DNA from: a virus
Reading direction: 5' to 3' (one strand)
Length of the DNA: 41,675 bases
IMG/VR virus record: IMGVR_UViG_3300025087_000160
Positions 1 to 41,675 of this stretch are shown in pieces. How positions within the stretch are numbered: position 1 is the first letter of the stretch; every line of letters begins with the position of its first letter. The notes beneath the pieces were generated by a model, which was not told the origin of the DNA, searched no databases, and saw only the letters and a program-made list of their open reading frames with translations. Made by a program: the position numbers and the translations under genes.

Positions 1-127
1 CAATTTTGTTTTATAAACAGATTGAGAAACTATGAAAAAAGGAATCAAAAAGTGTGTTAATTGCAAAGAATATAAAAAGTGTAAGTTCAAAAAAGGTGCT
101 AAAAACTTCTGCTCCTCTAAATGCAAG
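1..127. repeat. Terminal direct repeat, copy 1 (identical to 41549..41675)
   Basis: Read directly: bases 1-127 equal bases 41549-41675. ORFs run through the junction. Confidence 0.95.
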
Positions 128-520
128 AAAGAATACTACGACAACCACATTCCAACTCTCATCAAGGACATACAGGAGGAATTCAACAGTCTGGTGGCTA
201 AAGGCCAGCCCTGCTCTAAATGCGGTAAAAGGTTTGAGGTTATGCAATGCTCCCACGTTTGGAGTATCGGATCAGCCCCTGGAATAAGGTTTGACATCTT
301 AAATGTGCTCGCCATGTGTGGCCATTGTCATAATTACTGGTATCATCTTGAGCCTATGGAGTCGAAAGACTGGTTTAAAAACAATTATCCTAATAGGTAT
401 GAATACCTTGAATTTGCAAGACACCAAAACAAGAAGTGGACAGCAAGCGAATTAAACGAAATAAGAGAAGCAATAAGAAATAGAGATTTACAAGCTCTTA
501 TTAGATTTCGACAAGCCTGA
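32..520 (+). CDS. ninG: NinG/Rap-like recombination endonuclease
   Basis: 162 aa. N-terminal CxxC...FCSxxC zinc motif. Central CSKCG..CSH..SAPGIRFD..N....CGHCH matches the lambda NinG pattern C.SCG..GH...AP.LRFD..N...C..CN. Its ATG overlaps the stop of ORF 41374..41583 across the circular junction. Confidence 0.7.
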   Translation: MKKGIKKCVNCKEYKKCKFKKGAKNFCSSKCKKEYYDNHIPTLIKDIQEEFNSLVAKGQPCSKCGKRFEVMQCSHVWSIGSAPGIRFDILNVLAMCGHCHNYWYHLEPMESKDWFKNNYPNRYEYLEFARHQNKKWTASELNEIREAIRNRDLQALIRFRQA

Positions 521-523
521 ACC

Positions 524-664
524 ATGAAAAAAACTAATATATTCAAATGGCATAAAAACTCCAAGATTTATAAGTTAAGCAACACTAAAAAGTGGATAAG
601 GATACTTCATAAGCGGCTGGCCTCTTTACCGGACAAGTTCAAGTTGCCTATTGACAAGGTATGA
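524..664 (+). CDS. Hypothetical small basic protein (46 aa)
   Basis: ATG 4 nt after the ninG stop, co-oriented. Below the ORF-track size cut-off, translated by hand. Confidence 0.3.
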   Translation: MKKTNIFKWHKNSKIYKLSNTKKWIRILHKRLASLPDKFKLPIDKV

Positions 665-691
665 CACCTGTGTAATACTTCAGACAATAAA

Positions 692-871
692 ATGAAAGTA
701 ACTACCGAAGAATACATAACAATAAAAGAAGCGGCCAAGCTAATGAATCGAAGCACTCGAACTATCCAAAGATATATTGATAAAGGCTTATTTGAATCAA
801 AACAATTCCCTCCAGATACCGGAATGATTTATGTAAGAAAGCTAGATATACCAACTTACTTGCGAAAATGA
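692..871 (+). CDS. Helix-turn-helix DNA-binding protein (excisionase/MerR-like HTH), 59 aa
   Basis: Hand translation MKVTTEEYITIKEAAKLMNRSTRTIQRYIDKGLFES.. has a typical short phage HTH signature. Its stop overlaps the next ATG (ATGA). Confidence 0.6.
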   Translation: MKVTTEEYITIKEAAKLMNRSTRTIQRYIDKGLFESKQFPPDTGMIYVRKLDIPTYLRK

Positions 872-1026
872 AAACACTAAAAGCTAAAGATATTAAACCA
901 TTTACTAAACAGGATAAGTTGCTTGATAACTTAATTAGAACATCAAAAAATTATGAGGAATGTTCTGCAACTTATAACAAGGCTGAAGATGGTTTACCAA
1001 AAAGAATGAAGGAGAATTATGACTAA
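868..1026 (+). CDS. Hypothetical protein (52 aa)
   Basis: ATGA-coupled to the preceding ORF. Open for 52 codons. Confidence 0.4.
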   Translation: MKTLKAKDIKPFTKQDKLLDNLIRTSKNYEECSATYNKAEDGLPKRMKENYD

Positions 1027-1186
1027 TATAGATGGCAAAGAATTAACTTGCTCTAAACACGGCATAGATTATCGTATAGCTTGCTGGGAGTGCCAGATTA
1101 AATATGAAAGATTTATGGATACCATGGATGAAATTAGAAATATCGATCCAGAGAATAAAGGAATTTTATCTTTAGGCGACACATGA
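1019..1186 (+). CDS. Hypothetical Cys-rich protein (55 aa)
   Basis: GGAG 4 nt upstream of the ATG. Contains CSKH...CWEC. Its stop overlaps the HNH ATG at 1183. Confidence 0.45.
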   Translation: MTNIDGKELTCSKHGIDYRIACWECQIKYERFMDTMDEIRNIDPENKGILSLGDT

Positions 1187-1208
1187 GAAATAAAAAAGGA
1201 CAATTTAT
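1183..1208 (+). repeat. 26-bp direct repeat, copy 1 (ATGAGAAATAAAAAAGGACAATTTAT)
   Basis: Identical 26-mer at 2345..2370. Confidence 0.95.
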
Positions 1209-1764
1209 TAACGGACATACATATAACTTGGGTCGTAAGCTTGGTCCTATGTCTGAAGAGCAAAAAATGAAATTAAGCCTTATTCATAGGAGTCGAATTG
1301 GGACGTTTAAGGGCAAAAAACATACATTGGAAAGTAAGAGAAAAATAAGTTTGGGTTGTAAAGGTCATCCATCCTGGAATAAAGGGAATAAGGGTTATCG
1401 TGCTGGGAAAAGTCGGCTACCGTTAGATTTTAAACATTCATTAGAAACTAAACTAAAAATGAGTAAATCGCGGATGGGAATTAAAAATCCTAATTGGCAA
1501 GGTGGAATTACACCTACGAGTCTTAAAATAAGGAAAAGTTTAAAAATGTCTTTGTGGAGAGAATTGATTTTTAAAAGAGATAGTTATGCATGTCAATTAT
1601 GTAGAAATACAGGTATTCCATTAGAAGCTCATCATATTATACCTTTTTCAAAATTTCCTAAATTTAGATATACAAAAAATAATGGAATTACATTATGCAA
1701 GGTGTGTCATTTGAATATAAGAGGTAATGAGTGGTTGTATATACCAAAATTTGCCAATTTATGA
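1183..1764 (+). CDS. HNH homing endonuclease with WNKG/NUMOD-like repeats
   Basis: C-terminal CQLC..EAHHIIP..N..LCKVCH HNH motif. Upstream SWNKGNKG and SxExKxK repeats. Confidence 0.85.
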   Translation: MRNKKGQFINGHTYNLGRKLGPMSEEQKMKLSLIHRSRIGTFKGKKHTLESKRKISLGCKGHPSWNKGNKGYRAGKSRLPLDFKHSLETKLKMSKSRMGIKNPNWQGGITPTSLKIRKSLKMSLWRELIFKRDSYACQLCRNTGIPLEAHHIIPFSKFPKFRYTKNNGITLCKVCHLNIRGNEWLYIPKFANL

Positions 1765-2348
1765 AAAAAATAAATCTCAACAAAAAAAGAATATTTGGTT
1801 GGGAAATGATTTTGATAGCTATTGTTGGGATTTTGATCATTTTTATAGGAATAACATTTGCTATTCTAATGCGTTTATTTGCTTGGAATGATGCCAACCA
1901 AGTAATTCGACAACAGGTACTTCAGATTAAGCTACAAGCCCCTATTCGGATAGAGAAAAGAGGATTGGCTAAGACCGAGATAGTTAAAATAGTTGAGGAA
2001 ATACCAGAATATAAAGATTTAAATGATATTGAAAAATATATTTGCGATAAGTGGGGAGTTTATAGATGTTCCATAGTTATAGCGATATTCAAATCCGAAT
2101 CTGGACTTCGTGAAGATGCGTTAAATACTTACAATTCTAATAATTCAGTAGATTATGGTGTGGCACAAATTAACTCTATAAATTGGGGAATGGATGGATG
2201 TCATTTAAAACAAATTGTTGAATATAAAGGCAATATTGATTGTGCCTATAAAATTTGGGATAGAGCTGATGGTAAGGAGGATAATGGGGAAGGTAATTTT
2301 TCTCCTTGGTCAGCTTTTAATTCGGGATCGTTTAAGGATAAGTTATGA
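1761..2348 (+). CDS. Membrane-anchored lysozyme-like / lytic transglycosylase (GH23-type)
   Basis: Start taken at the ATG overlapping the HNH stop (TTATGA). N-terminal hydrophobic helix ILIAIVGILIIFIGITFAIL. Has ES catalytic context (FKSESGLRED), VDYGVAQINS (compare lysozyme DYGIFQINS) and SPWSAF. Confidence 0.75.
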   Translation: MKKINLNKKRIFGWEMILIAIVGILIIFIGITFAILMRLFAWNDANQVIRQQVLQIKLQAPIRIEKRGLAKTEIVKIVEEIPEYKDLNDIEKYICDKWGVYRCSIVIAIFKSESGLREDALNTYNSNNSVDYGVAQINSINWGMDGCHLKQIVEYKGNIDCAYKIWDRADGKEDNGEGNFSPWSAFNSGSFKDKL

Positions 2349-2370
2349 GAAATAAAAAAGGACAATTTAT
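2345..2370 (+). repeat. 26-bp direct repeat, copy 2
   Basis: Identical to 1183..1208. Confidence 0.95.
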
Positions 2371-2410
2371 GAAAAAGTTTATTCCTTGGAATGGAGGTGA
2401 TACAAAATGA
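2345..2410 (+). pseudogene. Truncated HNH-endonuclease 5' remnant (21 codons)
   Basis: Encodes MRNKKGQF (identical to the HNH N-terminus at 1183), then ..IPWNGG (WNKG-like), then a stop. Confidence 0.55.
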
Positions 2411-2967
2411 CATTTTTACCAGATAACTTAGACAAAAATGAAAATTTAAATGAAAGAGCCTCTCAATATATGAAGTTTGAGCAGGGCGAGAATAAATTTA
2501 GAGTTTTGGCAAGTGCAATAGTTGGCTGGAAATGGTGGGAAACTACAGAAGAGGGGGGTAGAACTCCTAAAAGAGTAAGAATTGACGAAAAGATAGACAT
2601 TTCAACACTTGAAGACCCCGAATCGGTTAAAAGGTTCTGGGCGTTTCCCGTCTGGAATTACAAAGTCGAGAAAGTGCAGATTCTTGAGATTACCCAAAAG
2701 GGTATCCAAAATACACTGAAAGGTCTAGCGAGAAGCAAGGATTGGGGTTCTCCCATGAATTATGACATTTCAATAATTAGAGAAGGCGAAACAATGCAGG
2801 ATACCAAGTATGAGGTTATACCATCACCACCTAAGCCATTAGCAAAAGAGATTGAAAAAGAATTTAAAAATACTTATCTCAGGCTGGAGGCACTTTACAA
2901 GGGCGAAGATCCATTCAAAAAAGTTTTTGACATACCGGAAGAGTTAGAGGATATAGTCAAGAAATGA
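2407..2967 (+). CDS. Hypothetical protein, possibly an ssDNA-binding protein
   Basis: 186 aa, ATGA-coupled. The SSB guess rests only on position in the recombination/early block and an acidic C-terminus (PEELEDIVKK). No diagnostic motif was seen. Confidence 0.5.
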   Translation: MTFLPDNLDKNENLNERASQYMKFEQGENKFRVLASAIVGWKWWETTEEGGRTPKRVRIDEKIDISTLEDPESVKRFWAFPVWNYKVEKVQILEITQKGIQNTLKGLARSKDWGSPMNYDISIIREGETMQDTKYEVIPSPPKPLAKEIEKEFKNTYLRLEALYKGEDPFKKVFDIPEELEDIVKK

Positions 2968-3170
2968 AAATCAAAAACGAAGAACTGGAACAAATCGGTC
3001 AAGTCAAGAACTTACATAGTTTTTGGTGTGATACTGATAAAACTTTGTATCTTGAAAGGCAAGAAACAAAAGGAGTATTTATTCCTATTTACAAGAATGA
3101 ATTAAAACATCTACAAAGAGTTTTAGTTAGAGTAGATCAAAGGTTTAGAACTTGGAAGAAAAGACTATAA
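2964..3170 (+). CDS. Hypothetical protein (68 aa)
   Basis: ATGA overlap with the upstream stop. Confidence 0.55.
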   Translation: MKIKNEELEQIGQVKNLHSFWCDTDKTLYLERQETKGVFIPIYKNELKHLQRVLVRVDQRFRTWKKRL

Positions 3171-3271
3171 CTTGCGGTAAATTGGTTAAAGGACACATAG
3201 AATATGGAATACTCAAGGTATTTTAAGAAGATAGTAGAGGAGAAAATGAAAAACTTAATTCCAAGAAACTA

Positions 3272-3538
3272 ATGACACACTCACACACAACAAAGCGTGA
3301 GGTTTCTAAAAAACTACCACGGATTTGTATTGGCGATAAAGTCTTAATTGATAATAAATATATTGGAGAGGTTGAAGAACTAAAGCAATTTCCAACACTT
3401 AAAGACCGTCATATTGAAGCAGTAATTAGATTGGCTGAAAAGTGGGATGATGGAAGGACAGAGCGAGTAGCTATCCCGTTAATTAGACTCAAGAGATATA
3501 CAGAACGATATTGGAAAGAAGGAATATGGGACAAATAG
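3272..3538 (+). CDS. Hypothetical protein (88 aa)
   Basis: Co-oriented ORF from the track. Confidence 0.55.
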   Translation: MTHSHTTKREVSKKLPRICIGDKVLIDNKYIGEVEELKQFPTLKDRHIEAVIRLAEKWDDGRTERVAIPLIRLKRYTERYWKEGIWDK

Positions 3539-3708
3539 CAGATGACATGATTTCAGGATTTCAATGTTCTTGGTGTGGAACAATGTTTGAAAGAGAACAT
3601 GGTTTTCCTGTTGTTTGTAAAGATTGCGGCGAGGATGAAACTGACCAAGAATTAAATAAATTAGGGTTACAGAGAGCAACAATAAAAGAAATGGGCGGAG
3701 AGTTTTGA
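3526..3708 (+). CDS. Hypothetical zinc-ribbon protein (60 aa)
   Basis: CSWCG...CKDCG. The track start at 3511 is a TTG, so I used the first ATG at 3526. Confidence 0.5.
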   Translation: MGQIADDMISGFQCSWCGTMFEREHGFPVVCKDCGEDETDQELNKLGLQRATIKEMGGEF

Positions 3709-3730
3709 CTAACACTTAGAAAGTTTGGAC

Positions 3731-3755
3731 TAACTCTCAAAAATAAAAGAATATG
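3731..3755 (+). repeat. Early-gene junction cassette, short version (TAACTCTCAAAAATAAA + AGAATATG)
   Basis: The 17-mer TAACTCTCAAAAATAAA is also at 4844 and 5483. Here it is non-coding. Confidence 0.85.
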
Positions 3756-3917
3756 ATTAAAGACGAAGAATCTGAAAAAGATCCTAATAAAATGATTGAA
3801 ATTTTGGTTGACAATATTTGGATACCTGCCATGGCAACAGATTTGAGGATTTTTACAAAAGATAATGAACTTAAAAGAGTTAAAGCTATTAAGGTCAAAG
3901 ATTTATTAAAAGGATAG
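3753..3917 (+). CDS. Hypothetical protein (54 aa)
   Basis: Hand-translated ORF starting in the junction cassette. Confidence 0.4.
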   Translation: MIKDEESEKDPNKMIEILVDNIWIPAMATDLRIFTKDNELKRVKAIKVKDLLKG

Positions 3918-3936
3918 TTCTCAAAAAGAAAGAATG

Positions 3937-3971
3937 AATATGAAAAATAAACCAAAAGAGGGGAAGATAAA
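3937..3971 (+). repeat. 35-nt perfect repeat, copy 1 (AATATGAAAAATAAACCAAAAGAGGGGAAGATAAA)
   Basis: Identical to 5759..5793. Looser similarity extends about 30 nt upstream. Confidence 0.9.
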
Positions 3972-4175
3972 GAACTTTGAAAATTAAAGGGTGCGATAGC
4001 TGGAAACAGTACCTAACAATGGGTGAGCAAACGGAGTGTAAGAACCTTATAAAGACTTCCTCCAATACCAAAGTACAAGGGGGCAAGATTAAAACTCATT
4101 GAAAGTAACGGAAACAATTAAGTAAGGACATAAGCTAAGTACTTACTCGCACCACTTTAGTTTTTAATAAGAATT

Positions 4176-4370
4176 ATGACTAAACCAAAAGAGGGGAAGA
4201 TAAAGGTGTTTTGTCCGAAGTGTAATAAAGATGTGGTAGTGGAATATGACTTTAACTGTGAAGATAACCATTATTCTGAAATGACTTATGACCATACGGG
4301 AAGAATTGTTTTATTTTGTAAAAAGCATGGAAAGTTATTTGAAATTGATGAATTTGACGGAATTATATGA
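4176..4370 (+). CDS. Hypothetical zinc-ribbon protein (64 aa)
   Basis: CPKC...CKKHG. The N-terminus MTKPKEGKIK carries the repeated 25-mer. Confidence 0.55.
   Translation: MTKPKEGKIKVFCPKCNKDVVVEYDFNCEDNHYSEMTYDHTGRIVLFCKKHGKLFEIDEFDGII
4181..4205 (+). repeat. 25-nt copy of the KPKEGKIK repeat
   Basis: TAAACCAAAAGAGGGGAAGATAAAG is identical to 3948..3972. Confidence 0.9.
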
Positions 4371-4394
4371 AAACTAAACAAAAAGGGGGAGGAT

Positions 4395-4595
4395 ATGAAT
4401 AAAATAATTGAACTAATAAAATGGAGGCTTACAGGATACAGAGAACTTTCTAAACTTTTACACGCCCACTTTGTTGAAAATGATGCTTTAACACCAGTGG
4501 GGCTAGACAAAGCTGAAATCCTTGCCAGACAAGAAGCCAAACTATTGCCAATAAGTAGAAAAAGACACTGGATTGAATTTATTTTTAATATTTAA
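4395..4595 (+). CDS. Hypothetical protein (66 aa)
   Basis: Strong SD GGGGGAGG upstream. Confidence 0.6.
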   Translation: MNKIIELIKWRLTGYRELSKLLHAHFVENDALTPVGLDKAEILARQEAKLLPISRKRHWIEFIFNI

Positions 4596-4619
4596 CTTTT
4601 ACTAAAGAGGGAATATATG
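4593..4619 (+). repeat. Early-gene junction cassette (TAACTTTTACTAAAGAGGGAATATATG)
   Basis: One member of the family at 4844, 5032, 5483 and 5861. Spans stop, SD and start. Confidence 0.85.
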
Positions 4620-4859
4620 AATAAATTAACCATAGAACAGATAAAATCAAATGACGCTGTTTCTACCCAAGAAATTGAGTCTGATATAGCTGATACTGAA
4701 ATAGAAATTAAAGACTTTCAAGACGAGAAAGAAGTTTTGATGCGTAACCCGCCTGAAAATAAAGTGAGAATTTATTTATTGGAGGGCAAGATTTTACAAA
4801 GGCAAAACTTTATAGATAAGTTAAATCAAATATTGGAATATCGTAACTCTCAAAAATAA
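4617..4859 (+). CDS. Hypothetical protein (80 aa)
   Basis: Starts in a junction cassette. Ends ..NSQK inside the next cassette. Confidence 0.6.
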   Translation: MNKLTIEQIKSNDAVSTQEIESDIADTEIEIKDFQDEKEVLMRNPPENKVRIYLLEGKILQRQNFIDKLNQILEYRNSQK

Positions 4860-4890
4860 ATAACTTTTACTACCAAAGAAGGAATATATG
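4844..4890 (+). repeat. Early-gene junction cassette, long version
   Basis: TAACTCTCAAAAATAAATAACTTTTACTACCAAAGAAGGAATATATG. Confidence 0.9.
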
Positions 4891-5034
4891 AAACAAATAA
4901 TAATCCGCTATATAGTTTATTTAATCTTACTTGTTTTAATAATCGGTTTTGTTGTTTGGTGGAGTATTGCTCAGTGGAAAGAATGTAGAGAAGCGGGGTT
5001 TTCAAGATTTTATTGTTTACAACACATAAGTTAA
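4888..5034 (+). CDS. Hypothetical small membrane protein (48 aa)
   Basis: Hand translation MKQIIIRYIVYLILLVLIIGFVVWW.. shows one hydrophobic helix. Bounded by cassettes on both sides. Confidence 0.5.
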   Translation: MKQIIIRYIVYLILLVLIIGFVVWWSIAQWKECREAGFSRFYCLQHIS

Positions 5035-5059
5035 CTTATTACCAAAGAGGGAATATATG
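5032..5059 (+). repeat. Early-gene junction cassette
   Basis: TAACTTATTACCAAAGAGGGAATATATG. Confidence 0.85.
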
Positions 5060-5257
5060 ATTAAATTGACAATTAAAACAGAGAGAATATTTAAGAGTGC
5101 TGCAGACTTCAAAAGATATATTGAGTGGCATGCGACGCAACCCCTGCTTCTCAATATAGACTTTAAGGAACTTATAGAAAAGGGCAAAACCGAAGATAGA
5201 ACTCATATTAAAGGGGAGATTGTAAAGACGACTTATTTACTCGAAAATGGAAAGTGA
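5057..5257 (+). CDS. Hypothetical protein (66 aa)
   Basis: Starts in a junction cassette. Confidence 0.6.
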   Translation: MIKLTIKTERIFKSAADFKRYIEWHATQPLLLNIDFKELIEKGKTEDRTHIKGEIVKTTYLLENGK

Positions 5258-5498
5258 ATTAAATCAAAAAATAAGGGAATTACTTGAGTGGTTTGAGATT
5301 GATACTGATAAAGAAATGTTCAAGAAACATAAGGGTAAGTGGAATTTAATTGGCTTTGTCAAAGATTTAGTAGAAGAAGAACTGAAATTACAGAAAGAGG
5401 AAATTGTAGAGGTAATTAAAAATGAACCCGAATTAAGAGATGAAGATAGGCATATTAAGTGGAGAATTATAGAACGATTGACTAACTCTCAAAAATAA
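5247..5498 (+). CDS. Hypothetical protein (83 aa)
   Basis: Overlaps the upstream ORF by 11 nt. Ends ..NSQK in a junction cassette. Confidence 0.55.
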   Translation: MESELNQKIRELLEWFEIDTDKEMFKKHKGKWNLIGFVKDLVEEELKLQKEEIVEVIKNEPELRDEDRHIKWRIIERLTNSQK

Positions 5499-5524
5499 AT
5501 AACTTATTACCAAAGAGGAATATG
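5483..5524 (+). repeat. Early-gene junction cassette, long version
   Basis: TAACTCTCAAAAATAAATAACTTATTACCAAAGAGGAATATG. Confidence 0.9.
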
Positions 5525-5719
5525 ACTAAAGTAATTTTAATACTTACTATTTTATTAGCTTTTATCTTGTTTTGGAGAGCTGAAACTATTTATCTGTTTA
5601 CTCAACAAAGCAAGACAATGTTTCAATTTTGTGGTAATGAAAGAAATGTTTTAGGTAAAAATTATGTAATTTATTGTGGTGATGATGCTGTTAAATCTTA
5701 TTTTGAACCTAATCCTTAA
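5522..5719 (+). CDS. Hypothetical protein with N-terminal hydrophobic helix (65 aa)
   Basis: MTKVILILTILLAFILFW.. Starts in a junction cassette. Confidence 0.55.
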   Translation: MTKVILILTILLAFILFWRAETIYLFTQQSKTMFQFCGNERNVLGKNYVIYCGDDAVKSYFEPNP

Positions 5720-5758
5720 AAGAGGATAGTTGGAAGGAAATTAAAACTGAATTTAGAA

Positions 5759-5793
5759 AATATGAAAAATAAACCAAAAGAGGGGAAGATAAA
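5759..5793 (+). repeat. 35-nt perfect repeat, copy 2
   Basis: Identical to 3937..3971. Confidence 0.9.
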
Positions 5794-5863
5794 TATATAT
5801 ACAGTTGGGAAAAAAGGAGATTGGAAAATTACTGTACACAATCAAAAAAAGAAAATTAAATAA
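5762..5863 (+). CDS. Hypothetical protein (33 aa), MKNKPKEGKI.. family
   Basis: Hand-translated. Its stop lies in the next junction cassette. Confidence 0.35.
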   Translation: MKNKPKEGKINIYTVGKKGDWKITVHNQKKKIK

Positions 5864-5885
5864 CTTTTACCAAAGAGGGAATATG
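5861..5885 (+). repeat. Early-gene junction cassette
   Basis: TAACTTTTACCAAAGAGGGAATATG. Confidence 0.85.
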
Positions 5886-5972
5886 TCTAAACTAAAAGAA
5901 AATATTTTATATATAGTTGGGTGGTTAATCATTTTTCCTGCCATCTTAATTACTGCGACCTTTGAGCTATAA
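5883..5972 (+). CDS. Hypothetical small membrane peptide (29 aa)
   Basis: MSKLKENILYIVGWLIIFPAILITATFEL. Starts in a junction cassette. Confidence 0.35.
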   Translation: MSKLKENILYIVGWLIIFPAILITATFEL

Positions 5973-6142
5973 AGGAACAGATAGTAAACTGCTAATGTGC
6001 GAATAGTTGTAGATTATAAAATAAAATGGATTTTTAGAAAAAACCATGCTATTAGATTACGCACACCAATATACCAAAATAACGGCAAAGGAGCAGGACT
6101 TGAAAAACCCAAGAAAGGTAAGCAAGATTTAGAATTTATAAA

Positions 6143-6151
6143 TGCTATAAT
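6143..6151 (+). promoter_or_regulatory. Extended -10 promoter TGcTATAAT, 8 nt before the groES ATG
   Basis: TGCTATAAT-agattaag-ATG with no SD in between. Confidence 0.55.
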
Positions 6152-6159
6152 AGATTAAG

Positions 6160-6447
6160 ATGAAAATACATCAATTCAAACCAGCCGAAGGATATTGTAT
6201 AGTAGAACCTCTAGACAAGACTTCAAAAGAAGGAATGCAAGTTTATTTAGATGAATTTCCTCAATTAGCCAAGATAATTTCCATTGGATCGGACACTTAC
6301 AATTCTTATACCGATAGGACAATGAATGCTCCTTGTAAAGTTGACGATATAATAATCCATAGTGCCGGAGGATTCGAGACTTTAAAGTTTGAAGGTAAGG
6401 AATACCGGGTAATACATTTTACAAAAATATTGGCTATTAAGAAATGA
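6160..6447 (+). CDS. groES: Co-chaperonin GroES (Cpn10)
   Basis: 95 aa. Alignable by eye to GroES: I.P...Y.IVEP, a mobile-loop-like DKTSKEGMQV, ..IGS.., VDDIII, KILAI C-terminus. ATGA-coupled to groEL. Confidence 0.8.
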   Translation: MKIHQFKPAEGYCIVEPLDKTSKEGMQVYLDEFPQLAKIISIGSDTYNSYTDRTMNAPCKVDDIIIHSAGGFETLKFEGKEYRVIHFTKILAIKK

Positions 6448-8018
6448 AATATTCGAAATCCATATTTAACGAAAAGGCAAGGAAACTTCTATTAGAAGGT
6501 GCTAGAGAAGTCTATAGGGCTGTCGGTACTACTCTGGGAAGCCGTGGTAGAAACATAGTCACTTACAAGGGATATGGACGTACGCGAGTTTTGCACGATG
6601 GGCATAAAATTGCAGAGGAGATAAATCCTAAGAATCCATTTAAAAGTGCCGGTGCCGAGATAATCAAACAGGCTGAACAGCAACAAGTTTCTGAGGTGGG
6701 TGATGGTACAACCTTAGTGATCGTACTAGCTTACGCAATAGCTTCTGAATCTCTAAAGATAGTTGAATCGGGAATCAATCCTATGTCGCTTCGGGCAGGT
6801 CTTGAAAAAGGCAGGGACTTATTAGTTAAAAGAATAAAAGAGTTATCCATTCCAATTAAAACCAAAGAGCAGAAAATCCAAGTGGCCACTATAAGCTCGG
6901 AGGATGAACAAATGGGTGAACTTATAGGCGAAACCTATGAGAAGGCCGGAGTTGACGCCGTAATCACGGCAGAGGAGATAACAGGCCCTGATACGTTCAT
7001 AGACCACCAGGAGGGCTTGCAGATAGACTCAGGCTATAAGACCGAATACTTCGTAACCAATCCAGACAATATGACTGCATCTGTTAGTAACGCAAATATT
7101 CTGGTAACCGATTACAAGTTGGATGATGCGTTTGAGATTCAGCCCCTATTTATCAAGATGAATGAGGCTAAAGAAAGAAACCTAGTTGTAATAGCCGAGG
7201 ACATAGAAGGCATGGTGCTTGTTAGTCTGATAAACAACAAGGTAACTGGTAAGGCAAATATGCTTGCGATAAAGGCTCCAGGTTTTAACACCAAAAACAT
7301 GTTGCAGGATATAGCGACTGTAGTAGGGGCGAAGTTCATATCAAGTGACGCTAAAATGAAAATTAAGGAAGTGGAACTTAAGGATTTGGGTCATGCTGAT
7401 AAAGTAGTTTCGACTAAAGAGGCAACTACTATTCGGGGAGGCAAGGGGGATTCGGCTAAAATTAAGGAAAGAATAAACTCGATCAAGAATCAATTAAATG
7501 AGGAAGAAAAGGAGTTCGATAAAGAAAAGTTAAGAGAGAGGTTGGCCAAGCTAACTGGGGGGGTTTACGTTCTCAGGGTCGGTGGACATACTGAGGTAGA
7601 AGCAGAAGAGCGTAAGGAGCGTGCAGATGATGCGATTCGTGCAACCAAGGTAGCAATTCAAGAAGGAATAATACCAGGCGGAGAGATAATATTTTTGGAA
7701 GCGATGAAAGTTCTCGAACCTACAAATGAGAGTGAAGATTACGCTTTTAGAATATTAAGGAATGCTCTTTATAAACCATTCAATAAACTGGCAGAAAATG
7801 CTGGTATGAATTCAGGTAAGTTACTAGCTGAACTTGAAAGAAAGAAATTCGGATTTGGAGTTGATGTTATAGATGGAGAAATCAAGGACATGTTAGCTTC
7901 TGGTATTGCCGATCCGGCATTAGTAGCGATCTCAGCTATACAAAACGCCATAAGTACTGCAATAGCGATAACTACGAGCGATGGAATTATTGCAGAGATT
8001 GAGGAGGAGAAAAAATGA
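6444..8018 (+). CDS. groEL: Chaperonin GroEL (Cpn60, group I)
   Basis: 524 aa. VGDGTTLVIVLA (GroEL: AGDGTTTATVLA). ERLAKLTGGVYVLRVGGHTEVEAEERKERADDAIRATKVAIQEGIIPGG closely follows the GroEL consensus. No GGM tail; ends EIEEEKK. Confidence 0.92.
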   Translation: MKYSKSIFNEKARKLLLEGAREVYRAVGTTLGSRGRNIVTYKGYGRTRVLHDGHKIAEEINPKNPFKSAGAEIIKQAEQQQVSEVGDGTTLVIVLAYAIASESLKIVESGINPMSLRAGLEKGRDLLVKRIKELSIPIKTKEQKIQVATISSEDEQMGELIGETYEKAGVDAVITAEEITGPDTFIDHQEGLQIDSGYKTEYFVTNPDNMTASVSNANILVTDYKLDDAFEIQPLFIKMNEAKERNLVVIAEDIEGMVLVSLINNKVTGKANMLAIKAPGFNTKNMLQDIATVVGAKFISSDAKMKIKEVELKDLGHADKVVSTKEATTIRGGKGDSAKIKERINSIKNQLNEEEKEFDKEKLRERLAKLTGGVYVLRVGGHTEVEAEERKERADDAIRATKVAIQEGIIPGGEIIFLEAMKVLEPTNESEDYAFRILRNALYKPFNKLAENAGMNSGKLLAELERKKFGFGVDVIDGEIKDMLASGIADPALVAISAIQNAISTAIAITTSDGIIAEIEEEKK

Positions 8019-8218
8019 AAAATATAAAACTTAAAATGTTAGATATTACTTTAGTGCCATTAGAGAATGTTTTATTTGTTTGGTTGGCTCCCTTATGTGA
8101 AGCTAACAATATTGAAAAACTAATTATCACTGAAGAACAATCTCGCTATATATTTAAAAGTGGTGAGGAAAGATGGACACATTATCGTGGTTGTTTGTTA
8201 AAAATTAAAAATGATTAA
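8015..8218 (+). CDS. Hypothetical protein (67 aa)
   Basis: ATGA-coupled to the groEL stop. Confidence 0.55.
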   Translation: MKNIKLKMLDITLVPLENVLFVWLAPLCEANNIEKLIITEEQSRYIFKSGEERWTHYRGCLLKIKND

Positions 8219-8516
8219 AAGCGACTTAAATGTTTTGAGAAATACTCGGCTACATTCACTTTTAGTTTATATTTTATCGGCTATGTTAACTAAAGATATT
8301 AAAGAATTAGATACTTTTGATAATATGCTACCAGTTATAAAAAAAGATTTAGAAAAACTTCCAGCATTGATTTGGCCTGAAAGTGAGATTATTGGAGGAT
8401 TAACTAGACAATCATATAGAATATTTAAAAAGGGTTATACCAAAGGGACTCTGAAAATTAAAGATATTGCTAGATTTAATCATGAAATGTCCGAACTGCA
8501 AAAAAAACAAAGCTGA
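8211..8516 (+). CDS. Hypothetical protein (101 aa)
   Basis: Overlapping start, co-oriented. Confidence 0.55.
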   Translation: MIKSDLNVLRNTRLHSLLVYILSAMLTKDIKELDTFDNMLPVIKKDLEKLPALIWPESEIIGGLTRQSYRIFKKGYTKGTLKIKDIARFNHEMSELQKKQS

Positions 8517-8534
8517 GATTGAGGAGGAAAAGAA

Positions 8535-8855
8535 ATGAGTATGCGAGCTACATTTACAACAGAATTTATTTATGATGGTAGCGAGAATTTTAATGTAAGA
8601 GCTAAAAAAATGGCAACGACTCTTGAAACAAAATGGAATGTTAGGAATGGAGGTATGATCGGCCAAATATCGGGAATAACAAGAGGATTGGATTTGGCGG
8701 AAGAAGATATAAGACGATGGTTATTAGAAATGTGTTATGAACTAGAGAAAATAACCATTATGCCATTTAAAATAATATGGTTATTGGAAGGTGGGGACTT
8801 GATATGCAAAGAAATAAAACCAAATGTCCAAATTGTCTCAAAAGAAAAGCAATAA
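8535..8855 (+). CDS. Hypothetical protein (106 aa)
   Basis: Strong SD. GAGATTGAGGAGGA (8515..8528) is the same 14-mer as at the groEL 3' end (7995..8008). Confidence 0.6.
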   Translation: MSMRATFTTEFIYDGSENFNVRAKKMATTLETKWNVRNGGMIGQISGITRGLDLAEEDIRRWLLEMCYELEKITIMPFKIIWLLEGGDLICKEIKPNVQIVSKEKQ

Positions 8856-9172
8856 TAGATGAAGTTTTAGGAGTAACTTTCTGTAAAGTTTGCAGACAAG
8901 AAAGAGATAAACCGCATTATGAAAGAGAATGGACTAGCGAAAACATTAAGGAAAGCCGGAGAGAATTCAAAAAAGATATTATTGCCCCTTTTAGAGGCGG
9001 TGTTTTCAGCGATGAATACTATCAGGAATACGGCACTTCGGGTGTTAAAGTCACTGAAGAGCAGATAAAAAATAAACGCAAAGTTTGGAAGGATTTGAAA
9101 GGAAGCTGGCAATTGGATAAAAGCAAAGGAGGGAGAAACAAGGAATGGAAAAAGGAAAACATAAAAAAGTAA
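8804..9172 (+). CDS. Hypothetical zinc-ribbon protein (122 aa)
   Basis: CPNC...CKVC. Start moved to the internal ATG at 8804 to limit overlap; the track start is 8777. Confidence 0.5.
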   Translation: MQRNKTKCPNCLKRKAIIDEVLGVTFCKVCRQERDKPHYEREWTSENIKESRREFKKDIIAPFRGGVFSDEYYQEYGTSGVKVTEEQIKNKRKVWKDLKGSWQLDKSKGGRNKEWKKENIKK

Positions 9173-9390
9173 AAAGGGATAAATTATGGTTTGAAGATTG
9201 GGAAATTAAAAATAACTTTAGTCAAGAAATAGAAATATCGTTACCGAACGCTTTTTATGAAGGTAAACAAATTGGCATTAATATTACTATCAAACCAAAC
9301 ATGAGTGTTAAAGAGTTCCAACTACTATATGGAATTATTAGTTCAGCTTTTAATCAAATTCAACTGGATAATGGAAATAAAAAAATCTGA
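9145..9390 (+). CDS. Hypothetical protein (81 aa)
   Basis: GGAGGGAG 8 nt upstream of the ATG. Confidence 0.55.
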   Translation: MEKGKHKKVKRDKLWFEDWEIKNNFSQEIEISLPNAFYEGKQIGINITIKPNMSVKEFQLLYGIISSAFNQIQLDNGNKKI

Positions 9391-9787
9391 AGAATTAATT
9401 AATATAGAAGCGTTGTGTGGATATATCGAAGTTGTTGTAAAAGGTAGAAAATCAGATTTATCATACTTAATAGGTAAGGAGATAGCTAGATATTTAGGCG
9501 CAGATGAAACCGGCCAGATTAATATTTGTATCAATTTTTTAGATGATGATGGAGAAATTAAGCCCATAAAAGAATTATTTAAAAAGAATGGCGGAGAAAA
9601 ACCTATGAAAATAACATTCAAAGCTAAAATACTAGCAGAGGTTAGAGATACACCGGAAAATATAAAGGGTAGAGTTTCAATTACATCTATTATGGCAAAG
9701 TTAGCGAGAGGAGAGATGGAGGTTAGCTTACCAACATTTATTGATGAACCGACAATCATATTGAAGGAGAAAAATGTTCAACGATAA
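9371..9787 (+). CDS. Hypothetical protein (138 aa)
   Basis: The track ORF is 9305..9787. The internal ATG at 9371 minimises overlap, but the start is uncertain. Confidence 0.5.
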   Translation: MEIKKSEELINIEALCGYIEVVVKGRKSDLSYLIGKEIARYLGADETGQINICINFLDDDGEIKPIKELFKKNGGEKPMKITFKAKILAEVRDTPENIKGRVSITSIMAKLARGEMEVSLPTFIDEPTIILKEKNVQR

Positions 9788-10034
9788 AGTTTACCAGTTA
9801 GTAATTAAGATACTAGACTCAAGGCTTCCGCCGCAGACGCAAGAGGAAATCGTAAGGTTCTTTTTGCTTCCGCGCAATACCCCAATTCGTCCAATGATAG
9901 AATTGCCGGACGAAGAAGTAATGAGAAGCCTCGGCTCAATTAAAAGGCCAACCATAACCGATATTAAAAAGAAAGAGAATCCTAATTATGAGGAGGATGA
10001 GACAATAAATAAAATATACAGAAATGAAAAATGA
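9774..10034 (+). CDS. Hypothetical protein (86 aa)
   Basis: GGAG SD upstream. Confidence 0.55.
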   Translation: MFNDKVYQLVIKILDSRLPPQTQEEIVRFFLLPRNTPIRPMIELPDEEVMRSLGSIKRPTITDIKKKENPNYEEDETINKIYRNEK

Positions 10035-11059
10035 GCATACTAGATAAACTGCAACCGAACCCCAAGAACCCACGCCTTATCAAAAAAAATGAGTTTGAAC
10101 GCTTAAAGAAAAAGATCAAAGAGTTTCCAGAGATGCTCGAAAAAAGGCCGATCATATACGATGAAAATAATATTGTATTGGGTGGCAATCAAAGGCTGAG
10201 AGTGCTACAAGAGCTGACGAGAGATGGATTTGTAATAAAGGATGAATACTTTAAAAGCGCCGAAGGATGGACAGAAGAGCAAAAACGTAAATTCATTATA
10301 TTGGATAATATTTCAGACGGTGAATGGGACGCTGAAATGCTGGGCAATGAATGGAGCGATTTACCTTTAGATGAATGGGGATTAGTTGGTAAGTGGAATC
10401 AAGAGATAGAAGAGTTTAGAGGTGATCCTATAACTGATATTAAGAATATAAAAATACTCAATTTATATGCAGGGATTGGTGGTAATCGTAAATTATGGGG
10501 AGATTTGAAAATAACTGCTATCGAATATAATCAAGATATTGCGAATATCTATAAGGATTATTTCCCTGAAGATGAATTAATAGTAACTGATGCTCATAAA
10601 TATTTAGAAAAGAACTTTGATAGGTTTGATTTTATTTGGTCAAGCCCACCTTGTCCGACACATAGCTTATTGAGAAAAGGATTATCTATAGCAGCAGGAG
10701 CTAAGCCTAAATACCCAGATATGAAGTTATATGAGGAGATATTATTTTTACAAGGTTATTTTAAAGGTAAGTGGGTAGTAGAGAATGTTAGAAGCTGGTA
10801 TGACCCACTTATAATTCCACAAGAAAGAGGGAGACATTATTACTGGACTAATTTTGATATTCCTGAGTCAGATATTTTCAATGTTAAAGAGGTTGGCTCT
10901 CCTGAAGAACCTAATTATAGTGAATCTAGTAATAAGTATGGATTCAATTTAGATAAGTATAAAATATCCCCTAAGTATCCAAAGGACCAAATATTAAGAA
11001 ATATGGTTCATCCAGAAGCGGGTAAATATATATTAGAATATGCTTATGATAAAAGATAA
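10031..11059 (+). CDS. ParB/Srx-like N-terminal domain fused to a DNA cytosine-5 methyltransferase core
   Basis: N-terminus: NPKNPR...GGNQRL (ParB-like). C-terminus: LNLYAGIGG (motif I), AIEYN..IYKDYFP (II), SSPPCPTHS (IV, PC dipeptide), VVENV (VI), QERGRHYYWTNF (VIII), LRNMVHPEAGKYI (X-like). Confidence 0.75.
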   Translation: MSILDKLQPNPKNPRLIKKNEFERLKKKIKEFPEMLEKRPIIYDENNIVLGGNQRLRVLQELTRDGFVIKDEYFKSAEGWTEEQKRKFIILDNISDGEWDAEMLGNEWSDLPLDEWGLVGKWNQEIEEFRGDPITDIKNIKILNLYAGIGGNRKLWGDLKITAIEYNQDIANIYKDYFPEDELIVTDAHKYLEKNFDRFDFIWSSPPCPTHSLLRKGLSIAAGAKPKYPDMKLYEEILFLQGYFKGKWVVENVRSWYDPLIIPQERGRHYYWTNFDIPESDIFNVKEVGSPEEPNYSESSNKYGFNLDKYKISPKYPKDQILRNMVHPEAGKYILEYAYDKR

Positions 11060-11432
11060 TATCGCTGATAAACAACTAGATAACAGTAAGAGAGTTCGAG
11101 GGAGACCTTTTCCAAAAGGAGTATCTGGTAATCCTAAAGGAAGACCCCCTAATGAAAGCACACTTCGTTATTGGTTGATTCAATATTTAGAAGCAAAAGA
11201 GCACGGCCACGATAAAAACAGGATGCAAGAGTTAGCTGAAAAGATAGCTCTTGAGGCGTTTAAAGGAGATAAACTTTTATTGAAAGAAGTATTTGACAGA
11301 GTTGATGGCAAGGCCCCTGAAACAATCAGACACGAAGGCGAGATAGATACCGGCATAAAAGAACTATCTGAAACTTTATTGGGTATAATAAGGCATGGGC
11401 AAGATAACCCAAGGCCAGATAAAAGCGATTAA
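11040..11432 (+). CDS. Putative terminase small subunit
   Basis: Directly upstream of and overlapping terL. Has the GRPFPKGVSGNPKGRPP motif common in small proteins preceding large terminases. Confidence 0.45.
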   Translation: MLMIKDNIADKQLDNSKRVRGRPFPKGVSGNPKGRPPNESTLRYWLIQYLEAKEHGHDKNRMQELAEKIALEAFKGDKLLLKEVFDRVDGKAPETIRHEGEIDTGIKELSETLLGIIRHGQDNPRPDKSD

Positions 11433-12765
11433 AGAATTAGGTAGGACATTCTTCAAGAACTCCAAACAGCAACCTTTTGAATTTACCGACGGACAATGTG
11501 AGATGTTTTGTTCCGTGATTAACCCCGACCTTAAATGGGTATGGTTGTCAGCACCTACAAGGTATGGCAAAAGTGATACCTTAGCTTTAGCGATACTCAC
11601 CCTCGCATTTATGTACCATTTAAAGGTTCCCATTGTTGCAGGAAGCGAAGAGAAGGCGAGGAAGATCATGGAGTACGTACTTCAGCACATTTCAGATCAT
11701 CCCAAGATTTATGATGGACTTTTAAACATAGAATTTATTAAAAAGGCCGAGAGAGTGAAGATTCAAATGAGTAAGCAAGGCCTGAGATGGTCAACTGGCG
11801 GATGGATTTACATAACCTCGGTTGACGCACGGACGGTAAGCAGAGAAGGTGAGGGTGTAGTTGGTGAGGGTGGAGATGTAGTTGTTTTAGAGGAGGCGGG
11901 TCTTATACGTCAGCAGGAACAGTTCTCCAAGGTAGTCAGGATGGTCGAGGGTGATTGGGGTAAACTGATTATGAGCGGTAATTGTATAGAGAAAAGCGTA
12001 TTTGAAACCGCCTACAAAGATCCTCTTTATTACAAAGTTAGAATAAGTTTAGAACAGGCTATCAAAGAAGGTAGAATAAATGAGGAGCGGTTAAAAGAGC
12101 AAAAGCCCCAGACTACTTCTAAGGACTGGAAAAGATATTATTTGGTAGAATTTCCTTCAGCTTCAGAATATGCCTATTTCAAACCAAGAAAATATGAATA
12201 TCTACCCCTAGACTTGGTTTATGTTGGTGCGGTTGATTTGTCTTTGGGCGAGGCGATAAAAGGAAGCAAAGTGGGTATGGTTGTACTGGGAGTTGACGAG
12301 AAGGGACAAGTATACGAGGTTGAGAGTTTTGAGGAGCAGGTCGTACCGGATGAAACCATTAGAAGGATTTTAAACTTGCCTTATAAGTTCGATAGGTTCG
12401 GCATCGAGGCAATACAATTCCAAAAGTATTTCTTAAAAGTAATCGAGGACAAAAGCAAGGCGCAAGGCAAGTATATACCGTTTATAGGATTGGAGCAGAA
12501 AAGAAAAAAAGAGGAGAGAATCGAGGGCATGGAGCCTCTGATAAATACCGGCCAGATATTATTTAAAGGAGGAAATGAGTTGTGGAATGAAATGCAGGAA
12601 TATCCTGATGTAGAGTATTTAGATATTCTGGATGCACTTGAGATGGCTTGGAGACTGGCCAAGCAAGTGGGAGTAGAACTTGGAAGTATTTCGAGACCAA
12701 AAGCTAAACCTTACATTCCGGTAAGTGCCGCCCATTTGATAGATTTGTCAAAATGGACGAAATAG
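11395..12765 (+). CDS. terL: Terminase large subunit
   Basis: Walker A-like APTRYGKS, Walker B-like VVVLEEAG, RNaseH-like nuclease half (VGAVDLSLG ... ILDALEMA). 456 aa. Confidence 0.85.
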   Translation: MGKITQGQIKAIKELGRTFFKNSKQQPFEFTDGQCEMFCSVINPDLKWVWLSAPTRYGKSDTLALAILTLAFMYHLKVPIVAGSEEKARKIMEYVLQHISDHPKIYDGLLNIEFIKKAERVKIQMSKQGLRWSTGGWIYITSVDARTVSREGEGVVGEGGDVVVLEEAGLIRQQEQFSKVVRMVEGDWGKLIMSGNCIEKSVFETAYKDPLYYKVRISLEQAIKEGRINEERLKEQKPQTTSKDWKRYYLVEFPSASEYAYFKPRKYEYLPLDLVYVGAVDLSLGEAIKGSKVGMVVLGVDEKGQVYEVESFEEQVVPDETIRRILNLPYKFDRFGIEAIQFQKYFLKVIEDKSKAQGKYIPFIGLEQKRKKEERIEGMEPLINTGQILFKGGNELWNEMQEYPDVEYLDILDALEMAWRLAKQVGVELGSISRPKAKPYIPVSAAHLIDLSKWTK

Positions 12766-12771
12766 TATAAT
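12766..12771 (+). promoter_or_regulatory. -10 hexamer TATAAT, 5 nt before the ATG at 12777
   Basis: TATAAT-gagta-ATG, no SD. Confidence 0.45.
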
Positions 12772-12776
12772 GAGTA

Positions 12777-13052
12777 ATGAGCAAGTCAGCTCCAAGCATT
12801 AGGAAACCTACGACAGTATGGCTAGAAGGTAGCTCTGAGAAAAAGATGTGGTTTTGTCCAAATTGTAGAATTCCTTTAATAGAGTACGAAGGTAATGTAA
12901 TTCAGATAGTACCAGGCGGATCTCCTTATTCTCCAAGCACGTCACTCAAATGCAAGGGTTCGGTCCAGAAGCGTGACGGCACTTGGGAGGAGTGCGGAGC
13001 GTTCTATACTTTCTTAGGGGTGGTGTTCACCAAGAATCCACAAATGACTTAG
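12777..13052 (+). CDS. Hypothetical zinc-ribbon protein (91 aa)
   Basis: CPNC...C..(x)..C. Confidence 0.55.
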   Translation: MSKSAPSIRKPTTVWLEGSSEKKMWFCPNCRIPLIEYEGNVIQIVPGGSPYSPSTSLKCKGSVQKRDGTWEECGAFYTFLGVVFTKNPQMT

Positions 13053-13056
13053 TAGT

Positions 13057-13064
13057 TGTATAAT
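13057..13064 (+). promoter_or_regulatory. TG + TATAAT, 5 nt before the portal ATG
   Basis: TTGTATAAT-aaatt-ATG, no SD. Confidence 0.5.
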
Positions 13065-13069
13065 AAATT

Positions 13070-15040
13070 ATGGAAGATCAAGAAAAAGGACAGGAATCGG
13101 CCCCGATATTAAACCTCGACTTAGATGACAAAAAGCTAGCTTTCTTCATCGAGCAGTACGAGAAAAAGTATGATGGGTTCGATAAAAACAAAAAACTTAC
13201 AGAGAGAAGAAAAACCAATACAAAGTATTTATTCGGCAAACAACTTGATGATGTCGAGCTTAAAGACTACCAGAAGAAGTACGTAGACAACGTAATCAAG
13301 GAAGGCGAAGATACTTTAAGGACTCTGGTGCTTTCAAGACTTCCAGACATCATAGTTAATCCTGGCCCCGATTCGCAAGTTTCACGGGAAGTGTCAGACC
13401 TGATAAGTGAGGCCGTAAATAAGACTCTTCAAAGCGATGAACTTAAGCAATTTCTTACTTTGGCTTTCAGGCGGCACTCACTGGATTTAACGGGAGTAAT
13501 CAAGTATTACTGGAATTCCCAAAAAGGCAAACTAGGCGATATCGAATGGGAAGTCATACCCGCCAAGTACATAAAGATAGACATTTCCGCAACCAAAAAC
13601 AATGAAAGGTATATGAAGTTGATTATCCATGAAGTTGAGAGATGTTTGTACGACTGGATAATTTTATTCCCAGAGAAAGAGGATCAGCTAAAAGACTTTG
13701 CAAGGCAGAAGAATTGGCAAGAAGCAAAGGACGAGGATGGTATAGCGTTTGATTTAAAAGTTCAAGAGATTTGGTTTGACTGGAAAGAGAAAGCAGATGG
13801 CTTCGACCCAGAGAATCCAGAGTTTGAATCTATGAGCGGTGTTTTGTGGAAGGCCGGTGAGGGCGAGAAAAGCATCCTTGATAAAAGAATGAATCCTAAC
13901 TGGGACTGGGAAGGCGAGGACAAGCCATTTTTCAACGAAAAGCCCGTATCGGATGAGATGTTGCCCCAGATGGCGATGATGGGCATGCAGGTACCAGGCG
14001 TTGAAATGAAGAAGGTCTATAGGAACTACTTCGGCAAGCCCAGAAAACCATTTATATTCATGGGTTATGAGCAATATGGCGAGATGGCTTTTGATGAAAT
14101 CTCAAGAATAGAGGAAAACAAATTACTTCAGGACAACTACGATATTAGGGGAATGCAAATAACTACAATGATTGACGAGGCTAGGGGTAAGCACGTATTT
14201 TCGTCTATGTGCGGGCTCAAAAAAGAAACGGTTGAGGAGATGGATTTAAGTGACCCTGACCAGGATATATTTGTGGATGGAGACTTAAGAATGGTTCACG
14301 CATTCATCTCAAAAGAACAACCAAGTAGTGCAATGTTCGGGGATCTTGCAAGAACAAAAGAAAGAGTTAAGGAAAAACTGCACATAAGCGGTGCCGCAAG
14401 TGGGGTGTTGACAAGCGATGTCGCAACTACCACGCAAATTCAAAGAGAGTCGAGTTTCACGATTGCCGATGACTTCTCGGATCTAGCTATAAACAAAGTA
14501 GCAACCGAGATGGCCGAGGCGCTCTTGCACATGATGAAGCTGAGATATACTCCCCAGCACTTCCAACTATTGATAGGTTCTCAAGGCGCCGAAGTCCAAC
14601 AAAGGTTGACCGCTGACTTGATAGAGGATGGGATGGAGGTAGGGATCAAGGCTTCGGGGACTGATAAACTTAAAAGAGAAAGACAGGCAAAAGAAGAAGC
14701 AAGTTTGGGATTGATAGACCCTATAAATTACTTCATCGACACTGGTAGAAGCGATGCAGAGAATAGAGCCGAGATGCTTTATATGTTCCAGACGAATCCC
14801 GATATGTATATTAAGAAATATTCTCAAAAAATGGATTTGCAGGGTGTGGCAAATCAGGTAATAGGCATGAATCAGCAAAACTTAATGAGGTTTGGCAATC
14901 CTCAAGGGCCCTACCAACCTCAGCAACCAATGCAACCATCCCCACAGAACCCCCAAGCGATTGGGGAAACACCGCAAGGCTCACCAAGAAGTCTTATAGG
15001 TAGAGCGACTGGTGTTATTAGTAGACTGTTTAATAGATAA
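13070..15040 (+). CDS. Putative portal protein
   Basis: 656 aa, first large ORF after terL. Has a Q/P-rich C-terminal tail. Called from position and size only. Confidence 0.6.
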   Translation: MEDQEKGQESAPILNLDLDDKKLAFFIEQYEKKYDGFDKNKKLTERRKTNTKYLFGKQLDDVELKDYQKKYVDNVIKEGEDTLRTLVLSRLPDIIVNPGPDSQVSREVSDLISEAVNKTLQSDELKQFLTLAFRRHSLDLTGVIKYYWNSQKGKLGDIEWEVIPAKYIKIDISATKNNERYMKLIIHEVERCLYDWIILFPEKEDQLKDFARQKNWQEAKDEDGIAFDLKVQEIWFDWKEKADGFDPENPEFESMSGVLWKAGEGEKSILDKRMNPNWDWEGEDKPFFNEKPVSDEMLPQMAMMGMQVPGVEMKKVYRNYFGKPRKPFIFMGYEQYGEMAFDEISRIEENKLLQDNYDIRGMQITTMIDEARGKHVFSSMCGLKKETVEEMDLSDPDQDIFVDGDLRMVHAFISKEQPSSAMFGDLARTKERVKEKLHISGAASGVLTSDVATTTQIQRESSFTIADDFSDLAINKVATEMAEALLHMMKLRYTPQHFQLLIGSQGAEVQQRLTADLIEDGMEVGIKASGTDKLKRERQAKEEASLGLIDPINYFIDTGRSDAENRAEMLYMFQTNPDMYIKKYSQKMDLQGVANQVIGMNQQNLMRFGNPQGPYQPQQPMQPSPQNPQAIGETPQGSPRSLIGRATGVISRLFNR

Positions 15041-15042
15041 AA

Positions 15043-15687
15043 ATGGATGATAAACTTAGAGCAATCATCAGAGCGACTGGAGAAATACCATCTTTTCTTG
15101 GTGATGTAGCACAGTCAATTGCTTCTTTAATTAAACCAAGGGAAACCAAGTTATTAAGTCCTATTCCCGAAGCAAAACCCACACCGACTCCTGACCCCTT
15201 TATTGAAAAGGGTTGGATAAAGACTGGTGAGAATAAATATATATCCCTGGCGGCTCTTCAAGCAAGGAGAGAGGTAGAAGGAATACAAAACAAACCAGTA
15301 CCAATTTCCAAGGTTACTTCCAATAATCCTTTTGAGAAAGTTATTAATAACATTTTCGGAGAAAGGGCCAATGAAGCAAAAAGAGTATTAAGTTATAAAG
15401 ATGAAAAAGGCGAAATTCATGGTGAAAATACATCTTTTCAAACTGGTCCCGAAGTTGACATTCCCAATGCCGATGGCTCTATTGACAGGGGATTATTTAG
15501 AATCAACTCCTATACTTTTGCCGATTTTATGAATAGGAAAAAGGAACTTCTTAATAGAAACGGCATTTATTTATATGAGGATATGTATGATCCTGAGAAG
15601 AATACCAAAATGGCAAAGATTATTTTTGACGAGCAAGGATGGGATGCTTGGTACGCTAGTCCTCCTGACTTGAAGGAGAAGCAATAA
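15043..15687 (+). CDS. Virion-module lysozyme-like / lytic transglycosylase protein
   Basis: IDRGLFRINSYTF and GWDAWYA parallel VDYGVAQINS / SPWSAF in ORF 1761..2348 and the lysozyme DYGIFQINS motif. Starts 2 nt after the portal stop. Confidence 0.55.
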   Translation: MDDKLRAIIRATGEIPSFLGDVAQSIASLIKPRETKLLSPIPEAKPTPTPDPFIEKGWIKTGENKYISLAALQARREVEGIQNKPVPISKVTSNNPFEKVINNIFGERANEAKRVLSYKDEKGEIHGENTSFQTGPEVDIPNADGSIDRGLFRINSYTFADFMNRKKELLNRNGIYLYEDMYDPEKNTKMAKIIFDEQGWDAWYASPPDLKEKQ

Positions 15688-15739
15688 TATTATGATATTT
15701 TTGCTGTGCTCTTTCGTTAAGACTAGAGATTGATGGAAG

Positions 15740-15748
15740 TGCTATACT
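15740..15748 (+). promoter_or_regulatory. Extended -10 TGcTATACT, 5 nt before the ATG at 15754
   Basis: TGCTATACT-aaatt-ATG, no SD. Confidence 0.5.
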
Positions 15749-15753
15749 AAATT

Positions 15754-15936
15754 ATGCCCTTACCAGTAAGCACAGACAAAGGAAAAGTGATGGATGTTAT
15801 TAAAGAGCATCATCCGTCATGGCCTAAAGATAAAAAGATGGCAGTAATGTTGAATCAGGCACGCAGAGCAGGTGCTAAAATTCCAAGGAATCCACATGAC
15901 GAAGCAATGAAAGCAGTTAAAAGAGCAACTGCATGA
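15754..15936 (+). CDS. Hypothetical protein (60 aa)
   Basis: Track ORF. Its TGA stop forms the TG of the next extended -10. Confidence 0.55.
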   Translation: MPLPVSTDKGKVMDVIKEHHPSWPKDKKMAVMLNQARRAGAKIPRNPHDEAMKAVKRATA

Positions 15937-15942
15937 TATAAT
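15934..15942 (+). promoter_or_regulatory. Extended -10 TGaTATAAT, 6 nt before the ATG at 15949
   Basis: TGATATAAT-aaaagt-ATG. The TGA is the stop of the upstream ORF. Confidence 0.55.
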
Positions 15943-15948
15943 AAAAGT

Positions 15949-16671
15949 ATGGTAGACAAACCAACTCAAAAAAATGAGGAAGGCCAAGAGATACAGCAAG
16001 AAACTCCGACTTCGGAAGTTCAACCTCAAGGCACGCAACCAACTCCGGCTCCATCGCAAACGCAACTTTCAGATGACCAAGTAGCTTCATTAAAAGATTC
16101 TATTACTAAAGACGTATCAGGCGTAGTTAGTCAGGAAGTAAGTAGGTCAGTTATTCAAAAAATAGGCGAGGCGTTGGGTCTGACCAAGAAACAGGAGGAA
16201 ACACTGCCGACTGATGCAGATGCCCTCAAAAAGATAGTTAATGAGCAATTAGAGCAAAGATTTACCAAGTTGCAGGAGGAAAGCGAAAAAGAGGAGCAAC
16301 AAACCACGACTCAAAGGCAAGAAAGAATCAATGGAATAGTACAAAGTTGGTACTCTCAATACAATCAACTGGCAAGATTGGGTAAGGTTCCTCAAATGAA
16401 AGAGGCCAAGGATGGCGATGCTGGCTATGATGCGAGAAAGAAAATAATCTTGGCGATAGGCAAGATGATTGAACAAAACAGATCGCAAGGAGTCGAATAC
16501 ACTCCGTCTATAGCTGATGTATTAGTAGCTTATCCGCAAATATTACAAGGGCCGCCTGGCGCAGATTTGCCCATAAGCGGGAATACCCAAGTAAGGGAGT
16601 CGGGAGAAAGTTTTAAACATTCTGATTTAAAGAAATCTTGGGAAGAGATTGCGGCGGGCGAATTTAGTTGA
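15949..16671 (+). CDS. Putative scaffolding protein
   Basis: 240 aa, acidic and Q/E/K-rich with predicted coiled-coil character. Lies between portal and capsid. Confidence 0.45.
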   Translation: MVDKPTQKNEEGQEIQQETPTSEVQPQGTQPTPAPSQTQLSDDQVASLKDSITKDVSGVVSQEVSRSVIQKIGEALGLTKKQEETLPTDADALKKIVNEQLEQRFTKLQEESEKEEQQTTTQRQERINGIVQSWYSQYNQLARLGKVPQMKEAKDGDAGYDARKKIILAIGKMIEQNRSQGVEYTPSIADVLVAYPQILQGPPGADLPISGNTQVRESGESFKHSDLKKSWEEIAAGEFS

Positions 16672-16672
16672 T

Positions 16673-16701
16673 TTGCTAATATTTGACAAATAGTTTACAA
16701 T
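16673..16701 (+). promoter_or_regulatory. Sigma70-type promoter TTGCTA-17-TACAAT
   Basis: -35 at 16673..16678, 17-nt spacer, -10 at 16696..16701. Confidence 0.5.
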
Positions 16702-16720
16702 AATACTAACGACAAAATAG

Positions 16721-16746
16721 TCGGCTCAACAGGAGCCGATTTTTTG
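16721..16746 (+). terminator. Intrinsic-terminator-like hairpin
   Basis: TCGGCTC-aacag-GAGCCGA followed by TTTTTTG. Confidence 0.7.
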
Positions 16747-16759
16747 TTTAATAACAATT

Positions 16760-17869
16760 ATGGCAGGATTTTCAGTAACCCCAGACGGAATCAACCCTTC
16801 TAATAGGGTAGAAGGTAAAACACTGCGAGCACTTCATGGCAAAGTTGTAGATACTATCTTAGAAGCTCCAACTTATCTCTCCCGCTTGATGGGTAAAGCT
16901 AAACCATTCAGGGGTGTAGTAATGGATTGGACTATCAAGTATCAGCAATCATCTCAATTTGAGTGGTTCACTGGCTTAGAGAATCTGAACTCTTCAGCAG
17001 AAGATAATGAGATCACCCTTTCATTCGCACATACCGCAGGAACCCAACCCAAGGTTTCTATCATGTTAGAGAGTTTTGCTAATGCCGGAGCAGAAGGAGT
17101 TATTCCCTTGGATGCATATAAGCATGAAGAGGCGGCACTTGAGGTGGTTGATGCAGTTGCCGAGGCGGCTTACAGTACGGGGGCAGGAGATACGCCAAAC
17201 GGCCTTCAGGCAATTGTAGACAACGGAACAAACGCTGCAACAATCGGAGGCCAAACTCGATCAAGCTATGACGTTTTGGATGCGACCTATACGAGCTGGG
17301 GGACGATGACCTTGGCCAAACTTGCAACTTTGGATGACGCTTGTGCAAAGGGCGGAGGGGCAGCATCGGTTCCTAACATCAACTTAACCACTTTTGCGGA
17401 TTGGAGTCTTTACGAGGAACTCTTAGACCCACAAGTAAGAGCAAATTATAACTCAGGTGGTTGGCCAAGAATGAGCGTAAGGGGAGAAGGATCAGCCGAT
17501 GCCAAACTGGGCGGCGCAGCAGGATTCCTTTCACTTCACCACAGGGGGATGCCGGCAATCAAGGACAAAAAGGCAACTCCTGGTGTTTGGTACAAACTTA
17601 ACGAAAGTTCATTTGGATGGTTCGGCAGGACAGTAGTACCAACTGAATACGCAAAACTTGGACTTGAAAAGATAAATCTTGGTTCACTTGAGGGAATGGA
17701 ATCACTCGCAAAAGAGGAGATGCCATCCGCCTTCAACGGGTGGTTCTATCAGCCTCCTTTGATGATGCCCGACCAAGCAGGAACAATCGCAAGATTCTAT
17801 GTAATCGGACAAATCGCAACTTGGAGGCCAAACCTTAACGGTCAAGGTCATTCAATAACAGGAGTCTAA
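16760..17869 (+). CDS. Putative major capsid protein
   Basis: 369 aa. Follows the scaffold-like gene, bracketed by promoter/hairpin upstream and a terminator at 18729. Positional call. Confidence 0.6.
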   Translation: MAGFSVTPDGINPSNRVEGKTLRALHGKVVDTILEAPTYLSRLMGKAKPFRGVVMDWTIKYQQSSQFEWFTGLENLNSSAEDNEITLSFAHTAGTQPKVSIMLESFANAGAEGVIPLDAYKHEEAALEVVDAVAEAAYSTGAGDTPNGLQAIVDNGTNAATIGGQTRSSYDVLDATYTSWGTMTLAKLATLDDACAKGGGAASVPNINLTTFADWSLYEELLDPQVRANYNSGGWPRMSVRGEGSADAKLGGAAGFLSLHHRGMPAIKDKKATPGVWYKLNESSFGWFGRTVVPTEYAKLGLEKINLGSLEGMESLAKEEMPSAFNGWFYQPPLMMPDQAGTIARFYVIGQIATWRPNLNGQGHSITGV

Positions 17870-17870
17870 A

Positions 17871-18602
17871 ATGGGAAAACTATCAATAATATTACCATCA
17901 GCACAAGGCACAACATCACAATTGCTTTCAATCGGCAACCGCTACGAGGATGCCTGGGGTAGAACTTTTCACTATGCTTTCTGTACAACAGCAATCGGCA
18001 GAGGAAAACTTGCGGCAGGGGCAGCAATAGTTGCGAATCACAATAACCTTTCTTTCCAAACAGCGCCGGCAGTAGGAGACAAGAGTGTTAAGGTAACCCT
18101 CGGAGGCACGGCGGCAACAGCGGAACAATACAAAGACGGTTGGCTGGTAGTTAATGACGGAACTGGAGAGGGAAGAGCTTACCCAATTGAAGGACACATA
18201 GCTCAAACTTCAACCACGGGTACACTTGAGGTTCTCCTCAAAGAAGCAATTGATACCGCAGGTGTATTATCAGAAGCAAATGTAGATTTGGTTTACAATA
18301 GATATGACGAGCTTCTAGTGCAATCTGGTACGACCCAAACATACGTTCCGGCAGGAGTACCGATAATGGTAGGTGGGCTTGGAGCTTCAGAGTATGGCTA
18401 TATTCAAACTTGGGGACCATGTGCAGTTTGGGCAGATGAGGCAAACGATGCAGTAGGAACATCAATCACTTTCGGAGCCGGGACTGGAACAGGACAATAC
18501 GAATGCGTAGATGCGGCAACAGAGCCATTCTTGGGTGTAACTGGGCCATCAACAGTAGTTGCAACAGAATATCCGCTCGTGTATCTTATGATAGATCGCT
18601 GA
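17871..18602 (+). CDS. Hypothetical G/A/T-rich virion protein (possible head decoration/auxiliary)
   Basis: 243 aa. AGGAG SD within the capsid 3' end. Same transcription unit as the capsid gene. Confidence 0.5.
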   Translation: MGKLSIILPSAQGTTSQLLSIGNRYEDAWGRTFHYAFCTTAIGRGKLAAGAAIVANHNNLSFQTAPAVGDKSVKVTLGGTAATAEQYKDGWLVVNDGTGEGRAYPIEGHIAQTSTTGTLEVLLKEAIDTAGVLSEANVDLVYNRYDELLVQSGTTQTYVPAGVPIMVGGLGASEYGYIQTWGPCAVWADEANDAVGTSITFGAGTGTGQYECVDAATEPFLGVTGPSTVVATEYPLVYLMIDR

Positions 18603-18728
18603 TGTAAACTAAACCAACTCATGTTTGCCAAAACTCTTTTAACGTAAGAAATGGCAAAAATTGACAGATAACGCTTTGCTGCTCAATTGAGTGTGCATTG
18701 CCTTAATAGGTAGAAGCGTAAAGAGATT

Positions 18729-18754
18729 AACCCCTTTTTACGAGGGGTTTTTTA
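18729..18754 (+). terminator. Rho-independent terminator
   Basis: AACCCCT-ttttacg-AGGGGTT followed by a T run. Confidence 0.75.
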
Positions 18755-18760
18755 ATAAAT

Positions 18761-18892
18761 ATGCCTAAATCTAAAAAAGTAGAAAAGAAGCCAGAATTAG
18801 ATTCAAATAATTTCGCCGATTATGGTGACTTTATTGCTGCCAAAAAGGTAGCGGAAGTAAAAGTAGAACCTAAAGTTGAGGAGGAAAAATGA
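18761..18892 (+). CDS. Hypothetical lysine/glutamate-rich protein (43 aa)
   Basis: Hand-translated. Its stop overlaps the ATG at 18889 (ATGA), and its 3' end supplies the GAGGAGG SD. Confidence 0.4.
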   Translation: MPKSKKVEKKPELDSNNFADYGDFIAAKKVAEVKVEPKVEEEK

Positions 18893-19920
18893 GAGCAGAT
18901 AGATATTACCCAGGATTTCATAGGAACCTTAAATGGTATCCTGATGATTTAGTATTACCAGGTATGCCACTTGAGGGCGGGAATGTTTGGTATGTAGACG
19001 GTGATAAAAGCTCAAACGGCGGGGGCGGAAGCTGGGAGGACGCTTTCAGCGAAACCCAGTTTAACGGCAATTTATCCAGTATATCCCCAGCAATCGCAGC
19101 AGGCGATGTGTTTTTTGTCGCAGGCAGGACGATGGCCGCAACCGACACCGACCCCATTAGTTATACGGCTAATTTGGTTGTCAATGTTCCCCAGGTTTCC
19201 ATAATCGGAGTTTCAAGAGGCAGAACCCAGGGCGGGCTTCCCCAGCTTAAAGTCGGGGCAACCACAACTTCTCCTATTATTGAGACTAAAGCTCCTGGTG
19301 TAATGATTGCCAACCTTGGTATTAATGGTGCGGGGGCAACTGGTGGAGGCATTCTCCTTACTGACGATGGTGGTTCAACCGCAGCCGCTTTTGGTTGGTC
19401 AGTTCTCGGTTGTCACTTTAAGAATTGTGTAGGTACTGATTCCACTGACGCTGAGACTGGCGGAGCAATTCAATGGGGGTCCGGGGGCGGTGCATGGCAA
19501 GGATTGGTAAGCGGATGTAGATTCTATAAGAACACTGGGGACATTACCCTTCCCGATAGTGCGAATACAATTCCTCAAGATATTGTCGTAGAGAATTGTG
19601 AGTTTTCTGGCCCGGCTGCCAATACCGATTGTAATGTCTACGCAGGGACAGGAGGCATAAATGGATTAGTAATTCGTGATTGTACCTTTAGTGCTATGCC
19701 AAATATAACGTCTGGAGAAACAAAAAGGTATGTTTCTTTGGTTGATAGTGTAGGCATCATTGCGAATTGCTATTTTGCTTCTATTACTGCTCCAACAAGT
19801 GCAGCAGGAACTTTTGCGTCAAATGGTTCTCTCGGTATCGTTGCTGACACAATGTTTGTTTCTCATTGCTTTGGAGAATCCACAACCACAGCTGAATCCG
19901 CAGAAATCTTCAGGACCTAA
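18889..19920 (+). CDS. Right-handed beta-helix (pectate-lyase-like) protein, putative tail spike/depolymerase
   Basis: GGNVWYVDGDKSSNGGGGSWEDAF...AGDVFFVAGRT is a typical N-terminal signature of parallel beta-helix proteins. Gly/Thr-rich repeats follow. Confidence 0.55.
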   Translation: MRADRYYPGFHRNLKWYPDDLVLPGMPLEGGNVWYVDGDKSSNGGGGSWEDAFSETQFNGNLSSISPAIAAGDVFFVAGRTMAATDTDPISYTANLVVNVPQVSIIGVSRGRTQGGLPQLKVGATTTSPIIETKAPGVMIANLGINGAGATGGGILLTDDGGSTAAAFGWSVLGCHFKNCVGTDSTDAETGGAIQWGSGGGAWQGLVSGCRFYKNTGDITLPDSANTIPQDIVVENCEFSGPAANTDCNVYAGTGGINGLVIRDCTFSAMPNITSGETKRYVSLVDSVGIIANCYFASITAPTSAAGTFASNGSLGIVADTMFVSHCFGESTTTAESAEIFRT

Positions 19921-19947
19921 TCTTCTTGACTCTTTCTTTCTCTTAAG

Positions 19948-19956
19948 TGTTATAAT
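19948..19956 (+). promoter_or_regulatory. Extended -10 TGtTATAAT, 5 nt before the ATG at 19962
   Basis: TGTTATAAT-tagtt-ATG. TTGACT at 19926..19931 sits 19 nt upstream. Confidence 0.55.
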
Positions 19957-19961
19957 TAGTT

Positions 19962-20186
19962 ATGGTCTATACCCACGACTTTAAACTGGAATTTGATGGT
20001 TTAATTATTGAGGGCGAGATTGAATTTAACGAAGACGGCATTGCTTCTTATAAATTCTCCGATACTTATAACTTCACAATTGAGCAAACTGACAATCTGA
20101 CCCGTTTAATGAATCTTTGGCACAATATTTATCAGGCTTTCGGTGAAACAATCAAACTAATAAGGTTAAAAGAAAAGGTGGTATAA
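19962..20186 (+). CDS. Hypothetical protein (74 aa)
   Basis: Track ORF with an adjacent promoter motif. Confidence 0.55.
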   Translation: MVYTHDFKLEFDGLIIEGEIEFNEDGIASYKFSDTYNFTIEQTDNLTRLMNLWHNIYQAFGETIKLIRLKEKVV

Positions 20187-20187
20187 T
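20179..20187 (+). promoter_or_regulatory. Extended -10 TGgTATAAT, 6 nt before the ATG at 20194
   Basis: TGGTATAAT-tagatt-ATG. Overlaps the upstream TAA stop. Confidence 0.55.
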
Positions 20188-20193
20188 TAGATT

Positions 20194-20709
20194 ATGACTT
20201 CATTTGCCGCAGCACAAGACAGAGATGATAATGCCCAAGTAATAAGAAGTGAGAGTGCCTTCAGGACTAAGAAAACTATAACTTTTGCAGGAGCTACTAC
20301 TAATGCTTGGGGAGATGATGGTGGGACTTTAGATGGGGGAGTTGTTTTTACCGTAACGGGCCTCGTGTTTGTAAAACTTATAGCAACTTGTACAACTCTT
20401 TTAGATTCAGATGGTGCGGCAACTCTTTCGGTAGGTATCACGGGAGATACAGCTATTTTTCTACCTGTTGAAACAGCTACACAAATAGATGCGGGGCAAA
20501 TATGGCTAAATGACGCAGCAAATGCCACTTTCGCTATTGTCGGTGAAGAAAATGCAGCGATAGATAACTTGCCTATATATGCCCTTAATGGGAACGATAT
20601 TATCTTAACTATCGCAGGCAGTGCCAACGTAACCTCGGGAGTACTTGACTTCTATTGTCTTTGGAATCCCGTTTCAGATGACGCAGCAATTGTCGATTCG
20701 GGTTTGTGA
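20194..20709 (+). CDS. Hypothetical virion protein (171 aa), beta-rich
   Basis: Preferred over the antisense ORF 20187..20627 because of gene orientation and the promoter motif. Confidence 0.6.
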   Translation: MTSFAAAQDRDDNAQVIRSESAFRTKKTITFAGATTNAWGDDGGTLDGGVVFTVTGLVFVKLIATCTTLLDSDGAATLSVGITGDTAIFLPVETATQIDAGQIWLNDAANATFAIVGEENAAIDNLPIYALNGNDIILTIAGSANVTSGVLDFYCLWNPVSDDAAIVDSGL

Positions 20710-20715
20710 TATAAT
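20707..20715 (+). promoter_or_regulatory. Extended -10 TGaTATAAT, 6 nt before the ATG at 20722
   Basis: TGATATAAT-ttactt-ATG. The TGA is the upstream stop codon. Confidence 0.55.
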
Positions 20716-20721
20716 TTACTT

Positions 20722-20988
20722 ATGGCAGATAAAAAGGACGAAAAAGTCCAAGAAAAACCACAAAGAACTCCGGTGGATCAGCTTTTATTAAACTTCCTAA
20801 AGGAACACGATATCATTTTAATTGTTGACGGGATAGATGTAGTTGTAAACACCGTAAAAGACTTCGTTTGGGTTGTTGATAGAAGGCCAAGAATAAGGGT
20901 GCAATACCGGGACGAAATGAAACCAAAAGAGCAAGCCACAAACAGAAACCAGACACAGGTTGAATCTGAGCTGGAAGTAAAAAATTAA
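20722..20988 (+). CDS. Hypothetical protein (88 aa)
   Basis: Track ORF with an adjacent promoter motif. Confidence 0.55.
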   Translation: MADKKDEKVQEKPQRTPVDQLLLNFLKEHDIILIVDGIDVVVNTVKDFVWVVDRRPRIRVQYRDEMKPKEQATNRNQTQVESELEVKN

Positions 20989-20990
20989 CC

Positions 20991-21641
20991 ATGATGCAAC
21001 TGGACAAGAAAAAAAGTAGTTATCAAATTGAACTCGAAAGACGTTCTAATGATTTGTTAAGAGTTTATAATCCTTTGAACGAGGATAAGGTTGTTATTTG
21101 GGATTTGCGGTCTGGCGGCAAAATTTTCCGTGTTCCCGCTAAACAAGAAGCCGTATTTCCAAGATATATTTCTGAAAAATATATCAGGGAAATGTACGAC
21201 AAGATATTAAATGACAAGGCTCACGATGCTATTATTAAAGAAAACCAAAGAAGAATTGCCGCAGGCATGGCGGCAATGGATAAAACTTTTAAAACCAATG
21301 AGCAAATGGTGTTTGAGCAGAAATTCTACAATCCAAACAGCGATGAAGCAAGGAAGATAATTTCGCTTTTGTATGTGGGAGTCGAAACCGAGTACGGGAT
21401 TGATCGTGAATACCAAGTACAGAAAAAAGAGGGTTCGCGTGAGTATAAGGACACACTCAAAAGCGTACAAGAGGAAAAGGGGGAGTCCACAAACGGCAGG
21501 AAAACCACTCCTGATGCGTCTAGTGAAACCACGGAAAGCATTTACAAATGTGACACATGCGGCTTTATTGCCAAGGGCAAAATAGGGTTGTTTTCTCACC
21601 GCAGAACGCATAGGGAGGAGTTGGAGAAGGCGATAAAATGA
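20991..21641 (+). CDS. Hypothetical protein with C-terminal C2H2-type zinc finger
   Basis: YKCDTCGFIAKGKIGLFSHRRTH = C-x2-C-x12-H-x3-H. The N-terminal part is paralogous to ORF 21801..22040. Confidence 0.6.
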   Translation: MMQLDKKKSSYQIELERRSNDLLRVYNPLNEDKVVIWDLRSGGKIFRVPAKQEAVFPRYISEKYIREMYDKILNDKAHDAIIKENQRRIAAGMAAMDKTFKTNEQMVFEQKFYNPNSDEARKIISLLYVGVETEYGIDREYQVQKKEGSREYKDTLKSVQEEKGESTNGRKTTPDASSETTESIYKCDTCGFIAKGKIGLFSHRRTHREELEKAIK

Positions 21642-21808
21642 CGAAAATAAGAGAACAAGTTTCAAATATACTTGGTTTTACGATAATGCCCGACGAATGG
21701 GATAAATCCTTCGAGGAACTGGACAGGGAGGGAAGGATTACCAAGAGGCACCTCATAAAATTCATCCTATTGCTTCTGAAATTAGAGGAAAGCCGAGAAA
21801 ATGCATAA
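21638..21808 (+). CDS. Hypothetical protein (56 aa)
   Basis: Hand-translated. ATGA-coupled to the upstream stop. Confidence 0.4.
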   Translation: MTKIREQVSNILGFTIMPDEWDKSFEELDREGRITKRHLIKFILLLLKLEESRENA

Positions 21809-22040
21809 CTTTGCATCGGTATTCAACCCACTTAATAAAAATGTGATCGTTCATTGGGATTTAAGCGGTAAATTACCCAGAACTTGGACACTAAAATCCA
21901 AAGAGATTACCAAAATTGAGTCAACTTATGAAAAACACGTAAGACGGGCGTTAGTTGATGAAATGTTTAATGTAAAAGGCAACTCTCGTATTGCTCACGA
22001 CATTCAAGAGAAAAAATTTTACAAAGAAACTGAAATATAG
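21801..22040 (+). CDS. Hypothetical protein (79 aa), paralogue of the N-terminus of ORF 20991
   Basis: Shared VFNPLN..V..WDL.. and ..KKFY.. blocks. Confidence 0.55.
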   Translation: MHNFASVFNPLNKNVIVHWDLSGKLPRTWTLKSKEITKIESTYEKHVRRALVDEMFNVKGNSRIAHDIQEKKFYKETEI

Positions 22041-22042
22041 AT

Positions 22043-22369
22043 ATGGGCACGACTTTTGACGAGTCAAGCGAATTCATAAAGGAAATCAGGGGCAAGATCG
22101 CTGATATAATGAAGCAGATTGACGATTTCGTGGCCATAGTCGAGGCGAGGGTAAAGACGAGGGAAAACGAGCTCACTGAGCAGATGAAGAAATTTGAAAC
22201 CTTGAAGGACAGGGAGGCCGAGCTTGAGAATCAAAGACTGGAAGTTGAAAAAAGCAAAAAAGAGCTCCACAAGCAAACTTCAGCTAACAGGGACAAGCAG
22301 ATCGCACTCGACAAGAAAGAGCAGGGGCTTCAGGACAAACTTCAGAGAGTACAGAGCATTTTAAACTAG
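22043..22369 (+). CDS. Hypothetical coiled-coil protein (108 aa)
   Basis: Heptad-like E/K/Q/L-rich sequence. Confidence 0.55.
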   Translation: MGTTFDESSEFIKEIRGKIADIMKQIDDFVAIVEARVKTRENELTEQMKKFETLKDREAELENQRLEVEKSKKELHKQTSANRDKQIALDKKEQGLQDKLQRVQSILN

Positions 22370-22371
22370 AG

Positions 22372-22380
22372 TGATATAAT
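22372..22380 (+). promoter_or_regulatory. Extended -10 TGaTATAAT, 5 nt before the ATG at 22386
   Basis: GTGATATAAT-aaatt-ATG, no SD. Confidence 0.55.
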
Positions 22381-22385
22381 AAATT

Positions 22386-23951
22386 ATGACAGATATTGCT
22401 CCAATTGACCAAAATGCGGTTAAGGGACTGATAGCTTTAGATGACACAACCTCTGCTCCAATTGCCGTACAAGCAAAAACCACAACAGGCGCTTTATATG
22501 TCCATTTAGATTCTTCAGATGTTTCTATTGCCGGAGGAACGGAATACTCAGACGGGGACGTAAACGCTGACCCAACAGGGACAGTTGCGATGGGAACTGA
22601 CGGCAGCAATATCTTTGCACTCCATACTGATGCCTCAGGCGACCTTCAGGTTGATATTCTTAATGCCTCGCTTGCAGTTACGGGTACGTTCTGGCAGGCA
22701 ACACAGCCTGTGTCTGGCACTTTCTGGCAAGCGACACAACCAGTATCGGGGACATTTTGGCAAGCTACACAGCCTGTTTCAATGGCGACATTACCGGATA
22801 CCGCCGCAACTGATTTGGCATTACAGACAGCGGACTTAGACACAATTGCAGGGGACACCACATCAATTCAAACGGCGGTTGAGTTAATTGATGATACGGT
22901 TTATATAGACGACGCGGATTGGACGGACTCAACCTCAAAGCACGCCTTAGTTGGTGGTCTTTATCAGTCTGTTCCTCAAACTGTAACTGACGGCGATGTA
23001 GCTCCTTTTAATATAACGGCAAACGGTGCTTTGCATATCAGCGACGCCGGAGGTTCTCTGACTGTTGATGCAAGCAATTTAGATATTAGGGATTTAACTT
23101 CAACTGATGTGGTAACTGTGACAGGCGGGGCAGGACAAACTGCTGACGTTAAGATTACTCTTGATAGTGAGGTTGTACCTGTAACAGGTACTTTCTGGCA
23201 GGCTACACAACCTGTTTCTATTGCCGCTACAGTTACAGTTGATGCCTCAGGTGTTACTGTACCTGTTTCGAATGCAGGATTAACTGAGCTAGCAGCAGCC
23301 ATTAACGCATCTTCTCAAATGGATGTTAACTTAGCAGCATCTGCAATAACCCTGCCTGTATCATTAGCCTCTGTACCTTCTCATGCTGTTACTAATGCCG
23401 GTACTTTTGCGGTTCAGGATGCTACTGCACAAGCTTCTTTATCAGTTTTGGATGATTGGGATGAAACTAATAGGGCGGCGGTTAATACTATTGCCGGTCA
23501 GGTAGGTGTTCAGGGTGCTTCAGGGACTGTTACGGCCCTTACTCAAAGGGTTGTTTTGGCTACAGATGTTGCCTTACCAGCAGGGACTGCTGCCCTTGGG
23601 AAACTTCTACCTCCTGATATAGACGTAACAACCCATACTAATTATGCCAAGAAATACTATACCAATGCCGGAGCTGTAACAGATGGAATTGTATGGAGTC
23701 CAGGAGCTGGTAAAAGATGGCACGTTGTTTCTTTATATGTCCAGACATCTGCTGATGCTACGGTTACTTTTGAGGATGATTTGGCTGCCGGTGATTCTGC
23801 TGTTTTGAAAGGTGAGTTTAAAGCGGGTTCGGGAGTTACAATTCCATTTGATGCTATGTATCCTCTGGCTTCAGGTGAGGACGCGGCTGATTTATTAGTT
23901 ACTACAAGTGCGGGGAATATTTACATAACTTGTGTGGGTTACGAAATATGA
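22386..23951 (+). CDS. Putative tail fibre/receptor-binding protein with GTFWQATQPVS repeats
   Basis: 521 aa, T/A/V/D-rich. Three tandem repeats plus one dispersed 11-aa repeat. Confidence 0.55.
   Translation: MTDIAPIDQNAVKGLIALDDTTSAPIAVQAKTTTGALYVHLDSSDVSIAGGTEYSDGDVNADPTGTVAMGTDGSNIFALHTDASGDLQVDILNASLAVTGTFWQATQPVSGTFWQATQPVSGTFWQATQPVSMATLPDTAATDLALQTADLDTIAGDTTSIQTAVELIDDTVYIDDADWTDSTSKHALVGGLYQSVPQTVTDGDVAPFNITANGALHISDAGGSLTVDASNLDIRDLTSTDVVTVTGGAGQTADVKITLDSEVVPVTGTFWQATQPVSIAATVTVDASGVTVPVSNAGLTELAAAINASSQMDVNLAASAITLPVSLASVPSHAVTNAGTFAVQDATAQASLSVLDDWDETNRAAVNTIAGQVGVQGASGTVTALTQRVVLATDVALPAGTAALGKLLPPDIDVTTHTNYAKKYYTNAGAVTDGIVWSPGAGKRWHVVSLYVQTSADATVTFEDDLAAGDSAVLKGEFKAGSGVTIPFDAMYPLASGEDAADLLVTTSAGNIYITCVGYEI
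22683..22781 (+). repeat. 3 x 33-nt in-frame tandem repeat encoding GTFWQATQPVS
   Basis: Units at 22683, 22716 and 22749. Peptides are identical; codons differ at third positions. Confidence 0.95.
23187..23219 (+). repeat. Fourth, dispersed copy of the GTFWQATQPVS unit
   Basis: GGTACTTTCTGGCAGGCTACACAACCTGTTTCT, in frame. Confidence 0.9.
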
Positions 23952-24046
23952 GCAATTAAAAGGAGGACATTCCTATTTCTAATATAGCAATCTTTAAACC
24001 AAACCAAACACCACAATACCTACAAAGCGTTAATGGCGCAGAGTAC

Positions 24047-24373
24047 ATGGTTGATCCCACTGCACTTGAGGGGAATGTGGTTTCAAATGATCCTGACGTA
24101 ATTTTTAATCCTGACATAAGTGCAGTTCAAAATGTGCCTTTGAAATATTGGAAACGTTCAGGGGATAACATAGTTGAGATGAACCTTGCGGAAAAACAAA
24201 CTATACTAGATGCTGAATTACAAGCAAGAAAAGACGCTGCAAATGATTTCGGTATAGAGGGAATGAAGATAGTTTTAACAGCTTTGATTAAAGTGATAAA
24301 CTTACGATTACCATCAGGGCAAAAAATAACTAAGCAGGAAATGGTTGACGCATTGAAAGGAGAGATAATTTAA
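24047..24373 (+). CDS. Hypothetical protein (108 aa from the ATG; possible upstream non-ATG start)
   Basis: The frame is open from 23960. AGGAGG at 23961..23966 is followed by in-frame ATT codons at 23969 and 23975. Confidence 0.5.
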   Translation: MVDPTALEGNVVSNDPDVIFNPDISAVQNVPLKYWKRSGDNIVEMNLAEKQTILDAELQARKDAANDFGIEGMKIVLTALIKVINLRLPSGQKITKQEMVDALKGEII

Positions 24374-24873
24374 TGGCTAGTGGTGACCTTTTAGCTGTTC
24401 TAACACCGCAGGGGAATGAACCTCCTGCTTCGGCATTTGGGACTTTTGACACTAGAAATGGCTACCTTGTTATAGACCTGGATGATACGACTGATGAAAG
24501 TGCAATCTTTAGATTCGCAGTTCCAAATAATTATGCGGGCGGTGGATTTACAGTCAAAGTATTGTGGATGGCGACCTCTGCCACTACGGGAACAATTTCC
24601 TTAGATGTAGCTTTTATGAGCGTAACTGATGACGCAGACGATCTTGATACCAAAGCATTCGCCGCCGCCAATAATGCTAATCCAACCACCGCAAGTGCAA
24701 CAGGAGAGGTTGATTATGTTTCAGTTACTTTCACGGACGGTGCTGATTCTGATTCAATAGCCGCAGGAGAAATGGCTTTTATCAAGATAACAAGAGATGC
24801 AGACGGGACAACCTCAACAGATAATTTAGTTGGAGATGCCGAAATCGTTGAAATTCTTATTTATGAAACATAA
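24373..24873 (+). CDS. Hypothetical virion protein (166 aa) sharing a domain with the tail-fibre C-terminus
   Basis: AAGGAG SD upstream. Alignable by eye with residues ~215-345 of ORF 34168..35229. Confidence 0.6.
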   Translation: MASGDLLAVLTPQGNEPPASAFGTFDTRNGYLVIDLDDTTDESAIFRFAVPNNYAGGGFTVKVLWMATSATTGTISLDVAFMSVTDDADDLDTKAFAAANNANPTTASATGEVDYVSVTFTDGADSDSIAAGEMAFIKITRDADGTTSTDNLVGDAEIVEILIYET

Positions 24874-24990
24874 TATGGTAAAAAAAAAGCCTATTTTCAT
24901 TTCTTTTTCAACCTCCTCTAGGGATTTTAGTTTTCTTCTTAATTCTGCCCTTCCTTTGGATTTATATGAAGTTTATTTATAAGGAAAAAT

Positions 24991-25725
24991 ATGGCAGTAA
25001 GTTTTAATGCTACAACCACAGAAGTTAATTCTGCTTTTGCTTCCCATGCCACTCAAAGGACCTATTCTATATGGACATATAGAGTAGGTAACGGTGAGAG
25101 TGGCTTGGGAAGACTTTTTGATAAGCGAGATGCGGGTGCTCAAGTTGAACTCTTATTTCATGGTGGGGGTGCTGGTGTTGAGTATGTTTATGAAAGAGAT
25201 TTTAGCGGAGATAATGGTAGTTGGTTTTTTGCCCAACCATCTGCTAATACTTGGGTTCATGTTTTAGTGACTTATGATTCTTCCGATGTAGCAAATGACC
25301 CAGTAATGTATTATGACGGTTCCTCACAAAGTCAAACCGGTTCAACTACCCCAACCGGGACAGCTGATACTAATACAGATGTATATGTCGTTGGTAATCG
25401 TGGGGCACAAGATAGGACTTGGGACGGCTATTTATGCGAGTTCGCTATCTGGGATAGGATTTTAACTACTGGAGAAATTGCCGCTTTGAGTAAGGGTTTT
25501 AGTCCTGCCTTTTTTCAGAATAGTTTAGTTGAATATCTGCCAACGGTAAGGGAGGCAATTTCTTATAAAGTAGCTGCCCCGACATTTGTTAATACATCAA
25601 TAGTCGCCCACCCCCGCATCATCTATCCTTCTCCTGCACAGATAAGAAGGTTTGGGGTGGCAGGAGCACCTGCAACAGTAGTCAAAGACCCTATTAGCCC
25701 AGGTATAATCGCATTCCCCAGATGA
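24991..25725 (+). CDS. LamG/concanavalin-A-like lectin domain protein
   Basis: W.HV.VTYD....DP..YYDG....G......TD.YV.GNR......W.G.LCEFAIWDR.LT..EI has the Laminin_G_3-type signature. Confidence 0.6.
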   Translation: MAVSFNATTTEVNSAFASHATQRTYSIWTYRVGNGESGLGRLFDKRDAGAQVELLFHGGGAGVEYVYERDFSGDNGSWFFAQPSANTWVHVLVTYDSSDVANDPVMYYDGSSQSQTGSTTPTGTADTNTDVYVVGNRGAQDRTWDGYLCEFAIWDRILTTGEIAALSKGFSPAFFQNSLVEYLPTVREAISYKVAAPTFVNTSIVAHPRIIYPSPAQIRRFGVAGAPATVVKDPISPGIIAFPR

Positions 25726-25731
25726 TATAAT
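25723..25731 (+). promoter_or_regulatory. Extended -10 TGaTATAAT, 5 nt before the ATG at 25737
   Basis: TGATATAAT-aaagt-ATG. The TGA is the upstream stop codon. Confidence 0.55.
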
Positions 25732-25736
25732 AAAGT

Positions 25737-26699
25737 ATGAGTAGACTTACTTTTTCTCAACAGCTTCAAATTTGTTCTGATGGTGCGGGCAAGGACACGA
25801 GTACGCCCACAACCACCTTTTTTAAAAGGCACATAAACTCAAGAGATAATTTTGTAGTCAGTAAGTTGCCTTCACATTTAACAGAAATTACGAGGACATT
25901 CAGTACGGTTGCAAGCCAGCAATACTATCATTATCCGCCTGAAATAAGAGAAATAGAGAGCCTAGTTATAACGATAGGCTCGGTAAATTATCCCTTAAAA
26001 CCTATACATTCTAATAACGAATGGGCGAGACTTAATGCACTAGATATACAAGCTGGTGCAATTCCACTTTATTATTACAAAAGGCAACGTGATGTAGGTA
26101 TATATCCCATCCCACAGGCGGTTTATACAGGAACAATGGAATATTCTTTACGTGGGGGAGGATTGGTGAGAACAGATTATTCTACTGGGAGCGTAGTTGT
26201 AACTGAGAATGATGCAACTGTCACTGAGGCTGGAACTGCAGCTTGGAGTACGCTTTCAAATGTCAGGCCTGGAGATTTTTTTGTACTTACAGATTCAAAC
26301 GGCGAGCCTCGTGGTAGTTGGTATCGTATTAGTTCAGTCACGTCGGCGGTTGCGTTAGAGCTAGAATCCGTGTTTGAAGAATCTACGGAAAGCACAGTTA
26401 CTTACAAAATAGGCCAGTGTTCTGAAATTCCAGAAGAGTATCAAGAAATCCCAGCATACTTGGCGCTTGGAGACTATTTTGCCAGTTTTCGTCAAAACCA
26501 AATTAAAGCCCAATTTTGGTACAATATGGGATGGACTGGCGATGGAAATAATAGCAATAGGAAAAATAATCAAGATGTTTCTGGCGGATTGTTAGGACTA
26601 TTAAGAGATTATCGAGATAGAAATTCCTCACAACTTATAAGAAGAAAAAAGACTTCAGGGGATGCTCGCTTAAAGGTCTGGGCATCAACAATTTCGTGA
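25737..26699 (+). CDS. Hypothetical virion protein (320 aa), possibly adaptor/tail protein
   Basis: Position upstream of the large tail-like ORF. No diagnostic motif. Confidence 0.5.
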   Translation: MSRLTFSQQLQICSDGAGKDTSTPTTTFFKRHINSRDNFVVSKLPSHLTEITRTFSTVASQQYYHYPPEIREIESLVITIGSVNYPLKPIHSNNEWARLNALDIQAGAIPLYYYKRQRDVGIYPIPQAVYTGTMEYSLRGGGLVRTDYSTGSVVVTENDATVTEAGTAAWSTLSNVRPGDFFVLTDSNGEPRGSWYRISSVTSAVALELESVFEESTESTVTYKIGQCSEIPEEYQEIPAYLALGDYFASFRQNQIKAQFWYNMGWTGDGNNSNRKNNQDVSGGLLGLLRDYRDRNSSQLIRRKKTSGDARLKVWASTIS

Positions 26700-26700
26700 G

Positions 26701-26709
26701 TGTTATAAT
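26701..26709 (+). promoter_or_regulatory. Extended -10 TGtTATAAT, 7 nt before the ATG at 26717
   Basis: GTGTTATAAT-ttaagta-ATG, no SD. Confidence 0.55.
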
Positions 26710-26716
26710 TTAAGTA

Positions 26717-28570
26717 ATGGCTATTTTGCGAATTAACAACTTCAGCGGTGCAATAACTACAATTAGTTCAAAAAGCGGAATTGAGAACTCCGCACGTTTC
26801 ATTAAGGCCGCAAATCCGTTTCAAGACCCCAATTATTTAACTTTAGCCAAAAAGACTACCAAGATAAGCTCGACTACGGTTACGGGGCTTCCCCATTTTT
26901 TTGAAGATTTTAGCCCTTGGTCTACTAATCGTTGTGCTTACGACTCAGCGGGCAAAATTTACGCTATAAGCAACGCCGACTCGGTAAGTTTATTAAGGAC
27001 GGTATCAGGAGGTGCCGGTGAGGGATTGGTAGTCCATGATAACGGGCTTTACTACGCTTTGGCTACAAATATAGGCAGGTATTACCCATTAGACAATTCT
27101 CCGGCCTTTGATGACGCTTTAACGAGCTGGCATAACGCCTCGGACTTGCAGACAACTGGTGGGGGAACGGGTGCGGCTGATTATGTCCCACCAACTTCAA
27201 TAGCTGAGACGGCAACGGCAAGACAAACATTTACAGCAACTTCAGATGTAGCAACGGGTGGCGATCCCGTGAATTCGATCGTGATAGATGTGGACGTCGT
27301 GGGTTCGGGCGATTGGACGGTCACTTTGCACGACGCAAACAACAGAAGCGTGGGAAGCAAGGCCATAGTTAACGGTTCAATGGCAACGGGAGACGTAACT
27401 TTTACGTTTGCCTCTCCTTTAAGAACAGAACCCGGTGAGACTTACCATTTCCACGTCACGACCACGGTTGCGGATGGAGGAGTTGACACCGAAGTCGCGA
27501 CGGATTTAGAGGGTGCGGAATATACTGTTAATTACGGAGTCTTAATAGACGCCGACTGGCACATGATGGCGAGATTCTTTGGCGGATGGGTTGTCGGCAA
27601 TGAAAGATACTTGGGATTTTTTGACAGGTTGGGCGGGACTTATAACCCGACCAAGATAAAGCTTGACCCCGGATTTGAGGCAAGGAATATCTACACGATC
27701 GAGGAGTATGTGGTAGTCGAGGCGTGGAAAGGACAAAGTTTCAGCGAGGTAGAGGAGTCTAAAAGATTCTTCTGGGATGGGATGGAGAATGCCTACAACT
27801 ACGCAGAACCCCTACCCATGGGCGCACCAAATGCAGCGAGAGCCTATCGAAACGAAATAGTCGGCGTATATGGCAACCGAGGTGCGGTTTATACAGGAAG
27901 CAAGCCCTTTACCAAGATAATAGACAAAGTACCCAAACTACTAGATACTAAAATAGTTGAGGTTTATCCAGGCGCGATTGACGAGTACGAAGAAAGATTG
28001 GTGATAGGCTATGGTGCGGTAACAGATGACTCCACAGGTTTAGAGCAGGGAGTTTATGAGTTTGGCAGTCAGACCTCGGCATTGACGAACACTCTTAATT
28101 ATCCTTATATAATTTCAACAGGAACGACTCAGGGAACTACATTAAAGATAGGCGCAGTAAAGAGTTTCGGGACGGATTTATATATCGGCTGTCGCGATGA
28201 TACAAGCTATGAAATTGATAAGGTTGAGGCCGATGATGGATCAACCGATGAAACTGCAACATACCAAAGTCGCATCTTTGATGCGGGGAGTACAGATAAA
28301 AGAAAACAGGCTATAAAACTGGAGGCAAATTTCGAAGCTTTGGTTTCGGGCGATTCTTTAACATTATATTACAAAATCGACCGTGGGAGCTGGGTTTCTG
28401 GTTCAGCTGTTACAACGGTGGGTGAAACAAAAGCGGAATTATATATAAATTCTATATTTCGGGAGATAGAAATAAGGGTAGATTTTTCTACAAGTGCGGT
28501 AACGTTTCCTCGAATTACAGGTTTGGAATTTGTGTACGAACCAATGGAAGAGGAAGATGAATCCGCCTAG
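26717..28570 (+). CDS. Hypothetical large virion protein (617 aa), putative tail component
   Basis: Size and position only. Confidence 0.5.
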   Translation: MAILRINNFSGAITTISSKSGIENSARFIKAANPFQDPNYLTLAKKTTKISSTTVTGLPHFFEDFSPWSTNRCAYDSAGKIYAISNADSVSLLRTVSGGAGEGLVVHDNGLYYALATNIGRYYPLDNSPAFDDALTSWHNASDLQTTGGGTGAADYVPPTSIAETATARQTFTATSDVATGGDPVNSIVIDVDVVGSGDWTVTLHDANNRSVGSKAIVNGSMATGDVTFTFASPLRTEPGETYHFHVTTTVADGGVDTEVATDLEGAEYTVNYGVLIDADWHMMARFFGGWVVGNERYLGFFDRLGGTYNPTKIKLDPGFEARNIYTIEEYVVVEAWKGQSFSEVEESKRFFWDGMENAYNYAEPLPMGAPNAARAYRNEIVGVYGNRGAVYTGSKPFTKIIDKVPKLLDTKIVEVYPGAIDEYEERLVIGYGAVTDDSTGLEQGVYEFGSQTSALTNTLNYPYIISTGTTQGTTLKIGAVKSFGTDLYIGCRDDTSYEIDKVEADDGSTDETATYQSRIFDAGSTDKRKQAIKLEANFEALVSGDSLTLYYKIDRGSWVSGSAVTTVGETKAELYINSIFREIEIRVDFSTSAVTFPRITGLEFVYEPMEEEDESA

Positions 28571-29204
28571 GACAATTTTTATGACAAACAATTTTAACAA
28601 TATCCCACCGGCAGGTGTATCTGCTGCCCAATTTAGTGCAAGGATAGGCAGGCGTGATGTATTGCCTACTTCTATTCGTTTCAGACTGACCGAGTTTATT
28701 AATAACGCAACAGGAAACTTGGAGGTTAAAGATAATTCAGGAAATGTATTTTTGATATTGGACAGAGCCAACGGAGAGGTAGTTTTTTATAACAATGACG
28801 GAGTAACCGAAGGTACTGAGTTTTATAGGCCGGTTTCTTTTGAACACACTTTTACAGGAAGCGGAAGTTATCTTGATAACACGGGAAGCGAGTTCAAATT
28901 CAATGCTGATGACTTCCCTGGGTTCGACTTTGCGTATGAAGCGTGTATGAGTGTGGAGCAAAGCGGAAGAACAGCATATTCACGGATTTACAATATAACA
29001 GATGGTTCTGCTGTTACTGGTTCTGAAATTACTTCGACAGCAGTTGGAATTACTGCACAACTTCCACAGGCGGTAAGAAGTGCTGGTTTAACCTTTCCGA
29101 GTGGAGAAAAGGATTACATAATTCAACGAAAACAAGACCCCGCAGGAGACGGAGGAGATAATATGCACATGTACTTAGCAACTTTGGTTTTTGACAAACA
29201 ATGA
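28557..29204 (+). CDS. Hypothetical virion protein (215 aa)
   Basis: The track ORF starts at 28530. I chose the internal ATG at 28557, preceded by GAGGAAG and overlapping the upstream stop. Confidence 0.5.
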   Translation: MNPPRTIFMTNNFNNIPPAGVSAAQFSARIGRRDVLPTSIRFRLTEFINNATGNLEVKDNSGNVFLILDRANGEVVFYNNDGVTEGTEFYRPVSFEHTFTGSGSYLDNTGSEFKFNADDFPGFDFAYEACMSVEQSGRTAYSRIYNITDGSAVTGSEITSTAVGITAQLPQAVRSAGLTFPSGEKDYIIQRKQDPAGDGGDNMHMYLATLVFDKQ

Positions 29205-29344
29205 AACTTTTAAAAGTAACATTGTTAATTGCTCAAATAATGGTAGTTGCAGTTTATACAATAATGTTTGTTTGGTGGCTTATTTTCTGGTTTCACCCAA
29301 ACCACCCTGATTTAATTGAGATGCTATGGCAAAAGTTAATTTAG
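29201..29344 (+). CDS. Hypothetical small membrane protein (47 aa)
   Basis: ATGA-coupled. Hydrophobic core LLIAQIMVVAVYTIMFVWWLIFWF. Confidence 0.4.
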   Translation: MKLLKVTLLIAQIMVVAVYTIMFVWWLIFWFHPNHPDLIEMLWQKLI

Positions 29345-29556
29345 GACAACACTTCAGTTTTTATCTTGATACAGAAGCGGGTTTATTCATCCTTGAAACA
29401 CGAAGCGTCAAACCGGCTCTTATTGTCGATATTCCTGTTCAGAAAATAACAGAGATAAAAGATGTAACCTGGGATAAAGACAAAGAAACTTTTGAAGATG
29501 TCTCGAAGAAAAAGCCCGAGAAGGTGGTTGTTTTTGATAAGAATAACAAAGTCTGA
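29326..29556 (+). CDS. Hypothetical protein (76 aa)
   Basis: Track ORF, co-oriented. Confidence 0.5.
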   Translation: MAKVNLGQHFSFYLDTEAGLFILETRSVKPALIVDIPVQKITEIKDVTWDKDKETFEDVSKKKPEKVVVFDKNNKV

Positions 29557-29569
29557 ATTACCTTGCTTG

Positions 29570-29578
29570 TGTTATAAT
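29570..29578 (+). promoter_or_regulatory. Extended -10 TGtTATAAT without an adjacent ATG
   Basis: GTGTTATAAT-aaagtaa-GGA. Same consensus as the other promoters, but followed by a hairpin instead of a start codon. Confidence 0.5.
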
Positions 29579-29594
29579 AAAGTAAGGAGAAATT

Positions 29595-29626
29595 ACTCCA
29601 GCTAAACGGCTGGAGTTTTTATTTTT
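29595..29626 (+). terminator. Intrinsic-terminator-like hairpin
   Basis: ACTCCAGC-taaacg-GCTGGAGT followed by TTTTATTTTT. Ends 3 nt before the ATG at 29629. Confidence 0.7.
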
Positions 29627-29628
29627 AA

Positions 29629-30438
29629 ATGGCACTAACTGAAGAAATATTAAGAAAAAAGTTTGGGTATAACGATCCTAATTTTATAAATTCAATTTTG
29701 AGCGGTCGCGAGCCCGAACTTGCGGCACGTCTCGAAAGAGAATCACAGCCCGCGCCAGTGCCAACACCCGCTCCAATCCAACCCGTTGCTGATTTCCAGG
29801 CTGAACAGAGAGCAAGAATGGGCGCATTCACAACCAAACTCGGCGAAGTGCCGGAACAACTAACGGCAGTCCGAACCGCACTTAAACTCCCCGAAGCTTA
29901 CGAGACATACGGACAGGCAGGCAAGACGGCAAGAGATATCGGTTATACGATGGAGGATATGCCTCAGGCAGTTCAACAGGCATTATCAGGTCGAGGTGTA
30001 TCAGCCGGACAGATTACGGGAAGGTCTGCGGCAGAAATCAGGGGGCTGCAACCCGCGCTCACTGCGGCCAGCAGGGGACTTGAAAGCGCAGGTTCAACGC
30101 TTCAAGGTCTTTTAAGTCAATACCAAACGGAAAAAGCTGATATATTTACTCCGCTCCAGATAGAAGGGACTTTAATTTCAGCGCAATCAGCGAATGAATA
30201 TGATCTTATGAAAACACAAATAACTTCGGCTTTGAATAGAGAAATTACACAAATGCAGGAGACGGGCGCAACAGATAGGGCAAATATTGCTAGAGCCGTA
30301 GAAATGGCAAAATTAGAGGATAAGTATGGCGGTATCAGCTTTCAAGATTTGGGAACTCAACTAGGAATATTTAAGGGAACTGAATTAGTCGGAACACAAC
30401 CGATAACTAAATTCGGTTCAACAGATACGGGTTGGTAA
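29629..30438 (+). CDS. Hypothetical A/Q/E-rich protein (269 aa), possibly an internal virion/ejection protein
   Basis: Composition and position only. Confidence 0.45.
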   Translation: MALTEEILRKKFGYNDPNFINSILSGREPELAARLERESQPAPVPTPAPIQPVADFQAEQRARMGAFTTKLGEVPEQLTAVRTALKLPEAYETYGQAGKTARDIGYTMEDMPQAVQQALSGRGVSAGQITGRSAAEIRGLQPALTAASRGLESAGSTLQGLLSQYQTEKADIFTPLQIEGTLISAQSANEYDLMKTQITSALNREITQMQETGATDRANIARAVEMAKLEDKYGGISFQDLGTQLGIFKGTELVGTQPITKFGSTDTGW

Positions 30439-30440
30439 CT

Positions 30441-32036
30441 ATGCCTATTTCAAAATACAATCCAGATGGGACAGTCGATATTTTTAACAAAAAGACGGGT
30501 GAAGTTAGAACTGGCATAAGACCAGAAACACTTGGCTCAATCAGTCCTAGTTTAGTGGCTGAATATCAGATGAGTCAGTCCCCACAGGCCACTTTGGAAA
30601 GAAAAACTGCTGAAGCTGGTTTACAAGAATTGGAAACAGGAGAAGGTCCTACCGCAAAAACTGAAAATGTAGTCAATCAACTAGAAAGCCTGTTTTTTGG
30701 AGAAGGGCGCAATGAACCATTGGCGGTTGGCGAGGCTGGTTTTGGGGGACGATTGCCTGGGGTTGTAGCTGGAGCTGAAAGAGCAGTTTCACCTGGTGAA
30801 CCTGGCTCTGCAACCGAAAGACTTAATACCTATATAAGAACTCTTGAGTCAGTCAGACCTCAACTTGCAAAAGCTGCAGGGGATTCTGGGAATATCGCTT
30901 TTCAAGAGCAACTTCAAGCTGGCAAAGGACTTCCACAGCCGACAGATACTCCGACTGAAGCTATAGAGCTTATGCAATCGGCAAGATTGAAATTTGGATT
31001 AGAGCGTTCACCCGAACTTGATAGATTAAAAGAACAAATAATAACAGAACAAGGCGGTGAAGAAAGAGTGGTTGCTGAAAAGGCAGTTGGACCGACAGGT
31101 GAGTTTAAAGATAGAGGATTCTTGGAGAAGTTATTCGCAACGGGCGGGATACAAAAATATATTAGCGAAGGCCCTGGAATTGCTTTAGAGGGAGTAAAAG
31201 CCACGGGCCAAAATATAGCTGATTTATTGGGTGGAGACATCGAATCAGCAGTTGCAAGGAGCGAAGAATTTAAGCCACAAGTAGAAAGAGTAAAAGAATT
31301 GGATGAGGCGGCAAGAGAAGAAATAGCAACTAAGTTAGAGACAGTAGCAGGTATTCAACTAATTAAAAGTTATCTAGGGCCAAAACTTATGAGTATCTTC
31401 AAAGGAAAATCACCAGAACTTATAGACAAAACTTTGAAACAAGGAGCCGAACAGATACTTAAAGGTAAAGAAGTAAGAAACGCCGCAATTGAAGAAGCAC
31501 AAAGTGTTGGTCGTAAAGTAAATGGAACTAAAGTATTTAATTCTATTGAACAATGGGCAGATGATGCGATTCCTAGCGCCACACCATCGGAAGAGAAAGG
31601 AATCAGAGCCTTACTAACAAAAGCACAAAAGTTTTTCAACGGTAAAAATCTTAACCCACAAACCGCAAAAAGAAGATGGGACACAGCAGTTCAAGGATTT
31701 AAAGATTCTGGCAAAGCTGGAGATACGATCAAGGCAGGGTATCATCGAGCAATTAGAGATGGCGTAAGACAAGAATTGGACGAAATAACAAATGGCGCCT
31801 TTGAAGAAGGAACCAGACTTATACATGAGGGGTTAAATGTAGATAAATTACTAAGTGGTATTTCAAAGAGTTTACAAAGAAAAGAAGTGTTAAAAACGAT
31901 TAGCAAAGGGCCTCCAAGTTTTGCTAGGAAGGTTGCAACGGGAGCTTTGGAAACTGGCGCAAAGGGTTTGGGATTATATGCAGTTGCTAAAGCGTTAGGA
32001 CTTCAGTTCCCAGGTGCCGCCTATCCACAAGAATAA
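30441..32036 (+). CDS. Hypothetical alpha-helical A/G/E/K-rich protein (531 aa), internal virion or tape-measure-like
   Basis: The track start at 30432 is a TTG, so I used the first ATG at 30441. Composition and position only. Confidence 0.45.
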   Translation: MPISKYNPDGTVDIFNKKTGEVRTGIRPETLGSISPSLVAEYQMSQSPQATLERKTAEAGLQELETGEGPTAKTENVVNQLESLFFGEGRNEPLAVGEAGFGGRLPGVVAGAERAVSPGEPGSATERLNTYIRTLESVRPQLAKAAGDSGNIAFQEQLQAGKGLPQPTDTPTEAIELMQSARLKFGLERSPELDRLKEQIITEQGGEERVVAEKAVGPTGEFKDRGFLEKLFATGGIQKYISEGPGIALEGVKATGQNIADLLGGDIESAVARSEEFKPQVERVKELDEAAREEIATKLETVAGIQLIKSYLGPKLMSIFKGKSPELIDKTLKQGAEQILKGKEVRNAAIEEAQSVGRKVNGTKVFNSIEQWADDAIPSATPSEEKGIRALLTKAQKFFNGKNLNPQTAKRRWDTAVQGFKDSGKAGDTIKAGYHRAIRDGVRQELDEITNGAFEEGTRLIHEGLNVDKLLSGISKSLQRKEVLKTISKGPPSFARKVATGALETGAKGLGLYAVAKALGLQFPGAAYPQE

Positions 32037-32112
32037 GACTTCTATAAAATATCTAACATTTCCAATATCAAGGCTATAAAAGTGAAGAAAATCCAGGCTG
32101 ATAAGAATTCAA

Positions 32113-32370
32113 TCATATTTTCTCAACTCCTCCCAATAAATCTTCTTTGGCAGCTTTTTCCATTTCCTCCAAGCAACTCTTGTATCCCCAGTCCTCATCT
32201 GTTTTTTTAGCACTCATTTCCTGGCAGAATTTGACGACATCAAATTTAGTGACTCTTTCTATTGGTTGCTCAACTTTTAAAAGTTTACTTAGTTCAAACA
32301 AGAAGAATCCACCGAAGGCGATAAAAAGAAGAGTTTGGATAATTACTATTCCTACAAGTAATTTATTCAT
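32113..32370 (-). CDS. Opposite-strand small membrane-anchored protein (85 aa)
   Basis: Internal ATG at 32370 gives MNKLLVGIVIIQTLLFIAFGGFFLF.. It sits 7 nt downstream of TTGACA-17-TAGAAT on the minus strand. Confidence 0.6.
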   Translation of the reverse strand: MNKLLVGIVIIQTLLFIAFGGFFLFELSKLLKVEQPIERVTKFDVVKFCQEMSAKKTDEDWGYKSCLEEMEKAAKEDLLGGVEKI

Positions 32371-32377
32371 TGTGTGA

Positions 32378-32406
32378 ATTCTAATCCCTTTAGAAGGCAT
32401 TGTCAA
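32378..32406 (-). promoter_or_regulatory. Consensus promoter TTGACA-17-TAGAAT (minus strand), 7 nt before the ATG
   Basis: Complement of 32401..32406 is TTGACA. Complement of 32378..32383 is TAGAAT. Confidence 0.7.
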
Positions 32407-32428
32407 ATACATTAGATACTGATATAAT
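32400..32428 (+). promoter_or_regulatory. Promoter TTGTCA-17-(TGa)TATAAT, 6 nt before the ATG at 32435
   Basis: -35 at 32400..32405 overlaps the minus-strand -35 by 5 bp. -10 at 32423..32428. Confidence 0.7.
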
Positions 32429-32434
32429 TAGTTA

Positions 32435-33133
32435 ATGCCAAAAGTTATAAAAACTTGTTCAAATTGTGGTAAGCAGTTCGGACACTTTACTTCAAATGGT
32501 CCTGGGAAATTTTGCTCCAAAAAATGTTATTGGAAAAACTTAAAAGGTAAAGACCCTGAGCATTTACATACGCCAGAGATTCAAAAAAAGGCAGGATTAT
32601 CTCAAAGGGGTAAATTTGTTTCTGAAGAAACCAGACTAAAACAAAGTGAAGCACAAAAGAAAAGATTCAAAAAAGAAAATCCTTGGAATAAAGGTTTAAC
32701 TGCTAAGGATAATCCGATTATAGGGGTAACTGCAGCTAAAGCCAGGAAGGCAAAAGAAGGAATGTCGGCGTGGAATAAGGGGTTGACCAAAGAAACCGAT
32801 AAAAGAGTGGCCAAATATTCAAAGAGTTTAAAGGGAATGAAAAAATGGTGGCAATCTGATGAAAAACACCATGCTTGGAAAGGTGATAATGTTGGTTACA
32901 TTTCACTTCATACATGGATAGCAAGAAAACTGGGAAGACCAAACATTTGTCAACTTTGTGGAAAATCAGGTTTCAAAAGGAAAGAAATAGATTGGGCAAA
33001 TAAAAATCATAAATACAAAAGAAACTTAAATGATTGGTTAAGATTGTGTAAATCTTGTCACTTCAGGTATGACAAGAGAGGTTTTAGAAAAGGAAATGTA
33101 ATATGGAAAAAAAGTTTATCTCAAGCCTGCTAA
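32435..33133 (+). CDS. HNH-like homing-endonuclease family protein with WNKG repeats (232 aa)
   Basis: N-terminal CSNCG..FCSKKC. PWNKGLTAKD and AWNKGLTKE repeats. C-terminal CQLCG...EIDWANK...LCKSCH, paralogous to ORF 33724. AT-rich relative to its neighbours. Confidence 0.65.
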   Translation: MPKVIKTCSNCGKQFGHFTSNGPGKFCSKKCYWKNLKGKDPEHLHTPEIQKKAGLSQRGKFVSEETRLKQSEAQKKRFKKENPWNKGLTAKDNPIIGVTAAKARKAKEGMSAWNKGLTKETDKRVAKYSKSLKGMKKWWQSDEKHHAWKGDNVGYISLHTWIARKLGRPNICQLCGKSGFKRKEIDWANKNHKYKRNLNDWLRLCKSCHFRYDKRGFRKGNVIWKKSLSQAC

Positions 33134-33451
33134 GCTTTCGGCGATTTTCCGTTCGCTCTCAGCTACTCCTTTTAATGCTGAAATTGAAATTTGAGCTTCC
33201 CAACTTCTTGCTGGAGGTGTTCCTGGAGTTGTCGGTGCACCGAGAGCTTGGGTTGCAACATTTTGCTCGACGTTTCCTATCTGTGGGTTGGTCGTGGGAA
33301 CTGCAGAAGGCGCGACCTGAATACCAGGTGCTGCTGCACTCATACTTTCAAGTTGTGGTATATCTATTCCTCTACGTTTAGTTGCTTCTTTGAGTGCTTG
33401 AATTCCCCCTAGGCCTATTCCAAATGATCCCGTATTTTGATTAGGTTGCAT
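33116..33451 (-). CDS. Opposite-strand hypothetical protein (111 aa), low-complexity G/A/P/T-rich
   Basis: Internal ATG at 33451 lies 7 nt downstream of TGtTACAAT on the minus strand. Converges on and overlaps the 3' end of ORF 32435..33133. Confidence 0.45.
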   Translation of the reverse strand: MQPNQNTGSFGIGLGGIQALKEATKRRGIDIPQLESMSAAAPGIQVAPSAVPTTNPQIGNVEQNVATQALGAPTTPGTPPARSWEAQISISALKGVAESERKIAESLAGLR

Positions 33452-33458
33452 AATATAA

Positions 33459-33467
33459 ATTGTAACA
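33459..33467 (-). promoter_or_regulatory. Extended -10 TGtTACAAT (minus strand), 7 nt before the ATG at 33451
   Basis: Complement of 33459..33467 reads TGTTACAAT. Confidence 0.5.
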
Positions 33468-33474
33468 TACCTAT

Positions 33475-33482
33475 TGTATAAT
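33475..33482 (+). promoter_or_regulatory. TG + TATAAT, 6 nt before the ATG at 33489
   Basis: TTGTATAAT-aaatta-ATG. Confidence 0.5.
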
Positions 33483-33488
33483 AAATTA

Positions 33489-33707
33489 ATGGTTTCAACT
33501 AATTTTAGTAAGGTTTCTGTAAATTCGACTGGTTTTAGCAAACCTACTCAGGTTTCTACTGGATTTGGCATCAAGGATACAAATACTGACGTTTTATTAC
33601 TTCAGAATGGAACGGATAGCTTACTTTTGCAAAACGGAACGGATGAACTTTTATTAGGCGGAAATGGTGAATTAGAAAGTACGAATTATTCGCGAATTTT
33701 CGCTTAA
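33489..33707 (+). CDS. Hypothetical protein (72 aa) with LLLQNGTD repeats
   Basis: The track start at 33474 is a TTG inside the promoter, so I used the first ATG. Contains VLLLQNGTDSLLLQNGTDELLL. Confidence 0.5.
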   Translation: MVSTNFSKVSVNSTGFSKPTQVSTGFGIKDTNTDVLLLQNGTDSLLLQNGTDELLLGGNGELESTNYSRIFA

Positions 33708-33711
33708 GAAT

Positions 33712-33717
33712 TATAAT
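33712..33717 (+). promoter_or_regulatory. -10 hexamer TATAAT, 6 nt before the ATG at 33724
   Basis: TATAAT-taaaat-ATG. Confidence 0.45.
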
Positions 33718-33723
33718 TAAAAT

Positions 33724-34167
33724 ATGACATTTCAAAAAGGGAATCAATTTGGTAAAACCAATAAAGGTAGAAGGGGACAAACTCCTTGGAATAAAGGATT
33801 ATCTGCCAAAGACGATATAAGAATAAGTAAATCTATACAAGCTGCAAATAAAGCAAGAAAAGACCAACTAGCGTGGAATAAAGGATTAAAAGGATATAAA
33901 ATGGGAGAAAATAATTATGGATGGAAAGGTGAAAATGTTAGTTATGTTGGGCTTCATCAATGGTTGTATCGAGAATTAGGACAATCTGATACTTGTAAAT
34001 TTTGTGGGCAAACGGGTTTAAAAGGTAAAAAGATTCATTGGGCAAATAAAAGTGGAAAGTATAAAAGAGAACTCACAGATTGGATAAGACTATGTATGAG
34101 TTGTCATTGGAAATATGACCGAATTTCAGAAAAAAGAAACCGTAATTTTCAAGGGAGATTTATTTAA
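33724..34167 (+). CDS. HNH-like homing-endonuclease family protein with WNKG repeats (147 aa)
   Basis: PWNKGLSAKD and AWNKGLKGY repeats. C-terminal CKFCG...KIHWANK...LCMSCH. Confidence 0.65.
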   Translation: MTFQKGNQFGKTNKGRRGQTPWNKGLSAKDDIRISKSIQAANKARKDQLAWNKGLKGYKMGENNYGWKGENVSYVGLHQWLYRELGQSDTCKFCGQTGLKGKKIHWANKSGKYKRELTDWIRLCMSCHWKYDRISEKRNRNFQGRFI

Positions 34168-35229
34168 ATGGCATCACAAAAACTCACCGATCTTGCAGCA
34201 ATTTCGACTCCTGCGACAGCGGATGTTTTATATATTATAGATTCTTCTGATACAAGTGATAACGCAAGCGGATCTTCTCGACGAATTACTTTTGGCAGTT
34301 TAATTGAATCATCAACTATTACATTAACTAACAAAACACTCACTAGTCCTACTATAAATTCTCCTGTTTTAAGTAGTATACAGGTTCAAGATACCTCAGC
34401 GGATCATCAATACGTTTTCGCAGTTAGTGAATTAGTCGCTGACAGGATAGTTACTTTACCTCTTTTAACGGGTAATGATGAGTTTGTATTTAAAGACTTC
34501 ACACAAACCCTTACAAACAAAACGCTTACATCACCTGTCTTTGACACAAATGCTGATCTCAATGGGGTTGAACTTATTTTAGATGCCGATGCAGATTCTT
34601 CTCTTACTGCTGATACAGATGATAGGTTCGATTTCAAACTCGGGGGTTCGGATAGATTCAGAGTGGGAACTTCTGATTTTGACATTGTTACCGCAACTGG
34701 GAATATTCAGGTAGCAGGAGCTGATCCAAAAAGAGGTATTTATGTTCCATCCTCGGCAATGTATGGAGCAACAACATCGGGTGCGGCATCGGGACAATAT
34801 GAATCAGCCACCAATAAAGTTAATGTAAAGGTTTTAGATTTTGATACAAGTGCGGATGAATACGCCTGTTTTAACATTCCAGCCCCGGACTATTGGGACT
34901 TATCAACAATAACAGTCCAATTCCACTGGACAGCGGCAAGCGGATCGGGGACTGTTTGTTTTGGTTTGGCAGGACTAGCAAGAAGCGATGACGATGCTTT
35001 AGATACGGCTTACGGGACAGTTCAGACGGCAACGGATACTTTAATTACGGCATTGGATGAACACATCAGTCCAGCGACTTCGGCGATAACCGTCGGAGGA
35101 ACGCCAGCCAAAGGGGATATGTTGTACCTCAGGATTTTAAGAGATGTTTCTGAGGATACCCTGGGGGTTGATGCAAGGCTTTTGGGGGTGAGGATTAAAT
35201 TTGGAATTTCTCAATACGATGATAGTTGA
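34168..35229 (+). CDS. Tail fibre protein
   Basis: The N-terminus MASQKLTDLAAISTPATADVLYIIDSSD....SRRITFGSL is a common phage-fibre N-terminal signature. LTNKTLTSP repeats. The C-terminal domain is shared with ORF 24373. Confidence 0.65.
   Translation: MASQKLTDLAAISTPATADVLYIIDSSDTSDNASGSSRRITFGSLIESSTITLTNKTLTSPTINSPVLSSIQVQDTSADHQYVFAVSELVADRIVTLPLLTGNDEFVFKDFTQTLTNKTLTSPVFDTNADLNGVELILDADADSSLTADTDDRFDFKLGGSDRFRVGTSDFDIVTATGNIQVAGADPKRGIYVPSSAMYGATTSGAASGQYESATNKVNVKVLDFDTSADEYACFNIPAPDYWDLSTITVQFHWTAASGSGTVCFGLAGLARSDDDALDTAYGTVQTATDTLITALDEHISPATSAITVGGTPAKGDMLYLRILRDVSEDTLGVDARLLGVRIKFGISQYDDS
35194..35229 (+). repeat. Tail-fibre 3' end, original copy of a short duplication
   Basis: ATTAAATTTGGAATTTCTCAATACGATGATAGTTGA. 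Confidence 0.8.
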
Positions 35230-35276
35230 GGTTGCACATTACAACGGTATGTCGAGATTCACTTTAATATTTCAAA

Positions 35277-35310
35277 ATTAAATTTTATTTCCCAATACGA
35301 CGATCAATAA
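35277..35310 (+). repeat. Degenerate duplicate of the tail-fibre 3' end, abutting the HNH start
   Basis: ATTAAATTTTATTTCCCAATACGACGATCAATAA. The ISQYDD codons are retained with synonymous changes. Confidence 0.75.
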
Positions 35311-35312
35311 AT

Positions 35313-35906
35313 ATGGCAAACACCCACCCCCGTATTACCAAGGTTTGCGAAACCTGCGAAAAATCGTTTGAGGTTTTTCCTTTTCGTAAAGACATAGCAA
35401 GATTTTGCTCTCACCCCTGTTACGCAAAGACAGTCCATTTGCAGAAAAAAACTAAGAAGTGGTATGAAGCGATGAAGAACCAGACACCCTGGAATAAAGG
35501 GAAAGAGTGGTCTAAAGAAATGCGAAAGAAATTATCTGAAGGGCAAAAAGAGAGGTACAAAGACGGAGTAGCTTGGAATAAAGGAAATAAGGGGTTTATG
35601 GCTGGGGAGAAACACTACCGCTGGAAAGGCGACAACAGTAAGCGGGCAGAAATAAAAAGATTAAGAGGGTTGCAGGAATGGAAAGACTGGAGAGAATTTG
35701 TTTTCCAAAGAGATAATTATACCTGCGTGCTTTGTGGTAATGGAGGAGAACTTCATTCGCACCATATCAAAAGTGCCACAGACTTCTTTAAAAGCGTTGT
35801 TGACCCCGATAACGGAGTAACAGTATGTGTGATTTGTCACAACCTTGTCCATTCAGATAGACAACTCAAGGAGGCTGGCTGGTACACCAGAAAGGATAAC
35901 AAATGA
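35313..35906 (+). CDS. HNH homing endonuclease
   Basis: CETC..FCSHPC N-terminus. PWNKGKEW and AWNKGNKG repeats. CVLCG..LHSHHI...N..VCVICH HNH motif. Confidence 0.85.
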   Translation: MANTHPRITKVCETCEKSFEVFPFRKDIARFCSHPCYAKTVHLQKKTKKWYEAMKNQTPWNKGKEWSKEMRKKLSEGQKERYKDGVAWNKGNKGFMAGEKHYRWKGDNSKRAEIKRLRGLQEWKDWREFVFQRDNYTCVLCGNGGELHSHHIKSATDFFKSVVDPDNGVTVCVICHNLVHSDRQLKEAGWYTRKDNK

Positions 35907-36583
35907 ATACTTATTCTTTAGACTTAGAAGCAAGCAGTTCTCAATATGCTGATCGTGCAGATACTACCTCTTTATCTATTACAGGAGATTTGACTATTGA
36001 GGCGTGGGTTAAACCCGAATCGGCGGCACAATTTTCAGTTTTTTCCAAATTTAAGTCAGTAGGAAACTTGAAAAGCTACGAGTTTAGCGTAGTACCGACG
36101 AGTACACTTAGATTAAATATAAGCGCCAATGGAGCTGATGCAACAGAGGTGCTTTCAACTGGAACAGTTAGTACAGGTGTATGGACTCATGTTGCGGTAA
36201 GTTATGATGCCAGCGCTGGAACTTGTGAGTTCTATATAAATGGGGTTTGGAATAGTCAGGGCACAAGTTTACCAACTTCTATAAATGATAATGCTTCAAG
36301 ACCGACACTTGGAGCAAGAGCAGAGGATGGAAACTTGTATTTTGATGGACTTATTGACGAAGTTCGGGTTTGGAACGATATAAGAATAGATACTGAGATA
36401 CTTGCAAATTACAACACAGAATTGGTAGGAAGCGAGAGTGGTTTGGTTGGATATTGGAAGCTCAACAATGACTATACAGATGAAACAGCAAATGCAAATG
36501 ATTTAACAGCAAGTGGAAGTCCAGTTTTTTCAACAGATGTGCCATTTACAGAAGCGGTTGGCTTTATTTTTATAAGTTCATGA
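35903..36583 (+). CDS. LamG/concanavalin-A-like lectin domain protein
   Basis: TIEAWVKP....W.HVAVSYD......FYING........LG.R......FDGLIDEVRVWN. ATGA-coupled to the HNH gene. Confidence 0.65.
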   Translation: MNTYSLDLEASSSQYADRADTTSLSITGDLTIEAWVKPESAAQFSVFSKFKSVGNLKSYEFSVVPTSTLRLNISANGADATEVLSTGTVSTGVWTHVAVSYDASAGTCEFYINGVWNSQGTSLPTSINDNASRPTLGARAEDGNLYFDGLIDEVRVWNDIRIDTEILANYNTELVGSESGLVGYWKLNNDYTDETANANDLTASGSPVFSTDVPFTEAVGFIFISS

Positions 36584-36786
36584 AAACTAATAATACAATA
36601 GCCTGGAGAATACAGAGCCTTGAAAAAAAGGTAGATGATCTTAATACTGACGTTAATAATTTACTTCAAAACCATATTCCTCATATAAACGAACAAATGG
36701 CTTCTTTAAAAACAAGGATAAGTGTATTGAGTGCTGTAAATATAGGTGCAATTATAGTCGGTATTCTGATTGCCAAGTATTTATGA
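36580..36786 (+). CDS. Holin-like small membrane protein (68 aa)
   Basis: Coiled N-terminal half and a C-terminal hydrophobic helix VLSAVNIGAIIVGILIAKYL. Lies upstream of the M23 peptidase. Confidence 0.45.
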   Translation: MKTNNTIAWRIQSLEKKVDDLNTDVNNLLQNHIPHINEQMASLKTRISVLSAVNIGAIIVGILIAKYL

Positions 36787-36792
36787 GTATTG

Positions 36793-36924
36793 ATGACTAT
36801 TCTTGAAAACCATTTACCACATTTACAACAAGCTGTGGGGAAAAATAGTACAATAATAAAGATGGCTACCATATTAAACATCGGTACTATAATATTGGCG
36901 GCGGTATTGCTAAAGTTTATATAA
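36793..36924 (+). CDS. Short paralogue (43 aa) of the preceding holin-like protein
   Basis: Hand translation: NHLPHLQQ...ILNIGTIILAAVLLKFI compared with NHIPHINEQ...AVNIGAIIVGILIAKYL. Confidence 0.4.
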   Translation: MTILENHLPHLQQAVGKNSTIIKMATILNIGTIILAAVLLKFI

Positions 36925-36927
36925 TAA

Positions 36928-37809
36928 ATGTTATCCAAATCATTTAAGGAGGATCACAAGATAGATGGAATTTTCGGAGAGACAAGGAGCTACGGATTCC
37001 ATAGCGGGGTTGATTGGAATGGAATAGGAGGAGGAAATACAGATTGTGGCTATAAATTGTATCCAATTAGGCAAGGAGAAATTGTCTTTACTTCATACGC
37101 AAATACGGGATATGGCAATATTGTTGTATATAAAATTAAGGGAGTTTTTGGAGAGCGGTGGATAAGGTACGCACATTGCAGGGAAATACTCGTTAGAAGC
37201 GGTCTGGTGGGCCTAGACACGGTGATAGCAACGCTTGGCACAACAGGTAACAGTACAGCATGCCACCTACACTGGGATTGCATAAAAAAGCCTTTTACTA
37301 ACTGGCGCACTTATGCTAAAACACAAGAACTTTTAAACGAATATTTTGAAGACCCAACCTCATTCTTTAACAAATACAAGGATGAGGAGGATAATGAAGA
37401 TATGCCAAAATGGTTTACGACCTTATTAAATGAAAGAGAGCTTACAATAGATGATAAGAGTAAAATATGTGAGATATTTGGAAAGGCTAAAGATTATGAC
37501 AGCAAGATTAAAGAATTTACAGAACAAGTTAAAAGTGCTAATGAGATGCTTTCGAGTAAATCACTTGAAGTATCTAATCTCACAACTAAATGTGAAAAAC
37601 TTGACAGCAAGATATTTGAATTGGAAGCACAGTATAACAAGGAAAGAGATAAATATAATAAGGAATCTTGGGAGAAAGAAAAACTTAAAATCTCACTTAA
37701 GAGGCTTGAGGAAGAAATTGTTACACTTAACAAAAGGATTGAAACCTTGGAAAGCAAAAACTCACTAATGAGTTATAGCTGGATTACACGATTTAAGAGT
37801 CTTTTTTAG
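36928..37809 (+). CDS. M23 (LytM-type) peptidase with C-terminal coiled coil, putative endolysin
   Basis: HSGVDW ... HLHWD metal-binding motifs. About 130 C-terminal residues of heptad-like K/E/L sequence. Confidence 0.7.
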   Translation: MLSKSFKEDHKIDGIFGETRSYGFHSGVDWNGIGGGNTDCGYKLYPIRQGEIVFTSYANTGYGNIVVYKIKGVFGERWIRYAHCREILVRSGLVGLDTVIATLGTTGNSTACHLHWDCIKKPFTNWRTYAKTQELLNEYFEDPTSFFNKYKDEEDNEDMPKWFTTLLNERELTIDDKSKICEIFGKAKDYDSKIKEFTEQVKSANEMLSSKSLEVSNLTTKCEKLDSKIFELEAQYNKERDKYNKESWEKEKLKISLKRLEEEIVTLNKRIETLESKNSLMSYSWITRFKSLF

Positions 37810-37812
37810 GGG

Positions 37813-38073
37813 ATGAGTAGAATGGTAAAAGAAAACTTTCCTGAAATATATAGAATTTTATATAGGGGCATAAGAGCCGCAGTCGCAACAGGTCTAACTC
37901 AGGCGTGGCTTCTGAAACCGGACTGGGGGAATCTTGAGGAATCTCTGCGGGCAGTTAGTGTTGCTTTTGCTACAGGATTTGTGGTTTCTCTAGGAATGTG
38001 GATTCGTGATTTTGTAGATGAGAGGTTTGATTGGAAACCTAATGGAGTCGTTCAAAGAATAATGCCAATTTAA
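37813..38073 (+). CDS. Putative holin (two hydrophobic segments)
   Basis: IRAAVATGLTQAWLL and AVSVAFATGFVVSLGMWI. Immediately follows the peptidase. The alternative ATG at 37822 has better SD spacing. Confidence 0.45.
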   Translation: MSRMVKENFPEIYRILYRGIRAAVATGLTQAWLLKPDWGNLEESLRAVSVAFATGFVVSLGMWIRDFVDERFDWKPNGVVQRIMPI

Positions 38074-38074
38074 A

Positions 38075-38290
38075 ATGAGAGAGCTTGATTTATCAGACCT
38101 GCACGCAATCCTTACGGGGCAGGAACTAGATCTTGAACAGCTGGAAAAAATCTATGGGCCAGTTAAAGAGCGTGTACGTGGCAGGAGACCAGCCACCCCG
38201 CATGAAATTGAGGTGGTTCTAAATGGAAAGAAAAGACCATTTATCAGAAATAGAAAGACCGGAAATTGCCGGGGAAAAAACACTTTATGA
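38075..38290 (+). CDS. Hypothetical protein (71 aa)
   Basis: Track ORF. Overlaps the next ORF by 68 nt. Confidence 0.4.
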   Translation: MRELDLSDLHAILTGQELDLEQLEKIYGPVKERVRGRRPATPHEIEVVLNGKKRPFIRNRKTGNCRGKNTL

Positions 38291-38444
38291 AAAAGGATCT
38301 TTTAAGCGGGTAAGAAGATGGTACAAGGGACTTCATCCAGAAAAGGGAATTTTGCATCTTCGGGGCATATCAGGTAAAGAAACTATTGCTATTGAAGAAA
38401 GAATTCGGCCTCAAGGGACTTATGTAGTTGAAAAAGAAAAATAG
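38223..38444 (+). CDS. Hypothetical basic protein (73 aa)
   Basis: GAGGTGG SD 6 nt upstream of the ATG. Confidence 0.5.
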   Translation: MERKDHLSEIERPEIAGEKTLYEKGSFKRVRRWYKGLHPEKGILHLRGISGKETIAIEERIRPQGTYVVEKEK

Positions 38445-38498
38445 CTACTGACATGCTCCCGCTTATGGTGCAGATGCCAAAAATAGATTGAAAAATTA

Positions 38499-38562
38499 AA
38501 AACAAGCGGAGCTATTCTGTTGTACACTATCCTGTCTGAATAATGAAGACCCCGCTTGTTTT
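38499..38562 (+). other. 11-bp inverted repeat AAAACAAGCGG / CCGCTTGTTTT (42-nt spacer)
   Basis: Arms at 38499..38509 and 38552..38562, in the 273-bp non-coding region. Confidence 0.8.
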
Positions 38563-38579
38563 AACTGCCTTCGAGCAAA

Positions 38580-38650
38580 CTTTGTAACTGAAATACTACA
38601 AAGCATATAGCAACTCCAGCGTTCTTTAACTGTAGCATATAAGTTAAAGA
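38580..38650 (+). other. Two related hairpins (CTTTGTA/TACAAAG and TCTTTAAC/GTTAAAGA)
   Basis: Arms at 38580..38586/38597..38603 and 38623..38630/38643..38650. Both left arms are followed by ACTG. Confidence 0.75.
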
Positions 38651-38676
38651 TAGTTCAACTAGAAATATTGTCGTTC

Positions 38677-38705
38677 TTGACAAGGGGTAAAATAAGTTAT
38701 AAATT
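38677..38705 (+). promoter_or_regulatory. Candidate promoter for the replication module
   Basis: TTGACA at 38677..38682. -10 candidates are TATAAA (15-nt spacer) or TAAATT (17-nt spacer). ATG at 38718. Confidence 0.45.
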
Positions 38706-38717
38706 AGATATATAAAT

Positions 38718-38957
38718 ATGAAAGATGAACTTCAGTTAGAGACCTACTACCTCAAAGCAAAAGCCCTTATACAAAGAGTAAAAGATATTTCTTTTGGTAT
38801 TTCTCGTCTTGAACAGAAATTCCCCGACAGAACTCTTAATCCTGAAAGAAAAGCATGGATGCTTGATACTTATTTGGCTTACAAATTTGACCTCGAAGAC
38901 GTCTTCAAAGACTTAGAAAAATTATACAAAGAATATAAAGATGGCGATACCAAGTAA
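38718..38957 (+). CDS. Hypothetical protein (79 aa)
   Basis: First ORF after the non-coding region. Confidence 0.55.
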   Translation: MKDELQLETYYLKAKALIQRVKDISFGISRLEQKFPDRTLNPERKAWMLDTYLAYKFDLEDVFKDLEKLYKEYKDGDTK

Positions 38958-39141
38958 TTTTTATATCAATCACAATAAATTTCAGGAATATTCTGATAAG
39001 GCGATAGACTGGTTTTTGCGAAGTTGTGAATTTAAACACGGTTCTGACGAGTGGCTGATTTGTCGATTGAAAAGAAAGATATTTATGAAAAAAGCACTGC
39101 AACAGTTGCAGTTAGCTAGAAAGTGTCTTGATATAGACTGA
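38941..39141 (+). CDS. Hypothetical protein (66 aa)
   Basis: Overlapping, co-oriented ORF. Confidence 0.5.
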   Translation: MAIPSNFYINHNKFQEYSDKAIDWFLRSCEFKHGSDEWLICRLKRKIFMKKALQQLQLARKCLDID

Positions 39142-39156
39142 TACGAAAAGATGACG

Positions 39157-39183
39157 TTGACTAAAGTAAAGTTTCTTTATAAT
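39157..39183 (+). promoter_or_regulatory. Promoter TTGACT-15-TATAAT, 8 nt before the ATG at 39192
   Basis: -35 at 39157..39162, -10 at 39178..39183. Confidence 0.45.
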
Positions 39184-39191
39184 ATCTAAAT

Positions 39192-39389
39192 ATGGTAGCC
39201 TTCAGAGTAATAGATAAACGAGGTATTGAGGCAATTTTCTTTACTAGAGAAGAATTTCAGTTACTCCAACAATGGTTAAAAGAAAATATCAGTTGTATAA
39301 CCTGTTTTCAAAGAAGTATTGAAAAAGGGTGGACAGAAAGAGAAATTGAAATGGTAAATAAACTGTTCAGTAAAAATTTCAAGATATGA
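39192..39389 (+). CDS. Hypothetical protein (65 aa)
   Basis: Track ORF. ATGA-coupled to the initiator gene. Confidence 0.55.
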   Translation: MVAFRVIDKRGIEAIFFTREEFQLLQQWLKENISCITCFQRSIEKGWTEREIEMVNKLFSKNFKI

Positions 39390-40153
39390 ATAAATTTCCT
39401 GGATTTCCACCCGAACCTGCAACTAATTACTGGCCGTACCCCAAAGCTCTTAATGGCTGGTGGCATATATTATCAGGAAGCGAGCAAAAATGTCTTGATT
39501 TTATTTTAAGACATACGTGGGGTTTCAAAAAAACTTCAGATAGAATTTCTTATGAACAATTTCTTAATGGAGTTAGGTCGCAAAGAGGGTTGTTAGAAGA
39601 TAGGGGTTGTGGTTTTTCACGCCCCACGCTTTCTAAAGCATTAAAAGGGCTTACTGAAAAAGGTTTTATCGAAAAACACGGAAAAGAAAGAAGCAGAAGT
39701 ATTGTTTATTCTCTGGTAAAGAAACTTAACCAGACTGGTAAAGAATCTTTACCAGAGAAAAAACAAGTCGTGCCTAGTCTGGTAAAGAAACTTAACACAC
39801 AATATACAATAAAGGATATATCAATAATAGAGATATGGAATTTCTATCTCTTAAAAGCTAAGACTAAAGAACAACTCTTACCAGGTCGTAAAAAGAAAAT
39901 GGTCGCCCGCGTGAAAAGATATTCTTCAGAACAAATTAAACAGGCAATTACTAATTGTTTTAATAGTCCTTTTCATCTTGGTAAAAATGACAGAGGTTGG
40001 ATTGCCAACGCTGATTATATTTTTAAAAGCGATGAAGTAATTGATAATCTTTTAAATTTAAAAACTATGGATAATCGTTCTAATGAAGAAAAACTAGCCC
40101 AGAAACTTTTACATCCTGAGGAGTACCAAAATGAGTCATCAAGAGCCTTGTGA
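39386..40153 (+). CDS. Replication initiator / replisome organiser (lambda O-like N-terminal winged helix)
   Basis: LSGSEQKCLDFILRHTWGFKKTSDRISYEQF...GFSRPTLSKALKGLTEKGFI fits the phage Rep-O N-terminal pattern (..R.TYGW.K..D.IS..Q....G.....V..A...L...G.I). Iterons lie in the linker. Confidence 0.7.
   Translation: MNKFPGFPPEPATNYWPYPKALNGWWHILSGSEQKCLDFILRHTWGFKKTSDRISYEQFLNGVRSQRGLLEDRGCGFSRPTLSKALKGLTEKGFIEKHGKERSRSIVYSLVKKLNQTGKESLPEKKQVVPSLVKKLNTQYTIKDISIIEIWNFYLLKAKTKEQLLPGRKKKMVARVKRYSSEQIKQAITNCFNSPFHLGKNDRGWIANADYIFKSDEVIDNLLNLKTMDNRSNEEKLAQKLLHPEEYQNESSRAL
39712..39796 (+). repeat. Iteron cluster inside the initiator gene (candidate origin)
   Basis: TCTGGTAAAGAAACTTAAC at 39712..39730 and 39778..39796 (perfect). 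A 16/19 copy at 39734..39752 forms the palindrome CTGGTAAAGA-A-TCTTTACCAG (39735..39755). An AT-rich stretch follows. Confidence 0.65.
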
Positions 40154-40991
40154 TCCAGATTTAGACTTTTTAGACAAAGATTTAGATGTTTCTAATTCAA
40201 CAGAAACCGAATCAGAAGAAAATTACAAAATTTATTCTGGAAATGAAGCATTGAAAGAATATAAGAGATTGAAGAAAAAATATGGGGAAGGAGTATCTAC
40301 AGGTTATTCAAGGATAAATAGTTTTTTTAAATTTTTACCAAGTCAGCTTTATTTACTTTCAGCTTCAACTCATGTAGGCAAAACATTGCTGGCTTTGAAT
40401 ATGTGTGCTTATATCGCACTTTTGGGTAAGAAAGTTTTGTTTATTTCTTTGGAACAGGGAGTTTTCGTTTCTGATTTGGTTAGTAAAATACTTGATGGCA
40501 ATTATCCTGAAACACTTTCGGTATTAGACACGAGTAAAACAATATCAGTGGATGAATTATTGGAGATATTGAAGAATTTAGATAAGTATGACCTTATTTG
40601 TTTAGACCACATTCATTTTCTCAAGAAAAGTGGGAAGGGGGCGACTGAGGATATAGATGAGATTATTCATAAATTGCAAAATATTGCTAAAGAACTTGAA
40701 ACTCCTTTTTTGGTTATTTCTCATCTTAGAAAATTAAATACAAAAAGACCGCCTACTCTGGATGATCTTAAAGATTCAAGTGCTTTGGCTCAAGTACCCT
40801 CCGTTGTTATGATGCTGTATAGGGAAGAAAAAAATGATACAACCTTGTCTGATGAAGGAATTTTGTATATTAGAAAAAATAGGATTCAAGGTAAAACTGG
40901 TGGTTTTAAATTTCAGATAAAGGAAAAAGTAAAAATCATTTTTGATGAAGAGGATATGGTTGATCAAGCAAAGGAGATTTTTAGTGAGTGA
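40131..40991 (+). CDS. DnaB-like replicative helicase (C-terminal RecA-type ATPase domain only)
   Basis: GAGGAG SD. Walker A ASTHVGKT, Walker B LICLDHIHFL, ISHLRK. 286 aa, shorter than full-length DnaB. Confidence 0.7.
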   Translation: MSHQEPCDPDLDFLDKDLDVSNSTETESEENYKIYSGNEALKEYKRLKKKYGEGVSTGYSRINSFFKFLPSQLYLLSASTHVGKTLLALNMCAYIALLGKKVLFISLEQGVFVSDLVSKILDGNYPETLSVLDTSKTISVDELLEILKNLDKYDLICLDHIHFLKKSGKGATEDIDEIIHKLQNIAKELETPFLVISHLRKLNTKRPPTLDDLKDSSALAQVPSVVMMLYREEKNDTTLSDEGILYIRKNRIQGKTGGFKFQIKEKVKIIFDEEDMVDQAKEIFSE

Positions 40992-41361
40992 ATTAGTTAA
41001 ATTAGAAAAAGAAGAATTAGAATTGATTGATTCTGTGTGTGAGCAGGTTAAGTCAATTATTGTTGAGGGCGAATTCAACGCAAGGTGGACACTCTTGCAC
41101 GCATATCATCAGGTTGGTAAGTTAATAGTTGAAAATTTTAGAAATCCAACGGAAATCGTTGCAACTGTTGCAGTAAAAATAAACAGGAGTGAGAGAACTT
41201 TATGGTATGCAGTGGCTTTCGCAAAAAAATATCCAGATATAAACAAACTTCCTGAAGGCAAAAATATCAGTTGGCGGAAATTGATAAATAATTACCTTAC
41301 AGATGGAAAGAAAGAAGATAAAAAGATGATTAAGTGTCCGAATTGCGGATTTGAATTTTGA
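40984..41361 (+). CDS. Hypothetical protein with YhcG/DUF1016-N-like helical region and C-terminal CPNCG
   Basis: GTG start 7 nt after AAGGAG, overlapping the helicase stop. The pattern ..R..LL.AYHQVGK.I.......E....A......S.R.LWYAV.FA.KYPD is similar to the DUF1016 N-terminus; this is a tentative call. Confidence 0.45.
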   Translation: MSELVKLEKEELELIDSVCEQVKSIIVEGEFNARWTLLHAYHQVGKLIVENFRNPTEIVATVAVKINRSERTLWYAVAFAKKYPDINKLPEGKNISWRKLINNYLTDGKKEDKKMIKCPNCGFEF

Positions 41362-41373
41362 GGGAGGTGATTT

Positions 41374-41583
41374 GTGGAAAAGCTATTAAAAAAATTAGAA
41401 AAGATTGTAGTAAAACACCAAACAATTAATCCTAAAATGTTGAAAACCTTTGAAATTGGACAAGCCTTTTGTAATTCAAAAGCAAAAGAGGGCGATGTAA
41501 AAAAAGTTGCCGCAAAATTAGATTTAGAAGAAAATATGCTTTGGGATGCAATTTTGTTTTATAAACAGATTGAGAAACTATGA
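41374..41583 (+). CDS. Hypothetical protein (69 aa)
   Basis: GTG start after GGGAGGTGA. Its stop overlaps the ninG ATG at 41580, which equals position 32. Confidence 0.5.
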   Translation: MEKLLKKLEKIVVKHQTINPKMLKTFEIGQAFCNSKAKEGDVKKVAAKLDLEENMLWDAILFYKQIEKL

Positions 41584-41675
41584 AAAAAGGAATCAAAAAG
41601 TGTGTTAATTGCAAAGAATATAAAAAGTGTAAGTTCAAAAAAGGTGCTAAAAACTTCTGCTCCTCTAAATGCAAG
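41549..41675. repeat. Terminal direct repeat, copy 2 (identical to 1..127)
   Basis: Contains the duplicated first 96 nt of the ninG-like ORF (41580..41675). Confidence 0.95.

Follow-up and report, generated by a model that had tools for sequence, protein, structure and literature searches.

Extended -10 elements placed 5-8 nt ahead of ATG start codons in an uncultivated phage genome are consistent with leaderless mRNAs beyond the late genes

A -10 box located 6-8 nt from the start codon marks leaderless first genes (PMC6028130, PMC3160421). The closest cellular systems are the "group C" genomes of GeneMarkS-2 and the TA-led genes (Zheng et al. 2011), for example of Deinococcus, Thermus, and Actinobacteria, in which first genes carry this box, internal genes carry a Shine-Dalgarno (SD) sequence, and the share of genes concerned is about 20-40% (PMC6028130, PMC3160421). 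Leaderless mRNAs make up most transcripts of the Thermus phages YS40 and Lalka27a and begin with the first base (A or G) of the start codon (bioRxiv 10.64898/2026.04.20.719267; PMC7403470), and phiYS40, Lalka27a, and P23-45 employ host-polymerase extended -10 promoters without a -35 element. A further known case is the lambda cI mRNA, leaderless from PRM, which is one arm of a divergent pair. Leaderless expression from a -10 box is a known mode of gene expression, and in the phage genome presented here its layout is not confined to late genes.

The window is the whole stretch of 41,675 nt of IMGVR_UViG_3300025087_000160, an uncultivated phage (~42 kb). A -10 hexamer (at least a 5/6 match) stands at a gap of 5-8 nt before 19 of its 82 gene starts (~23%), a share similar to that of group C genomes, and the layout matches both these genomes and the Thermus phages YS40 and Lalka27a. 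This motif-start pattern is real and conserved across relatives, and probably about a quarter of the phage genes have the 5′ end of their mRNA at the start codon. A preliminary description had listed 17 elements as promoters of leaderless late mRNAs; all of them are present with the coordinates, sequences, and gaps that it gave, and two further sites precede the DUF5681 gene (11029) and the large terminase gene (11384). The sites are the following, with gaps to the ATG in nt.

6143..6162, plus strand: TGCTATAAT, gap 8, ATG 6160, groES, then groEL (6444-8018)
11029..11042, plus strand: TATATT (11029-11034) with no TG, gap 5, ATG 11040, DUF5681 protein (Pfam)
11384..11397, plus strand: TATAAT (11384-11389), gap 5, ATG 11395, large terminase
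12745..12779, plus strand: TTGTCA, 15 nt, TATAAT, gap 5, ATG 12777, 91-aa gene ahead of the portal gene
13057..13072, plus strand: TGTATAAT, gap 5, ATG 13070, portal
15740..15756, plus strand: TGCTATACT, gap 5, ATG 15754, 60 aa
15934..15951, plus strand: TGATATAAT, gap 6, ATG 15949, 240 aa, weak scaffold-like match; its TGA also terminates the 15754-15936 gene
19948..19964, plus strand: TGTTATAAT, gap 5, ATG 19962, 74 aa
20179..20196, plus strand: TGGTATAAT, gap 6, ATG 20194, 171 aa; GGTGG overlaps the TG
20707..20724, plus strand: TGATATAAT, gap 6, ATG 20722, 88 aa; its TGA also terminates the 20194-20709 gene
22372..22388, plus strand: TGATATAAT, gap 5, ATG 22386, 521 aa
25723..25739, plus strand: TGATATAAT, gap 5, ATG 25737, 320 aa, SU10 adaptor and tail-fibre-like matches; its TGA also terminates the 24991-25725 gene
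26701..26719, plus strand: TGTTATAAT, gap 7, ATG 26717, 617 aa
32400..32437, plus strand: TTGTCA, 17 nt, TGATATAAT, gap 6, ATG 32435, 232 aa; full promoter (11/12 matches) with TG
32368..32406, minus strand: TTGACA (32406-32401), 17 nt, TAGAAT (32383-32378), gap 7, ATG 32370; 11/12 matches
33449..33467, minus strand: TGTTACAAT, gap 7, ATG 33451, 111 aa
33475..33491, plus strand: TGTATAAT, gap 6, ATG 33489, 72 aa; back to back with the 33451 site
33712..33726, plus strand: TATAAT, gap 6, ATG 33724, 147 aa, weak HNH-like match
39157..39194, plus strand: TTGACT, then TATAAT (15-nt spacer, gap 8) or TAATAT (17-nt spacer, gap 6), ATG 39192, first gene of a unit with RepO-like (39386) and DnaB-like (40131) genes

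The identity of GroES follows from a tblastn match to the L009 Cpn10 gene and that of GroEL from PF00118. The product of 22386-23951, formerly labelled a fibre, had no Pfam or PHROG match.

Enrichment of the motif upstream of starts, previously judged by eye, was borne out by a scan against 300 dinucleotide-preserving shuffles. TATAAT-N5-8-ATG occurs 15 times on the plus strand and 0 on the minus strand (shuffles 1.53 ± 1.29, maximum 7), TGNTATAAT 11 and 0 times (shuffles 1.19), and TGNTATAAT-N5-8-ATG 9 and 0 times (shuffles 0.11). Plain TATAAT is not enriched, with 26 plus-strand and 17 minus-strand copies against 20.7 in shuffles; 15 of the former and 0 of the latter lie 5-8 nt ahead of an ATG. 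The non-random features are the placement of TATAAT and its TG extension, not its number. In seven control offset bins, the hexamer is found at only 0-3 of the 82 starts. Among the hexamers of the 22-nt segments that precede gene starts, TATAAT ranks first in enrichment (16 observed, 0.85 expected, p = 1.6e-15), and the placement is specific for ATG (15 per 1000 ATG, against 0.35-2.2 per 1000 GTG, TTG, and control triplets).

The family logo, built from 61 sites, reads gTGnTATAAT. TGn is present in 43/61 sites, a G precedes the TG in 34/61, and hexamer positions T1, A2, and T6 are near-invariant; the selection rule in part dictates the hexamer columns, but it has no bearing on the shuffle and hexamer enrichments. 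Information content is about zero from -40 to -14, in agreement with the earlier remark that most sites lack a -35. Such an element is present at a few sites (39157 and the divergent 32400 and 32406, the latter two with a consensus -35 at a 17-nt spacer), and full -35/-10 matches are not enriched within the window. The TG one base upstream of the hexamer, the near-TATAAT with A2 and T6, and the dispensable or absent -35 support a resemblance to extended -10 promoters of the sigma-70 family. Gaps are 5 (n=18), 6 (n=32, the mode), 7 (n=5), and 8 nt (n=6), and the base directly ahead of the ATG is T in 29/61 sites. This spacing is that of a transcription start, and, like the AUG and the lack of an SD, it agrees with group C and TA-led genes, whose -10 box lies roughly 6-8 nt ahead of the start codon. 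Some features speak against the leaderless reading. A gap of 5 is 1 nt below the E. coli optimum, and with a gap of 8 the mRNA would keep a leader of 1-2 nt. Moreover, the +1 to +40 segment of motif genes folds at least as strongly as that of the other genes.

There is no space for an SD between the -10 box and the ATG, and at motif genes the anti-SD duplex is mostly weaker than -4 kcal/mol, compared with -9 to -16 kcal/mol at many non-motif genes. The SD absence noted previously is borne out at most motif starts; at the gene at 20194, the SD-like GGTGG gives a duplex of -8.5 kcal/mol and the site is less clean.

The distribution of the two kinds of starts does not follow the early and late genes, as had been proposed. 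SD-led genes lie inside virion-module operons (17871, 18889 with GAGGAGG, 21638, and 24373), and operon-internal SD-led genes are found in every module. Motif sites also head groES-groEL (6160), the replication operon (39192), and the divergent pairs 32370/32435 and 33451/33489, so that the late or middle restriction of the class-specific promoters of phiYS40 and P23-45 is not seen. The split seems closer to one between unit-first and internal genes, as in group C genomes (PMC6028130). In sum, the leaderless part of the preliminary description is supported at the level of sequence (promoter type, distance, no room for an SD, and ATG specificity), and its limitation to late genes is not.

Within runs, motif genes are followed by SD-led or overlapping genes, and the units are defined by promoters alone, terminators being few. 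At most virion-module sites the upstream stop lies 7-17 nt from the ATG, a gap into which the promoter would fit, the -10 box being sufficient by itself. The ORF ends bear out the three overlaps of a TGA stop with the TG (15934, 20707, and 25723). Since most promoters are not separated by a terminator, read-through polycistronic RNA must also exist, on which the AUGs of motif genes would be internal and without an SD. The major capsid gene shows instead a conserved leader of promoter, terminator hairpin, and ATG, and is not leaderless.

Related phages share the arrangement. Orthologous sites are kept in seven contigs (L001-L007), down to 38% portal identity, and their flanks diverge. For instance, the portal gene is preceded by TGnTATAAT-N5-6-ATG in L001, L002, L003, and L005, and the 12777 gene by gTGATAnAaT-N5-7-ATG in six phages. 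Orthologues of the 15754 gene (53-58 aa) in L001, L002, and L003 carry TGnTATAAT, TACAAT, or TATACT. In L001, the large terminase gene, of equal ORF length, has TAGAAT at gap 6 from its ATG, and the 22386 gene also has an orthologous site. Of two more distant relatives, L015 has 3 plus-strand sites and L017 has 5, each in ~22 kb. No DNA-level sequence relationship to any deposited phage was detected.

In Microgenomates-like CPR cellular loci (GC 37-41%), a -10 box at gap 5-8 precedes 15/63 genes, compared with 1-6/63 in seven control offset bins. These bacteria resemble the phage in GC content and share the place of nearest cellular GroEL with several other lineages. The gene-start style probably tracks the host, because the CPR loci share the layout and two distant GroEL-carrying phages are SD-led. 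CPR is a putative host lineage, but the GroEL of the phage is no closer to CPR than to Chloroflexi GroELs (~45% for both), and the MAG bins with relatives disagree (Brocadia, Gammaproteobacteria, and Patescibacteria).

Considering the above, it is quite likely that host sigma-A-type extended -10 promoters produce leaderless or nearly leaderless mRNAs in this phage. The host RNA polymerase with its primary sigma would use gTGnTATAAT with no need of a -35, and would start at the A of the ATG or within 1-2 nt. The 5′-terminal AUG would then serve translation in place of the SD contact. The promoter could overlap an upstream TGA stop, the rest of the promoter region lying inside the upstream coding sequence, and unit-internal genes would rely on SD sites or start/stop overlaps. 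We infer a general gene-start style of the phage clade, and probably of its host too, rather than a late-gene regulon. No phage-encoded RNA polymerase or sigma was found in Pfam and PHROG scans of ~60 ORFs.

Compared with group C genomes, the present case is a phage with a full TATAAT and TG extension, whereas high-GC genomes have a loose TANNNT. Its promoters also lie unusually close together, many units consisting of one gene and following each other without a terminator, and PMC6028130 and PMC3160421 do not count CPR among the phyla that they name. Unlike those of the Thermus phages, its sites are not limited to one temporal class, and the distinct TAGGGT box of the Lalka27a late promoters is not seen. 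A gp39-like factor, which displaces sigma region 4, had no match in the Pfam/PHROG scans, in which small proteins are easily missed.

It is unlikely that the promoters, although real, contribute only minor or auxiliary leaderless RNA and that most protein comes from long read-through transcripts, by termination-reinitiation or 70S scanning over short A/U-rich gaps. The narrow stop-to-ATG distances of the virion module, the scarcity of terminators between units, and the three stop/promoter overlaps agree with such a route. However, reinitiation has no sequence requirement, yet TGnTATAAT is kept nearly base for base at orthologous sites, and no upstream ribosome arrives at 32435, 32370, 33451, 33489, and 39192, which follow long gaps or divergent genes.

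Still less probable is a late-gene regulon whose timing or yield is set by a translational shift to leaderless-competent ribosomes or initiation factors. Thirteen of the 19 sites fall within 11029-26719, from the DUF5681 and terminase genes through the tail genes, the small-gene cluster 4395-5900 is uniformly SD-led, and class-specific promoters have a precedent in Thermus phages (PMC7403470). Against this stand the motif-headed groES-groEL, replication unit, and divergent pairs, the SD-led genes of the virion operons, and the leadered capsid gene. The Pfam/PHROG scans revealed neither a translation factor nor a protein that binds the polymerase, and a ribosome shift is not needed for the pattern, since cellular CPR genes have the same layout without infection. 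Least of all do we expect the motif to be a signal other than an SD that binds ribosomes or enhances translation on leadered mRNA, of the GeneMarkS-2 group B type, or the target of an unrecognised phage factor. It does lie at the usual SD distance, and A/U-rich sequences can enhance initiation. A group B motif would precede nearly all genes, internal ones included, but this one is found at only ~23%, the others having classical SDs, many of the GGAGG type; the TG extension is a polymerase contact, as is the -35 that some sites have, and leadered genes (at 29570 in the window, and the capsid genes of relatives) have the same box 50-60 nt ahead of them.

The two divergent pairs share the geometry of lambda PRM. 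They differ from it in that each pair has leaderless-type promoters on both arms and that, unlike cI, their products contain no recognised repressor domain. In the 32370/32435 pair, the -35 elements of the two strands overlap, and the 33451/33489 pair shares a 37-nt intergenic space. The minus-strand ATG 32370 is an in-frame internal ATG of the ORF 32113-32412, giving a product of 85 aa rather than 99 aa.

On the + strand of the window, 15 of the 26 TATAAT copies are followed by an ATG at a gap of 5-8 nt (the nucleotides between the -10 hexamer and the ATG), whereas none of the 17 copies on the - strand is so placed. Against the null model of 300 dinucleotide-preserving shuffles, TATAAT-N5-8-ATG was observed 15 times versus 1.5, TGNTATAAT 11 times versus 1.2 and TGNTATAAT-N5-8-ATG nine times versus 0.11. 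The total number of TATAAT copies is ordinary; what is unusual is their placement and the TG extension. A motif-free search of the 22 nt upstream of starts returned TATAAT as the top enriched hexamer (16 versus 0.85 expected). In total, a good -10 box lies at a gap of 5-8 nt from 19 of the 82 gene starts (hereafter motif genes), compared with 0-3 in the other offset bins. All 17 elements listed in the preliminary description are located at their positions, the enrichment that it had judged by eye is confirmed by these counts, and two extra sites, at 11029 and 11384, head the DUF5681 and large terminase genes, respectively. A chance product of AT-richness is ruled out by the shuffles and the strand asymmetry. 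An orphan perfect TGATATAAT was also found at 22102-22110, within gene 22043-22369 and overlapped by its ATG; it has no ORF start at leaderless distance and could either have arisen by chance or act as a promoter within the gene.

At 41,675 bases, the window represents essentially a complete phage genome with nearly all genes on the + strand. Its recognized genes are as follows:

32-520, NinG-like
692-871, HTH protein
starts 1183 and 35313, HNH endonucleases
6160-6447, GroES
6444-8018, GroEL
start 10031, C5 methylase
start 11040, DUF5681 protein
11395-12765, large terminase
13070-15040, portal
16760-17869, major capsid protein
starts 24991 and 35903, Laminin_G_3 proteins
start 36928, M23 peptidase
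start 39386, RepO-like
start 40131, DnaB-like

The GroEL protein is encoded on a contig of 41,689 bases. Many uncultivated contigs of 36-42 kb, none of them big enough for a chromosomal prophage, encode relatives of the portal protein, and megablast with 12 kb of the window gave no DNA-level match to deposited phages. Neither tRNAs nor known RNA families were found in the window.

The arrangement is common to seven related contigs, with portal identities of 85-38% and the same strand-specific pattern. Orthologous sites are kept at the portal gene, the small gene upstream of it, a 53-60-aa gene, a scaffold-like gene and others, within diverged surrounding sequence. The 61 pooled sites, each lying ahead of the first ATG in an ORF with 45 codons or more, give the logo gTGnTATAAT, with TGn in 43 and the preceding G in 34 of them, and no information content from -40 to -14. 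Their gaps are of 5 (18 sites), 6 (32), 7 (5) and 8 nt (6), and the base preceding the A of the ATG is mostly T. The extended box is found at leaderless distance from 15 per 1000 ATGs, versus 0.35-2.2 for GTG, TTG and control triplets. The pattern is a real, conserved and statistically strong feature.

As to what these sites are, the TG extension, and the consensus -35 present at some sites, are contacted by a sigma-70-family holoenzyme and not by the ribosome. For example, TTGTCA-17-TGATATAAT at 32400-32428 and its divergent partner TTGACA-17-TAGAAT (32406-32378) each have 11 of 12 matches to the -35/-10 consensus. Moreover, the same box serves genes with long leaders, such as 29570 in the window and the capsid genes of the relatives. 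With a gap of 6 nt, the canonical transcription start position would coincide with the A of the ATG. Motif genes have no room for a Shine-Dalgarno (SD) sequence, and for most of them the anti-SD duplex is weak, whereas many other genes have SDs of the GAGGAGG type (-9 to -16 kcal/mol). Domain scans of about 60 ORFs gave no candidate for a phage RNA polymerase or sigma factor. Because of these contacts, the gap, the mostly weak anti-SD duplexes and the lack of such a candidate, the sites are best read as extended -10 promoters of the host polymerase, predicted to produce mRNAs that are leaderless or have leaders of 1-2 nt. The mechanism at the core of the preliminary description appears, at the level of sequence, to have been read correctly. 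A weaker 5' structure was not found at motif genes, with +1..+40 folding the same as or stronger than at other starts.

Other bacteria and phages are already known to use the leaderless mechanism. Transcripts of the Thermus phages YS40 and Lalka27a are mostly leaderless (bioRxiv 10.64898/2026.04.20.719267), and the classic example of a leaderless message in phages is lambda cI, expressed from PRM (PMC3160421). The phage of the window resembles these in its putative leaderless messages but is unrelated to them and belongs to a different family. In gene-start organization, the pattern of the window resembles that of the group C genomes of GeneMarkS-2, where leaderless genes at the head of a unit are recognized by a Pribnow box lying 6-8 nt before the start codon and genes within a unit are led by SDs (PMC6028130; PMC3160421).

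The sites had been assigned to late genes, with SDs kept for early, middle and replication genes, and a control of late proteins at translation had been raised. Neither part of this division holds: sites also head groES-groEL, a replication-gene unit (39192) and two compact divergent pairs, and the SD-led genes 17871, 18889, 21638 and 24373 lie inside operons of the virion module. A role in translational timing is not supported. The proposed cutting of the virion module into short units stands as to promoters, but few terminators lie between the units, so that the short transcripts must be accompanied by read-through RNA. In the divergent pair 32370/32435 (32368-32437), the two promoters have a common -35 region (TTGTCAA, 32400-32406), hence polymerase binding to both should be mutually exclusive. 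The pair 33451/33489 (33449-33491) has two back-to-back extended -10 boxes in 37 nt. No repressor domain is recognizable in the products of either pair.

The major capsid gene is of a leadered type, with a promoter and hairpin leader (16673-16762). The four-part layout of this leader is found in the window and in eight or nine relatives (the seven related contigs L001-L007 and the more distant L015 and L017 being those listed). The first element is a promoter, which reads TTGCTA-17-TACAAT in the window and TTGACA, 18-19 nt, TATAAT in several relatives; most relatives have a TTGACA-like -35, but L015 has none. The promoter is followed, 10-25 nt downstream of the -10, by a strong GC hairpin with a U-tract (16719-16741 in the window; -17.4 kcal/mol, z = -6.6), then by an A/U-rich stretch of 9-40 nt (mostly about 10-20), mostly without an SD, and finally by ATGGCA (ATGGCT in the related contig L004). 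The stems vary in sequence among relatives but their pairing is always kept; the hairpins were judged by single-sequence folds, and the RNAalifold consensus is weak because the alignment is out of register. The leader looks like a promoter-terminator-gene arrangement that may act by attenuation or antitermination, and no antiterminator was identified for it. The same layout is seen at 29570-29631, with TGTTATAAT (29570-29578), a hairpin at 29595-29616 (z = -5.6) and ATG 29629. At 18717-18763, a hairpin (18729-18749) precedes ATG 18761 and is conserved in the related contig L005. Both of these hairpins are terminator-like, end 12-13 nt before the ATG without an exposed SD and have GGAG or GAGGGG in their 3' arms.

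With respect to the host, CPR (Daviesbacteria, WWE3, CPR3) and Chloroflexi supply the nearest cellular GroELs, equidistant at ~45% identity. The GC content of the window is 39%. Gene starts were compared in cellular loci and in two deposited ~39-kb distant phage relatives with a chaperonin gene:

Gene-start style in cellular loci and distant phage relatives (box, -10 box at gap 5-8)
Three syntenic Microgenomates-like loci (L008-L010), GC 37-41%: box in 15/63 genes, controls 1-6/63, few SDs
CPR3 locus, GC 46%: some such sites, 3/17
WWE3 locus (L012), GC 39%: two clear SD sites in 10 genes, box in 1/10
Thermoflexales locus, GC 63%: high-GC form of the pattern
TM7 phage MG269973 (L014; Cpn60), GC 52%: mostly SD-led, promoters 20-25 nt upstream
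Manatee Spring phage MW202566 (L018; GroES-GroEL), GC 46%: SD-led, leaderless-type 1/54

The two deposited phages have GGAGG or AAGGAG SDs at many or most genes, and L018 has the gene order GroEL-terminase-portal, like that of the window. The clades of this phage group therefore do not share one gene-start style. The Microgenomates- or Daviesbacteria-like loci suggest that leaderless expression is widespread in their CPR lineage. Since the close relatives have the leaderless style, L014 and L018 are SD-led and the Microgenomates-like loci match, the style would be clade-specific and, most simply, track the expression machinery of the host.

The phage family is probably CPR-associated. It is a tentative, and rather unlikely, reading that the clade infects Microgenomates-type CPR (Patescibacteria), in which -10-only leaderless initiation would be a main mode used by about a quarter of genes, and exploits it through its own promoters for many virion genes, possibly with translational control of late yield. 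The portal profile matched three MAG-binned contigs (distant relatives) of conflicting taxonomy, the capsid protein has no relative in the genome collection that could indicate a host through a prophage, and the M23 peptidase gives no host hint, its relatives being phage contigs only. Full-text searches of one literature collection gave no statement on leaderless expression in CPR/Patescibacteria, an absence which is not proof of novelty. If the host assignment is true, a CPR lineage with reduced ribosomes would depend heavily on leaderless translation. Gene-start style may also be a host-matching signal. Within this large, unannotated ~40-kb GroEL-encoding phage family, in which ordinary SD-based gene callers would be expected to misplace starts, the pattern serves as a sequence-only caller of gene starts and transcription units.

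Two other regions of the window have distinct features. A small SD-led gene cluster (3700-5980) has a repeated intergenic element, TAACTCTCAAAAATAAATAACTTTTACTACCAAAGAGGGAATATATG and its variants, between genes; genes 3940, 4176 and 5762 begin with a common N-terminal coding repeat containing KPKEGKI in all three, and the mechanically called ORFs that begin with TTG at 3977 and 5805 are probably erroneous. Upstream of the replication genes, a 273-nt non-coding stretch (38444-38720) could be an origin or control region. It has a terminal TTGACA-17-TAAATT 12 nt before ATG 38718; this promoter would leave a very short leader, not a leaderless start.
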